A stretch of DNA of 32,000 nucleotides, taken from an uncultured delta proteobacterium (GTDB lineage: Bacteria; Desulfobacterota; RBG-13-43-22). Positions 1-32,000 of the stretch are shown here, piece after piece. The stretch spans positions 30,082 to 62,081 of the forward strand of contig CAVYLJ010000041.1 in assembly GCA_963769305.1 (NCBI GenBank), in the 5' to 3' direction. Numbering within the stretch: the first letter of the stretch is position 1; each line of letters begins with the position of its first letter. Under the pieces are notes generated by a model, which ran no database searches, was not told the DNA's origin, and was given only the letters and a program-made list of their open reading frames with translations. The translations under genes were made by a program, and so were the position numbers.

Positions 1-34
1 ATTTTTATCTATCGACATAGTAACCTTCGTAAAA

Positions 35-128
35 AGGATTCGCAGGGGTCAAGGATTCAAGGATATCAAGTGATAAGGCGTTGAGAATTAAACCCTGTGA
101 CCCCTCGAATCCTGGAATCCTCGAACCC
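35..128. repeat. Imperfect hairpin element made of tandem 8-mers, 9 nt downstream of the hslU stop
   Basis: Left arm 35-64 is aggattcgcaggggtcaaggattcaaggat. Right arm 93-128 is ccctgtgacccctcgaatcctggaatcctcgaaccc. aggattcgcaggggtca pairs with tgacccctcgaatcct with one bulge. The repeated ATTCAAGG / CCTNGAAT units allow several pairing registers. Confidence 0.6.
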
Positions 129-136
129 TATTTTCT

Positions 137-1516
137 TTAAAGGATATACCGGCTCAGATCCTCATTCTCTTCAATGGCCGACAGTTTATCCCGGACGTAT
201 TCAGCCGTAATGGTACAGCTTTTTTCAGCCTGGTCCGAGGCTTCGAAAGACAAATCGTCCAACAATCTCTCCATAATGGTATGCAGCCGGCGGGCCCCGA
301 TATTTTCCGTCCTTTGATTGACATTATAGGCGATACGGGCGATTTCAGCCACGGCTTCGGGTAAAAAAGTCAAGGTGATCCCTTCGGTTTTCATCAATTC
401 CACGTATTGGGTGGTCAAGGCCGACTGGGGCTCGGTTAAAATACGGATAAAGTCTTCCTGAGTCAGGGAATTCAATTCCACCCGGATGGGAAACCGCCCC
501 TGCAATTCCGGGATCAAATCGGACGGCTTGGAATTATGAAAGGCCCCGGAAGCAATAAACAGGATGTGATCGGTTCGAACCATCCCGTATTTGGTGGTCA
601 CCGTGGACCCTTCGACAATGGGCAAGAGGTCCCGCTGAACCCCTTCCCGGGAGACATCCGGACCGTGGCTGGAACCCCGCCCGGCGATTTTATCGATCTC
701 GTCTAAAAAAATGATCCCGGTTTGTTCCACCTTGCGGATGGCCTCTTCGGTCACCTTGTCCATATCAATCAGACGCTGAGACTCCTCCTGAACCAGCATC
801 TCAAAGGCCTCCGGGACCTTGATCTTGCGCCGCTTGGTTTTTTTGGGAAAAAGATTACCGAACATGTCCTTCAGGTTGAGGTCCATCTCTTCCATCCCCA
901 CATTGGAAAAGATCTCGACCATGGGGACCACCCTTTGGGATATTTCCATATCCACATAACGCTCTTCCAATTTTCCTTCTCGAAAAAGGCTCCTGAGCTT
1001 TTCCCGGGTGGATAAAGGTTCGTTGACGGGTTTTCGGACCACTTCCAGGATCTTTTCCTGCCCGGCCGGTTCTTCGGGCTTGGGGGTCTCGGACTTTGGG
1101 GGAAGCAACAAGTCCAATAAACGCTCTTCGGCGATTTCCCGGGCCTTGGACATGACCTTTTGTTTTTCTTCGCCCTTGATCATATTAATGGCCAGCTCGG
1201 TCAAGTCCCGAATCATGGATTCCACGTCCCGCCCCACATAGCCCACTTCGGTAAATTTGGTCACTTCCACCTTTAGGAAAGGGGATTGGGCCAATCGGGC
1301 CAGTCGTCTGGAAATCTCTGTTTTTCCCACTCCGGTGGGACCGATCATGATGATATTTTTAGGGGCAATCTCATCCCGAATCGCTTCCGGAACCTGCTGT
1401 CTTCGCCAGCGATTCCGCAAGGCAATGGCCACCGTTCGTTTAGCCGCATCCTGCCCGACAATATATTTATCCAGTTCAGAGACGATCTCTCTGGGTGTTA
1501 AGTAATTATTGACCAA
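137..1516 (-). CDS. hslU: ATP-dependent protease ATPase subunit HslU
   Basis: The translation has [34 protein letters not shown], a Walker A motif [15 protein letters not shown], and full-length AAA+ HslU architecture. The first 19 codons of track ORF 137-1573 overlap hslV, so I place the start at the TTG (1516) just after the hslV stop. Confidence 0.95.
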
Positions 1517-1517
1517 T

Positions 1518-2045
1518 CTATAATTCCTCCAAAACAATCTGCTCGTTGGTGTAAATGCACAGGGAAGCGGCAATCTTCATGGCCTCCCGGGCAATGTCCG
1601 TCGGGCTAAGAGTGGAAAACCCCAACAGGGCCTTAGCCGCCGACAAGGCCAGAGGGCCGCCGGAACCGATGGCCGCCACCTCGTCGTCCGGTTCCATGAC
1701 ATCGCCGGTTCCGGACAATATCAAGATATGATCCTTATCAGCCGCCAGTAGTAAGGCCTCCAGGCGTCGCAAGATCTTATCCGTGCGCCAATCCTTGGCC
1801 ATCTCCACCGCCGCCCTGGTCAAATTCCCGTTAAACTGTTCCAGTTTGACCTCCAACCTTTCAAACAGGGTCAGGGCGTCGGCGGTGGAGCCGGCAAACC
1901 CGGTCAGGATTTGATCATGATACAGACGCCGGATCTTCCTGGCCCGATGTTTCATCACCGTCTGTCCCATGGTGACCTGACCGTCACCGGCGATGACCAC
2001 CTTCCCCTGATGACGCAGGGCCAATATGGTTGTTCCTTCAAACAT
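1518..2045 (-). CDS. hslV: ATP-dependent protease proteolytic subunit HslV
   Basis: [25 protein letters not shown] is the N-terminal Thr protease signature. The track ORF begins at an upstream TTG (2081), but the ATG at 2045 gives the canonical N-terminus. The gene lies directly upstream of hslU. Confidence 0.95.
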
Positions 2046-2046
2046 C

Positions 2047-2953
2047 TTACCCCCTTGGATGGGCCTTTCGATAGACCTCAAGCAAACGACTCATGCTGAC
2101 ATGAGTGTATTTCTGGGTTGTGGACAGGGAGGTATGTCCCAACATTTCCTGAACGACCCGCAGGTCGGCCCCGGCATTCAATAAGTGCGTGGCAAAGCTG
2201 TGACGCAGGGCATGGGGACTGATAGTGGGGGACAGATCTACCCCGACAACCCGTTTTTTCAACCTGCGGGCTACAGTCCGATCGCTGACCCTTTCCCCGA
2301 ACCGGTTCAAAAACACGGCCTGAGGATCGTTGATCTTAAATTCCGATCTTTTTTGGGCCTGCGTCAGGGCCTGGTGAATATTGGCCCAAGGCCCCGAGGG
2401 CCTTCCGTCCCACCGGGACGATCCTTTCCTTCCCCCCCTTGCCGAGGACCCGGACCAAACCCAGGGAAAGATCCAGGGAACTCCAATTCAGATGGGTTAA
2501 TTCACTCAGCCGCAGCCCGGAGGCATAAAAGAGCTCCAAGAAAGCCTGGTCGCGAAGCTCCAACCAGGAATCGGCAATCGGCTCTTGCAGCAAGTGCTCC
2601 ACCTCTTTTTCCGACAGAAAAGGAGGAATCGTTTTTTCGATCTTGGGCGTTCGAACATGGGCTACCGGGTTTTCCAGAACCCATCCCTTCTTCTGGGCAT
2701 AACCAAAACAGGACCGAAGGGCGGCCATTTTTCGGGCCACCGTGCTTTTTTTATTTTTCTTGTGCAGCTCGGCTAAAAAACCCCTTAACAAAGGCAGATC
2801 CAATTGCCCGAGATCTTCCACTCCCTGAAGGGTGAGATATTTCAAAAACTCCTCCAAATCCCGGCGATACCCCCGGAGGGAATGAAGGGACAACCGTCGT
2901 TCGGCCTCATTTTGTTTTAGAAATTCTTCGACGATTTGACGGATCTTATCCAT
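2047..2953 (-). pseudogene. xerC: Tyrosine recombinase XerC/XerD family, split by one +1 frame break near 2375-2393 as sequenced
   Basis: ORF 2336-2953 carries the core-binding domain through [22 protein letters not shown] 2047-2316 carries the catalytic motifs [15 protein letters not shown] and [15 protein letters not shown]. The C-terminal frame stays open upstream ([34 protein letters not shown]). The xerC-hslV-hslU order is a common synteny. Confidence 0.85.
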
Positions 2954-3187
2954 CGGCCCTTTTTATTCCAAAAATATCTAAATTAACCATAAATCAAAAA
3001 AAATGTCCATCAAAAATAGAAACCACGATTGTTGTGATTAGTCTCCGGGACAGGGGGGCTTTTCCCTTGAAAGCAGGATAATGGTCGAATAGTTAGAAGA
3101 CCCGCTTATGTCCGGTTTAAGAAGTGATGAGGTTGAAGGCCCATCCTCAACAAAATGAAGCTTTTTTTAAGACCGTCCTTATAGGAC

Positions 3188-5474
3188 TTAATATTCAATC
3201 AGACCTTTTAATGAAAAAGAAAGGTAGAATGCGGTATTATCCGGTGCGCTCATATAAGAGACTTTTATCCCCCAACACTGTTTGTTGTAAGCCAAAGAGG
3301 CGGTGGTTGCAAAATTTTTATTCTGGTCAAGGGAATACTGTTCTAAAAGATTGGCCGTCCAAATGGGGCTGATTTTCCAGGATATGTCGGCGTTGACCTG
3401 TCTGAACTGGTCCCCTGAATAGGCCAGATATTCCAAATAAGCCCGATTGCCTTTTTTGTCCATCAAAGTCATGGTGTGACTTTGGGTATCCAGTCGGCCG
3501 GTGTAGGGAGACCAGCCCACACTGGATCGTAAGTTCAAATTAGGGCCGGGAATTAATTCCATTTCAGCGGTGACGTCGGAAAAGGGTTGTGACGTGACCG
3601 ATGTGGTAGTCGTGGTGTTGCCGGTGACCGTCGTTGTCGTAGCGGAGCTCCCCGTCGTAATCGTAGTAGGGATAATGTTGGTGGGGATAGTGGTGCCAGT
3701 GGTGGTGGTAGTAATGGTCCCTTCTCGGGCTACATTAATGTCATAAGTTTGGTATAATTTTAGAGTAAGAAAATCCCGGTAGCCGAAGAGGTCCTCCCCT
3801 TGTGGACTCTTCCCCTGCAACGACTTTGAGGTGAAGGTTTGGATCAAATAATAGGTCAGGGTATTGGTCTTGAAAATAGGCGAAACAAAACTGGGGAGTG
3901 AGTCCTGATTAATTTCCGGGATATAATTATAGATGATTTGAGGGCGGATGGTATGTTTTATTTTTTCACCCTCTTCTCCCGAAAGGTTAAAGACCTTTTG
4001 AAAATCGGTAGACGTATCCAGCCGGAAGTTGGGAACCGACCGGTTTCCCCAAGCATCAACGGAATCACTCTGTCTGTTGCTGACCTGATAGAGATCCTCG
4101 GTTATTCCCAGAGAGGCTTCCGCATTGAGATAATTTCTGAATTTCTGCGGATAGTAGAAAGTCGGAGTCAATTCCAACACCTGCCCGCGATCCAGTTCAT
4201 TGCGATAAAAATAATTATAGGAAGAACCCCATTGCAGAAAAAAATTTTTCCCGAATTCCTGTTTAATACTGTCTAAACGGGCAAAAGGTAGCTGGTTCAA
4301 GACATTATTGGTATTGGTTGGATCCTGATAATAGGTGAACCCGCCGGTAAAATTGGTAGTCCCGAAGCTCTTGTTTAATACAGCGGCATTTCTGCGTAAA
4401 ATTTGGGTTTCATCGTCCAGATCCCGATTAAACTCGCTTAAAAAGGTCCGTCGATTACGGTCCAGGCCAAAGGGGTTGCCCTTGAATTCCTTCAGATAAT
4501 CCTGGTCGCTGACCCAATCCAGATCCATTTTCAAATCCACGCCAGACGGCAGTCCCTGATTCATCTTGGAACGGAACCAATACCGTTCCGAATAGGGTTG
4601 ACTGATATTTCCTTTATTAAATTCTTCCTGGCTCACCCCGTCATGGGGGAGATAATCCATCATCAGGGTCCCTTTGGATTGGGCGGAAAGGATATATCGA
4701 TATTCAAGCCCTTGCATAAACCCTCGGCGACTCATCATATCTTCATAAAAGGTGGCATCGGAACTTTTAGAGATAGCCCAATAGAAAGGTAAATTCAGGG
4801 TGAAACCGTCACGGTCTGGATTGACCGAATTCAGGCATCAAAATGCCGCTCTGCCGGTCTTTCTTGGCGGGAAAAACCATATAAGGGGAGTATAAAACAG
4901 GAAAATCCCTTATACGCAATGATGGACTCCAGGCCTGTCCATAACCCTCGACCGTGACCACAATTTCTTTGGCCTTTATCTCCCAGGGGACATTTTCCCC
5001 GTCACAGGAGGTTACCGTTCCATTGAGGACCCGATAGCTTCCTTCCCCGATTTTATAAATCTCTTCACCGGTAACGTAAAAATGGTTCTCTTTTAAGAAA
5101 AGATGTCCTTTTTGTAGTTCCCCGTTTTTTGTCTTTAAATCGACCGTCAGTTCCTCCCCCTGCATTTCATCCCCGGATGAAGTAAATTTCACATGTCCCC
5201 GGGCCTTGGCAATCATGGTTTGGCGGTCTACCTCGGCATAATCACACTTTAGGACCTGAGTGCCCTGTTTGATGATCACATCTCCGATGGCCGTATAGGT
5301 ATCGGTGTCTTGATCATAGGTCAATTCTCGGGCCTCAATATCCCAGGGTTCTTTGGCGGTTCCCGTTCCCGCACCCGTGGGGATCAGGCCCTCTGCCGCT
5401 TTAGAAGATAGGGGAAACCCCAGGATGATCATTGCAAAAACCAGGATCCCCAGGGTCCAGAACCGGTTGGGCAT
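3188..5474 (-). pseudogene. lptD: LPS-assembly outer membrane protein LptD (OstA), split by one +1 frame break near 4809-4826 as sequenced
   Basis: ORF 4809-5522 has a signal peptide (MPNRFWTLGILVFAMIILGFPLSSKA from the ATG at 5474) and an OstA-like N-terminal domain ending PEFGQS. The +1 frame continues DRDGFTLNLPFYWAISKSSDATFYEDMMSRRGFMQGLEYRY into the beta-barrel ORF 3188-4738. Confidence 0.85.
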
Positions 5475-5623
5475 ATTCAACTCCCTAACTCTGAGATAAA
5501 ACCTGCACCGACTTTTTAGCACATCTTATTCCCTATTACAACAGATAACCGCCTAATATATCTGGCCCCCCACCTTTCAATAACTCCCAGAGGGTGACCA
5601 TATCAGCCATGGTTAACATTCAT

Positions 5624-7141
5624 TTAAGTTCGAGTCTTAACCCCTTCTCTTTCCCACCAGGCTCGAGCCTCGCCTACAATAAAAAGTGAACCGGTGATTA
5701 GGATCAAATCCCCTGGTTCGGCTTCCTGCCTGGCTCGTTGTATGGCTGTGGGAATATTTTTTGAAATTTGGCAGGGCCGACTTTCCCCATCGACTAAAGG
5801 TCTTAAGGTCTCCGGGTCGGCTGAGCGATCGTATTCGGCCCGGGTCAAAAAGACCATATGGGCCAAGGGGATTATGACCTTGAATGTCTGTTCGATAGCC
5901 TTATCCTTCATCATCCCGATGATCAGGAAAAGTCTTTTATAAGAAAACACCCGGGGAAGATTCTGGGCTAAGGTCTTCATGGCCCCGGGATTATGGGCCC
6001 CATCCAGGACGATCCAGGGCCTTTCGGATAAAACCTCCATCCTCCCCGGCCAGGCCACCTTCAACAGCCCTTCCCGAAGGGCTTCTTCGTTAACCGGAAA
6101 TTTTCTCTTTAAACAACCGATAACCGTCAGGGCCAGACCGGCGTTCCGGATCTGATGATCCCCAAGAAGGGCGGGGCGAAGCCCCTTTAATTTCGGATTT
6201 CGGATTGCGGGTTGAGGAGTCGGGGTATAGTTCGGAGTTTTGAGTTCGGAGTTCGGAGCAACCAAGGTCTGATCTCTACCCCCTCGTCCCGCGTCCTTCG
6301 TCCAACTTGAATCCAGCAACTTGCATTTTATATCCTCTTCGACTCCGAACACCGAACTCCGAACTCCGAACTGTTGTAACATTCCGCAATCCGCAATCGG
6401 CAACCCGAAATAACTGAACTCCCCATTCCTCAACTTTCTCGTCTTAAAATCCCTTCCGGCCAGTAACATGGGGGCCTGTTTTTCACGGCAGACCTGTTCC
6501 AGGAGACGTTGGACTTTTTTTTGTTCGACCCCGGTTACTAAGGGGACTTGCGGTTTAATAATCCCGGCTTTTTCCAGGGCGATCTTCTCCAGGGTTTTCC
6601 CGAGATATTCCTGATGCTCCAAGGAAACGGTGGTGATGACCGTTATCAGGGGTTCGATGATATTGGTGGAGTCCAGCCTTCCTCCGAGTCCGACTTCCAT
6701 AATAGCCAAGTCCACTTTTTCCCGATAGAAATAGAGTAAGGCCATGGCCGTAACAAACTCAAAGAAGGTCGGGGGTTCGTTAGGATCGGTCTTTCTCTTG
6801 ATCTCTTTAACCAACTCCAGGGTTTTCTCTTTGGAGATCATCCGGCCGTTGATCTGGAACCTTTCCCGGAAATCGATCAGATGGGGGGAGGTGAACAAAC
6901 CAACCTTATACCGGGCTTGACTGTATATGGAGGACAACATGGCCGCTACGGATCCCTTTCCATTGGAACCGGCCACATGGATCATTCGGAGGTGCTTTTC
7001 GGGGTTATTAAAGGCTCGGAGCAGATTTTCCGTTTTAGATAAGCCGAATTTCATACCGAATTTTTGTAAATTGTACAGATAAGACAGGCCCAGATCATAT
7101 TCCAGGTCATAACTCAGACGCTCAAAAGGATGGCCGGCCAT
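5624..7141 (-). CDS. folC: Folylpolyglutamate synthase / dihydrofolate synthase FolC carrying a roughly 73-aa in-frame insertion
   Basis: Mur-ligase P-loop HVAGSNGKGSVAAML, and LLGDHQIRNAGLAL in the C-terminal domain. The track ORF extends to 7330 and overlaps uvrD. The ATG at 7141 follows GGGGAG at a workable spacing; the ATG at 7150 is an alternative start. Confidence 0.9.
   Translation of the reverse strand: MAGHPFERLSYDLEYDLGLSYLYNLQKFGMKFGLSKTENLLRAFNNPEKHLRMIHVAGSNGKGSVAAMLSSIYSQARYKVGLFTSPHLIDFRERFQINGRMISKEKTLELVKEIKRKTDPNEPPTFFEFVTAMALLYFYREKVDLAIMEVGLGGRLDSTNIIEPLITVITTVSLEHQEYLGKTLEKIALEKAGIIKPQVPLVTGVEQKKVQRLLEQVCREKQAPMLLAGRDFKTRKLRNGEFSYFGLPIADCGMLQQFGVRSSVFGVEEDIKCKLLDSSWTKDAGRGGRDQTLVAPNSELKTPNYTPTPQPAIRNPKLKGLRPALLGDHQIRNAGLALTVIGCLKRKFPVNEEALREGLLKVAWPGRMEVLSERPWIVLDGAHNPGAMKTLAQNLPRVFSYKRLFLIIGMMKDKAIEQTFKVIIPLAHMVFLTRAEYDRSADPETLRPLVDGESRPCQISKNIPTAIQRARQEAEPGDLILITGSLFIVGEARAWWEREGVKTRT
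6191..6410. repeat. MITE-like palindromic element (68-nt heptamer-repeat arms, 84-nt centre) embedded in frame in folC
   Basis: Left arm 6191-6258 is tttcggatttcggattgcgggttgagg...agttcggagttttgagttcggagttcggag. Right arm 6343-6410 is ctccgaacaccgaactccgaactccgaact...attccgcaatccgcaatcggcaacccgaaa. About 52 of 68 positions are complementary. The folC frame has no stop across the element. Confidence 0.8.
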
Positions 7142-7142
7142 A

Positions 7143-9260
7143 TTAGACATCTCCCCTTTCCAGGCGGGCATAATCCAGGTGAAGGACCTTGGAGCCGTAG
7201 CGTTTAAAAAGGACGCGAACCTTTCTCTCCCGCGGGGGTTCCTGGATAACCCCATTGCCGAAAAGAGGGTGGAAGACCTTGGTCCCTTTTGAAAACCCGC
7301 TATCCTCTTCTTTTCGGATTTCATGAACATGGTCCGAATCCACCCGGGGCGGATGATTCGGGCCCGGTCTTCCTTGCCGGGCTAATATCTCTTCGGGAAT
7401 ATCGGCGATGAAGTGGCAGAGGTCGTTTTTCTGCCACCCCCCATCCCTTTGGGAGAGGGTGACCGGACAGGTCATAAAAAGTCTTTCTTTGGCCCGGGTG
7501 ATGGCCACATAAAGGAGCCGCCTTTCTTCTTCCATTTCCTCCGAGTCCATCTCGGCATGGGTGGAAGGAAACCGGCCTTCCGCCAGCCAGATGATGAAAA
7601 CGATCCTCCACTCCAGGCCCTTGGCCGAATGGACGGTAGACAGGGTCAACCGGTCCTTTTCAAGATCCTCATGTTCCTCATAGACCTCAAGGCTCAGGTC
7701 CCCCAACAAGGCCTCCGTTTCGGTGTAATTATAACTAACCCGGATGATTTCTTCGATCTCTTTCTGCCGGCGCTGCGGCTCTTCATACAGGCCGGGCATA
7801 AGATTTTTGTAGTAACCCCAGATCAATTCCAGGGCCTCGGTCGGAGTCTGGAGGGGTTGATCGACCAGGGCCTGGAAGAGGGCTGAAAAATCCACAAGTT
7901 GGGATTTAAGGCGGGGATATTGGGAAAGGCATTCCAGGCGTGAAGCCCAGTCCGGGCAGACGGCCATCCGCTCGACGATCTCCTGGGCCCTTTTGGGTCC
8001 CAACCCATCAAGAAGTTTCAGGATTCTTTCCCAGGCCAGTACGTCTTTGGGATTGTGGGCTGCTTTTAAGTACGACAGGAGGTCTTTAATATGGGCCCCC
8101 TCCACAAAGCGACGGCCCCCGTATTTTTTAAATGGGATGCCCTGCTTTTGAAGGGACACTTCCAGGTTAAAGGAATGATGGCCGGCCCGAAACAGGACGG
8201 CCATTTCCTGCCAGGGGATCCCCTGTCTATGAAATTCCTGAAGTTGCTGGGTCACATACTGGGATTGGGACTCTTCGTAAGGCACTTCGAGACAACGGGG
8301 CGGTTCCCCTGTTTTAATGCGGGTAAAGAGGCATTTACTATATCGCTCCTTAGAATAACTGATGACCTTATTGGCCAGGTTCAGGATCGGCTGGGAGCTG
8401 CGGAAGTTTTCCTCTAATTTGATCAGACGGGTTCCGGGATATTGGTTTGGAAAGTCCAGGATATTTTTAAAGTGGGCGCCCCGAAACCCGTAAATCGACT
8501 GGGAATCATCCCCGACTACCATGACATTTCCTCGGGCCAAATGGCGGACCATTTCGGCTTGGAGCAGATTGGTATCCTGGTATTCATCCACTAAAACATA
8601 CCGATAATAAGAGGCCAATTTTTGGGCTACCTGTGCTTCCTGCCTGAAAAGTTGCAGGCAATGACTCAGGAGATCGTCATAATCCAGTAAGCCGTGCTCT
8701 TTTTTGAAGGCTTCATACTCTTGATTCAGGTCCTTGAGCTGGGATGGAGATGGACCCGTTTCCAAAAATGAATCATAAAGCCCTTCTTCGAAGACCTGGC
8801 CCCGGTTGACGATACGACTCAAGAGCTCCAGGAATTCCTTTTTATCAGGCCGATCCTTGTTTTTATCCCAACCTTTCTGTTTGATGATCTTTCCGACGAT
8901 CTCTTCACTGTCTTTCCGGTCCAACACGGTCAACGGACTCCGGAGACCGATCGCCGCCCCATAAATCCTTAGGATTTTATAGGCCAAGGAATGAAACGTC
9001 CCGCCGGCCACTTCCTGACAGGACCGCTCCAGCATGAGTTCCACCCGGCGGAGCATCTCCTGGGAGGCCTTGCGGGTAAAGGTCAACAAAAGGATCCTCT
9101 CCGGTGGGATCCCATTTTCAACCAGCCAGGCCACCCGATAGACCAGGGTGCGGGTCTTTCCGCTTCCGGCCCCGGCAATGACCAAGGTAGGCCCGTCCGG
9201 TGAAAAGACCGCCTCCTGCTGGGCCTTGGTTAGATTTTTTTGATAATCGATTTTCCCCAT
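7143..9260 (-). CDS. UvrD/PcrA/Rep-family ATP-dependent DNA helicase
   Basis: Motif I is VIAGAGSGKTRTLVYR and motif II is VLVDEYQDTN. The C-terminal tail (GTKVFHPLFGNGVIQE...VLFKRYGSKVLHLDYARL) is typical of PcrA/UvrD. The 705-aa ORF is intact. Confidence 0.9.
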   Translation of the reverse strand: MGKIDYQKNLTKAQQEAVFSPDGPTLVIAGAGSGKTRTLVYRVAWLVENGIPPERILLLTFTRKASQEMLRRVELMLERSCQEVAGGTFHSLAYKILRIYGAAIGLRSPLTVLDRKDSEEIVGKIIKQKGWDKNKDRPDKKEFLELLSRIVNRGQVFEEGLYDSFLETGPSPSQLKDLNQEYEAFKKEHGLLDYDDLLSHCLQLFRQEAQVAQKLASYYRYVLVDEYQDTNLLQAEMVRHLARGNVMVVGDDSQSIYGFRGAHFKNILDFPNQYPGTRLIKLEENFRSSQPILNLANKVISYSKERYSKCLFTRIKTGEPPRCLEVPYEESQSQYVTQQLQEFHRQGIPWQEMAVLFRAGHHSFNLEVSLQKQGIPFKKYGGRRFVEGAHIKDLLSYLKAAHNPKDVLAWERILKLLDGLGPKRAQEIVERMAVCPDWASRLECLSQYPRLKSQLVDFSALFQALVDQPLQTPTEALELIWGYYKNLMPGLYEEPQRRQKEIEEIIRVSYNYTETEALLGDLSLEVYEEHEDLEKDRLTLSTVHSAKGLEWRIVFIIWLAEGRFPSTHAEMDSEEMEEERRLLYVAITRAKERLFMTCPVTLSQRDGGWQKNDLCHFIADIPEEILARQGRPGPNHPPRVDSDHVHEIRKEEDSGFSKGTKVFHPLFGNGVIQEPPRERKVRVLFKRYGSKVLHLDYARLERGDV

Positions 9261-9420
9261 ATACCTAAAGTCGCTTTTATCCTTCCCGACTATTTTTCCG
9301 AACTCGGAGATTAAACTCCAAACGGATATTTTTATTAATGCCCCGTCTTACTAAAAAAGGCCGGGACTGTAAACCTATAAATTAGGCTTGCGGCCGGCGG
9401 CTTCAAGAAAAATTTACCAT

Positions 9421-9449
9421 TTGACAACATCCCGCTGTAATCTTATAGT
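9421..9449 (+). promoter_or_regulatory. Sigma70-like promoter for the yedE-tusA-dsrE cluster
   Basis: TTGACA (9421-9426), 17-nt spacer, TATAGT (9444-9449), about 100 nt upstream of the yedE ATG and divergent from uvrD. Confidence 0.55.
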
Positions 9450-9549
9450 TTATCCAAATTTGAGATCCCCGGGGAATCTATCCCTTGTGAACAGGAATCT
9501 TGCCTGATCCCGATTGGCCTTCCGTTAAGAACCATAGAAAGGAAGGGTT

Positions 9550-10737
9550 ATGGCCGAGGAAAGCATCTTAAAGACAAAATTTCGGCAAGGATACAAGGCC
9601 CTTTTTTATCAACAATGGCCGCCCCTGACCGGGGGGGTATTATTAGGGCTCAGTAGCATCTTGATCGTTGCCTGGTCCAGACCGTGGGGTATCGTCGGAG
9701 GAATCCGTAATTGGGCTGACTGGCTTTTTTACGGCCTGGGTTTCTTTCCGGAACGCCCGGAGAACGCCTTCTTTTATTCTTCCTCGATTATGGATATCGG
9801 ATTTTTATTAGGGGCCTTCGGAGCGGCCCTCTTAGCCAAGGAGTTCGCCCTGAGAAAAACACCGGCCTTGGAGATCATAAAAGGGCTGGCCGGCGGGGTC
9901 TTCATGGGAATCGGCTCGGCCCTGGCCATGGGTTGCAATGTCGGGGCTTTTTATACCCCCTTGATCAACCTTTCGGCCAGCGGTTTCCCGATGCTGGTCG
10001 GACTGACCATCGGCGCTTTTATCGGTTTAAAATATCTTTTATGGGAACTGGAAAAATTCCCTCCCCCATCCGGATTTACACCCACGGCCTCTTTAGGAAA
10101 AAAAAGGGTTGATTGGAAGATTATCCAACCTTATTTAGGCACCCTGGTCTTTATTGGTTTGATCGTCTGGGCTTACTGGTATTCCGGAAAAGCCTATACG
10201 GAAATCGGCGGCCTCCTGCTCTTCGGTGCCGCTTTCGGAATCATCCTGCAGCGCTGCCGCTTTTGTTTTGTCCGAGCCTTTCGAGACCCTTTTATGACCG
10301 GAGAGGCGACCATCGCCAAGGCCATCGCCGTCAGTATTATCATCGGCGCCATAGGCGTAGCGGTTTTGAAATGGAGCGGATTTCGTCAGGAAAGCCTCTA
10401 TGTCATCCCGGCCTTCTGGTGGGGGTCGCTGGTGGGTGGCACCATATTCGGGATCGGAATGGTCATCGCCGGCGGATGCGGAAGCGGAACCTTGTGGCGG
10501 GTATCCGAAGGACAGCTTAAGCTCTGGGCGGCCCTTTTTACCTTTGCGACGACCAATTCCTTGATGAACGTCCTTCTCCGAACCACCGGCTGGCGTCAAA
10601 AATTGGGGAAGGCGGTATTTTTGCCCCAGACCTTCGGCTGGGGCGGAAGTATCCTCTTCATTGCCTTTATCCTGCTGATATGGTATCTATTAGTAACCTG
10701 GAATGAAGAGAGTAATAAATTCACAGTAGGATTATAA
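9550..10737 (+). CDS. YedE/YeeE-family sulfur (thiosulfate) transporter
   Basis: Polytopic membrane protein with two conserved Cys-loop motifs, GSALAMGCNVGAF and VIAGGCGSGTLWR, as in YeeE/YedE. It is followed by a TusA-like gene. Confidence 0.85.
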   Translation: MAEESILKTKFRQGYKALFYQQWPPLTGGVLLGLSSILIVAWSRPWGIVGGIRNWADWLFYGLGFFPERPENAFFYSSSIMDIGFLLGAFGAALLAKEFALRKTPALEIIKGLAGGVFMGIGSALAMGCNVGAFYTPLINLSASGFPMLVGLTIGAFIGLKYLLWELEKFPPPSGFTPTASLGKKRVDWKIIQPYLGTLVFIGLIVWAYWYSGKAYTEIGGLLLFGAAFGIILQRCRFCFVRAFRDPFMTGEATIAKAIAVSIIIGAIGVAVLKWSGFRQESLYVIPAFWWGSLVGGTIFGIGMVIAGGCGSGTLWRVSEGQLKLWAALFTFATTNSLMNVLLRTTGWRQKLGKAVFLPQTFGWGGSILFIAFILLIWYLLVTWNEESNKFTVGL

Positions 10738-10742
10738 AAACC

Positions 10743-10815
10743 GGTATAAGGTGCAGGGCATAGGGTTTAAGGAATGCCCCTTGCCTTGGACCTTATACCT
10801 TAAACCTTGCACCTT
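10743..10815. repeat. Intercistronic hairpin built from NNNNAGG / CCTNNNN heptamers (yedE-tusA spacer)
   Basis: Left arm is ggtataaggtgcagggcatagggtttaagg. Right arm is ccttggaccttataccttaaaccttgcacctt. The heptads tataagg, tgcaagg and tttaagg occur on both arms as complements. The right arm abuts the tusA RBS GGAAGGAGG. Confidence 0.65.
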
Positions 10816-10832
10816 GGAAGGAGGAAATCATC

Positions 10833-11069
10833 ATGGAAGATATTAAACCCGATCAAACCTTGGATGCCCGGGGACTCAGTTGCCCCATGCCGGTTTTAAA
10901 AACCAAAAAGGCGATTGAGAATCTCAAGTCCGGAGAAATCCTGGAGGTCTTAGGAACCGATCCGGGGACCAGAAACGACATGCCCGGCTGGGCCAACCGC
11001 ACCGGGAACATTTACCTCGGGGAGAAAGAAGACCAAGGCTTTATTCGTTTTTACGTCAAGAAAAAGTAA
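10833..11069 (+). CDS. tusA: TusA/SirA-family sulfurtransferase
   Basis: 78 aa. LDARGLSCPMPVLKTKKAIENL carries the CPxP active-site motif. A strong RBS precedes the gene. Confidence 0.9.
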   Translation: MEDIKPDQTLDARGLSCPMPVLKTKKAIENLKSGEILEVLGTDPGTRNDMPGWANRTGNIYLGEKEDQGFIRFYVKKK

Positions 11070-11091
11070 AATGTGAAATAAGGAGCAGGGC

Positions 11092-11400
11092 ATGGCTGAA
11101 AAATTGGGGATTTTCGTTTCCTCCGATAAAAACCTCCGGCATGTGATCGGAATCACCAAAGCCGCCGAAGCGGCCGGCAAGGAAGTAGTCCTTTTTTTTA
11201 CCCACAAAGGGGTCCTGCTGACCCAGGTGCCGGAGTTCAAGGAGCTGATCGGCCACGGAAAAAAATCCTTGTGTAATGTGAGTTATGAATCCAAAGGATT
11301 GAAAGGGAAGCCAGCCCCTGGAATAGCAGAAAAAGATTTCGGCACTCAGGCCCGCCACGGGGAGATGATCGACGAAGTGGACCGTTATATCGTCCTGTAA
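11092..11400 (+). CDS. DsrE/DsrF-like family protein
   Basis: 102 aa. KLGIFVSSDKNLRHVIGITKAAEAAGKEVVLFFTHKGV has the DsrE-fold pattern. It lies directly after tusA. The family call is made by eye. Confidence 0.6.
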   Translation: MAEKLGIFVSSDKNLRHVIGITKAAEAAGKEVVLFFTHKGVLLTQVPEFKELIGHGKKSLCNVSYESKGLKGKPAPGIAEKDFGTQARHGEMIDEVDRYIVL

Positions 11401-11411
11401 AGGAGGAATCG

Positions 11412-11696
11412 ATGAAAAAGGTGGCCTTTTTGGTCAAAGACAAGGAGGAAGACTGGGAAGGGCTTCGCTCAACCCTGGGTTTGGCCGTAGAGAATAACTC
11501 GGTTTATTTCTTTGTCCTTGATCATGAAGTGGAAATGACCGAGCCTTTTCGCGAAAATCTGGATTGGGTCCTGGATATGGAGGGTGAATTATATTCCAAT
11601 GTTCCGGCCAATGTGGAGAAGCACGGGTTCCAACCCATCACCTATGAGGAATTGGGCGAGAAATTGAAAGAAATGGATTTTATCGTCCCCTTTTAA
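11412..11696 (+). CDS. Conserved hypothetical protein, fourth gene of the sulfur-trafficking cluster (possibly a DsrE-fold relative)
   Basis: 94-aa ORF with RBS AGGAGG and 11-nt spacing from the preceding stop. KKVAFLVKDKEEDWEGLRSTLGLAVENNSVYFFVLD resembles the DsrE/F/H fold pattern. Confidence 0.55.
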   Translation: MKKVAFLVKDKEEDWEGLRSTLGLAVENNSVYFFVLDHEVEMTEPFRENLDWVLDMEGELYSNVPANVEKHGFQPITYEELGEKLKEMDFIVPF

Positions 11697-11707
11697 AATA
11701 AAAATAA

Positions 11708-11823
11708 CGGTTCGAGGTCCCAGGTACAAGGGGGATCAGATTCTCGTATTCACGCGTTGTAGGCCCCGGCATGTGATTTTTCTTTAAACCTTGTACCTCG
11801 TACCTTGAACCTTGTACCTTGAG
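11708..11823. repeat. Intercistronic hairpin built from TNCNAGG / CCTNGNA heptamers
   Basis: Left arm is cggttcgaggtcccaggtacaagggg. Right arm is ccttgtacctcgtaccttgaaccttgtaccttgag. About 20 of 25 arm positions are complementary, and the central loop is about 60 nt. Confidence 0.65.
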
Positions 11824-11836
11824 AATATGAGGTGCC

Positions 11837-12011
11837 ATGAAACTCTTACACATATATCGTTCCAAGCCAACCGAAGAAGTCCTTAAATTAGCCAAAATCC
11901 TTTCCGAGGGAAACGAGGCGGACAACTTTTTCTCTTTATGAAGGAGAGGTGGATTACGCCAAATTGGTGGAGCTTATCTTTTCCCATGATAAAGTCGTCA
12001 GTTGGTGGTAA
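11837..12011 (+). pseudogene. Small conserved hypothetical protein (about 58 aa), fifth gene of the cluster, with one +1 frame break at the T5 run near 11927-11938
   Basis: ATG at 11837 after GAGGTG gives MKLLHIYRSKPTEEVLKLAKILSEGNEADNFFSL then a stop. The +1 frame continues YEGEVDYAKLVELIFSHDKVVSWW to a stop at 12009-12011. Confidence 0.5.
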
Positions 12012-12099
12012 GTAAGACCGATAGGGGATACCGGTTTCCTGATCCCGGATAAAAATAAACCTTGGCAGGAACAGAGGGCCGGAGAACGATTTTTAAACC

Positions 12100-12123
12100 T
12101 GATTAATTTTTTGCGGTTAATCA
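12100..12123. promoter_or_regulatory. Perfect 7-bp inverted repeat TGATTAA-N10-TTAATCA upstream of ORF 12157
   Basis: Read directly from the sequence, 34 nt upstream of the ATG. It could be a regulator site or a chance AT-rich palindrome. Confidence 0.25.
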
Positions 12124-12156
12124 TATCCGGCATATTTGACCAAGAGGTGATTTATT

Positions 12157-12723
12157 ATGCCTGAAAAAAACTTTTTAATAATCGGTCTGATGTTTATTCT
12201 GCTGATGGGATTGGGGATTCATGAATCCCAAGCCCAAGGGTCTCCATCCGGCCAAGCCTATTCCGTGAACCCGGAACTCTGCGCCCTCATGCTTCGCAAA
12301 GGGAAAGAATCCTTTACTCGGGGAAGGTACACCGAGGCCAAAGAATTGTTCCGTAAGGCCATACTGGCCGATCCCAACTCCCAAAAAGCCTGGTCCTATT
12401 ACGATCTGGCCCAGATGTATTCCGTAGCCGAGCAATTTAAAAATCACGGCCGCATCGTCCAATCCAGCGCCCCGCCCGCTGAACAAACCGCGGAAATGGC
12501 CCAACCCCAGACCACGGCCGCCCCGCCTCCGGCCATGAAAGAAAAAGGCAAAGGGATTCCGGCAAAAAAAGAAAAACCGGCAATCAGAAAAAAGGCCTCA
12601 GCCCCGAAAGAAACTCTCAAGGGGGAACCCTCCAAACCCGGAGCACCAAACCCTGTTCCAGCCCCCCCGGCCCCGACACCCGCTCCGGGAGGGTTTAAGA
12701 TTTTAAAGGATGAAGGTTGTTAA
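12157..12723 (+). CDS. Secreted protein: signal peptide, one TPR-like helical unit, long Pro/Ala/Lys-rich tail ending ...FKILKDEGC
   Basis: Signal peptide MPEKNFLIIGLMFILLMGLGIHESQAQG. TPR-like RGRYTEAKELFRKAILADPNSQKAWSYYDLAQMY. The low-complexity tail is about 85 aa, and Cys is the last residue before TAA. Confidence 0.7.
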   Translation: MPEKNFLIIGLMFILLMGLGIHESQAQGSPSGQAYSVNPELCALMLRKGKESFTRGRYTEAKELFRKAILADPNSQKAWSYYDLAQMYSVAEQFKNHGRIVQSSAPPAEQTAEMAQPQTTAAPPPAMKEKGKGIPAKKEKPAIRKKASAPKETLKGEPSKPGAPNPVPAPPAPTPAPGGFKILKDEGC

Positions 12724-12837
12724 TCGATATAGGTTTTCAGCAGAAAGGTAGGTGATATCGGCGGTTATATTTTAAAAAGAATTTAGGATGCTTATATAAT
12801 TTTGGTTCATATTTTAATAACTTATGGAGGATTTACG

Positions 12838-13413
12838 ATGAAAAGATTAATAATTTTGACCTCGGCGTTGTTTTTGCTTCTGGCCTTCGCAGGTTTCGGA
12901 ATGGCCCAGGATGTTTCCAAAGGAGAAAGTGCTTTTAAGGCGGATCTGGAAAAGGCTATTCCACCCGATAGAATTAAGACCATTGCCGACCTGCACAAAG
13001 TCTGGATGGATGTTCAAGCGGGAAAAAGCAAGGCCATCCTGATCGACGTCCGCACCAATCCTGAATTTGATGCCGGCCATATCGAGGGCACGAACCTCGT
13101 GACGTTGGCCCACGTATATACCTTGCCTAAACGTTTTCCGGATGCCAATGCGGAATACTGGATCTGGTGCCGAACCGACCATCGTTCCGCTTATTTCACC
13201 GCCATGATGTACAGATACGGCTATAAAAATGTCTATTGGGCCAAAGGCGGAGTCGTCGGCTGGATGAAAGCGGGATACCCTTTGGTAAACCGTTTCATGG
13301 GCCGCTTTAAAGTGGAAGAATACGGCCATCCTTTTAAGGAAAAAGGTCCGATTAAAGACAGAGAGTTTGTCGACTATAAATCCTATTATAAGGAATGCAT
13401 TCCTCAGGAATAG
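12838..13413 (+). CDS. Periplasmic single-domain rhodanese (sulfurtransferase)
   Basis: Signal peptide MKRLIILTSALFLLLAFAGFGMAQD from the ATG at 12838 after GGAGG. ILIDVRTNPEFDAGHIEGTNLV plus active-site loop CRTDHRS. Confidence 0.85.
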   Translation: MKRLIILTSALFLLLAFAGFGMAQDVSKGESAFKADLEKAIPPDRIKTIADLHKVWMDVQAGKSKAILIDVRTNPEFDAGHIEGTNLVTLAHVYTLPKRFPDANAEYWIWCRTDHRSAYFTAMMYRYGYKNVYWAKGGVVGWMKAGYPLVNRFMGRFKVEEYGHPFKEKGPIKDREFVDYKSYYKECIPQE

Positions 13414-13435
13414 CCTATCGGAACCTGTTCGGTTA

Positions 13436-13470
13436 AAGGAGGGGTTAATTTCCGCCCCTCCTTTCTTTTT
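13436..13470 (+). terminator. Rho-independent terminator after the rhodanese gene
   Basis: Stem AAGGAGGGG / CCCCTCCTT with a 10-nt loop, followed by TCTTTTT. Confidence 0.8.
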
Positions 13471-13553
13471 GCCGTCAATGGTTTCTTGTACCCTCCGCGT
13501 AGTTGACCGCATCAGCATCATTCCTCTTTTTTTTCTTTTTATGATTTTTTTTC

Positions 13554-13594
13554 TTGACAATCCATTATCTCCAAAACTATATTACTATATAGTT
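13554..13594 (+). promoter_or_regulatory. Promoter (TTGACA at 13554-13559) with an overlapping 8-4-8 inverted repeat AACTATAT-TACT-ATATAGTT (13575-13594), a probable repressor operator
   Basis: Read directly. The same module, cttgacaat...aaactatattacYatataSttatt, recurs at 28513-28552 and 28731-28770. Confidence 0.65.
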
Positions 13595-13655
13595 ATTTAG
13601 GAAATTATCGGGTAAAAACAAACCCTCATTAAGAGGGATTAAAGGAGGAACCAAA

Positions 13656-14732
13656 ATGAACGAATCCGTTTCCTGTGAATGTATTCAAACAACCGGTGGT
13701 AAGTTAGATCCAATAAGCCTGAGGAAAAAACTGGTTATTTTGCCGGTGTCCTTTATAGCCTGGTGGATTATCTACCACCAACTGCCCATGGTAACCGGGT
13801 GGGTGACCTATCATTTGTTCAGCCTTGGCAGAGGTACTCATTTGGGCGAGGCTGTCGCCTTTTTTCTTTATGATGTTCCCAAGGTCCTGATGCTCCTGAT
13901 CCTGGTCGTTTTTGGAGTCGGTCTTTTGCGCTCTTTCTTTACCCCGGAAAAGACCAGGGCCATTTTGGCCGGTAAAAAGGAATCGGTCGGAAATGTCCTG
14001 GCCGCCGGCCTGGGAATCGCCACCCCTTTCTGCACCTGCTCGGCCATCCCCCTCTTTATCGGCTTTGTCGAGGCCGGGGTACCCCTCGGGGTAACGCTGT
14101 CTTTTTTGATCTCCGCCCCCATGGTCAATGAGATCGCCCTGGTCCTTTTGTTCGGCCTTTTCGGATGGAAAGTGGCCGCCCTCTACCTATCCACCGGACT
14201 GGTAATCGCCATGGTCAGCGGCTGGGTCATCGGCCGGTTGCACATGGAGAACCATATCGAAGATTGGGTCAGGGAAATCAGGACCAACGGCTCCCCGATG
14301 TTCATGGAAACACTAAACTGGTCGGGTCGGATCGATTATGCCTGGCAGGCGGTCAAGGATATCGTCGGCAAGGTCTGGATCTATGTTGTGGCCGGTATCG
14401 CCGTCGGGGCGGCCATCCACGGCTACGTACCCGTCGGTTTTATGGCCTCCATCATGGGCAAAGAGGCCTGGTGGTCGGTTCCCTTGGCCGTCATGTTGGG
14501 GGTTCCCATGTATTCCAATGCCGCCGGGATCATCCCGATTGTTCAGGCCCTTCTGGAAAAAGGGGCGGCCCTGGGCACGGTGCTGGCCTTCATGATGGCG
14601 GTCATCGGACTCTCCTTGCCGGAAACCATCATCCTCCGAAAGGTCTTGAAACCACGGCTCATTGCCGTCTTTGTCGGCGTGGTGGCTACGGGCATTCTTC
14701 TGGTGGGTTTTCTCTTTAATGCCCTTCTGTAA
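13656..14732 (+). CDS. UPF0718/ArsP-like permease (predicted permease family with CxC motif)
   Basis: 358-aa polytopic protein. ATPFCTCSAIPLFIGFVEAGVPLGVTLSFLISAPMVNE matches the conserved Cys-containing loop of the ArsP/YraQ-type permease family. Confidence 0.8.
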   Translation: MNESVSCECIQTTGGKLDPISLRKKLVILPVSFIAWWIIYHQLPMVTGWVTYHLFSLGRGTHLGEAVAFFLYDVPKVLMLLILVVFGVGLLRSFFTPEKTRAILAGKKESVGNVLAAGLGIATPFCTCSAIPLFIGFVEAGVPLGVTLSFLISAPMVNEIALVLLFGLFGWKVAALYLSTGLVIAMVSGWVIGRLHMENHIEDWVREIRTNGSPMFMETLNWSGRIDYAWQAVKDIVGKVWIYVVAGIAVGAAIHGYVPVGFMASIMGKEAWWSVPLAVMLGVPMYSNAAGIIPIVQALLEKGAALGTVLAFMMAVIGLSLPETIILRKVLKPRLIAVFVGVVATGILLVGFLFNALL

Positions 14733-14780
14733 AGTTTTTTCTTGACTTTAAGAGGAAACAATATAACTATATAATCCATT

Positions 14781-15116
14781 ATGGAAAAATCAGGAAAGAT
14801 GAATCAAAAAATATTGGAAGGCCAGGCCTCGATCCTCAAGGCCCTGGGTCAGCCCACCCGACTGCAAATTCTGGAATTGCTTAAGGAAGGCGAACGGTGC
14901 GTCTGTGAAATTTTCCCGGCCATCTCCCAGGAACAGGCCAATGTCTCCAAGCATCTTTCCATCTTGAAACAGGTCGGGATTCTGGAGTCCCGGAAAGAGG
15001 GCCTGCGTATCCTTTACCGGATAAAAACCCCTGAAATTTTGAACTTGCTGAGCGGGGTTTCCAAGCTCTTAAAAGCCCAGGCCCAGGAGCAGCATAAGTT
15101 AATGACTCGTTTATAA
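14781..15116 (+). CDS. ArsR/SmtB-family metalloregulator
   Basis: ILKALGQPTRLQILELLKEGERCVCEI...ANVSKHLSILKQVGILESRKEGLRILYRI is a winged HTH with a CVC metal(loid) site. The start could instead be the ATG at 14799. Confidence 0.9.
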   Translation: MEKSGKMNQKILEGQASILKALGQPTRLQILELLKEGERCVCEIFPAISQEQANVSKHLSILKQVGILESRKEGLRILYRIKTPEILNLLSGVSKLLKAQAQEQHKLMTRL

Positions 15117-15129
15117 AATTTTTTTTGAG

Positions 15130-15154
15130 TATATGATTACTAATTATTCATATA
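15130..15154. promoter_or_regulatory. ArsR/SmtB-type operator-like inverted repeat ATATGA-N11-TCATAT upstream of the CDF gene
   Basis: tatatgattactaattattcatata, 18 nt upstream of the CDF ATG. It resembles the imperfect TGA..TCA repeats bound by SmtB/CzrA-type repressors. Confidence 0.55.
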
Positions 15155-15171
15155 GTTAATGAGTATTTTTT

Positions 15172-16113
15172 ATGGAACCCCATCATCATAATCATGACTC
15201 CGAAGCCTCCTGGGGTAAACGCCTGTTCGTCACCATGGTGATGAACCTGATTATCCCGGCTGTTCAGATCGTGGCCGGCATCATGGCCGGCAGTATGGCC
15301 CTGATCAGCGATGCCCTGCACAACCTGAGTGATTTCGCTTCCATCCTGATCAGCTATATGGCCTTAAAAATCGGAAAACGCGGTCCCACGCTTTCCCTGA
15401 CCTTCGGCTATAAACGGGTGGAGGTCATGGCCGCAGTCTTCAATACGGCCCTCCTCTTCGGGGCCGCCCTGTTCATCGCTGTGGAAGGCTGGATTCGTTT
15501 AAAAAATCCGGTTTTGATTCGGGGAAACATGGTCATTTGGGCCGCCCTCCTGGGTGTTATCGCCAATGGCATATCGACCTGGATGCTCCACGCCGGGGCC
15601 AAAGAAAACCTCAACATGCGCGGGGCCTTTCTCCATATGTTGACCGATGCCCTGACTTCCCTCGGAGTGGCCGTACTGGGCGTGGTCTGGCTGCTCCGTC
15701 CCTGGTACTGGCTTGATCCCATCGTATCCTGGGTTATCGTAGCCCTGATCCTTTACAGCGGCTGGGGTATTTTAAAACAAGCCCTGCTCATCTTGATGAA
15801 CGCCACCCCGCCGGGTATCGACCTGGAGGCCATACAAAAAGAAGTAGTATCCCTGGGGGGGATAGAGGATCTTCATCATCTTCATGTCTGGAACCCCTCC
15901 TCCGGGACCATCGCCCTGGCGGCCCATGTCATCGTGCCGGACCAGATGCTTTGCCAGGTGGACGAGTTGGCTAAAAAAGTGCGGGACCTGCTCTTATCTA
16001 AATTCAACATCAATCATCCCATCCTTCAATTTGAGAGCAAGTCTTATGAACCCGTGGATTTACTATGCACGATATGTAAGGACAACCATTCTTCAGAAAC
16101 AAGTGCTCAGTAA
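15172..16113 (+). CDS. czcD: Cation diffusion facilitator (CzcD/ZitB-like Zn/Co/Cd exporter)
   Basis: His-rich N-terminus MEPHHHNHD. TM2 motif ALISDALHNLSDF and TM5 motif AFLHMLTDALTSLGV. Cytoplasmic C-terminal domain with HHLHVW. Confidence 0.9.
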   Translation: MEPHHHNHDSEASWGKRLFVTMVMNLIIPAVQIVAGIMAGSMALISDALHNLSDFASILISYMALKIGKRGPTLSLTFGYKRVEVMAAVFNTALLFGAALFIAVEGWIRLKNPVLIRGNMVIWAALLGVIANGISTWMLHAGAKENLNMRGAFLHMLTDALTSLGVAVLGVVWLLRPWYWLDPIVSWVIVALILYSGWGILKQALLILMNATPPGIDLEAIQKEVVSLGGIEDLHHLHVWNPSSGTIALAAHVIVPDQMLCQVDELAKKVRDLLLSKFNINHPILQFESKSYEPVDLLCTICKDNHSSETSAQ

Positions 16114-16125
16114 GGAGGCCTTATT

Positions 16126-16359
16126 ATGGAAATCAAAATACTCGGACCCGGATGTCCCAGATGCGGGCAAACGGAAAAAATCGTCAAGGAGACTGTAGCC
16201 GAGGCCGGCGTGGAGGCCACGGTTGAAAAAATTACCGATGTGATGCAAATCATGACCTATCGAGTCATGGGCACCCCGGCGGTGGTCGTGGACGGCCAGG
16301 TGATGTCGGTGGGCAAGGTCCCCAAGAAAAAAGAGATTCTTGCCTGGATAAAAAAATAG
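16126..16359 (+). CDS. Small thioredoxin-fold protein (redox-active disulfide protein 2 / Thioredoxin_3 type)
   Basis: 77 aa. MEIKILGPGCPRCGQTEKIV carries a CxxC motif, and ...GTPAVVVDGQ follows. In my recollection this family commonly accompanies ArsR plus the UPF0718 permease. Confidence 0.85.
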   Translation: MEIKILGPGCPRCGQTEKIVKETVAEAGVEATVEKITDVMQIMTYRVMGTPAVVVDGQVMSVGKVPKKKEILAWIKK

Positions 16360-16391
16360 CCCAGGTAAAGCCGATACAAAAAGGAAAATCT

Positions 16392-17315
16392 ATGGCTCCC
16401 GGCAAACCACTATCCGTTAAACTGTTTTTCATCCTGCCGTTCCTACTCCTGTCTTTATTGGTCTTATTTGACGCCCAGGCCGGTCAAACCATCGATGAGC
16501 TTTATCCTGGACTGGCTTCCGACTCCCTTAAGTCAGCAAAACTCACCAGGCTGCCTAAAGGAACCCTTTTGACCTCCAGGAGTCTGATCATAAAAGAATC
16601 GGAACTTACCAGGGAGATCAACCAATCGGACCCGGCATTACGTAAACAACTTATTAGAAATGCCTTTTATCTTCTGGAAAAAATGGCCACCAGTCGGTTG
16701 GTCCTTCAGGAAGCCCATAAAGCAGGATATAAACTGGGAGATGAAGAAGATAAGACAATCACGAAGTTTCTCTCTGAAAAGGTAAAGCCCGGCACCATAT
16801 CCGATGAGGAATTAAGGAATTTTTATACCCAGAACAAAGGGATGATCGGGAGTGCTTCTTTTGAAGAGACTCGTGACCTGTTGAAGTATCTTTTAGCACA
16901 ACAAAAAATCCAGGAGGCCCAGCGTCATTACGTCCAAACTCTCTTTCAGCAAGCATCCATCCAGCTTAATGAAGACTGGGTAAAAAAACAAAGCACCCTT
17001 TCCCGAGACAACCCGGTAGACCGGGCCAGGACGTCCGGCAAACCGAGCTTGATCGACTTTGGATCAACCGGCTGCGGGCCCTGTGACATGATGACCCCCA
17101 TATTAGCCGACCTGGAGAAAAAATATAAAGACAAGTTAAACGTCCTTTTCGTCCATGTGAACCAGGAAGTGATTTTAACGGCTCGTTTCGGGATCAAATA
17201 CATACCGGTTCAGGTGTTCTTTGACAAAAACGGCCGGGAGGTTTTCAGGCATACCGGCTTTTTCCCCCAAACGGAGATCGAAAAGCAACTGGCCCGGATG
17301 GGCATCGCCAACTGA
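16392..17315 (+). CDS. Secreted two-domain protein: helical N-terminal domain (SurA/PpiD-N-like by eye) fused to a thioredoxin domain (CGPC)
   Basis: Signal peptide MAPGKPLSVKLFFILPFLLLSLLVLFDAQAG. C-terminal domain LIDFGSTGCGPCDMMTPILADLEKKYKDKLNVLFVHV...IPVQVFFDKNGREVFRHTGF. Confidence 0.75.
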   Translation: MAPGKPLSVKLFFILPFLLLSLLVLFDAQAGQTIDELYPGLASDSLKSAKLTRLPKGTLLTSRSLIIKESELTREINQSDPALRKQLIRNAFYLLEKMATSRLVLQEAHKAGYKLGDEEDKTITKFLSEKVKPGTISDEELRNFYTQNKGMIGSASFEETRDLLKYLLAQQKIQEAQRHYVQTLFQQASIQLNEDWVKKQSTLSRDNPVDRARTSGKPSLIDFGSTGCGPCDMMTPILADLEKKYKDKLNVLFVHVNQEVILTARFGIKYIPVQVFFDKNGREVFRHTGFFPQTEIEKQLARMGIAN

Positions 17316-17319
17316 TCCG

Positions 17320-18239
17320 ATGTCATCTTTAACTTTTAGAACCTTTCCTTTCCTCCTCCTTAGTGCCTTGATGGTTTTTTTGAACAGGGACCTTCAAGCC
17401 CAAAGTTCAAAGACCATAGCAGAGAATTATCCCTTCCTGGGTGCTTACGCCCTGCCCGATGCGGTGTTGAGCAAATTAAAACCCGGCATCCTTTTAGTTT
17501 CCGATAAAGTCATCATAAAAGAATCGGAGGTCCTGTCCGAGATTCGCCGATCCGATCAGGCCATCCGTGGTCAATTACGAAAAAATGCCTTTTATGTCCT
17601 GGAAAAGATGGCGGCCGATCGGCTCCTTCTGCGGGAAGCTTTGGCCCATGGAGAACAAAGGCAAGGCCCGGCAAAAGAAATCGTTGCCCGTTATCTCGAT
17701 CAAAAATTTAAAGACCTGACCGTATCCGAGGAAGAACTCCGGCAGTACTACCAGGACAACAAACATATGCTCGGCGATCCCGACCTGGATCCTCTCAAGG
17801 AATCCCTGCGGGACTTCCTGAAAGAACAGAAAAAACAAAAGGCCATTCGGCATTATATTATAACCCTTGGGCAAAGAAGGCTCATCCGGGTCAATGAAGA
17901 CTGGGTAAAAAAACAGAACATCCTGGCCAAAGAAAACCCGGTTGATCGTCTCAGGATGGCCGGAAAACCGGCCTTGGTCCTTTTCGGGGCCATGGGCGAG
18001 TGCCCCTGTGATATGGTCTCTCCCATATCTGATCGATCTGGGCGAAAAATATAAAAGCCGGATTAGAGGTCCTTATTATTTCCCTGCGTGAAGAAAGGAT
18101 CCTGGCAGACCGGTATGGGGTGAAAACCATCCCTGATCTTATTTTTTTCGACCGAAAGGGCCGGGAAATATTTCGCCACGTGGGGTTTCTGCCTGAAAGG
18201 GCAATCGAAGAAAAACTGAAGCAATTCGGACTGATTTGA
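17320..18239 (+). pseudogene. Paralog of 16392-17315 with two +1 frame breaks (near 18025 and 18065) and a degenerate redox motif (ECPC instead of CGPC)
   Basis: MSSLTFRTFPFLLLSALMVFLNRDLQAQ..., and the domain order is colinear with the upstream paralog. Frame 1 runs to CDMVSPI, frame 2 reads LIDLGEKYKSRI, and frame 3 reads EVLIISLREERILADRYGVKTIPDLIFFDRKGREIFRHVGFLPERAIEEKLKQFGLI. Confidence 0.7.
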
Positions 18240-18257
18240 AAGGAAGGAAAATTAAAA

Positions 18258-18646
18258 ATGAACAACTGGCTCTTATCGAAAAATCGGGGTTGTGCTCCTG
18301 ATCGGATTTTTATTTTTGGTGGGAGCCCAACCATCCTGGGCCGGCAGCTTATAAAGAGGTCCCGGTCAAAGGCATGGTAACCCTGGTTGACCTGGGGGCC
18401 AATGCCTGCATTCCCTGCAAGATGATGGCACCCATCATGACCAAGCTGGAGAAGGATTATCAGGGCAAGGCGGCCGTCGTTTTTATTGACGTCTGGAAGT
18501 TCCCGGAACAGGCCAAACCTTTCAATATTCAGGTCATACCGACCCAGATTTTCTATGATAAAACCGGCAAAGAAGTCTTCCGTCATGAAGGGTTTATGAG
18601 CGAGAAAGATATTGTCAGCCAATTAAAAAAGATGGGGGTCAAATAA
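18258..18646 (+). pseudogene. Short periplasmic TlpA/ResA-like thioredoxin, with two +1 frame breaks in the signal-peptide region as sequenced
   Basis: ATG at 18258 gives MNNWLLSK (frame A). Frame B reads KIGVVLLIGFLFLVGAQPSWAG. Frame C reads AAYKEVPVKGMVTLVDLGANACIPCKMMAPIMTKLEKDY..., which is track ORF 18374-18646. Confidence 0.7.
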
Positions 18647-18670
18647 TCTTTAAGGTCAGGTGAGGTTTCA

Positions 18671-19375
18671 ATGCTGGAAAATATTTTTCTGACCGTCAAT
18701 GACTGGCTTATCGGGGAACCCTACATCGCCGCCCTGGGGGCCTTTTTCTGGGGCATGATCAGCGTGGTCTTCAGCCCCTGCCATCTGGCCTCCATCCCGT
18801 TGATCGTGGCCTATGTGGGCGGGCAGGAAAAGACGGTCCTGGCCCGGCAGGCCGGATACTACTCCGTGGCCTTTACCTCCGGACTGTTTATCACCATCGC
18901 CCTGATCGGCATCATCTGTTCCCTTCTGGGACGTATGCTGGGCGATGTGGGCAACTACTGGCAGATCCTTATCGGGTTGATCCTGATCTGGGTGGCCCTG
19001 GGGATGCTGGGGGTCGAGAAATGTTCCATGTCCGGGAGCTTATTATACCGGCTGAATTTAAAAGGCATCTTTGGGGCCTTTGTCCTGGGTCTGGCCTATG
19101 GGGTGCTTTCCGGGTCCTGCACCTTCGGCTTTATCGCCCCTATCCTGGCCATCATCACAGTTCAAGAAAAGGTGGCCACCGGGATCCTGTTGATTTTGCT
19201 GTTCGCCGTCGGCCATTGCCTGCCCATCGTGATCGCCGGCAGTTCGACGGCCGCCGTCCGTAAAGTCATCGAAAACCAGTCCTGGCAGACCGGCGGCCAG
19301 TGGTTCCGCCGCGGGGCCGGGGTGCTCATCGTGTTGCTGGGCCTTTATTTTATTGTCAATCCTTTTATTACCTAA
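18671..19375 (+). CDS. ccdA: CcdA/DsbD-type transmembrane thiol-disulfide electron transporter
   Basis: Six-TM protein with the two conserved membrane Cys (VFSPCHLASIPL and LSGSCTFGFIAP). Confidence 0.85.
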   Translation: MLENIFLTVNDWLIGEPYIAALGAFFWGMISVVFSPCHLASIPLIVAYVGGQEKTVLARQAGYYSVAFTSGLFITIALIGIICSLLGRMLGDVGNYWQILIGLILIWVALGMLGVEKCSMSGSLLYRLNLKGIFGAFVLGLAYGVLSGSCTFGFIAPILAIITVQEKVATGILLILLFAVGHCLPIVIAGSSTAAVRKVIENQSWQTGGQWFRRGAGVLIVLLGLYFIVNPFIT

Positions 19376-19433
19376 CATAACCTATTCAAAAGGCTTGTCT
19401 CAGTCAGCCTTATAAGGAAATAGTCTCCATGCA

Positions 19434-20590
19434 ATGAAAATCGTCTTATTTTGATTCTTGGCCTGGCCGGTTTCGTGGTCATGGCCGATAACTGGGTCGT
19501 CTCACCCATTCTGCCGGCCATTGCCAGTTCCCTCCGGGTATCACCGGTGCAGGCCGGGCTGCTTATCAGTGCCTACATGATCCCTTTCGGGCTTTTTCAA
19601 TTAGTCTTCGGCCCTCTGGCCGATCGGTATGGGAAACAGCAGGTCATTACCTTTTCCATGATCTTCTTTACCATCGGTACGGCCCTCTGCGGCTTGGGGC
19701 TCGGGCTTTTCGATCTTGGGCTTTACCGCGCCCTTACCGGAATATTCGCCGCCTCGGTCATGCCCATCTCGCTGGCCCTGATCGGCGACCTTATACCCAT
19801 AGAGCGGCGGCAGCAGGCCATCGGGACTTTTATGGGCATCGCCTTTTTAGGCCAGGGACTCAGCATGGCTATCGGCGGGTCCATCGCCTATTTTGTTAGT
19901 TGGCGCGGGGTCTTTTTTACCTATGCCGCCTTGTCCGTCCTGTCCACCATAATGCTTATTCGGGGCCGGACGGAAGGCTTCCTCCAAAAGAAATCCCCAT
20001 AGTCTGTTTTTTAAACCCTACCTGGACCTGATTGGTAAGTTCAAAAAGTCTACTGATTTATCTGATCATTCTGGTCGAGGGCATCCTGATCATCGGTTCT
20101 TTTTCCTATTTGGGGGCCTATACGGAGCTTCTCTTCCATTTTAACTACCTTTATATCGGGCTGATCCCTGACCGCCTTCGGGGCCGGGGCCGTCATCACC
20201 GGCCGCCTGGTCGGAAAAATCGTGCCCCGCCTTGGGCGGCCGAATACCTTGATCCTGGGGTTGATCGTGGCCATGGGAGCGGATTTCCTGTTGTATGGGG
20301 TCAAAACCAGTGCGCTGATGCTGATCCTGGGGATAGCCCTTCTGGGTATTGGATTCATGCTGGCCCATTCGAGTCTGCTGACTTTTGCTACGGAGTTCGC
20401 CAAGATGGCCCGGGGCACGGCCATGTCTTTAGTGGCCTTTTGCTTTATGGGTGGCGGCGGGGTCGGCACGGCCATCGGGGGGAAAGTAATCTCTTCCATC
20501 GGATATGCCCGCTTTTACGGTCTTTACGGTCTCTTTTTGTTCGGACTGGTCATGGCTACCCTCATGGTTGTCCGCGAAGCCAAGGTGTAA
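19434..20590 (+). pseudogene. MFS transporter with four frame breaks (one -1 near 19449; +1 near 19998, 20050 and 20168)
   Basis: The N-terminal half (19451-20002) has the MFS motif GPLADRYGKQQV. The pieces SLFFKPYLDLIGKFKKS, LLIYLIILVEGILIIGSFSYLGAY..., and LTAFGAGAVITGRLVGKIVPRLGRPNTLILG...VREAKV lie in successive frames. Confidence 0.7.
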
Positions 20591-20607
20591 AAGGCAAATA
20601 ATTTTTC

Positions 20608-20636
20608 TTGACATCCTCGGCCTGTCTTCTTATAAC
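20608..20636 (+). promoter_or_regulatory. Sigma70-like promoter for the DUF486 gene
   Basis: TTGACA (20608-20613), 17-nt spacer, TATAAC (20631-20636). Confidence 0.6.
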
Positions 20637-20665
20637 TCATCCGGTTTCAAATCCAAAAACTCTGC

Positions 20666-20723
20666 TGCGGGTTCCACGTTGCGCGTTGGGAGTACCGCGT
20701 AATCCGCAACAAAAAATTTTTTT
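20666..20723 (+). promoter_or_regulatory. Structured leader: 8-bp-closed hairpin (TGCGGGTT...AATCCGCA) followed by A6 U7, just before the DUF486 RBS
   Basis: tgcgggttccacgttgcgcgttgggagtaccgcgtaatccgca, then acaaaaaattttttt, then GAAGG. It also has the heptamer-hairpin architecture seen elsewhere in the window. Confidence 0.4.
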
Positions 20724-20737
20724 GAAGGTTTTTTTAC

Positions 20738-21079
20738 ATGACCGTCATCGTTAAGAGTGCCTTGTTACTTACTTTCTCCAACCTCTTTATGACCTTCGCC
20801 TGGTATGCCCATCTTAAAAATCTGAGCAGCAAGCCCTGGTACCTGGCCGCCCTGGCCAGTTGGGGGATAGCCCTTCTGGAATACCTGATCCAGGTCCCGG
20901 CTAACCGCCTCGGCTATACGGTTATGAACCTTAGCCAATTAAAAATACTCCAGGAACTGATCACCCTTTCGGTTTTTGTCCCCTTTTCCGTTCTCTATAT
21001 GGACCAACCATTGCGGCTCAATTTCCTTTGGGCCGGGCTTTGTCTGCTGGGGGCGGTTTATTTCATCTTTAAGCAATAA
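20738..21079 (+). CDS. DUF486 / DMT-superfamily small membrane protein
   Basis: 113 aa. LTFSNLFMTFAWYAHLK...SWGIALLEYLIQVPANRLGY...LSQLKILQELITLSVFVPFSVLY matches my recollection of the DUF486 family. Confidence 0.75.
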   Translation: MTVIVKSALLLTFSNLFMTFAWYAHLKNLSSKPWYLAALASWGIALLEYLIQVPANRLGYTVMNLSQLKILQELITLSVFVPFSVLYMDQPLRLNFLWAGLCLLGAVYFIFKQ

Positions 21080-21230
21080 AAGTATCGGCCGTTGGAGTGG
21101 CTATAACAGGAAACCTCGATGTTGCAAAAGCCGAGGATGCTGCAGATCCGAGACGTCAAGGCGAAGCCGTACTTAGACAATCATCGATCAATTTTTATTC
21201 AACTTCGAGGGAAAGAAAGGAGGTGATCCT

Positions 21231-21500
21231 ATGACCACCAAACGCAAGATCGAAGTTTTCAGCGCGGGATGCTTCCTATGTCAAGAGACTATCGAACTGG
21301 TCAACCGCTCGGCTTGTTCGTCCTGTGAGGTCAGCGTGCTGGACATGCATGACCTGCAGGTGGCCACGCGGGCGAGAGAATTGGGTATCCGGTCGGTGTC
21401 GACGGTAGTGATCGACGGCAAGCTGGCCGATTGCTGCTCCGGCCGCGGACCCGACGAGACAGCACTTCGGGCCGCCGGTCTGGGACAGCCGCTTAGTTAA
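21231..21500 (+). CDS. Thioredoxin/glutaredoxin-fold protein with CxxC
   Basis: 89 aa. KIEVFSAGCFLCQETIELV, extra Cys pairs (CSSC, DCC), and VVIDGKL. RBS AGGAGG. GC is visibly higher than in the flanks. Confidence 0.65.
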   Translation: MTTKRKIEVFSAGCFLCQETIELVNRSACSSCEVSVLDMHDLQVATRARELGIRSVSTVVIDGKLADCCSGRGPDETALRAAGLGQPLS

Positions 21501-21647
21501 CAGTGCTGAATTCCATCGACAAACCCCGGGATCGAATCAGTTCCGCTTCCGGTCGGTCCTGGTGTGTTTCTTTCAATTTAATTGATCGATTATCTTTCAA
21601 TAACCTTGGTCATTACCTCCTTCAAATCAGACTAAAGGGCCTGCCCT

Positions 21648-22241
21648 CTATTCAACAGGGCTCCCGTCCAAAAATATTTCACCCCTTTTCACCCCATTTA
21701 AAAAGCTTCGGGTACTGCGCCCCCTTTTGGACCTATAGATCGGTTTAAACTCTAAAACATGTGACCCGCCGCCGGTCAGAGTCAAACTGACTTCTTTAAA
21801 ATAATCCTCTCCCGGAAGACCAAAAAATATGGTTGTGCGGTCCGGAAACCAGTCTGACCTTCTTATGAAGGACATATCTCATACCCTCTCCCCCTTCAGG
21901 GTCCCGCTTTCCTTGGGCATCCCAGGGGTAATTTCCTTTTGTCCGTCTATCTTCCAGACCAGCGCCTGTCCATCAATGTTGATTAAAAAGGGATATCCGG
22001 GTTGCCCATGAAAAGTCTTTTTGGATTCAAAGAAATAATATCCCTCCACATGAGTTTTAATCGACGCCTTGATGATTAAATCAAAAAAACCCTGTGGCGG
22101 AGGACCTTCTTCTTTAACTTCCTTAAAAACATCGGTTCTTTCACTTTGTGATTTGGTCTTTATCGCCCGTGCTGCCAGGCCGCAGCCCAAAATGGTGCTT
22201 ACGAAAGCGGCCAGGAGCAAATAGCTCAATAATCTTTTCAT
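21648..22241 (-). pseudogene. Lipoprotein of unknown function, last gene of the RND operon, interrupted by one in-frame TGA (21879-21881)
   Basis: Lipobox MKRLLSYLLLAAFVSTILGC from the ATG at 22241. ORFs 21879-22292 and 21648-21875 are in the same frame and read ...TLKGERV-TGA-DMSFIRRSDWFPD... Confidence 0.6.
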
Positions 22242-22245
22242 TTTT

Positions 22246-25200
22246 TCAAATCCTCTTTTCAGTTTCAGGTTGCTTCTTCTCAAACCAGCCATACATCGAA
22301 GGGATGAGCAGGAGCGTCAGAAGCGTGGATGTTATCAATCCCCCTACTACCACAGTTGCGAGCGGTTTTTGGATTTCAGAACCTGCCCCACTGGCGTAAA
22401 GCATCGGTATCAAGCTGAATATGGCAATAGATGCCGTCATGAGCACAGGACGCAATCTGTCAGCGCTGCCTTTGAGAATCGCCTCCGTCAGGTCTAACCC
22501 TTCCTCGTCGCGCAATTGGGAAATGCGGGATACCAGGACAACGCCGTTCAGCACCGCAACCCCGAAGAGCACGATAAACCCGACTGAAGCCGGAACCGAC
22601 AAGTACAAGCCGGAAATCCATAGCGAGAACACCCCGCCGATTAGAGCAAAAGGCAGATTCAGAATTACCAGGAGGGCCAGTTTTATGGATCTGAACGTTG
22701 CAAAGAGGAGAAGCAGAATCAATCCGATCGCGATGGGTCCGATGATCATCATCTTGGCCATCGCCCGCTGCTGGTTTTCAAACTGTCCTCCCCAGGTGAT
22801 GTAGTATCCGGAAGGCAGCTTCACATTTTCCGCTATCTTTCGTTTTGCTTCCGCGACAAAACCCCCAATGTCTCTTCCTTCTATGTTCATCTCGATTCCG
22901 ATTCTTCGTAAACCGTCCTCCCTGCTTATCTGTGCCGGCCCTTCCGTGAGAGATATTTTCGCCAGTTGACTGAGAGGAATATTCGAACCGCCATCCGTCG
23001 GCACCAGGATGCTTCCGATGGTCTCAACCGAGTTTCTGCTTTCCTCCGGCAGACGGACGGTAATATCAAAACTCCTGTTCTCTTCATAGAACTTTGATGC
23101 CGATTTGCCGGCAATCGCAATTTCAACCATGTTTTGAATATCGCTTATGTTCAATCCGTAGCGTGCAATTTTTGGTCTGTCTATTTCGATGGTGAGATAG
23201 GGCTGCCCGGTCACCTTTTCCGTAAGCAGATCGGTTGTGCCTTCAATCTTGGAAAGGACCCGCGCCATTTCATCGGCTTTCGATTTCAATACATCCAAGT
23301 CCTCGCCGAAGAGTCTCAGGATAAGCTGGGCTCGAGTTCCGGCCACAAGCTCATCAATTCTGCATTGGATGGGCTGGCTGAAACCAAACCCTATTCCCGG
23401 AATCGCCTCTATCGCCTCTCTCATCTTGCCCGTCAATTCCTCCCGGTTCAGACCGCTTTTCCATTCTTTTCTCGGCTTCAACACCCCGACGTAGCCGGTC
23501 TTATCAACACCCCGCGTGTCCAGGGCTACCCCGGTTTGTCCCGTTCGTGAAACCACGGTGAGCAATTCCGGGAAGGTCTTTAGCTTTTCACCTATGAGTT
23601 TATTTATCTCCATCGCTTTATCCAGTGAAACGCCGGGCAGAAGAGATACATCCATGTCAAAAGCCCCTTCATCCATGATCGGTATGAATTCCGTTCCCAG
23701 CCGTGGAATAATGACGAGAGACAAAACAAGAAAAACACCGGCTGTGGCTAAAACCAGCTTTCTCTTCTTCATGCTGTACCTGAGCACCGGCAAATAGGCC
23801 TTCTTTACAACCTTCATGATGATGCTTTCTTTTTCCGGTTGCGGTTTCAGAATCATTGAACATAAGACCGGAATGACGAAGATCGAAAGAACCAGGGAGG
23901 AGAGAAGGGCAATGGCGACCGTCATCGCCAGGGGTCCGAACATCTTCCCTTCAATCCCTTCCAAGGCCAGAATGGGGATGAAAGTGATCGCGATGATCAG
24001 TTCGCCGAGGATGCTCGGCTTTCTTACTTCAAGGACCGCCTTGAGCACGGTAGTAAGGGTTTTGCCTCCATGCCCGTCTTCGCTCAGATGCCTCTGCACG
24101 TTCTCCACCTGAATGATGGTCGCATCTATGATCATGCCGATTGAAATGGCCAATCCGCCAAGAGACATCAGGTTGGCGCTTAACCCAACTATCTTCATGA
24201 CAATGAATGTGGACAGCAAAGAAAGCGGAAGGGCAATCAATACAACAAAAGAAGCCCTGAAGCTTCTGAGCAGAAGATAGAGAACGATCAGTACAAGAAA
24301 GGCGCCTTCGAGCAGCGCCTTGGTCACTGTGGCCACACTGGCATTCACGATGTCCGACCGATCATAATAGGGTACTATCTTGATTCCCTTTGGCAGAATA
24401 TTGTTCTCGTTTATTTCTTTGACCTTTTGCTTGACCCGTTCGACGACTTCGCGGCTGTTCTCTCCTCGAAGCATCATGACAATTCCACCGACCGCCTCGT
24501 CCTTTCCGTTGATCATGGCGGCGCCTTGCCGTACGGCTTCGCCGATCTTTACTTCAGCAACATCCTTCAGGTAGGTCGGCGTACCTCCGTGGGATTTGAG
24601 AACGATATTCTCAATGTCGGCCGTATCCTTTATCAGTCCGACTCCTCGGACAATATACTGATCCGAGTGCTTTTCGAGTATATTTCCGCCGGCATTCTGA
24701 TTATTCTTTTCGATCGCAGCGTATACCTGGTCGACGGAAATGCCATGTTTCAAGAGCCTGTCGGGAGAAACGACTACTTGATACTCCTTGAAATACCCGC
24801 CGAAAGAATTTATTTCATTCACTCCCGGAACGCTTTTTAACAACGGATTGACGGTCCATTCCTGAATCGTTCTCAAATCGGTCAAATACTCTATTTTCTT
24901 CTGCGGATCATCGGGCATTTTGCCGTCGAGAGTAAACTGATATATCTCGCCCATGGCGGTTGCAATGGGTCCCATAGTGATTTCAACGCCTTTGGGGACA
25001 TTCTCCTTCGCTTCGGCCAATCTCTCAAATACAAGCTGCCGGGCAAAGTAAATATCGACATTGTCTTCAAAGACAATGGTCACCAAAGAAAGGCCGAATT
25101 TGGTAACAGAGCGCATCTGTTTGACTCTTCGGCAGCCCGCGCATCGACATTTCAATGGGATAGGTTACCGAACGCTCGATCTCTAGTGCAGAAAGCCCGC

Positions 25201-25360
25201 TGGCATGGCCTACAACTTCCACCTGGTTGTTGGTTACGTCGGGAAAAGCGTCAATGGGGAGCTTGATATAGGAATAGACTCCAAATGCCACGAGAAGCAG
25301 CGAGAAGACTATGACCGTCCCTTTCTGTCTGAGCACTAAGGCAATGATTCTTTCCAACAT
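22246..25360 (-). pseudogene. Heavy-metal-efflux RND transporter (CusA/CzcA family), with one +1 frame break near 25123-25132 as sequenced
   Basis: ORF 25067-25360 (MLERIIALVLRQKGTVIVF...PIEMSMRGLP) continues in the +1 frame as VKQMRSVTKFGLSLVTIVFEDNVDIYFARQ. The TM4 motif SIGMIIDATIIQVEN is typical of HME-RND pumps. Confidence 0.9.
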
Positions 25361-25362
25361 AA

Positions 25363-26600
25363 CTATTCCCCCTGGAGCGTTTCCTTCTTCAGCTCCGATT
25401 TGAGCGTGAAAACACCCTTGGTGACCACCGCATCTCCCACTTTCAGTCCCTCCTTGATCTCGATCTTCGGGCCTGAGGCGGGGCCGACGGAAACCCGTCT
25501 CACCACAAACCTGCCATCCCCTTCATGAATAAAAACGTACCTTTCCGAGCCGTCAAGAAAGACCGCCTCTTCGGGAACAGCAATCACTTTTTCAGCCCGG
25601 GGGTCTTTGACGGAGTCTATCGAAGCCGTCGCAAACATCCCCGGCTTCAAAAAACCGTCTCTGTTGTCTATGCTCACCCGTGCCTTCACCGTCCGTGTCT
25701 TCTCGTCCATGACATCGCCCAGGTAGGAGATGCGTCCCTTGAACTCTTTCCGGGATAGGCGGAAACGGAGAGCTTCACCTGCATGCCGGTCCTCACTTTG
25801 CCGAGGTCCTGTTCGTATATGTCGACCATGAGCCATAAGGTGGAGAGGTCGGCCACCGTGAAGAGCGTCTTCTCCGGCCCGACCATCTCCCCTTTGGCCA
25901 CTGTTTTTTCGATAATAACCCCGGACAGGGGTGCACAGACGGGGATCAAGGGGCGCTTCTGATCCGTGCCATTGGTGTCCGTTTCCACGTGTTGCACATC
26001 GACGCCGAGGAGACGGAACCGCTCTTTTGCCAGAAGCAGGTCCGCTTCGGCCTCGCTAAATTCCTGACGGGCCTTGAGCAGGTCCTTCTCGGGCGACACC
26101 TTCTTCTGGAAGAGCGTCTCTTCGCGCTTGACGCTCCTCGCGGCCAGGTCGAGACGTCCTTTGGCTTTGAGGTAGTTGGACCACGCCTGGTCCATATCAA
26201 CGGAATCAATCTGAGCGAGTACCTGGCCATGACGCACCCTGTCCCCCTGCGATACGTTTACGCTGACCGCCCGGCCCGCCGCCCGTGGATTCACCCGGGC
26301 AACCCGGTCTCCATTCATCTCCAGCACCGCGGTTGCCGAAATAAACACCGAGGGTGTCGTAGCGGCGACGGTCTGCACCTCTATGCCGGCTGCCTTTACG
26401 CCCTCAGGGGTGAGCTTGACTATGCCTTCCGGCGGCGCCTCCTTCTTCTCGGTCTCCGCCTTCTGCGCGGCTTCCGGCGTCTTCTGTTCCACCGTTTTCT
26501 CCTTCTTTGAACATCCGCCTGCGAGGACAAGCGCCGCAAAGAACACGACGAAGAACATCGCCAAAGCGATATTTATCTTTTTAGCCCGTATCCCTTTCAT
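25363..26600 (-). pseudogene. RND periplasmic adaptor (membrane fusion lipoprotein), with one -1 frame break near 25741-25751 as sequenced
   Basis: Lipobox LVLAGGC. The N-terminal ORF reads ...VKLSVSAYPGK and the other frame continues EFKGRISYLGDVMDEKTRTVKARVSIDN. The start overlaps the OMF stop (ATGA). Confidence 0.85.
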
Positions 26601-27817
26601 TTCAGATCACCTCCGACCGCCCTTTCAAGGGCATTATAGGCGCGCTGCACCGAGAGAAGGGCCTCCAAGTAGGAGTTGCGCGTTTCGATCGTTTCCCTTT
26701 GGGCAATACGGACATCGTAAAAGCTGATCTTGCCCTCCCGAAAAGCGTACTGGAGGAGATCGAGGTTTTCGGTGGTTCGTCCTAAGATCGCCTGTTTAAA
26801 AAGATCGAGCTCACTTAAGGATGAAGCGGCTGCCGCATAGGACTCCTCAATCTCTTTCCGGGCGGTCCTGGCCACGCCGGCCTCCCGGATCCGCGCCTGG
26901 GAGGCCTTCGCCCGGGCTTCGGTGCGCTCCGCCTGTTTCCGGTCAAAGAGCGGGATCTCAACGGAGAGCGCGCCGCCGCGCTCGTATTGCTGCTCATCCT
27001 TTCCTTGAAAGAGACTCCAGGTCACGTTCGGGATCAGTTCCCTTTTTGTGAGTGTGAGCGCGGCCTCTGACCTCCGCGTCTCGGCCTCGGCAGCCTTGAT
27101 GTCGGGCCGGGCGGGTATGCGGTCCAGAAGCGTCTCCCTGTCCGGCAACGGAGGAAGCCCTGCCGCCAGATCACCCTCGGGGGTCACTTCTGCATCAGCC
27201 GCCATGCCGATGAGCGTCTTGAGCGAAAGGAGCGCGTTTTTGTACTCCGTCGAAGCGGCAATCAGGTCCCTCCTCGCCCTGGCCAGCTCGACCTGGCTCA
27301 GGTTCACCTCGAGGGCGGCCACATCTCCAGCCTCATACTTCACAGAGACGAGCCGGGAAAGCTCCTCCTGGAGTCGGACGAATTCCTTAGCGAGCGTCTC
27401 CTTGTCGCGCAGGAAGAGGACCTGGGCAAAGCGATCCCTGATATCGGCCTTCAGCGTGCGCTCAAGGTCCCGGATTTCCATGCGCGCCCGCTCCAGGTTG
27501 TGCGTGGCCGCTTCGATACGCAGCCCTCGCTGACCGCCCACCTCCACGCTCTGGGAGAGGCTGATCTGGTTATTCAGAAATCTGCCGCCCGCTTCATCCG
27601 GCGGCCGGTCCTTGAGCGACAGTCCGCCTTCAATGACGGGGTTCGAGAACGGAGGGAGCTTTGCCTTCTGCATCTGCCCTTTGGCCGCATCCTCCTCGAA
27701 CCTGATCGCCTGCATCTGCGGGTTGTTCCTCAGTCCGGTCGCCACGGCCTCTTCCATGGTGAGGGCGAAGGCAGGACCGGAAAAGAGTATGACAATCGCC
27801 GTGATCAGATAAAACAT
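26597..27817 (-). CDS. TolC-like outer membrane efflux factor, first gene of the HME-RND operon
   Basis: 406 aa with a signal peptide and the two-repeat coiled-coil/beta-barrel pattern typical of CzcC/CusC-like OMFs. RBS AGGAGG. Confidence 0.85.
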   Translation of the reverse strand: MFYLITAIVILFSGPAFALTMEEAVATGLRNNPQMQAIRFEEDAAKGQMQKAKLPPFSNPVIEGGLSLKDRPPDEAGGRFLNNQISLSQSVEVGGQRGLRIEAATHNLERARMEIRDLERTLKADIRDRFAQVLFLRDKETLAKEFVRLQEELSRLVSVKYEAGDVAALEVNLSQVELARARRDLIAASTEYKNALLSLKTLIGMAADAEVTPEGDLAAGLPPLPDRETLLDRIPARPDIKAAEAETRRSEAALTLTKRELIPNVTWSLFQGKDEQQYERGGALSVEIPLFDRKQAERTEARAKASQARIREAGVARTARKEIEESYAAAASSLSELDLFKQAILGRTTENLDLLQYAFREGKISFYDVRIAQRETIETRNSYLEALLSVQRAYNALERAVGGDLK

Positions 27818-27893
27818 GATAGTTCCTCCTGCATAAATAGATAAAGCGCGATAAAGGGAAGGACCCTCTTTCTCTCCAGGGGATTGAGCATTA

Positions 27894-27914
27894 GTCCTGA
27901 ACTTGATTCAGGAC
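27894..27914. promoter_or_regulatory. Perfect inverted repeat GTCCTGAA-N5-TTCAGGAC between the Cys/His-protein gene and the OMF gene
   Basis: Read directly. No U-run follows on the minus strand, so an operator or RNA-processing hairpin is as likely as a terminator. Confidence 0.35.
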
Positions 27915-27986
27915 ATAATTTCTCCCGGGAAGGACGGAATCCCTCTATTAATTTTTAATCATTTTGGGAAGTGGTTTTGGAAAGGG

Positions 27987-28359
27987 TTAGCTTTTAGGAG
28001 GTTCGTAGATAACAAATACGGGTTCAACCAGCAAAAAAGGGCCGGTTAAGTTTGCGAAGGGCGTTGAGGAAAGATATACTCGCGTAAAAACATGATTCAC
28101 GAGGGCATGGGCATGTAATAAACAGACAGCGCAATGGATGGCCTTCTCATTTTTTTCCAATGGGCCACAATCATTACAAATAGGCTTGGTTGAAATCGAT
28201 AGGATACTAAAAAAAGTTCCCTCCGGGCATCTTGGCAAAAGAGGAAGACCTACTATCGATTCCGCAGTCCCCATGGGCCAGCCCGTCGGCAACGGGCAGC
28301 ACCAGAAAAGCGCTCAATAAAACGGCCGAAATAAGCTTCCTTAAAACTTGACTTTTCAC
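27987..28359 (-). pseudogene. Small secreted Cys/His-rich protein (about 123 aa) upstream of the RND operon, with a +1 break most simply placed in the T7 run (28209-28215)
   Basis: GTG at 28359 gives the signal peptide KSQVLRKLISAVLLSAFLVLPVADGLAHG...PGGNFF. Removing one T joins it to SILSISTKPICNDCGPLEKNEKAIHCAVCLLHAHALVNH... (track ORF 27987-28292). Confidence 0.5.
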
Positions 28360-28398
28360 AGGCTTAAAATTCCAATCGGCTATCTGCTAATTAATTCC

Positions 28399-28412
28399 TA
28401 TATGGTTATATA
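28399..28412. promoter_or_regulatory. TATAT-N4-ATATA palindrome upstream of the Cys/His-protein gene
   Basis: tatatggttatata has the same core as the 13578-13591 and 28536/28754 operators. It is AT-rich, so a chance match is possible. Confidence 0.3.
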
Positions 28413-28422
28413 ATAATTGTGA

Positions 28423-28558
28423 TTCAAATCCCTGTCAAGTAAAAAAATAAAACGCCGAAAAACAATCATCCTGGTTTCTTGGTCCAGATCATCCTTTGGA
28501 CTTAATTTTTGCTTGACAATTTCCATGGATAAAACTATATTACCATATACTTATTAAG
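28423..28558 (+). repeat. Direct repeat copy 1 (about 136 bp) carrying promoter TTGACA (28513-28518) and operator AACTATAT-TACC-ATATACTT (28533-28552)
   Basis: Near-identical to 28643-28776, differing only by a few substitutions and indels. Confidence 0.85.
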
Positions 28559-28642
28559 TTCTATGCTCCATGAAGAGGTTAACGATAGCATGAAAAGCTC
28601 CCATACAACTTTTCTGAATATATGTTAATCAGGTAGAAAGCT

Positions 28643-28776
28643 TTCAAATCCCTGTCAAGTAAAAAATAAAAAGGCGAAAAACAATCCCTTGGTTTCTTGG
28701 TCCAGATCATCCTTTGGACTTAATTTTTGCTTGACAATTTACATGGATTAAACTATATTACCATATACTTATTAAG
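28643..28776 (+). repeat. Direct repeat copy 2 (about 134 bp) carrying the same promoter (28731-28736) and operator (28751-28770), driving ORF 28789
   Basis: Near-identical to 28423-28558 and followed by AAGGAG plus an ATG. Confidence 0.85.
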
Positions 28777-28788
28777 GAGAGATCACCC

Positions 28789-28941
28789 ATGGTATTGACG
28801 ATTCGGCAAGATGAATTTCAGTTGATGAAGATGGTTGTACTGGATAAGGATCAGGATGAGGCCCTTCGCCTGATAAAACAATTTGTGGCCCGTTTGGAGC
28901 AACAGGACAACCAGGGCCTGAAATCCCATCTGGACAGGTGA
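28789..28941 (+). CDS. 50-aa hypothetical protein
   Basis: [50 protein letters not shown], with AGGAG 9 nt upstream. It is below the size cutoff of the ORF track. Confidence 0.5.
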
Positions 28942-28948
28942 AACCGCA

Positions 28949-29298
28949 GTGGACCGACAATCCTCCTGTCAAATCCTGGAAATTCCCGTCGGGGCGACTG
29001 AAAAGGAAATCCGCAAGGCCTATCGCCGACTTGGCCATGAAATATCATCCGGACCGGAATCCGGGAGACCCTGAAGCGGCGGAAAAATTCAAGGAAGTGC
29101 AAAACGGCCTATGAAACGCTTTCGGGAGGAAAGCGGCTGAAAGAGAATCGACAGAATGCCCCCACTCGGTGGCGAGATGAAGGTTCCTATCAAGATTTAA
29201 CTGACCCGTTCTTAGGGTTTTACGTGGCTATGAAAGCGCATTTCCTTAAAGATCAAGAAGGCCAACCTTCTTCCAAGAAGAAAAGGAGCCGAAGGTGA
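28949..29298 (+). pseudogene. J-domain (DnaJ-like) protein with two +1 frame breaks (near 29027 and 29105)
   Basis: Three successive frames read [20 protein letters not shown], then [25 protein letters not shown] (HPD motif), then [15 protein letters not shown]...SSKKKRSRR. The start is uncertain: either the GTG at 28949 or a fusion to ORF 28789. Confidence 0.7.
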
Positions 29299-29368
29299 AG
29301 GCATTTTCGGGATATCCCATAGCTTGCCTGCCGGACCGATCAATAAAAAACAATCGTGGAGGTATAAT

Positions 29369-29692
29369 ATGCCACAGAATAAAGAGGACCTATTAGAGCC
29401 TGAAGAGAAGGGATGAAAGGGGGGCTGAGTCCCTGAACCGCCAACAGTTGGTTGGCGTGTACTGACTTTTGTTGATGACACACAGGTCCGCGTCAAGGGT
29501 CTGGACGAAATACTGGCCGACCTTTACGCTGAAGGCAGGCAACCGGATGACAAAACGGTCGAGGAGATCATTAGCAGATTGGAAGCCAATAAGAACTATA
29601 TCCCCTCTTCGGACCGTACCCGTAAAGAGTACGCGTATGTCCTGCTGAAGGAGTACCGAATGTTTGTTGCGAGCCGAGCCAAAGAGAGATAG
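29369..29692 (+). pseudogene. Hypothetical protein ORF with two in-frame TGA codons (29414-29416, 29426-29428)
   Basis: GGAGG plus an ATG gives MPQNKEDLLEPEEKG-TGA-KGG-TGA-VPEPPTVGWRVLTFVDDTQVRVKGLDEILADLYAEGRQPDDKTVEEIISRLEANKNYIPSSDRTRKEYAYVLLKEYRMFVASRAKER, all in one frame. Confidence 0.5.
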
Positions 29693-29706
29693 AAGGAGAA
29701 CCTTTC

Positions 29707-29799
29707 ATATCCGGCCAGATCAAACCGATCAGCTACCTGAAGGCCCACGCCGCAGCAATTGTTCGAAATATGGAGGAGCAACGGGGGTCCGCTCGTTAA
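29707..29799 (+). pseudogene. Remnant (first about 30 codons) of a Phd/YefM-type antitoxin
   Basis: AGGAG, 8 nt, then ATA (not ATG). SGQIKPISYLKAHAAAIVRNMEEQRG matches the antitoxin N-terminus, then the ORF ends abruptly. No toxin gene follows. Confidence 0.45.
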
Positions 29800-30015
29800 C
29801 TATATAGTCATTAGGTTAATGCAAAGGAACGCCTTGTCAAGAAAAACTTAGCTTCTCCATCATTCACTTTTCTCATACCGCATGCTTCCCCTTCAGCCTG
29901 TTTGGGACCCCGCTTACCCTGGGGCTTGATCAATAATATATACAAACAGGTATCAAAGAAAGGACATCGGCAGGACCCCGAAGCGGCCTTCAGGATCAAT
30001 CCCAGCAGCTTGAGG

Positions 30016-31509
30016 CTAAGGTTCTCTGCCGCTGGTATCCATCACCGGCCAGCCGCCTCCCAGTGATTTGATCAGGGCCACAGCCGCCACCAGTTGCTGA
30101 CCGCGCAGGCGCATGCCGGATCGCTCGATCCCGAGCGTGGTATTCTGCGCCGTCGCCACTTCCAGATAAGTCACCAGGCCTGCGTCGTAACGATTGTTGG
30201 CGATTTCCAGTTGCCGGCGCGCGGCCTTCGATGCGGCCATTACCTCCTCGTATTGGCTGGCCAGCAGATACTCGGCCGCCAGGTTGTTTTCGACATCGGC
30301 AAAAGCGGTCAGCACGGTTTGGCGGTAGCGGGCCACCGTTTCCTCATAGGCCGCTTTGGCCTGGCGAAGGTTGGCGGTGAGCTGACCGCCCTGGAACAAT
30401 GGCAGCGTCAAAGATGGCCCCACGGCCCAGAACTGGCTCGGCCAACTGAGCAGGGTGCTCATATTTCTGTTGGCGCTCAAATCCCCGCTCCAGAATCCTG
30501 CCTGACCGCTGAGCTTGATGGTCGGGAAAAATGCCGCCGTGGCCACGCCGATGTTGGCATTGGCGGCGGCCATGCGCCGTTCGGCGGCGGCGATGTCGGG
30601 CCTCCGTTCGAGCAGTTCCGAGGGCAAGTCGGTTGGAACAACGAGGGGTTCCAAGGCCAGCGGTCGCTCCGCCAGGCGGAAAAGGGAGGCGTTCTTTCCG
30701 GTCAGGACAGCCAAGGCGTGCTCGAACCTGGCCCGCTGCAGTGCGTTATCCGGCAGTTGAGCCTCGGCGGTTTTAAGGATGGTTTCCGCCTGAGCCACAT
30801 CCAGGTCGGAGACCATGCCCCCGGCTCTGCGGTTGCGGACCAGTGCGAGCGACTTGCGGTAGACTTCGATGCTCGAAAGGAGCAGGGCCTTGTCGGCATC
30901 GAGGGCGCGAATCGTGAAATAGTCGGCGGCCACTTCGGCCTGGATGGCCAGTCTGACCGACTCGACATCGTCGGCAACGGCCTGCACTTGAGCCGTCGCC
31001 GATTCGACGGTACGCCGCACCCGCCCCCAGAGGTCGAACTCATAGCTCAAGTCAAAGGGCAAGATGAACGTGTCGTAGGTCTGGCCGGGCTTGCCCCCAA
31101 CGGGTCGGTTTTCGGAGTCGTGCTGCTCGATCGGATAAAAAGAGGCGCTCAGACGGGGGAAAAGACCGGAGCGCGCCACATCAACCACGGCCCGGGCCTG
31201 GTTGAAGCGGGCGTAAGCCGCCTTGAGGTCCTGATTGGCCTCTGTGGCCTCGGTTTCCAGGCGACTCAGTTCAGGGTCGCCGAAAATTTCCCACCAGTTG
31301 CCCTTGGGCAGGTGGGCCTGGGGCACGGCCACTTTCCATTCATCGGAGACACCGGTATAAGCTGCGGGGATTGTGGTGGCTTCGGGGCGTTGGTAGTTCG
31401 GGCCGACCGTACAACCGCTCATCACCATGGCTATCACCAACAGCACCGGGAAGGCGCGGATACGGCAACTTCTCGAAAAAAGGCGAACAGACCGTGGCGT
31501 CATCTTCAT
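30016..31509 (-). CDS. NodT-family outer membrane efflux lipoprotein
   Basis: Lipobox VMSGCTVGPNYQRPE is the classic NodT N-terminus. The 497-aa ORF is intact, with high GC. Its start overlaps the upstream adaptor stop (ATGA). Confidence 0.9.
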   Translation of the reverse strand: MKMTPRSVRLFSRSCRIRAFPVLLVIAMVMSGCTVGPNYQRPEATTIPAAYTGVSDEWKVAVPQAHLPKGNWWEIFGDPELSRLETEATEANQDLKAAYARFNQARAVVDVARSGLFPRLSASFYPIEQHDSENRPVGGKPGQTYDTFILPFDLSYEFDLWGRVRRTVESATAQVQAVADDVESVRLAIQAEVAADYFTIRALDADKALLLSSIEVYRKSLALVRNRRAGGMVSDLDVAQAETILKTAEAQLPDNALQRARFEHALAVLTGKNASLFRLAERPLALEPLVVPTDLPSELLERRPDIAAAERRMAAANANIGVATAAFFPTIKLSGQAGFWSGDLSANRNMSTLLSWPSQFWAVGPSLTLPLFQGGQLTANLRQAKAAYEETVARYRQTVLTAFADVENNLAAEYLLASQYEEVMAASKAARRQLEIANNRYDAGLVTYLEVATAQNTTLGIERSGMRLRGQQLVAAVALIKSLGGGWPVMDTSGREP

Positions 31510-32000
31510 TGGGCTTTCTCCTTTTTGGCAGATGGGGCAACGGACACCGTGGCGCCGGACGCAAGCGAGTCTCCGGGGTTCACGATGACCCGGTCCTTGG
31601 GACTCACGCCGGCCAGTATCTCAATCGTCTGCCCGAAATCGCGTCCGAGCTTTACTGTGCGCAGCTCGACCTTGCCGTTGGACTGTACGATGCCCACCTG
31701 CGGTCCTTCCGGGCGGAATAAAATCGTGTTCGCCGGAAGCGTCAGGGCCGCCTCCATCTTCGCCTCGGTGAAGCGCACCTGGGCATAGCCGCCCGCCAGG
31801 ACCTCCTCCTTCGGGTTGTCCAGCTCAAGCTCCACCAGGAGGGTCCTGGAATCCGAAGCGATCACGCCCGCCGTGCGGATCACCCTGGGCTTGAAGATCC
31901 GGTCGGGAAGTTCCGAAAGGGTCATTTCAGCGGTCTGGCCGGTTCGGATGCTTCGGGCCATGGCCTGGGGGACCTGCACGAATACGCGAAGCTTCGTGGT
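31506..32000 (-). CDS. Efflux periplasmic adaptor subunit, C-terminal part (gene continues beyond the window)
   Basis: ...LPANTILFRPEGPQVGIVQSNGKVELRTVKLGRDFGQTIEILAGVSPKDRVIVNPGDSL is a typical membrane-proximal / beta-barrel end of an RND or MacA-type MFP. Confidence 0.8.
   Translation of the reverse strand, partial: TTKLRVFVQVPQAMARSIRTGQTAEMTLSELPDRIFKPRVIRTAGVIASDSRTLLVELELDNPKEEVLAGGYAQVRFTEAKMEAALTLPANTILFRPEGPQVGIVQSNGKVELRTVKLGRDFGQTIEILAGVSPKDRVIVNPGDSLASGATVSVAPSAKKEKAQ

Follow-up and report, generated by a model that had tools for sequence, protein, structure and literature searches.

Four loci of the 32,000-nt stretch of DNA analysed here (the window) carry hairpin elements of one plan: a G-rich array of short tandem units, a spacer of 4-90 nt and a complementary C-rich array. 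We suggest, with a probability of about 0.5, that these loci (loci 1-4) are dispersed hairpin repeats similar to the STRR elements of cyanobacteria, which may evolve by slippage in 7-nt steps and by template switching from arm to arm, and which may be tolerated between operon genes and in protein loops. The window comes from an uncultured sulfur-cycling bacterium, and its relatives are Thermodesulfobacteriota or "delta proteobacterium" MAGs. The features are as follows.

30..131, minus strand: locus 1, hairpin element in the hslU-argB interval (hslU stop 137, argB start 19; minus strand)
5624..7141, minus strand: folC (folylpolyglutamate/dihydrofolate synthase), host gene of locus 2
6190..6411, minus strand: locus 2, two-tier hairpin, in frame within folC
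9290..9335, no strand assigned: possible decayed remnant of the CCGAACT family upstream of uvrD, TTCCGAACTCGGAGATTAAACTCCAAACGGA, judged by eye
10743..10818, plus strand: locus 3, hairpin in the yeeE-tusA interval (yeeE stop 10737, tusA start 10833)
11708..11823, plus strand: locus 4, hairpin located after a 94-aa ORF (stop 11696) and before a small ORF starting at 11837
20666..20708, plus strand: locus 5, short weak hairpin followed by A6T7

Period-7 arrays with mirrored arms

In the window, Tandem Repeats Finder detected period-7 or period-8 arrays on each side of loci 1-4, and an inverted-repeat search paired these arms with each other (I1, I3, I5, I6, I8, I10 and I12). The predicted fold energies of the four loci lie between -31 and -95 kcal/mol, and their z-scores relative to dinucleotide shuffles lie between -2.5 and -6. 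The first-pass annotation had proposed five loci of one hairpin design; our results bear this out for loci 1-4 and not for locus 5. Locus 5 was rejected as a member of the class because its fold is weak (z-scores of -0.75 and -1.8) and its periodicity (14/21) is at chance level, being reached by shuffles about 1.4 times per window. It is best read as an ordinary (bidirectional) terminator-like site, and by eye its T7 tail fits this assignment.

When lags of 3-12 were compared in the window, strong autocorrelation was observed at period 7 only. With 17 of 21 matches as the threshold, 6 period-7 arrays are found in the window, as compared with 0.005 in 200 composition-preserving block shuffles, and 81 related loci (1.39 Mb) contain 116, as compared with 0.8 in shuffles. 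A mirrored partner is present for 51% of the arrays and for 2.2% of controls, and close convergent pairs of heptamer arrays on opposite strands occur, as among the Xanthomonas-type arrays. Extrapolation from folC-centred loci gives a density of about one element per 10-20 kb. The order of the arms is biased: the G-rich arm comes first in 122 cases versus 27, and this bias holds 5' to 3' on either strand. It is not what a purely neutral mutational model predicts, and it hints at selection or a directional mechanism.

Intergenic loci 1, 3 and 4

Every intergenic copy in the window has co-directional genes on its two sides. The arms of locus 1 (approximately 35-75 and 91-131) are built from units of 7 or 8 nt of the GGATTCAA / GGTTCGAG type. 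In the sense direction, CCUUUUU comes after the hairpin, and the argB ribosome-binding site after that; the minus-strand fold has a predicted energy of -39.2 kcal/mol (z -3.7). Its orthologue is L003:9750-9905, and a homologue (L004:5070-5160) is found at a different, non-syntenic locus. The left arm of locus 3 is composed of GGTATAA, GGTGCAG, GGCATAG and GGTTTAA, and the right arm of six CCTTNNN units, which end on the tusA ribosome-binding site GGAAGGAGG; the fold energy is -41.9 kcal/mol (z -6.0). In locus 4 (-44 kcal/mol, z -3.6), a left arm of GGTTCGA, GGTCCCA, GGTACAA and GG is separated by a 57-nt spacer from five ACCTTGN units.

Orthologous hairpins of locus 3 are present in L006 and L008 and absent in L010. 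The locus 4 site is empty in L010, L011 and L062, which have a 17-nt spacer there; L004 possesses half an element, and L008 retains the outermost ends alone. Thus, the syntenic comparison among close relatives, a check that had been advised, shows that presence and absence vary at these intergenic sites. No U tract follows the stem in loci 2-4, and the U5 of locus 1 (minus strand) was judged terminator-like by eye; a terminator consensus scan (loops of up to 8 nt) flagged none of loci 1-5. As for the possible remnant at 9290-9335, the corresponding position upstream of uvrD in L005, L008 and L017 is occupied by full ATTGCGG/ATTTCGG arrays.

An element translated in frame within folC

The product of folC has 505 aa and is identical to P0001. 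The first-pass annotation had overlooked that locus 2 lies within an open reading frame. Its outer arms are ATTTCGG/ATTGCGG arrays (6190-6218 and 6383-6411), its inner arms are AGTTCGG arrays (6229-6258 and 6342-6372), and the centre contains a CCCTCGT array without a pairing partner (6281-6303); the fold energy is -94.9 kcal/mol (z -5.4). Locus 2 adds 67 residues to a loop that has 5 residues in insert-free relatives. In the AlphaFold2 model, residues 250-307 of FolC have a pLDDT below 50, and the insert sits between two confident strands, in place of the 9-residue turn of 1O5Z. The insert lies in a surface loop and is probably disordered when translated. A phmmer search with the insert peptide gave no matches.

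The folC units contain no stops in the array or in its complement, whereas the intergenic units do have stops, and among the relatives compared the intact folC inserts are all in frame. The left array begins exactly at the native Tyr-Phe-Gly codons TAT TTC GGA, where insert-free relatives have GGT TTT GGA. Across relatives, the size of the insert at this one loop ranges from 0 to about 115 extra aa; length and sequence vary even among close relatives, and near-identical strains differ almost wholly within the insert. Orthologous copies differ by whole units, and ATTGCGG is replaced by AGTTCGG in phase. In L003 and L004, the left arm has gained TATAGTTCGGAGTT, which is the exact reverse complement of the right arm; such a gain is a signature of arm-to-arm template switching. 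Most orthologous folC inserts keep hairpin potential (z -4 to -7), in contrast to control folC segments. Orthologous copies turn over very fast, yet they mostly remain self-complementary.

Unit families and dispersal

The earlier view that the architecture is conserved but the sequence is not was overstated. Loci 1, 3 and 4 have a common CAAGG/CCTTG core, and the folC units AGTTCGG and ATTGCGG represent widespread unit families. Arrays of the CAAGG type, of AGTTCGG and of ATTGCGG are found repeatedly, in many unrelated contigs from metagenomes and in phage-like ones. Exact three-unit arrays of window units were found in at least 120 metagenome contigs and in 17-58 IMG/VR contigs, and the contigs carrying window units span 33-71% GC. 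In IMG/VR, 20-35% of the arrays of window units are mirrored, as compared with 0/38 for control units. Because most AGTTCGG arrays in metagenomes are solitary, without a mirrored partner, arrays and hairpins may have partly separate causes. The elements also occur in Nitrospirota, besides the Thermodesulfobacteriota lineage, and AGTTCGG arrays are found in frame within dnaG, uvrD, a miaB-like gene, an NRPS gene, a hybrid kinase gene and others.

Several copies at different sites share a centre or a loop. L054 contains two copies of about 170 nt, 650 nt apart, which are 85-90% identical including the non-repetitive centre; in L008, one GC-rich palindrome is found in both folC and the uvrD upstream region; and one phage-like contig has at least 10 hairpins of the (GTTCAAN)n type, in which the loop is conserved. 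Some elements are nested within the loops of others. Pairwise alignments of copies at different sites gave no target-site duplications or sharp ends. No associated enzyme for dispersal was found, and a Pfam scan covering 10 ORFs on the left side of the window (137-11400) detected no transposase domain. An IS3-family element, which is unrelated to the repeats, adjoins an extra copy in L004.

A fast-diverging family and local generation had been offered previously as alternatives. Local generation is supported by the whole-unit changes, the in-phase replacement and the reverse-complement arm gain; a dispersed family is supported by the L054 pair, the non-syntenic L004 homologue, the palindrome shared within L008 and the phage-like contig. 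These observations support the view that the two are not mutually exclusive.

Comparison with known repeat systems

Heptamer repeats have been known in cyanobacteria since 1990, and the canonical STRR units are CCCCAGT and others. The units here (AGTTCGG, ATTGCGG and NNCAAGG) are not canonical STRR units, the hosts are Thermodesulfobacteriota and Nitrospirota MAGs instead of filamentous or heterocystous cyanobacteria, and the elements here are translated in frame within protein genes. The two systems are alike in their tandem 7-nt units, in the existence of several unit families (per genome in the case of STRR) and in hairpins between co-transcribed genes. STRR had been named at first pass as the nearest analogy, and published work agrees: hairpins of tandem 7-bp units are described between co-transcribed cyanobacterial genes, in the hupS-hupL, nif and hoxW regions, and transcript stability or translational coupling has been proposed for them (PMC2670836). 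STRRs are also reported inside the functional gene rnpB (Vioque 1997). In the portions of the STRR literature available to us, we found no account of arm-to-arm template switching or of a G-arm-first bias.

According to Rehm et al. (2015, PMC4692102), Xanthomonas GGGAATC heptamer arrays are over-represented in intergenic DNA, with 70-75 array pairs per genome that converge on opposite strands and are capable of forming stem-loops; in the available parts of that paper, we found no in-frame coding copies reported. The Xanthomonas arrays have a single G-rich consensus with G-quadruplex potential, whereas here there are many units with no runs of three or more G, and none of the window arrays is built on a GGG-containing unit of the GGGAATC type. 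Cyanobacterial STRR hairpins and the Xanthomonas arrays are the sole published descriptions that we found of hairpins with tandem 7-nt arms, and these, with the in-frame Rickettsia palindromic elements (RPEs), are the closest precedents. RPEs are palindromic repeats found in frame in unrelated housekeeping genes, at positions compatible with the fold (PMC10969869). The folC element is likewise inserted in frame into a housekeeping ORF at a structurally tolerant site. However, RPEs are Rickettsia-specific families of about 100-150 bp with conserved sequence and peptide and without tandem-heptamer arms, whereas the inserts here have no conserved consensus or peptide and vary between close relatives.

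REP, BIME and REPIN elements are short extragenic palindromes, which are abundant between operon genes and form RNA stem-loops; REPs have a conserved 20-40 nt consensus and a RAYT transposase, possess no tandem units and are not known to lie in frame within genes. The elements described here are likewise short palindromes between operon genes that form RNA stem-loops. They are, however, not strictly extragenic (folC, and other copies in dnaG, uvrD and further genes), and they show unit families and some conserved loops among the loci compared. REPINs are hairpins made from two inverted units (PMC3116915). As regards MITEs, the arms of the elements here are inverted, and in pairwise alignments of copies at different sites neither a flanking duplication nor sharp ends were seen. 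Beggiatoaceae TAACTGA repeats lie mostly in intergenic DNA, immediately before start codons, and are found across distant phyla (PMC4679880). The present elements resemble them in these respects and in being tandem heptamers, but the Beggiatoaceae repeats have one unit and are almost all direct, with a single inverted case. Borg tandem repeats are described as fast-evolving and as creating disordered protein regions, and in both respects the present repeats are alike. The Borg repeats inside genes reportedly have unit lengths in multiples of three, and they are direct, not mirrored.

Alternative explanations

It is unlikely that the elements are selected RNA structures, that is, intercistronic terminators, attenuators, mRNA stabilisers or translational-coupling devices in which compensatory evolution keeps the pairing and the repeats are incidental or supply alternative registers. 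Such a role would suit the co-directional genes around the intergenic copies, the sense-strand U5 that follows locus 1, the extra CCUU units of loci 3 and 4 that abut downstream ribosome-binding sites (window, L006 and L008) and the yeeE-tusA hairpin in three orthologues. The 5'-to-3' sense of the G-arm-first bias on both strands is what a transcription-linked constraint would give, and for the STRR hairpins of cyanobacteria, roles in stability and in translational coupling have been suggested (PMC2670836). However, folC and other essential ORFs contain this architecture too, and a function of that kind is implausible there; in close relatives, one arm or the entire element is missing from the corresponding sites although the genes are still present; the changes come as blocks of units, not as scattered compensatory pairs; and an Rfam search matched no family. 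Purely local generation, by slippage and inverted duplication in place with no dispersal, would make the shared units a convergence on easily slipped heptamers. The start of the folC left array exactly on native codons fits this idea, and L008 retains only the outermost ends of locus 4, as if arrays grow from inside. Moreover, it was noted in 2007 that heptamer repeats are the most frequent long simple repeats of bacteria (as PMC4679880 and PMC4692102 summarise), and their prevalence in many bacteria is attributed to polymerase slippage (PMC4679880). We nevertheless consider an origin without dispersal quite improbable: copies at different sites have non-repetitive centres or loops in common, the same units occur in phage-like contigs and across 33-71% GC, and mirroring depends on the unit (20-35% versus 0/38).

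Only a slight probability is given to a classical non-autonomous transposon (MITE or REPIN-like), in which a transposase encoded elsewhere would bind to the heptamer arrays as reiterated sites. Dispersed copies with conserved centres, the nesting of elements in the loops of others and the IS3-family neighbour in L004 are in line with transposition. Nevertheless, the alignments of copies at different sites have neither target-site duplications nor sharp ends, no terminal sequence is conserved across units, no candidate enzyme was identified, and orthologous copies last over long divergence while their interiors change. To our knowledge, contiguous 7-nt sites are also unlike known transposase-binding arrays. 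Chance, or an assembly artefact of long-read metagenome bins, is refuted. Although lptD, xerC and a small ORF of the window probably contain indel errors and the closest relatives are MAGs based on nanopore reads, the arrays outnumber those in shuffles more than 100-fold, and the same structures are found at the same sites in relatives from other assemblers, as judged by contig names (RBG_13_43_22 scaffold, MEGAHIT- and NODE-style).

Proposed mechanism and significance

As STRR-like dispersed hairpin repeats, the elements would behave as follows. Arrays would grow and shrink by replication slippage in 7-nt steps, and intrastrand template switching, with one arm serving as the template for the other, would keep the arms complementary, so that the hairpin shape would be maintained mainly by the mutational process and not by selection. 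We favour this because the architecture is also retained within an essential ORF, in which a terminator would do harm, and because the intergenic sites differ in presence and absence among close relatives. Copies may occasionally seed new sites, often within arrays or hairpin loops that are already there. Transcribed as part of an operon mRNA, the elements would fold as long stem-loops, and REP/BIME and STRR hairpins suggest by analogy that these could protect 3' ends, bring about partial termination (locus 1, with its U5 tail) or block the ribosome-binding site of the next gene (loci 3 and 4). Within folC, the survivors would be stop-free units that total a multiple of three and are translated as a disordered loop.

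More tentatively, tandem-heptamer palindromes might be a distinct, self-perpetuating class of DNA across phyla (cyanobacteria, Xanthomonas, Thermodesulfobacteriota, Nitrospirota and phages), defined by architecture and the G-rich-arm-first rule and not by sequence. A dedicated mechanism might then make and spread them, and routine in-frame colonisation of essential genes might be a general source of hypervariable disordered loops.

The window and its relatives provide a tractable comparative system, in which the same loci can be traced across a graded series of relatives. Because one copy lies in an essential gene, maintenance of the hairpin by mutation can be told apart from selection for RNA function, and the G-rich-arm-first rule calls for a mechanistic explanation. 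Because stop-free arrays extend ORFs upstream, gene calling can be misled. The elements enlarge and diversify FolC, DnaG, UvrD and similar proteins, and they would make very stable structures inside mRNAs.

Repeat-armed hairpins in the window

The window encodes hslU, hslV, xerC, lptD, folC, uvrD, a YeeE-family sulfur transporter and TusA, together with small proteins that we take to be DsrE-like; in the one small protein scanned, Pfam gave no domain. The first-pass annotation had marked five loci at which one arm of a hairpin is a tandem array of a 7-mer or 8-mer and the other arm is the complementary array:

30-131, minus strand: locus 1, between the hslU stop codon and the argB start codon
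6190-6411: locus 2, within the folC reading frame, without a stop codon (a location that had been overlooked)
10743-10818: locus 3, between yeeE and tusA
11708-11823: locus 4, between a 94-aa ORF and a small ORF
20666-20708: locus 5, an ordinary small hairpin followed by A6T7

Tandem Repeats Finder located period-7 arrays in the window at 6190-6210, 6229-6258, 6281-6303, 6342-6372, 6383-6411, 10784-10818 and 11788-11821, and the period-8 arrays of locus 1 at 49-75 and 103-129. The arms were paired by an inverted-repeat search (6190-6258 with 6343-6411, 10748-10772 with 10791-10815, and 11709-11731 with 11789-11811). The predicted folding energies were -34 and -39 kcal/mol for locus 1, -89 and -95 kcal/mol for locus 2, -42 kcal/mol for locus 3 and -44 kcal/mol for locus 4, and for these loci none or at most one of 200 shuffles folded equally well. 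When lags of 3 to 12 were tested, strong autocorrelation in the window was seen only at lag 7. At a threshold of 17 matches in 21, the window contained six period-7 arrays, as compared with 0.005 per block shuffle. Because independent detectors, folding and shuffle comparisons agree, loci 1-4 are real and far beyond chance, and the mirrored tandem-repeat design is borne out at these four. Locus 5 is not a convincing member of the class: its fold z-scores were -0.75 and -1.8, and its periodicity (14/21) was reached only at a laxer threshold, at which about 1.4 hits are obtained in shuffles. Rfam at gathering thresholds and a tRNA/tmRNA scan gave no match in the window. A consensus terminator scan is blind to these hairpins because its loops are limited to 8 nt.

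Several other features of the window were observed. A frameshift interrupts lptD and one small ORF, and xerC is seemingly split in the same way (the regions, xerC included, are 4739-4808, 2316-2336 and 11837-12010). The window lptD has one extra base relative to the related locus L003, and lptD and xerC are intact in the related loci L001/L003 and L002/L004. These frameshifts are probably indel errors of long-read assembly and not real pseudogenes. In the low-GC spacer at 28-29 kb, there is a tandem duplication of about 218-220 bp (28423-28558 and 28643-28776; 87-nt core 98% identical), both copies of which carry a promoter-like TTGACA-N17-TATATT site and a small terminator-like hairpin.

An in-frame copy in folC

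FolC homologues from related metagenome bins vary in length from about 430 to 548 residues, and this variation falls mostly in a single loop that lies between the conserved motifs FSYFG and LLGDHQIRNA. The segment is 39 residues long in the insert-free loci L010, L011, L012 and L062, as compared with 106 residues in the window. The inserted peptides are the translation of heptamer arrays: AGTTCGG encodes SSEFGVRSSEFGV, its complement encodes TPNSELKTPN, and CCGCAAT encodes IPQSAIRNPKL. The predicted peptides of the window insert include SSVFGVEEDIK and TPNYTPTPQPAIR. The three folC units are free of stop codons both as array and as complement, which is not the case for the intergenic units. 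A phmmer search of 1.84 billion representatives gave no match to the 77-residue insert peptide; it was searches of nucleotide sequence that revealed in-frame copies.

In Thermotoga FolC (PDB 1O5Z), the corresponding site is a turn of nine residues (257-265). In the AlphaFold2 model of the window FolC (mean pLDDT 84), pLDDT falls below 50 at residues 250-253 and 255-307, which are flanked by two confident strands. Strong hairpin potential is kept in most orthologous folC inserts (z-scores of -4 to -7), and control folC segments are without it. Between otherwise identical strains (FolC proteins P0002 and P0121, and P0006 and P0123), the differences lie almost only in the FolC insert. The last 12 or so residues of P0002 and P0121 also differ, as if one DNA sequence had been translated in two different frames. 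The mechanically called folC ORF (5624-7330) starts 63 codons ahead of the database start and shares 188 nt with uvrD. Gene calling can be misled by such upstream extensions and by stop-free arrays, and several arrays that a crude ORF classification placed at the 5′ ends of genes may be intergenic.

Distribution of the arrays

We surveyed 81 loci (1.39 Mb) around folC in GTDB genomes. The numbers of arrays with periods of 4 to 12 were 1, 2, 12, 116, 12, 19, 3, 8 and 14, respectively, as compared with about 0.3-0.8 per period in shuffles. A reverse-complement partner lay within 300 nt of 51% of arrays but of only 2.2% of control windows. From these folC-centred loci, the density is estimated at about one element per 10-20 kb. 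Arrays are common in the clade of the window and in many Nitrospirota/Thermodesulfovibrionales bins, where the units are quite different, and are nearly absent (2 in 230 kb) from a group of loci labelled Candidatus Adiutrix or unclassified Deltaproteobacteria. In Nitrospirota, at least six different FolC loops have in-frame hairpin inserts. In the sister clade without the folC insert (L010, L011 and L062, at about 15790-15930), a conserved intergenic hairpin has tandem 9-mer arms, GTTTATTTG and CAAATAAAC. Thus, the repeat-armed design is not tied to period 7.

Three tandem units of AGTTCGG are present in at least 120 metagenome contigs with 33-71% GC. Among the contigs listed, 768 kb contained 273 period-7 arrays; among the matches listed, only 12 of 134 AGTTCGG arrays were mirrored, and about 28 array positions lay deep within long ORFs. 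Pfam domains in nine of ten array-bearing ORFs (the tenth had none) included those of DnaG, UvrD, a MiaB-like radical-SAM enzyme, an NRPS module, a hybrid histidine kinase, an M16 peptidase and a glycogen-debranching enzyme. Exact three-unit arrays of AGTTCGG, ATTGCGG and TTCAAGG occurred in 17, 58 and 45 IMG/VR contigs, respectively, and those of two composition-matched control units in 5 and 15. The mirrored fraction was 20-35% for the three sets, as compared with 0/38 for the controls.

The G-rich arm usually precedes its partner

The order of the arms in mirrored pairs is strongly biased. In three data sets, the 5′ arm, on either strand, was the G-rich arm by 32 to 10, 27 to 7 and 63 to 10. 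Taken together, for the window and the related or matching loci L003-L342, the G-rich arm was 5′ in 122 mirrored pairs (about 82%) and 3′ in 27, and a related purine-first bias had a binomial p of about 1e-11. Among the matches listed, AGTTCGG preceded CCGAACT in all 12 mirrored pairs, and the reverse order was never seen. A neutral palindrome-forming process would not predict this rule. Selection may act against exposing the C-rich, Rho-attracting arm ahead of the transcription of its partner. The arrays may also originate on a G-rich nascent strand, with subsequent fold-back copying.

Local turnover and dispersed families

In the alignment of the window with L003, L004 and L006, AGTTCGG units take the place, in phase, of the ATTGCGG units in the outer left arm of the folC insert in L003 and L004. 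Part of the new sequence, TATAGTTCGGAGTT, is the exact reverse complement of AACTCCGAACTATA in the right arm. In L005, it is instead the central GGACGAA array to which the inner left arm is complementary, and in L004 the right arm is deleted. As judged from the alignment, these are block changes, as would be expected from slippage and arm-off-arm copying, and not scattered compensatory substitutions. The intergenic elements also vary. Between yeeE and tusA, the window, L006 and L008 have a hairpin built of different units, and L010 has none. At locus 4, L010, L011 and L062 have no element but a 17-nt spacer; only the outermost ends are left in L008, and one arm is missing in L004. The loop of the locus 1 orthologue is about 95 nt longer in L003, and a single arm is left in L004. 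In the Nitrospirota locus L054 (5880-6040), every third GTAAC unit of the folC insert is GTTAC, which removes an otherwise in-frame TAA; this 21-nt super-period, seen by eye, is consistent with selection for a translatable insert.

Evidence of dispersal was also found. A clear homologue of locus 1, with the same termini and centre, occupies a different site in L004, directly past the stop codon of the 94-aa ORF. An IS3-family insertion (HTH_Tnp_1 and rve domains; L004:5414-6831) splits this ORF and adjoins the extra hairpin copy. L054 contains two copies of one element of about 170 nt, the first within folC and the second 650 nt downstream; their identity, centre included, is 85-90%. In L008, ATTKCGG arrays enclose the same GC-rich palindrome, CCTCCGGNCCAGAGGGGCCTCCGACCCGGAGG, at two sites, in folC and upstream of uvrD. 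The phage-like contig L322/L283 from IMG/VR carries at least 10 (GTTCAAN)n hairpins with the conserved loop GTTAAAnnCCnCTCTTTCCCAAC (L322:1178-9211), often nested within outer (GAGCATN)n arms, and has roughly one heptamer-armed hairpin per kilobase. These nested arms share a two-tier design with the folC element of the window. BLAST gave no plasmid match to a (GTTCAAN)n hairpin. A second type of in-frame palindrome, AATCCCCCC...GGGGGGATT, was observed in Nitrospirota folC (L057:9880-10040; L067, folC at 5022-6584); it encodes PPLxKGG-like peptides and in some cases sits within the loop of a heptamer hairpin. On comparison of these loci, local turnover and family dispersal appear both to occur. 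The first-pass interpretation is thus partly right. [quoted passage not shown]

Discussion

We considered whether the elements belong to a known class. Integron attC sites do not fit: the arms are unlike GTTRRRY/RYYYAAC cores, and the surrounding genes are housekeeping genes. The Pfam domains of the nearby recombinase are those of a XerC/D-type tyrosine recombinase, and its gene adjoins hslVU, which is a normal chromosomal arrangement. Of the units, only the CAAGGAU type fits CsrA-binding GGA arrays; the motifs are located in stems, and GGA is missing from other units. Mimicry of Shine-Dalgarno and anti-Shine-Dalgarno sequences fails as a general rule for many Nitrospirota units, and the sequences gave no support for CRISPR-like or telomere-like arrays.

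Parallels have been described in other bacteria. In filamentous cyanobacteria, hairpins of 7-bp STRR sequences are described as "not unusual"; they lie between hupS and hupL, and also near hoxW, and roles in transcript stability or translational coupling have been proposed (PMC2670836). Xanthomonas has 70-75 convergent pairs of GGGAATC arrays (PMC4692102). According to the summary in PMC4679880, the commonest long simple repeats in many bacteria are heptanucleotide repeats, for which polymerase slippage is the tentative explanation. Rickettsia palindromic elements are characterised by palindromic insertion in frame (PMC10969869). We found no published description of such elements in Thermodesulfobacteriota or Nitrospirota, or of their in-frame copies, and a full-text search for the exact arrays returned no relevant paper. 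The interest of the present elements rests on the folC copy, the wide occurrence of in-frame copies and the directional rule. With these three results, the old question of what makes and maintains heptamer repeats becomes more testable.

What the first reader, a model, noticed from the sequence alone, without database searches (positions are those of the whole stretch)
6191..6410. A 220-bp palindromic heptamer-repeat element sits in frame inside folC
Two 68-nt arms are about three-quarters complementary and flank an 84-nt centre. The arms are built from TTTCGGA/TTGCGGG and AGTTCGG heptamers on one side and their complements on the other. The folC frame reads straight through. This adds about 73 aa (FGLPIADCGMLQQFGVRSSVFGVEE...NSELKTPNYTPTPQPAIRNPKL) between NGEFSY and KGLRPALLGDHQIRNA, where Mur-ligase-type FolC proteins normally have only a short loop. 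The closest precedent I know is the Rickettsia palindromic elements, which insert in frame into protein genes. Here the host would be a central folate enzyme in an unrelated lineage, and the element has a different repeat architecture.
Basis: partly seen in the sequence, partly recalled or inferred. Interest (0 to 1): 0.78.

Follow-up and report, generated by a model that had tools for sequence, protein, structure and literature searches.

The report
Heptamer-repeat hairpin translated inside folC
A 222-bp hairpin-forming stretch made of 7-base tandem repeats sits in frame in a surface turn of the folate enzyme FolC, where it is read into a floppy 74-residue loop; it is one fast-changing example of a repeat class that is common in these anaerobic bacteria and that tolerates life inside essential genes.

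Summary
Arms 6190-6258 and 6343-6411 (69 nt, 77% complementary) flank an 84-nt centre. All parts are tandem 7-nt arrays. The folC frame on the minus strand runs straight through.

The insert is not private to this genome. A monophyletic clade of uncultured Thermodesulfobacteriota FolC proteins carries homologous DNA at the same beta-turn. Its length ranges from 7 to about 107 residues. Outgroup FolC proteins have only the native 7-residue turn.

The DNA is a nested imperfect palindrome of related units: ATTTCGG/ATTGCGG outside, AGTTCGG inside, and a GGACGAR core. AlphaFold models the insert as a disordered loop between two confident strands.

Period-7 tracts are strongly enriched in this clade and in Nitrospirota. 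They often pair as hairpins, and they occur in other FolC loops and in other housekeeping genes.

The composite element has no second copy in the DNA I hold. There is no target-site duplication, no transposase nearby and no Rfam match.

Best reading: an STRR-like heptanucleotide-array palindrome, acquired once. It is translated as a tolerated passenger loop and remodelled by slippage, fold-back copying and in-frame deletion. It resembles Rickettsia palindromic elements in effect only. How such arrays spread remains unknown.

The parts
5624..7141 (-). folC (folylpolyglutamate synthase/dihydrofolate synthase), 505 aa plus stop; host gene of the insert
   Evidence: ORF. TIGR01499 scores 393 bits and Pfam finds Mur_ligase_M and Mur_ligase_C. 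The 505-aa database protein P0001 is 100% identical. The start MAGHPF is at 7141, with an alternative MSNMAGHPF at 7150.
6188..6409 (-). In-frame insert of 74 codons (FGLPIADCG...AIRNPKL) that replaces the native 7-residue beta-turn; net gain 67 aa
   Evidence: Translation. GRDF..QIxNA spacing is 106 aa against 39 aa. AlphaFold pLDDT is below 50 for residues 256-317, between strands 248-250 and 324-327. 1o5z has about 10 residues at this position.
6343..6411 (.). Arm on the gene's 5' side. On the coding strand it reads as the outer array (ATTGCGG-type, + strand TCCGCAA x4.1 at 6383-6411), an unpaired spacer, then the inner array (AGTTCGG-type, + strand ACTCCGA x4.4 at 6342-6372)
6259..6342 (.). 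84-nt centre, including a third heptamer array (+ strand CCCTCGT x3.3 at 6281-6303; coding strand GGACGAA GGACGCG GGACGAG) that has no complement in this genome
   Evidence: The core is homologous in L003, L004 and L005. In L003 it is paired with a complementary array.
6190..6258 (.). Arm on the gene's 3' side: inner array AGTTCGG x4.3 (6229-6258), a spacer, and outer array ATTTCGG x3.0 (6190-6210). On the coding strand these read CCGAACT... and ...CCGAAAT
10743..10818 (.). Separate intergenic heptamer-array hairpin (CCTTNNA units and their complements) between the Sulf_transp gene and a TusA-like gene
   Evidence: inverted pairs I2 and I4; -41.9 kcal/mol over 10730-10830.
11709..11821 (.). 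Separate intergenic heptamer-array hairpin (GGTNCNA ... CCTTGTA x4.9). It has the same unit family as tracts in L001 and L002
   Evidence: I3: 23 nt, 87% complementary; -51.3 kcal/mol.
9297..9308 (-). Short palindromic remnant TCCGAGTTCGGA in the leader of the uvrD-like gene. At the orthologous site L003, L006 and L015 carry large ATTGCGG/ATTTCGG heptamer hairpins

Best explanation
The segment is a heptanucleotide tandem-array palindrome, comparable to the cyanobacterial STRR type. It lodged once in a beta-turn of the FolC ATP-binding (Mur-ligase middle) domain, in the ancestor of a clade of uncultured Thermodesulfobacteriota.

It is transcribed and translated with the gene. Because 7 is not a multiple of 3, each array is read in all three frames in turn. 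This gives 7-residue peptide periods such as SSEFGVR, PNSELRT, IADCGLR and IPQSAIRNP.

The product is a disordered surface loop that FolC tolerates. The DNA keeps changing through slippage of 7-nt units, fold-back or template-switch copying between the two arms, exchange with other heptamer hairpins nearby, and deletions. Selection removes only variants that break the frame, introduce a stop or harm the enzyme. I read it as passenger DNA rather than an adaptation.

Shown: the anatomy, the in-frame status, the clade distribution, the homology of modules, the length turnover, the predicted disorder, and the enrichment of period-7 tracts in these lineages.

Inferred: the mutational mechanisms, the neutrality, and the single origin.
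For: Anatomy and non-randomness.

A single site with a monophyletic carrier clade. The insert-free outgroups P0100, P0066, P0054, P0059 and P0049 keep a 7-residue turn. Carriers range from 13 to 107 residues. Short forms nest among long ones (P0042 14 next to P0022 77). Close sisters differ widely: P0009, P0007 and P0006 have 48, 107 and 76 residues.

Homology of non-array junctions. GGAATGnnnnnACAGTTCGG and the core GATGCAAG..GGACGAAGGACGAGGG are shared by WIN, L001-L005, L011 and L015. The stretch CCGAACTCCGAACTCAAAACTCCGAACTATACCCCGA is identical in WIN and L001.

Decay without loss of the gene. L002 keeps only one arm (23 extra aa). L006 and L007 keep 10 and 7 extra aa.

Translation. The frame is open and the length is a multiple of 3 in all 10 DNA loci. 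The peptides are exact heptamer translations. All units used are stop-free in all frames on both strands.

Structure. pLDDT is below 50 for residues 256-317, with no secondary structure, while the flanks are confident.

Membership of a wider class. Period-7 tracts number 109 in 1.36 Mb, against 2, 12, 12 and 19 for periods 5, 6, 8 and 9. Density is 13.1 per 100 kb in this clade, 11.3 in Nitrospirota, 3.3 in other deltaproteobacterial and miscellaneous loci, and 0 in 50 kb of E. coli. One third of tracts have a reverse-complement partner within 450 nt. The window has two further intergenic hairpins.

Exchange between hairpins. The same 32-nt exact match (about 36 nt aligned, with one mismatch) lies in the L006 folC insert and in an intergenic heptamer hairpin 3 kb away.
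Against: The same unit families recur at unrelated loci. Examples are the uvrD-like leader in L003, L006 and L015, another FolC loop in Nitrospirota L055, and (ATTGCGG)4 at 8-9 tracts per 10 kb in some contigs. Purely local slippage does not explain this; some copying or spreading process must exist.

The same units (CCGAAC-type and CAAYCCG-type) sit at the same FolC turn in Nitrospirota, whose FolC is only about 36% identical. A single origin within one clade does not account for that.

Persistence across a clade with FolC identity down to about 57-65% could also mean the loop or the hairpin is useful. Neutrality is inferred, not measured.

I could not scan the source genome itself.
Confidence: 0.6

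Rival explanations
1. A non-autonomous mobile palindromic element (MITE- or RPE-like) transposed into folC. It, or nested sub-elements inserted into hairpin loops, is still mobilised in trans by an enzyme encoded elsewhere.
For: The architecture is that of a terminal inverted repeat. The layering is nested, with unpaired spacers that look like the loop of an outer hairpin split by an inner one. L006 carries a different inner module between the same outer arms, and an identical 32-nt core of it (about 36 nt aligned) lies in a second hairpin 3 kb away. L055 has a 'PPLSPFTKGG'-type palindrome nested inside heptamer arms within folC. Specific units are multi-copy in single contigs.
Against: BLAST of the element against all DNA held matches only folC orthologs once the AGTTCGG array is set aside. 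phmmer of the 74-aa peptide against 1.84 billion representatives gives one spurious hit. There is no clean target-site duplication: the native TGFGKVY turn is replaced rather than split. None of the 11 window ORFs scanned is a transposase. The junctions are homologous across the clade, which fits descent rather than repeated insertion.
Confidence: 0.22
2. The insert is maintained because it is useful. It might act as an mRNA hairpin (RNase III site, translational pause between FolC domains, transcript stabiliser), or as a flexible protein loop that modulates FolC.
For: It has been retained at one site throughout a clade. The predicted hairpin is strong (z = -5.4). The intergenic relatives lie between cistrons of operons, where cyanobacterial STRR hairpins have been proposed to stabilise transcripts or couple translation (PMC2670836).
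Against: Length varies from 7 to about 107 residues, even between close sisters. L002 lost one whole arm and L006/L007 lost almost everything, yet the gene is intact. The arms are only 77% complementary, and variant units (TGTTCGG, CAAAACT) are not compensated. The peptide sequence is dictated by the DNA unit and is predicted to be disordered.
Confidence: 0.12
3. Artefact or removable element: an assembly or sequencing error in a repeat, or an intron or intein that is spliced out.
For: Repeats and palindromes are prone to misassembly. One relative (P0061, L201) has folC truncated inside the insert.
Against: Homologous inserts appear in more than 25 FolC sequences from separate contigs and sources. 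The L201 contig has frameshifts throughout, with uvrD in four pieces, so its truncation is generic error. There is no Rfam match at gathering threshold or at E<=1. At 74 aa with no Pfam domain it is too small for an intein. An element that is spliced out would not need to keep the frame open in every ortholog.
Confidence: 0.03

Closest known systems
Cyanobacterial STRR (short tandemly repeated repetitive) heptanucleotide sequences
   Same: Both consist of 7-bp tandem units. A few unit families recur at many loci of a genome. Arrays are often inverted and able to form hairpins, and they lie between cistrons of operons (PMC2670836). STRRs are also reported inside a functional gene, the RNase P RNA gene (Vioque 1997, title seen; that they extend a helix there is from my own knowledge).
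   Different: The phyla differ (Thermodesulfobacteriota and Nitrospirota here) and so do the units. Here the arrays are nested palindromes of several related units and are translated in frame inside a protein-coding gene. I found no description of STRRs doing that.
Rickettsia palindromic elements (RPE)
   Same: Both are palindromic DNA of 100-200 bp inserted in frame into housekeeping genes, leaving the host protein intact with an extra segment (Ogata et al. 2000 as summarised in PMC3184786).
   Different: RPEs are dispersed families with a conserved consensus and no tandem-heptamer substructure; this statement about their internal structure is from my own knowledge. Here no second copy of the composite was found, and the sequence is built from 7-nt arrays with rapid copy-number turnover. 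The host is a free-living anaerobe, not an obligate intracellular bacterium.
Geobacter metallireducens four-unit heptanucleotide elements (GGACCGG) and class-3 MTYCTGA arrays
   Same: Both are tandem heptanucleotide arrays in a related 'deltaproteobacterial' lineage. [quoted passage not shown]
   Different: The Geobacter elements are described as direct four-unit arrays and as putative regulatory elements. They are not described as nested palindromes, and no in-frame hypervariable protein loop or ortholog comparison is reported.
TAACTGA heptamer direct repeats of Beggiatoaceae, cyanobacteria and Bacteroidetes
   Same: In both cases one heptamer is repeated at hundreds of loci and shared across distant phyla without a known transfer mechanism. 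A few arrays lie inside ORFs and translate into 7-residue periods (PMC4679880).
   Different: The TAACTGA arrays are overwhelmingly intergenic direct repeats just upstream of start codons. That unit contains stop codons in the forward orientation, and only one inverted repeat was noted.
MITEs / REPINs
   Same: Both are short non-coding palindromic repeats that fold into long hairpins and are sometimes fused to ORFs (PMC3184786).
   Different: Here there is no target-site duplication, no partner IS or RAYT in the window, and no conserved multi-copy consensus. The internal tandem 7-nt structure is also not a MITE or REPIN feature.

Membership tests
FolC (folylpolyglutamate/dihydrofolate synthase) - host gene | Match to the family model above its curated cut-off; Mur-ligase middle and C-terminal domains | tested here: met
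   TIGR01499 scores 393.2 bits against a cut-off of 162.65, in two stretches split by the insert. PF08245 and PF02875 both match. The best solved relative is 1o5z, E = 3e-75.
STRR-like heptanucleotide arrays | Tandem units of exactly 7 nt | tested here: met
   TRF finds five period-7 arrays in 6190-6411. Period 7 is the only enriched period from 4 to 11 in the window, apart from a single period-12 tract.
STRR-like heptanucleotide arrays | A few unit families recurring at many loci of the genome | tested here: inconclusive
   Only 32 kb of this genome and about 20-kb pieces of relatives were available. Within them the units AAATCCG (5 tracts), AACTCCG (4), AATCCGC (3) and AACCTTG (3) recur at folC, the uvrD-like leader and other sites. 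Density is 13.1 tracts per 100 kb. A whole-genome count was not possible.
STRR-like heptanucleotide arrays | Inverted arrays able to form hairpins | tested here: met
   33% of all tracts have a reverse-complement partner within 450 nt.
STRR-like heptanucleotide arrays | Heterocyst-forming cyanobacterial host and the canonical STRR units | tested here: not met
   The closest genomes are uncultured Thermodesulfobacteriota or 'delta proteobacterium' MAGs. The units are ATTTCGG, ATTGCGG and AGTTCGG. It therefore works like an STRR but is not a member in the strict sense.
Rickettsia palindromic elements | Palindromic element of roughly 100-150 bp inserted in frame in an intact ORF | tested here: met
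   222 bp, with 69-nt arms and an open frame.
Rickettsia palindromic elements | Dispersed multi-copy family with a conserved consensus, found in many different genes | tested here: not met
   No second copy of the composite appears in any DNA held. The peptide has no relatives among 1.84 billion representative proteins. Caveat: the source genome itself could not be scanned.
Rickettsia palindromic elements | Sequence similarity to RPE-1..8 consensus; Rickettsia lineage | not tested
   No RPE consensus sequences were available in the tools. The lineage is clearly different.
MITE | Terminal inverted repeats flanked by a target-site duplication | tested here: inconclusive
   Imperfect terminal inverted arrays are present. 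TTA occurs on both flanks, but the native turn (TGFGKVY codons) is replaced rather than split, so there is no clean duplication.
MITE | Partner transposase or IS with the same ends; filled and empty sites among close relatives | tested here: not met
   There is no transposase among the 11 window ORFs scanned. The site is occupied throughout the clade and empty only in distant lineages.
Self-splicing intron / intein | Ribozyme or splicing-domain signature; no need for an open frame | tested here: not met
   No Rfam match at E<=1. No Pfam domain in the insert. The frame is kept open in all orthologs.

The most novel reading that the evidence does not exclude
Heptamer-array hairpins could be a self-propagating class of repeat DNA in Thermodesulfobacteriota and Nitrospirota. 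Particular 7-nt units would be copied between loci, and possibly between phyla, by an unknown templated or enzyme-driven process that targets existing hairpins and permissive protein loops. folC would then be a recurrent landing site.

Two results point that way. The same unit families sit at the same FolC beta-turn in two phyla whose FolC is only about 36% identical. Identical inner modules are shared between hairpins in one genome.
Probability: 0.2. Interest if true: 0.75.

Novelty: new variant of a known kind. Interest (0 to 1): 0.55.

Why it matters
Heptanucleotide arrays are the most over-represented long simple repeats in bacteria. They are thought to avoid coding regions, because 7 is not a multiple of 3 (PMC4692102). 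In-frame palindromic inserts are usually treated as a Rickettsia curiosity.

This locus shows both features combined in free-living anaerobes. Nested heptamer palindromes live inside an essential enzyme and are read in all three frames in turn. They persist for a long time while their length changes quickly. They also recur in several FolC loops and in other housekeeping genes.

That has three uses:
- It gives a natural series of filled, partly decayed and empty sites for studying how such repeats arise and spread.
- It marks loops that tolerate large insertions.
- It is a practical warning for annotation and alignment of MAG proteins, where these 7-residue periodic low-complexity segments could be mistaken for lineage-specific domains.

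Tried and rejected
1. Word-indexed protein search with the 74-aa insert. It returned no candidates at all, not even the parent protein, so it is uninformative.

2. Exhaustive phmmer of the insert against 1.84 billion representatives. The single hit, P0121, is an unrelated repetitive protein. There is thus no evidence that the composite peptide occurs in other proteins.

3. Metagenome scan with (AGTTCGG)3. It was too generic. At least 120 stretches matched, with GC from 0.33 to 0.71. Most were one-directional arrays, and only 5 of 85 clusters had both orientations. It did reveal in-frame arrays in other genes.

4. The idea that AGTTCGG or ATTGCGG are specially favoured units. Rejected. In viral contigs, composition-matched stop-free control heptamers gave 11, 1, 36 and 17 contigs, against 17 and 54 for the two units.

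5. Truncated FolC P0061 as evidence of slippage-driven phase variation. Rejected, because its contig is full of frameshifts.

6. Laying the insert out in rows of 7 to test for one continuous register. This is uninformative, because any period-7 array looks aligned whatever its phase.

7. A preference for four units per array. Perfect-array lengths show only a weak bump at 4-4.5 units, so I make no claim.

8. Rfam at gathering and permissive thresholds gave nothing. The promoter and terminator scan gave nothing above shuffle expectation.
Full report

Yes. The repeat finder reports arms 6190-6258 and 6343-6411, each 69 nt and 77% complementary, separated by 84 nt.

Tandem Repeats Finder finds five period-7 arrays inside 6190-6411:
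- ATTTCGG x3.0
- AGTTCGG x4.3
- CCCTCGT x3.3 (in the centre)
- ACTCCGA x4.4
- TCCGCAA x4.1

A two-unit probe with up to 2 mismatches hits 7 times in the window, all within this segment. Shuffles give 0.3 on average.

Period 7 is the only enriched period from 4 to 11 in the whole window.

As a single strand the segment folds into one long imperfect hairpin:

| Molecule | Energy (kcal/mol) | z-score | Shuffles as good |
|---|---|---|---|
| RNA | -94.9 | -5.4 | 0 of 200 |
| DNA | -47.7 | -5.2 | 0 of 200 |

**2. Host gene and position**

The gene lies on the minus strand at 5624-7141. It is folC: TIGR01499 scores 393 bits against a cut-off of 162.65, matched in two stretches, and the Mur-ligase M and C domains are present. 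A 505-aa database protein is identical.

window:6188-6409:- translates without a stop into the 74 residues FGLPIADCG...AIRNPKL.

Insert-free FolC proteins have 39 residues between GRDF and Q-I-x-N-A. The window has 106, so the net gain is 67 residues replacing a 7-residue turn.

In T. maritima FPGS/DHFS (1o5z) the corresponding stretch is residues 256-266.

AlphaFold, run on a 36-sequence alignment, gives mean pLDDT 79.7. The domains are confident. Residues 256-317 score below 50 and have no secondary structure. They sit between strands 248-250 and 324-327.

**3. Orthologs**

The closest FolC proteins come from uncultured Thermodesulfobacteriota or 'delta proteobacterium' MAGs. At exactly this turn they carry segments of very different lengths.

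The peptides are recognisable translations of the same heptamers: FGFRISDFG, SSEFGVR, NSELRTPN, IPQSAIRNPKL.

I built a neighbour-joining tree with the insert columns removed:
- The carriers form one clade.
- The outgroups P0100, P0066, P0054, P0059 and P0049 keep the native 7-residue turn.
- Short forms of 13-18 residues nest among long ones.
- Close sisters differ greatly: 48, 107 and 76 residues.

This fits one acquisition followed by fast expansion and contraction.

**4. DNA anatomy across ten loci**

All long versions are nested imperfect palindromes with the same layout:
- an outer layer, (ATTTCGG/ATTGCGG)n paired with (CCGCAAT/CCGAAAT)n
- unpaired spacers
- an inner layer, (AGTTCGG)n paired with (CCGAACT)n
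- a core built from GATGCAA- and GGACGAR-type units

The three arm units differ from one another by single substitutions.

Non-array junctions and the core align across WIN, L001-L005, L011 and L015. A 37-nt stretch that includes the variant unit CAAAACT is identical in WIN and L001. These inserts are therefore homologous by descent.

Individual lineages differ:
- L001 lacks about 48 nt of core.
- L002 has lost the whole 3' arm.
- L003 has gained a complement to the core array.
- L005 has a (GTCACTC)4 array at its edge.
- L006 and L007 keep only 10 and 7 extra residues.

Within each genome the arrays are near-perfect, even though the genomes have diverged. This implies continual homogenisation.

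**5. Is the insert translated?**

Every one of the ten loci keeps the frame open across an insert whose length differs. That would not be required if the segment were spliced out.

All units involved are stop-free in all three frames on both strands. About half of all heptamer classes share this property.

Rfam gives no match, even at E<=1.

The one truncated relative, P0061, lies on a contig riddled with frameshifts. I discount it.

**6. The wider class**

The window holds two more heptamer-array hairpins. Both are intergenic and sit between cistrons, at 10743-10818 and 11709-11821. There is also a 12-nt remnant in the uvrD-like leader, at a site where L003, L006 and L015 carry large ATTGCGG/ATTTCGG hairpins.

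Across the window plus the 80 folC-centred loci (1.36 Mb), tracts by period are:

| Period | 5 | 6 | 7 | 8 | 9 |
|---|---|---|---|---|---|
| Tracts | 2 | 12 | 109 | 12 | 19 |

Density of period-7 tracts by group:

| Group | Tracts per 100 kb |
|---|---|
| Window clade | 13.1 |
| Nitrospirota | 11.3 |
| Other deltaproteobacterial and miscellaneous loci | 3.3 |
| E. coli (50 kb) | 0 |

One third of tracts have a reverse-complement partner nearby. Two thirds lie in long open frames, although the sample is centred on folC.

Nitrospirota FolC proteins carry in-frame heptamer hairpins at three or more further loops. One, in L055, uses the same ATTGCGG/CCGAAAT units. Another, also in L055, has a 'PPLSPFTKGG'-type palindrome nested between heptamer arms.

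In metagenome contigs, (AGTTCGG)n arrays lie in frame in ORFs that I recognise by motif, not by a tool, as UvrA, ArgRS, MetRS, KdtA, LpxB, an NRPS and a histidine kinase.

**7. Is the composite mobile?**

Evidence against:
- BLAST of the element against all held DNA finds only folC orthologs once the AGTTCGG array is set aside.
- The peptide has no relatives among 1.84 billion representative proteins.
- There is no clean target-site duplication.
- None of the 11 window ORFs scanned is a transposase.

Evidence that something copies sequence between hairpins:
- L006 has the same module (32-nt exact match, about 36 nt aligned with one mismatch) in its folC insert and in an intergenic hairpin 3 kb away.
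- The same units recur at several loci.
- Some contigs carry (ATTGCGG)4 at 8-9 tracts per 10 kb.

The units themselves are not unusual. Composition-matched controls are about as frequent in viral contigs. Every heptamer array tested was recovered in at least one viral contig (1 to 54 contigs), whereas by my rough estimate an exact 21-mer would be expected less than once by chance.

**8. Most likely mechanism (confidence about 0.6)**

An STRR-like heptanucleotide-array palindrome became established once in a permissive beta-turn of FolC. It is transcribed and translated as a disordered passenger loop.

Its DNA turns over in four ways: slippage of 7-nt units, fold-back or template-switch copying between arms, exchange with other heptamer hairpins, and deletions. 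Selection filters only for frame, absence of stops and tolerable loops.

- Shown: anatomy, frame, distribution, homology, turnover, disorder, lineage enrichment.
- Inferred: the mutational processes, neutrality, single origin.

The rivals are a MITE/RPE-like mobile element (0.22), a functional mRNA hairpin or protein loop (0.12), and an artefact or spliced element (0.03).

**9. Comparison with what is known**

The closest match in architecture is the cyanobacterial STRR. STRRs are 7-bp units forming hairpins between cistrons (PMC2670836). [quoted passage not shown]

The Geobacter metallireducens heptanucleotide elements are also close. They are 'found within genes ... as well as between genes' (PMC2700814).

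The closest match in effect is the Rickettsia palindromic element, together with other repeats fused in frame to ORFs (PMC3184786).

The element is not a member of either RPE or STRR in the strict sense. The lineage differs, the units differ and no dispersed consensus was found.

[quoted passage not shown] My seven literature searches found no description of nested heptamer palindromes translated inside essential genes of these phyla.

**10. Unexplained**

Nitrospirota FolC proteins are only about 36% identical to the window's. Yet at the same turn they carry small arrays of the same unit families: TCCGAAC... in L043, GAACTCC... in L075, and (CAACCCG)n followed by GCAATAAAGGG in L063, L070 and L071. 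Intermediate lineages have none.

Ancient homology with many losses, transfer between phyla, and sequence-directed convergence all remain open.

**11. Limits**

- I could not scan the source genome.
- I could not inspect reads.
- I had no transcript or protein data.
- The loci sampled are centred on folC, so genic and intergenic proportions are biased.

Noticed in passing
window 10743-10818 and 11709-11821: Two intergenic hairpins are built from CCTTNNA-type heptamer arrays and their complements. They sit between cistrons: Sulf_transp to a TusA-like gene, and after a DsrE/F-like trio. The same unit family (AACCTTG) occurs in L001 at 10894-10921 and L002 at 4946-4980.
   Followed up: partly
window 9297-9308 (- strand); L006:4330-4590, L003:7400-7570, L015:1690-1850: The leader of the uvrD-like gene carries large ATTGCGG/ATTTCGG/ATTCGGA heptamer hairpins in three relatives. 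In the window it carries only the 12-nt palindrome TCCGAGTTCGGA. This is a second orthologous site with presence, absence and size variation.
   Followed up: partly
L006:4464-4495 and L006:7415-7446: An identical 32-nt sequence (CCTCCGGyCCAGAGGGGCCTCCGACCCGGAGG; the two copies align over about 36 nt with one mismatch) is nested between ATTGCGG-type arms at two loci 3 kb apart. One copy is inside folC and the other is intergenic. It suggests copying between hairpins.
   Followed up: partly
L055:9880-10040 and 10390-10530; L052:5895-6030; L075:11310-11430; L065 (several sites): Nitrospirota folC genes carry in-frame heptamer hairpins in at least three other loops. Some contain nested G/C-run palindromes that translate to 'PPLxKGG'-like peptides (PLNPPLLRGELKGG, PPLSPFTKGGSKRR, NPPLPPFNSPLSKGGYRGV).
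   Followed up: partly
L043, L075, L033, L063, L070, L071 (FolC beta-turn): The same unit families as in the window element (CCGAAC-type and CAAYCCG-type) occur at the same FolC turn in Nitrospirota. Their FolC is only about 36% identical, and intermediate lineages lack any insert. This is unexplained.
   Followed up: partly
L086, L092, L094, L095/L158, L113, L124, L132, L138, L150 (metagenome contigs): (AGTTCGG)n arrays lie in frame, read as SELRTPN or SEFGVRS, inside long ORFs. From their motifs I take these to be an NRPS adenylation domain, UvrA, KdtA, ArgRS, LpxB, MetRS, a histidine kinase, a phosphoglycerate mutase and a Gfo/Idh/MocA oxidoreductase. The identifications were made by eye and not checked with a tool.
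   Followed up: no
L251, L254, L259 (IMG/VR contigs, GC 0.61-0.66): These contigs are labelled viral and carry (ATTGCGG)~4 arrays in both orientations at 5-9 period-7 tracts per 10 kb, together with companion units (AATGCAG, AGTGCGG). The host and the true viral status are unknown.
   Followed up: no
window ~3550-3685 (- strand), inside the LptD-like ORF 3188-4738: A threonine-rich low-complexity segment (TITTTTTGTTIPTNIIPTTITTGSSATTTTVTGNTTTTTSVTS) lies inside an outer-membrane LptD-like protein. I did not examine whether orthologs share it.
   Followed up: no
L201 (ENA contig_52628): This close relative's contig has uvrD split into four ORFs and folC into two, which is typical of indel-rich long-read assembly. 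Truncated proteins from such contigs should not be read as pseudogenes or phase variants.
   Followed up: yes

Follow-up and report, generated by a model that had tools for sequence, protein, structure and literature searches.

The YTD cluster (Umezawa et al. 2020, as described in PMC9751629, PMC9676032 and PMC12998232) comprises a yedE-related gene, tusA, a dsrE-like gene and genes for conserved hypothetical proteins (CHPs). Published work proposes it as a candidate marker for organisms that disproportionate sulfur, with a definition that allows two to three CHPs and treats chp3 as optional. Plum-Jensen et al. (ISME J 2026, PMC13293266) describe the DsrE-like protein, CHP1 and CHP2 as "DsrEFH type II", a complex that assembles in vitro at a 1:1:1 ratio. 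With proteins from Ca. Electronema aureum GS, sulfur is transferred in vitro from TusA to Cys67 of DsrE and onward to DsrC (PMC13293266). An independent structural study also reads the three small proteins as a DsrEFH-like complex (PMC13047784, 2026). DsrEFH II has been catalogued in 985 genomes, of which 74% carry reductive dsrAB (PMC13293266). The same study argues that YTD/DsrEFH II is not specific for disproportionation, as it occurs in 25 of 63 cultured disproportionators and also in many non-disproportionators.

The locus described here lies in a 32-kb stretch of DNA from an uncultured Desulfobacterota lineage, referred to as the window. Five genes on the + strand, spanning 9550–12011, encode a YedE-like protein, TusA, a DsrE-like protein, CHP1 and CHP2, and two genes for exported proteins follow them:

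9550–10737, + strand: yedE/yeeE-like membrane protein, putative sulfur channel, 395 aa (Pfam PF04143 Sulf_transp, E = 6e-53)
10833–11069, + strand: tusA, sulfur carrier, 78 aa, with Cys17 in a CPxP motif (Pfam PF01206, E = 1e-25)
11092–11400, + strand: dsrE type II, 102 aa, predicted active-site Cys61 (codon 11272–11274), phmmer matches to cable-bacterial homologues at E ~1e-20
11412–11696, + strand: CHP1, dsrF type II, 94 aa, without cysteine (match to reference chp1, E = 3e-15)
11837–12011, + strand: CHP2, dsrH type II, with a +1 frameshift (11837–11941 in one frame, the remainder to 12011 in the next)
12157–12723, + strand: exported TPR-like protein, 188 aa, the next gene after the cluster, with a conserved Cys42, a Pro/Ala/Lys-rich linker and a C-terminal DEGC
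12838–13413, + strand: exported single-domain rhodanese with active-site loop CRTDHRS (Pfam PF00581, E = 2e-12)

The five genes form another instance of the known YTD cluster, which combines a sulfur channel in the membrane with sulfur carriers in the cytoplasm. All five genes are present, and CHP1 and CHP2 match the published references (Novak et al. 2026). The initial annotation had proposed the YTD name, and gene content and order agree with the published yedE-related, tusA, dsrE-like, chp1 and chp2 set. It had also named the cluster as a candidate disproportionation marker; the candidate-marker status is indeed in the published work, whereas the 2026 work disputes its specificity. Its description of the biochemistry as unresolved, and of the two small proteins as having no assigned function, is outdated, given that the DsrE-like protein, CHP1 and CHP2 have since been identified as subunits of a DsrEFH-like complex (PMC13293266, PMC13047784). 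Because both "hypothetical" genes were identified in 2026 as DsrEFH-like sulfur transferase subunits, the five-gene cluster is an ordinary one.

Searches for each protein returned tens to hundreds of homologues. Of 58 related genome loci, about 45 have the full set of five genes, those of the cable bacteria Electrothrix and Electronema among them, a co-occurrence far beyond chance; the relatives in these 58 loci are Desulfobacterota sulfur-cycle organisms. Homologues of CHP1 and CHP2, the last two genes of the cluster, are found at the same position in other loci, CHP1 at the equivalent position in 45 of them. Apart from the small genes of the cluster itself, the 32-kb window contains no dsr, apr or sat gene, and hence neither dsrAB nor aprAB. 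The locus differs from the arrangement in Desulfobulbales, which is divergent, in that its order is colinear with yedE and tusA on the same strand. It also differs from the published cluster in having no chp3 (the chp3 reference has no tblastn match in the window or across 139 loci), in the two exported proteins appended to it and in a chp2 that is frame-shifted as assembled.

The YedE-like protein contains three cysteines, Cys129, Cys239 and Cys310, that are invariant among 50 homologues. Its best NCBIfam match is selen_YedE_FdhT (E = 7e-45), below the cut-off at 153.7 versus 350 bits. It also resembles the TsuA/YeeE models (E = 4e-31 and 7e-29), with scores of 108.5 versus 400 and 101 versus 645 bits that are likewise below the equivalog cut-offs. 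Cys17 is retained by 98% of 47 TusA homologues; the window protein matches YedF models in NCBIfam and scores far below the cut-off of the TsuB/YeeD model (17.9 versus 147.5). The pair is similar to YeeE/YeeD (TsuA/TsuB) in combining a Sulf_transp membrane protein that has conserved cysteines with a TusA-family partner, and differs from it in these scores, in the longer YedE-like protein and in its coupling to DsrEFH II.

The closest characterized counterparts of the three small proteins are those of cable bacteria. As in E. aureum, the three subunits adjoin tusA and yedE. Against Electrothrix/Electronema loci (L045–L050; E. aureum GS is not among them), the DsrE-like protein, CHP1 and CHP2 give phmmer E values of ~1e-20, 1e-12 and 1e-14, with identities of 44–45%, 35–37% and 47–51%, respectively. 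Identity across the concatenated subunits is only ~42%, near the 40% subtype boundary of PMC13293266. The window proteins are also shorter than those of the cable bacterium (DsrE, 102 versus 110 aa; DsrF, 94 versus 115 aa), and the window DsrF lacks the C-terminal PPPACA(D/E) tail of cable-bacterial DsrF.

Cys61 of the DsrE-like protein aligns with Electronema Cys67 in a column that is invariant across 45 homologues. The protein scores 17.5 bits against Pfam DsrE (PF02635), below the cut-off of 22.7, and 16 of 23 family members match this model below threshold. Its AlphaFold2 model (pLDDT 92.5) has its best PDB matches in Foldseek to the DsrE/DsrF-family structures 2qs7 (E = 3.9e-4, TM 0.70) and 3pnx. 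CHP1 has no Pfam or NCBIfam match, and an exact-sequence look-up returned no record; its model (pLDDT 91.6) has DsrE/F-like 2pd2 (TM 0.71) and 3pnx (TM 0.69) as top natural PDB matches. Both proteins are thus predicted to adopt the DsrE/DsrF fold, and the placement of the 102-aa protein within this fold is borne out by the family-wide sub-threshold Pfam matches together with the structural model.

The resemblance to type I DsrEFH (Allochromatium vinosum, PDB 2HY5) and E. coli TusBCD lies in the DsrE/F fold predicted for the DsrE-like protein and CHP1, in a single catalytic cysteine on the E/D subunit and in three subunits acting downstream of TusA. There is no significant sequence similarity, and the window proteins do not reach the cut-offs of the Pfam and TIGRFAM models. 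When profiles of the three families were searched against PDB sequences, they retrieved only designed repeat proteins, a haemagglutinin and 2qs7 at E = 0.11. Comparisons by hhalign with E. coli TusD, TusC and TusB were not significant, with short aligned pieces at the expected protein ends. The H subunit is also much shorter, with 57 aa in the window versus 95 in TusB, and the genomic partners differ from those of type I, type II going with reductive dsrAB (PMC13293266).

The first four open reading frames are intact and located where the initial annotation had placed them, with the same lengths. The fifth, which it had given as a single frame of about 58 codons ending at 12011, is split, and its description of the cluster as complete is inaccurate for the sequence as given because CHP2 is frame-shifted. 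The frame at 11837–11941 encodes 34 aa and stops at TGA, the conserved C-terminal part continues to 12011 in the +1 frame, and the 175-nt span is not a multiple of three. Removing one base in AACTTTTTC (11924–11932) yields a 57-aa protein, and DNA alignment to the relatives L001 and L140 shows a single 1-nt gap at this same site. The repaired protein has 67 database relatives at 54–95% identity and 100% coverage, nearly all of exactly 57 aa. It matches the reference chp2 (BLASTP, E = 4e-19) only with the base removed. Similarity to the TIGR03011 TusB/DsrH model is weak (E = 0.0038; 17.3 versus a cut-off of 49.2 bits), and 4 of 23 family members match it.

An assembly error is the likeliest cause of the break, because several other genes in the window are also frame-broken, namely lptD (near 4815), an RND pump gene (around 25100–25170), the gene for its HlyD partner (25689–25836) and one encoding an MFS protein. 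The lptD gene, split in the window, is uninterrupted in the relative L051; at ~90% DNA identity to the window, L051 was rejected as a near-identical strain for tallying assembly errors and served for the lptD comparison. A genuine frameshift in a decaying cluster, with loss of a working DsrEFH type II in this organism, would account for the extra base in the sequence as given and for a ~82-nt insertion in the dsrF/dsrH spacer that is absent in the closest relative, L140. It is nevertheless improbable: the remaining four genes are unbroken and strongly conserved, each half of dsrH matches intact relatives at 95% identity and carries no further damage, and breakage that extends to the essential lptD fits a pattern of consensus errors. 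Expression of dsrH through a programmed +1 ribosomal frameshift on a slippery UUU UUC is scarcely credible. The sequence would permit tRNA-Phe to re-pair after a +1 slip on UUUUU, but the slip site has no stop or rare codon to stimulate slipping, and this mechanism was rejected because every relative, across 67 homologues and 45 loci, reads dsrH in a single frame.

The spacers and flanks of the cluster contain four sites:

9421–9449, + strand: promoter-like site TTGACA-17-TATAGT, ~100 nt upstream of yedE
10743–10815, no strand assigned: long hairpin with heptad-periodic arms (AAGGnnn/CCTTnnA) in the yedE/tusA spacer (MFE −41.9 kcal/mol, z = −5.1)
11709–11811, no strand assigned: second heptad-periodic hairpin, with 23-nt arms, in the dsrF/dsrH spacer (MFE −51.3 kcal/mol, z = −4.4)
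13435–13464, + strand: terminator-like hairpin, an 11-bp stem and trailing T run, immediately 3' of the rhodanese gene (consensus match only)

The promoter-like site agrees with 11 of 12 consensus positions; it is a consensus match only, and the total of such sites in the region is not above shuffle expectation. The interval from dsrH to the TPR gene lacks a terminator-like site, and the promoter-like and terminator-like sites bracket 9421–13464. The yedE/tusA hairpin is preserved in L001 and L002, where three of its 24 pairs show compensatory changes, and it is absent from L003. The dsrF/dsrH hairpin is missing its left arm and loop (~82 nt) in L140, where only a CCTTGnn array remains. The spacer that contains it measures 140 nt in the window, and its counterparts in L140, L001 and L003 measure 52, 71 and 23 nt, respectively. 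The hairpins do not belong to a known RNA family, as a search of the whole window against Rfam gave no match at gathering thresholds. A third heptad-periodic palindrome occurs inside an unrelated gene of the window. Its presence there weakens the idea of the hairpins as YTD-specific regulators.

The unit probably includes the two exported proteins in this lineage, because the TPR-like gene is a neighbor of yedE and the promoter-like and terminator-like sites enclose both additional genes. The TPR-like protein ends in (D/E)EGC on an acidic (D/E)(D/E)EGC tail and is referred to here as TPR-EGC; 54 of 71 short representatives have the GC end. A metagenome scan, with a 12-sequence subset of a 39-sequence alignment as query, placed a yedE-like gene directly downstream of the TPR-EGC homologue in 64 of 71 loci. 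TPR-EGC was considered as the published CHP3 and rejected, since the two do not align at all. The literature searched contains no earlier description of such a protein next to yedE, which makes it a new lead within that scope. The rhodanese gene follows the TPR gene in L001, L003, L004 and L007 and precedes yedE in L013, and the protein has a hydrophobic N-terminus in all of them. The mechanically called frame in the window begins at TTG 12802, and ATG 12838 is the likelier start.

SoxY carries sulfur in the periplasm on a C-terminal GGCGG arm. TPR-EGC resembles it by analogy only, in being exported and in placing its sole strictly conserved cysteine at the far C-terminal end, beyond a flexible stretch. 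Homology is not expected, since the N-terminal domain of TPR-EGC is TPR-like and helical and its tail is acidic. Its partner would be a membrane channel, as opposed to SoxZ/SoxAX/SoxB. The link between TPR-EGC and yedE is a genomic one. Functionally, TPR-EGC could tentatively be a so far undescribed protein that partners the YedE-like channel in the periplasm and whose C-terminal cysteine, on its acidic flexible tail, carries sulfane sulfur into the channel; the neighboring periplasmic rhodanese might load it.

Gene content, homology to characterized cable-bacterial proteins, conserved cysteines and predicted DsrE/F folds suggest that the locus is, with high likelihood, a yedE-tusA-dsrEFH type II (YTD) cluster that brings sulfane sulfur across the cytoplasmic membrane and delivers it to the Dsr pathway, with the dsrH break most likely an assembly error. 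A reduced sulfur species would cross the membrane through the YedE-like protein, which has three invariant cysteines, and TusA would take up the sulfur on Cys17. The next acceptor would be Cys61 of DsrE, the small subunit that acts in a heterotrimer with DsrF-like CHP1 and DsrH-like CHP2. DsrE would in turn hand it to DsrC, and oxidation by DsrAB may serve sulfide/sulfur oxidation or the oxidative half of disproportionation. TPR-EGC and the rhodanese might collect periplasmic sulfur for YedE. Complex formation and the TusA to DsrE to DsrC transfer come from in vitro work on Electronema aureum proteins; that both take place in this organism, and the nature of the transported species, we infer.

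An alternative function, corresponding to the model of PMC13047784 and to the original YTD proposal, is thiosulfate import and decomposition. Thiosulfate would enter through YedE/YeeE and be bound and split by TusA/YeeD, and the DsrEFH-like complex would act as acceptor and release sulfite and sulfide, feeding disproportionation as opposed to sulfane-sulfur oxidation. It draws on the similarity of the YedE-like protein to the TsuA/YeeE models, on the YeeE/YeeD biochemistry cited in PMC13047784 and on published reports that YTD proteins in Desulfolithobacter, and likewise TusA in Dissulfuribacter, are more abundant during thiosulfate disproportionation. It is unlikely in view of the scores far below the TsuA and TsuB/YeeD cut-offs and of the finding that recombinant cable-bacterial TusA, DsrEFH II and DsrC are not modified by thiosulfate (PMC13293266). 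The distribution of dsrEFH II across cultured disproportionators and non-disproportionators also argues against it. A role in selenium metabolism (YedE/FdhT with a YedF-like protein) or in tRNA thiolation (TusBCD-like), outside dissimilatory sulfur metabolism, is very unlikely. The selen_YedE_FdhT and YedF matches and the weak resemblance of CHP2 to TusB point in that direction, but all scores fall far below curated cut-offs (for instance, the 153.7 bits given above and 47.6 versus 79 bits), and selD, tusE and mnmA were not found near the cluster in the window. The association of the family with reductive dsrAB and the sulfur-cycle relatives further argue against such a role.

By itself, the five-gene cluster adds little, being one more copy of a system present in 985 genomes whose core biochemistry was published in 2026. 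It marks an uncultured Desulfobacterota lineage as a possible sulfur oxidizer or disproportionator, if the genome has dsrAB and dsrC. According to published work, it is not known how reduced sulfur arrives at the YedE/YeeE channel and passes into it. The position of the small TPR-EGC protein beside yedE in most retrieved loci and its invariant terminal cysteine make it a concrete, testable candidate for the sulfur entry step. If TPR-EGC is truly a partner of YedE, the relay formed by YedE, TusA, DsrEFH II and DsrC would gain the outer half that it has so far lacked.

The YTD cluster in this window is an already known system. The initial annotation described five complete genes (yedE-related, tusA, dsrE-like, chp1 and chp2) and gave it this label, which is correct: CHP1 and a frame-repaired CHP2 match the chp1 and chp2 references of the Novak et al. 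2026 supplement (E = 3e-15 and 4e-19). Four ORFs are intact as described, and the gene order continues with two further genes. The fifth gene, given as about 58 aa ending at 12011, lies in two frames and forms no single ORF.

Genes of the YTD cluster with an intact frame and the two genes that follow it
within 9550-11696, + strand, first of four back-to-back ORFs: YedE/YeeE-like membrane protein, 395 aa; Pfam Sulf_transp PF04143, E = 6e-53
within 9550-11696, + strand, second ORF: TusA, 78 aa; Pfam PF01206, E = 1e-25
within 9550-11696, + strand, third ORF: DsrE-like protein, 102 aa; weak Pfam DsrE match, E = 0.0047, under the gathering score
within 9550-11696, + strand, fourth ORF: CHP1, 94 aa; no match in Pfam or NCBIfam profiles
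12157-12723, after dsrH: TPR-EGC, 188 aa
12838-13413 (ORF from TTG 12802), after the TPR-EGC gene: exported single-domain rhodanese with a CRTDHRS loop

The two small proteins, CHP1 (DsrF type II) and CHP2 (DsrH type II), were initially left without a function, which has since been published for both. Recombinant DsrE, CHP1 and CHP2 co-purify 1:1:1, DsrE Cys67 is specifically loaded by TusA persulfide, onward transfer to DsrC runs in one direction only, and none of the tested proteins is modified by thiosulfate (Plum-Jensen et al., ISME J 2026; PMC13293266). dsrEFH type II is found in 985 genomes from 20 phyla, mostly with reductive dsrAB, and in only 25 of 63 cultured disproportionators (PMC13293266). 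A second 2026 paper reaches the same structural conclusion and prefers a thiosulfate-based model (PMC13047784).

The locus in the window is DsrEFH type II, not type I, as homology, the conserved cysteine, folds and failed type I comparisons together indicate. With phmmer, its three small proteins find Electrothrix and Electronema proteins (E ~1e-20, 1e-12 and 1e-14); identity to the Electronema subunits is 44-45%, 35-37% and 47-51%, or ~42% concatenated. The sole invariant cysteine of the DsrE-like family, Cys61 here, aligns with Electronema Cys67, and 16 of 23 family members match Pfam DsrE under threshold. The DsrE-like protein and CHP1 both give confident AlphaFold2 models (pLDDT 92.5 and 91.6), whose closest PDB matches belong to the DsrE/DsrF family: 2qs7 (E = 3.9e-4, TM 0.70) and 3pnx for the former, 2pd2 (TM 0.71) and 3pnx (TM 0.69) for the latter. 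CHP2, like four of 23 members, only weakly matches the C-terminal end of the TusB/DsrH model (E = 0.0038); a homologue is annotated as TusB/DsrH in one database source. Sequence-only comparison of the small subunits with solved structures and E. coli TusBCD gave no significant match, in agreement with the 2026 papers, which state that sequences of the two DsrEFH types cannot be aligned.

In the most likely relay, a reduced sulfur species would cross the membrane via YedE, whose Cys129, Cys239 and Cys310 are shared by all 50 homologues compared. TusA Cys17 would take sulfur from the YedE side, DsrE Cys61 within the DsrEFH II trimer would take it over, and DsrC would receive it next, for DsrAB. 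The basis for this relay here is homology, cysteines and folds; by analogy with the published organism, we infer that the transfers also operate in this one. Within the 32-kb window there is no dsr, apr or sat gene.

The dsrH reading frame begins at 11837-11941 (34 aa, ending in TGA), and the remainder, to 12011, lies in the +1 frame. Taking one base out of AACTTTTTC (11924-11932) yields a 57-aa CHP2. In the databases 67 relatives share 54-95% identity with it at 100% coverage, and nearly all of them are exactly 57 aa long. Aligned with two relatives, the dsrH DNA shows one 1-nt gap at the same 11924-11932, and a 1.25-kb contig, the closest relative identified, has an intact dsrH of 57 codons. 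The frameshift is probably not real. Elsewhere in the window, lptD (3191-5522) occupies two frames and is unbroken over at least 688 aa in a ~90% identical relative (L051); at the junction the two differ by 1 nt. The first ~70 residues of an RND pump (22246-25400) lie in another frame than the rest, an HlyD-type membrane-fusion protein (25366-26600) is cut at profile position 172-176, and an MFS transporter (19451-20598) ends halfway along its profile. A XerC/D-like gene (2339-2953) is also among those split or truncated relative to Pfam profiles. This set suggests a consensus with indel errors. A true dsrH pseudogene is improbable, since a broken essential gene speaks for consensus errors rather than decay. 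Reading through a programmed frameshift is less probable still, because no relative needs one.

The yedE|tusA (10743-10815) and dsrF|dsrH (11709-11811) spacers each form one long hairpin, with arms of 7-nt repeats CCTTnnA and their complement, that folds well beyond shuffled controls. All eight occurrences of the heptad in the window lie in these spacers (0.29 expected). The yedE|tusA hairpin is kept in the two closest relatives, L001 (7190-7300) and L002, with three compensatory pairs. Part of the dsrF|dsrH hairpin is missing from the closest relative contig, L140, where only the right-hand heptad array is kept (650-700). A third palindrome (6190-6411, 220 nt, also in L051) has 69-nt arms of differing heptads (AGTTCGG / ACTCCGA). 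Situated within an unrelated Mur-ligase/FolC-like ORF (5624-7330, - strand), it keeps the frame, has no stop and lengthens the region between the middle and C-terminal domains by ~70 aa; it is reminiscent of palindromic elements that integrate into coding sequences. Given this third palindrome, the spacer hairpins seem to belong to a class of repeats found across the genome rather than to a regulator specific to YTD.

Scanning one genome per species, a related YedE is found at 58 loci, ~45 of them with all five genes. The nearest relatives, whose YedE is 88-89% identical, are uncultured MAGs of the Thermodesulfobacteriota type. The colinear layout of the window recurs in Desulfobaccales MAGs, Thermosulfurimonas and Thermodesulfatator; in Desulfobulbales, including cable bacteria, yedE is divergent from tusA-dsrE-chp1-chp2. 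Seven metagenomic loci (L063, L074, L081, L084, L093, L096, L100) have the order TPR-EGC, yedE, tusA, chp1, chp2, dsrE, with dsrE last instead of ahead of chp1.

Promoter-like (9421-9449) and terminator-like (hairpin, 13435-13464) sequences, as consensus matches only, flank all seven genes. The rhodanese is conserved in several related genome loci (L001, L003, L004, L007, L013); among 53 metagenomic loci, 9 have it immediately before the TPR-EGC gene. An ArsR gene also follows the rhodanese in L003 and L004, and L003 has a small CxxC thioredoxin-like ORF there as well. The block at 13656-19375 (ArsP_1-type permease, ArsR regulator, CDF transporter, thioredoxin-domain protein, DsbD-type membrane protein) looks like metal or redox homeostasis and is probably a unit separate from the YTD cluster. 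Between two outer-membrane efflux genes, ~1.7 kb of lower G+C (28300-30000; 0.41 at 28-29 kb) holds no ORF > 100 aa and no Rfam match.

TPR-EGC is a small exported protein with a hydrophobic N-terminus, a TPR-like domain that has Cys42 close to its N-terminal end, a linker of variable sequence rich in Pro, Ala and Lys, and KDEGC at the C-terminus; throughout the family the protein ends in an invariant (D/E)(D/E)EGC. Its database labels are just "hypothetical" and "TPR repeat protein", and the open-access literature yielded no paper that connects YedE/YeeE of YTD clusters with a TPR protein. Comparison with the chp3 reference ruled out identity with the published CHP3. Among 1.84 billion representative proteins, 84 match at E ≤ 1e-10. 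In the best 150 matches, 54 of 71 short proteins (≤ 230 aa) end in Gly-Cys, versus 2 of 79 long generic TPR proteins. The terminal Gly-Cys does not vary among 39 aligned members, in which Cys42 is at least 90% conserved. A hydrophobic core near the N-terminus is present in most members (75/79 and 48/54).

Nine genome loci carry homologues (L001, L003, L004, L006, L007, L013, L026, L027, L029): six after dsrH, three before a yedE-like gene with no tusA/dsrEFH nearby. Cable-bacterial, Desulfobulbales and Thermodesulfobacteria loci have none. A metagenome scan with the TPR-EGC family only gave 80 loci (L060-L139), 71 with room downstream. In 64 of these 71 a yedE-like gene comes next, at a median gap of 24 nt; in five it is tusA and in one dsrE. 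In L131, L132, L133, L136, L092 and L072, tusA or dsrE directly follows TPR-EGC with no yedE between. yedE, tusA, dsrE and chp1 are all present in 20 of the 33 loci with at least 3 kb downstream.

The YTD cluster itself is of low interest here, and its TPR-EGC neighbour of moderate interest. Tentatively, TPR-EGC and the rhodanese might form a periplasmic collecting module for YedE, in which the terminal cysteine would act as a swinging carrier.

Follow-up and report, generated by a model that had tools for sequence, protein, structure and literature searches.

An exported TPR-like protein family with a conserved C-terminal cysteine, a candidate sulfur carrier of YedE-TusA-DsrEFH type II clusters

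Introduction

The YTD cluster (yedE-tusA-dsrEFH type II) has been described as five genes, or as '2-3 conserved proteins', with products that are all cytoplasmic or membrane-bound (PMC13293266, PMC13047784, PMC9751629). A total of 985 genomes with dsrEFH type II have been reported. The same papers trace the cluster, under the name yeeE-tusA-dsrEFH type II, to Umezawa 2020 as cited in them, and the transfer of sulfur from TusA to DsrEFH type II and on to DsrC has been shown in vitro (PMC13293266). A comparable arrangement in Hyphomicrobium denitrificans begins outside the cytoplasm: sulfur on the C-terminal-arm cysteine of SoxY is proposed to enter via the YeeE-like SoxT1 to TusA (PMC11582611). 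The periplasmic hand-off to SoxT1 occurs 'by unknown means', in the words of that 2024 SoxT study (PMC11582611).

Here we analyse a window of 32,000 nucleotides from an uncultured delta proteobacterium, in which a YTD cluster is followed by genes for two proteins with predicted export signals, a TPR-like protein that ends in a cysteine and a rhodanese. The published descriptions cited above list neither. Our search of the YTD and YeeE literature, where Umezawa 2020 is represented as cited by later papers, found no mention of an exported TPR/terminal-Cys protein or of a linked exported rhodanese, in agreement with a preliminary description of this DNA that knew of no described system of the kind.

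Results

The ORF at 12157..12723, which lies on the plus strand like the other elements of its putative transcription unit described below, encodes a protein of 188 aa plus stop. Residues 1-27 (12157..12237, ending ...HESQA before QG) form a putative signal peptide, with Lys4, a 16-residue hydrophobic core, a cleavage-like SQA/QG site and a 15-aa Kyte-Doolittle maximum of 2.83; AF2 places a helix at residues 4-19, inside this region, and the same signal-peptide pattern is common to family members. A three-helix TPR-like domain follows at residues 38-102 (12268..12462), as indicated by Pfam, alignment, AF2 and profile matching. Composition and AF2 point to a disordered Pro/Ala/Lys/Glu linker at residues 103-177 (12463..12687; 25% P, 20% A, 15% K, 8% E), and alignment of homologs delimits a conserved C-terminal motif, GGFKILKDEGC-COOH, at residues 178-188 (12688..12720). 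The last cysteine is encoded by TGT at 12718-12720, giving KDEGC and then a TAA stop; the only other cysteine, C42, stands at the start of helix 1. The signal peptide, TPR-like unit and KDEGC end named in the preliminary description are thus borne out by sequence features, sub-threshold TPR matches and AF2, as is the presence of its low-complexity arm, which measures 75 aa rather than the approximately 85 first given.

The TPR assignment is one of predicted fold. The modelled helices pack in the helix-turn-helix manner of TPRs, and the sequence stays below the Pfam gathering scores (TPR_2 21.5 bits vs 27; TPR_1 21.3 vs 27.8; residues 46-74). Precomputed TPR matches exist for a few homologs, and the profile of the family aligns with CTPR (consensus-TPR) proteins over its positions 58-89. 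AF2 models the short member P0081 with helices at 37-52, 56-69 and 74-94 (pLDDT 89-98), and Foldseek, run on the AF2 model with the PDB as target, returned generic TPR matches, consensus TPRs superposing with an rmsd of 0.6 A over 44-49 residues at E >= 0.06 and none reaching E <= 1e-3. In the window protein and in P0081 alike, AF2 leaves the tail without confident placement (pLDDT 55-65), including on the basic TPR domain in cis, so that docking of the acidic tail is without structural support.

The protein is one member of a family, so far without a name, that comprises at least 585 sequence clusters, all members found being from MAGs or metagenomes. Members share a signal peptide, a TPR-like domain of ~65 aa and three helices, a variable disordered linker (17 to 109 aa, poorly conserved in sequence) and an acidic D-E-G-C-COOH end, the consensus of the tail being F-x-I-x-[DE]-D-E-G-C-COOH and its E-G-C being invariant among complete members. 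Even when small proteins were matched with an HMM of the domain only, 228 of the 246 proved to have a cysteine within their last two residues (GC in 223, GCx in 3, xC in 2), and the remaining 18 were mostly truncated fragments; one natural variant without the cysteine, P0031 in L007, ends ...EEGG. An E-G-C C-terminus occurs in 96 of the 5080 ORFs of the collected loci, comprising 95 family members and one tail-only ORF. The preliminary description had made its reading depend on homologs keeping the terminal cysteine, which they do, and had warned that the stop of 12157-12723 might be a product of indel errors. Hundreds of homologs keep the tail, which rules out such an artefact, and the stop codon is genuine.

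Within the domain, G49, R55, A68, W79 and Y82 (window numbering) are invariant across the family, and R47, A61, F65, D72, A78 and D83 nearly so. Position 42 is Cys in only 79% of members, so a mechanism with two cysteines would not be general. Distant members are 27-35% identical. GF1_30680 of D. dissulfuricans, considered for its position ahead of yedE (GF1_30690), was absent from the proteome tables consulted for that organism.

Five genes upstream of the ORF correspond, by gene order and size, to the published YTD cluster. The first encodes a YedE/YeeE-family membrane protein of 395 aa (9550..10737; Pfam Sulf_transp 6e-53) that keeps the three channel cysteines in MGCNVG, RCRFCF and GGCGSG. 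Alignment to S. thermophila YeeE (6LEO) shows that the Cys motifs are retained and that the two halves have exchanged places. With the thiosulfate-uptake system YeeE-YeeD (TsuA-TsuB; 6LEO, 8J4C) it thus shares the channel family, the three cysteines and a TusA-like cytoplasmic partner; the two differ in the order of the halves, and no periplasmic partner has been described for YeeE-YeeD. The TusA sulfur carrier (78 aa, CPMP motif; 10833..11069; Pfam TusA 1.3e-25, NCBIfam TusA 3.9e-16) comes next, then a probable DsrE-like subunit of DsrEFH type II (102 aa; 11092..11400), assigned by a weak Pfam DsrE match together with position and size. Two small ORFs complete the set: a conserved 94-aa protein, Chp or DsrF-like (11412..11696), whose orthologs in the same position of related loci are 66-96% identical, and a conserved 57-aa DsrH-like protein (dsrH-II; 11837..12011). 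The latter is frameshifted here (+1) by an additional T within the T-run 11927-11931, and removal of one T restores ...EADNFSLYEGEVDYAKLV..., matching L001-L003. The gene of interest had been placed directly downstream of YedE/TusA/DsrE genes, a position that these matches uphold.

A sigma-70-like promoter at 9421..9449 (TTGACA, 17 nt, TATAGT; 11/12 matches, by consensus match only), ahead of yedE, is the putative start of a seven-gene unit, and an intrinsic-terminator-like hairpin at 13435..13464 (11-bp stem, then a T-run) its putative end, with the seven genes between them. Another promoter-like site, at 13554-13583, stands ahead of the gene for an ArsP-type permease. Genes for ArsP_1, ArsR (with a CVC motif), CDF and Thioredoxin_3 follow directly downstream. 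The window, like related loci, also has genes for periplasmic thioredoxins and a DsbD_TM protein a few kb away on the downstream side.

The last gene of the unit encodes a single-domain rhodanese of 191 aa (12838..13413), recognized by Pfam (PF00581, 48.2 bits vs a cut-off of 22.2) and homolog alignment. The listed ORF starts at TTG 12802; ATG 12838 (MKRLIIL...) is the start common to homologs. Its loop CRTDHRS, already noted as intact in the preliminary description, contains the catalytic Cys111 (codon 13168-13170), and C-R-T-x-x-R is conserved in orthologs. Export, which that description also claimed, is predicted from sequence features: the N-terminus, MKRLIILTSALFLLLAFAGFGMA followed by QD, has those of a signal peptide (15-aa hydropathy maximum 2.75), kept in homologs. 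A C-terminal extension of 40-50 aa (NRFMGRFKVEEYGHPFKE...) is conserved.

Sud of Wolinella and PspE of E. coli are also single-domain rhodaneses; they are exported and bind or transfer periplasmic sulfane or polysulfide sulfur with one catalytic cysteine. The window rhodanese differs from them in its C-terminal extension and in its NCBIfam matches to named rhodaneses (PspE, GlpE, TsoB, the LYCAU selenoprotein), all of which are far below their cut-offs. To our knowledge, neither Sud nor PspE has a partner like the tail protein. Across the family, the exported rhodaneses that adjoin the gene fall into at least five unrelated architectures; the window type and a 'Bacillota' type are 24% identical over 76 residues, several of these neighbours are apparent selenoproteins with TGA-containing genes, and some are cytochrome fusions.

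Neighbouring genes were counted by family searches over all ORFs of the collected loci; the metagenome scan used a 13-sequence subgroup, towards which the resulting 80 loci are biased. Among 85 non-redundant loci, 44 have yedE directly after the family gene on its strand, and 55 have it within 5 kb. When only the 40 non-redundant loci flanked by 1 kb or more on either side are counted, yedE is found within 5 kb in 31, usually immediately downstream, and an exported rhodanese is adjacent in 17; in the wider family the rhodanese is often absent or on the other side of the family gene. The primary partner of the family is YedE, then TusA and DsrEFH type II, and not the rhodanese, and in most loci the family gene is physically part of a YTD cluster. 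Of the two associations in the preliminary description, that with sulfur genes is very strong whatever the gene order, and that with a rhodanese recurs in a portion of the loci, the rhodanese not being the constant partner.

Gene order in the window clade is yedE-tusA-dsrEFH-II-X-rhodanese, where X is the family gene; most other loci read X-yedE-tusA-dsrEFH-II, some read rhodanese-X-yedE, and in L005 and L006 the seven-gene unit stands between different flanking genes. Because the order varies, we regard the linkage as functional and not merely inherited. A yedE-less clade makes up 9 of the 40 well-flanked loci and has X followed by TusA between Mpl and an HdrD-like gene, the 'tusA' labels in this clade covering some spurious alternate-frame ORFs as well as real TusA genes. 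Despite the wide distribution of the family and its tight linkage to the cluster, its members are annotated only as 'hypothetical' or 'TPR repeat'.

Among the other neighbours, arsR or arsP adjoins the family gene in ~9 of the 85 loci, with divergent pairs in L020, L031 and L032.

The resemblance to SoxY that the preliminary description drew holds as an analogy and fails as to fold and motif. The SoxYZ-SoxT1 system offers a cysteine at the end of a flexible C-terminal arm, carrying sulfane sulfur in the periplasm as the tail cysteine of the family would. In both cases there is a three-cysteine channel of the YeeE/YedE family, through which the sulfur is proposed to reach TusA, rhodanese and DsrE-type receivers in the cytoplasm, and periplasmic thioredoxins with a DsbD-like supply of reductant are encoded nearby, in the family's case in the window and related loci. 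SoxY, however, is a beta-sandwich that ends in GGCGG, depends on SoxZ as its partner and is loaded through SoxXA and SoxB, whereas the family protein is predicted to be all-helical and TPR-like, with a long disordered spacer and an E-G-C end in which Cys is last. Neither Pfam nor NCBIfam gave a SoxY or SoxZ match, and the neighbourhood holds no SoxZ, SoxXA, SoxB or other sox genes. We therefore reject identity with SoxY: the all-helical model, the ...DEGC tail and the missing SoxY match leave no relationship of sequence or fold.

DsrC/TusE invites a similar comparison, having a flexible C-terminal arm with a conserved sulfur-carrying cysteine next to a glycine and a second cysteine that can bridge. 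It is cytoplasmic, though, with a penultimate cysteine, an unrelated globular fold and an arm of ~10 residues against the 25-120 low-complexity residues of the family. The signal peptide, the position of the cysteine (last in 223 of 246 proteins and penultimate in only 3) and the lack of a DsrC match exclude identity with DsrC/TusE. Membership in other known carrier groups is likewise rejected on fold and motif.

Discussion

The best explanation for these observations is that the family serves the YedE-TusA-DsrEFH type II sulfur-relay cluster as an extracytoplasmic accessory. We put at roughly 0.5 the probability that its members are tethered-thiol carriers of sulfane sulfur that present it to YedE, in analogy but not homology to SoxYZ feeding SoxT. 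The thiol of the last residue, on its flexible tether, would be loaded with sulfane sulfur in persulfide or polysulfide form, the source being either polysulfide or elemental sulfur itself or the adjoining exported rhodanese. The TPR-like domain would dock the protein on a partner, YedE or the rhodanese, and the anionic tail, with its Asp, Glu and terminal carboxylate, could then enter the outward-facing vestibule of YedE and pass its sulfur to the three-cysteine relay of the channel. TusA would collect the sulfur in the cytoplasm for DsrEFH type II and then DsrC. We infer, purely by reasoning, the persulfide on the tail cysteine, its transfer from the rhodanese and its delivery to YedE; export, contact with YedE, the rhodanese as loader and the direction of sulfur flow we infer likewise. 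The chemistry of the tail counts partly against such a carrier: acidic neighbours should raise the pKa of the thiol, which is unusual for a nucleophilic carrier cysteine. The tail Asp-Glu-Gly-Cys-COOH and glutathione contain the same three residue types.

More tentatively, and at somewhat less than even odds, the family may represent a new class of extracytoplasmic carrier, a tethered thiol that collects sulfane sulfur from polysulfide, elemental sulfur and exported rhodaneses and threads it into YedE, supplying the missing periplasmic entry step. If so, sulfur would by this step enter the YedE-TusA-DsrEFH type II pathway, which is used in sulfur oxidation and disproportionation by Desulfobacterota and other anaerobes, and the YTD cluster would be extended by one or two extracytoplasmic genes. 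The family offers a concrete candidate for the sulfur hand-off to YedE among sulfate reducers, organisms that disproportionate sulfur and relatives of these; if confirmed, it would join SoxY as the second case, of independent origin, of a 'cysteine on a swinging arm'.

The alternative that survives best, though we think it unlikely, is that the protein is a docking or gating adaptor, its TPR-like domain and tail being interaction modules that regulate or assemble the channel while the tail carries no sulfur. The F-x-I-x-DDEGC tail would, in this equally unlikely detail, plug or tether YedE or the rhodanese, possibly via a reversible mixed disulfide with a channel cysteine. TPR domains are classic peptide-binding modules, and the structural neighbours, all generic and non-significant matches, include TPRs that bind the acidic C-terminal peptides of Hsp70/Hsp90. 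Like these carboxylate clamps (Hop, Tah1, CTPR390 with the EEVD-COOH of Hsp70/Hsp90), the family pairs a basic TPR domain (mean net charge +2.9) with an acidic extreme C-terminus (-2.2 over the last eight residues); it differs in having 1.5 TPR repeats, and its ligand would end in Cys. An adaptor would also suit the alternating hydrophobic F-x-I-x pattern of the family tail, which resembles a strand-addition motif, and a linkage to yedE that is tighter than that to the rhodanese. Conservation of the last residue as Cys, however, goes beyond a mere acidic tail and suggests that the thiol reacts, the AF2 models show no cis docking, and a tail-only ORF in L002 suggests, as a single case, that the tail can act alone.

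Next, and improbable in our estimate, comes a periplasmic scavenger or buffer of sulfane sulfur, in which the tail thiol traps polysulfide and is recycled by DsbD and thioredoxin, with no direct feeding of YedE; its purpose would be, just as improbably, to protect the envelope from reactive polysulfide or to keep sulfur soluble. The SoxS/SoxV-type supply of reductant to SoxY is a known precedent, and the thioredoxin and DsbD_TM genes downstream in the window and related loci could serve such recycling. However, the L005/L006 context lacks them, as do most loci in the wider family, and a mere buffer need not immediately precede yedE, as the family gene does in 44 loci.

We are more doubtful again of a binder of metal, metalloid or selenium. 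The D-E-G-C-COOH end would in that case chelate thiophilic ions (As, Cu, Zn, Cd) or be a carrier of selenium, and its similarly doubtful partners would be the ArsR/ArsP_1 permease/CDF genes or a selenium-handling YedE. The adjacency of ArsR/ArsP_1 in ~9 of 85 loci allows for a role with metals or metalloids, as do the ArsP_1, ArsR, CDF and Thioredoxin_3 genes directly downstream here. Selenium is hinted at by the apparent selenoproteins among the neighbouring rhodaneses and by the score of YedE on the selenium YedE/FdhT model, below its cut-off (153.7 bits vs 350). Yet in the window the terminator-like hairpin and the second promoter-like site lie between the rhodanese and ArsP genes, and the L005/L006 context is without metal genes. 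The dominant partners, TusA and DsrEFH type II, carry sulfur in vitro, and a single cysteine with carboxylates makes a weak soft-metal site.

Inherited synteny alone, an unrelated envelope TPR protein beside sulfur genes in one lineage, would fit the collinearity of the whole neighbourhood (LptD, Mpl, UvrD) in the closest relatives, but is effectively refuted by a linkage that survives changed gene order, strand context and flanks, spans members at 27-35% identity and keeps yedE nearby in 31 of 40 well-flanked loci.

Two minor observations concern variants of the architecture. A lipobox-like L-[AV]-[VG]-C occurs only in a few members (P0036, P0037, P0041 and P0046), and lipoprotein anchoring is rejected as a general trait. 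The ORF in L002, for which a homolog search found none, encodes 80 aa, with a signal peptide and the tail and without the TPR domain.

Architecture and conservation of the tail-cysteine protein

Gene X (12157-12723, + strand) encodes 188 residues, and its N-terminal features, namely a single Lys, a hydrophobic core of 16 residues and the sequence SQA-QG, lead us to infer that the family protein is exported. Pfam TPR matches at residues 46-74 lie below threshold only. Residues 103-177 form a 75-residue stretch rich in Pro (25%), Ala (20%), Lys (15%) and Glu (8%), and the protein ends in GGFKILKDEGC, followed by a TAA stop. The preliminary description of X as a secreted TPR-like protein with a flexible arm and a terminal Cys thus holds overall, with the arm corrected from 85 to about 75 residues. 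AF2 modelled the window protein as three helices of moderate confidence with the rest disordered; in the short member P0081 (114 sequences), helices 37-52, 56-69 and 74-94 reached pLDDT values of 89-98, and the tail 55-65. Foldseek searches against the PDB returned generic TPR matches only, none at E <= 1e-3, among them TPRs that bind the acidic C-termini of Hsp70 and Hsp90. Neither the AF2 model nor this search revealed a known carrier fold, and AF2 left the C-terminal tail unplaced.

Sequence searching recovered 56 relatives, every one of metagenomic or MAG origin and labelled mainly Thermodesulfobacteriota or 'delta proteobacterium', with two 'Bacillota' bins. In these close homologs conservation is strong in the TPR-like domain but not in the linker; it returns at the tail, PGGxKILKDEGC, whose final Cys is kept by at least 90% of the relatives. 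An exhaustive profile search, in which many large TPR proteins were noise, added dozens of small proteins (105-230 aa) that combine a signal peptide and the shared domain with an acidic-Gly-Cys end, such as FKIVDDEGC, EEEEEGC or DMDGC (GCY in a few). A profile search gave 585 clusters at E <= 1e-10, which their sources label only as 'hypothetical' or 'TPR repeat protein'; the family has no name, and the YTD/YeeE papers searched contained no description of such a protein. When 55 and 114 non-redundant members are aligned, G49, R55, A68, W79 and Y82 prove invariant, and R47, A61, F65, D72, A78 and D83 almost so (window numbering).

To avoid circularity, tails were counted among matches to an HMM built on the domain alone. 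Cys lies within the last two residues of 228 of 246 small members, as a GC end in 223 of these, and the other 18 are mostly truncated; conservation of the terminal Cys, which the preliminary description had proposed to check in homologs, is therefore borne out. Linkers span 17-109 residues, mean net charge is +2.9 for the domain and -2.2 for the last eight residues, and position C42, at the start of helix 1, is Cys in 79% and Ser in 16% of members. One apparently complete member, P0031 (L007 8001-8561), ends in ...GGIKSQEEGG without the terminal Cys; its contig stops 52 bp further on. At L002, the rhodanese is followed by an 80-residue ORF (9510-9752) with a signal peptide, a Pro/Ala linker and the end ...VKILKDEGC, but without the TPR-like domain. 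As a search found no homologs of this tail-only ORF, it may be a remnant of partial duplication.

Genomic context of the family

The same strand carries, upstream of X, genes for YedE and TusA, one with a weak match to DsrE, and then two small ORFs. The last three genes of the YTD (yedE-tusA-dsrEFH-II) cluster have been reread as DsrEFH type II by two 2026 papers, and one of the two reports in vitro sulfur transfer from TusA through DsrEFH-II to DsrC (PMC13293266). Downstream lies a putatively exported rhodanese (Pfam Rhodanese, 48 bits; + strand; catalytic loop C111-RTDHRS), whose true start is ATG 12838 rather than TTG 12802, because this start and a signal-peptide-like N-terminus are common to orthologs. 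The arrangement first noticed, a tail-Cys protein with a rhodanese next to it, is confirmed by the window sequence and by homologs. A concern over indel errors applies to a neighbour and not to X: the gene for the DsrH-like member of DsrEFH type II (11837-12011, + strand), an intact 57-aa ORF in relatives, is interrupted by a single additional T in the T-run 11927-11931, reading ...EADNFFSL, a stop and then DYAKLVELIFSHDKVVSWW, through either a homopolymer sequencing error or recent pseudogene formation.

Consensus matches alone place a strong promoter-like site before yedE (9421-9449), a terminator with an 11-bp stem after the rhodanese (13435-13464) and a second strong promoter-like site (13554-13583) before the ArsP_1 permease, ArsR, CDF and Thioredoxin_3 genes; the seven-gene stretch that starts with yedE and closes with the rhodanese therefore looks like one unit, apart from the downstream metal-type genes. 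Past the terminator, 13656-19375 encodes an ArsP_1-type permease, ArsR (ERCVCEI motif), a CDF transporter, Thioredoxin_3, a thioredoxin fusion and a DsbD_TM protein. Genes for ArsR and ArsP_1 also adjoin X in about 9 of the 85 non-redundant loci surveyed, with divergent transcription in some.

Among close homologs, X lies directly 3' of the 57-aa gene at every locus with sufficient flank, and the window-type rhodanese follows X in seven distinct loci (L001, L002, L003, L008, L011, L012 and L013; L003 and L010 are one contig, counted once). The rhodanese is absent at one locus, L004 (same contig as L015). At L009 (776-1482) a deletion fuses X, cut inside the linker, to rhodanese remnants, which reflects either decay of this copy or an error of assembly. 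MAG JAFDHS01 carries two whole yedE-tusA-dsrEFH-II-X-rhodanese units on separate contigs (L012 and L013); in both, the linker of X is short and the protein ends in ...FRIVDDEGC. The 'Bacillota' bins retain the seven-gene unit amid other flanking genes, with X followed by a different exported rhodanese (Cu_amine_oxidN1 domain, loop CYTAHT; 24% identity to the window type over 76 residues). Because the YedE of these bins shares about 70% identity with that of the window, the labels may reflect mis-binning or gene transfer. In one such MAG (L014 8781-10040), X is followed by a 419-residue protein in which Cu_amine_oxidN1 and rhodanese (CYTAHT) domains are fused to four CxxCH haem motifs; it has a weak NrfH-like match and would couple an exported rhodanese to a cytochrome.

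Three distant members show X>yedE with divergent arsR and arsP (L020), X>yedE>tusA>small genes (L021) or two tandem-domain rhodaneses before X (L022). Scanning metagenomes with patterns from one subgroup of 13 sequences added 80 loci, in which all complete members have EGC at the C-terminus. Family searches over all ORFs within 5 kb in 85 non-redundant loci found yedE in 55, tusA in up to 51 (some labels in the yedE-less clade being spurious), dsrEFH-II parts in 31-35, rhodanese in 26 and arsR or arsP in 8-9, counts that are lower bounds because many contigs are short. yedE is the immediate next gene in 44 of the 85. In the 40 loci flanked by 1 kb or more on each side, yedE occurs in 31 and rhodanese in 17; the nine with neither belong to a single clade, arranged Mpl, X (followed by TusA in several) and an HdrD-like protein. 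The commonest layout is X>yedE>tusA>dsrEFH-II, and in the window clade X and the rhodanese have moved to the 3' end of the unit. That linkage outlasts rearrangements, and that exported rhodaneses of at least five unrelated architectures stand beside family members, is good evidence that X is functionally coupled to the neighbouring sulfur genes.

A candidate sulfur carrier for YedE

The window YedE (9550-10737) still has the three channel-lining cysteines of the solved YeeE. Its halves are in swapped order relative to S. thermophila YeeE and the Pfam model (YedE 223-330 aligns to YeeE 6-112, and 43-154 to 214-318), which suggests a permutation relative to TsuA. In H. denitrificans, sulfur on the SoxY arm Cys is proposed to enter the cytoplasm via the YeeE-like SoxT1 and pass to TusA, rhodanese and DsrE3C; the authors of that study state that the periplasmic hand-off to SoxT1 is unknown and invoke neighbouring periplasmic thioredoxins (PMC11582611). 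By analogy with SoxY, the family's terminal thiol could carry sulfane sulfur received from polysulfide or from the exported rhodanese; docking would fall to the TPR-like domain, and the anionic tail would pass the sulfur into YedE. Just as SoxS and SoxV keep SoxY reduced, the exported 307-aa thioredoxin fusion (16392-17315) and DsbD_TM protein (18671-19375), neither conserved across the family, could serve this thiol. In this wholly computational analysis, the original proposal, a persulfide carrier and loader feeding YedE, withstood its own in-silico refutation tests, and needs re-centring on YedE and widening to the family. Such a role would be a new version of the swinging-arm carrier concept, without homology to the known one.

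A docking or gating role that carries no sulfur fits the pairing of a TPR with an acidic tail, but accounts less well for the invariant Cys. A polysulfide-buffer role is possible. Involvement with a metal, metalloid or selenium is kept alive by arsR/arsP neighbours, a match to the selenium-type YedE model (below its cut-off) and the predicted Sec-containing rhodaneses; it is weakened by the terminator and promoter that split the window unit from the metal-type genes and by contexts without metal genes. Pure inherited synteny is effectively excluded.

Selenoprotein candidates

At seven loci (L098 4549-5886, L103, L101, L099, L067, L059 and L061), an exported three-domain rhodanese lies just upstream of X, and all seven have an in-frame TGA at the first active-site region (FYCGGPT-TGA-GMSPK or FYCEGMR-TGA-VLSP). 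A conserved hairpin resembling a bacterial SECIS (CGCC-GGUCU-GGCG) stands about 16-20 nt 3' of the TGA. These rhodaneses are probably selenoproteins with a Cys-x4-Sec pair; their first domain resembles the TsoB selenoprotein N-terminus at a score far under the cut-off. In the yedE-less clade, the HdrD-like CCG-domain protein convergent with X (L049 3641-4942, - strand; L056 6443-7741, - strand) likewise has an in-frame TGA (...LLLPE-TGA-GHAYYA), and is probably a selenocysteine form. A paralog from the same cluster at L065 reads ...MPDCGGGSYG... at the apparently corresponding CCG motif.
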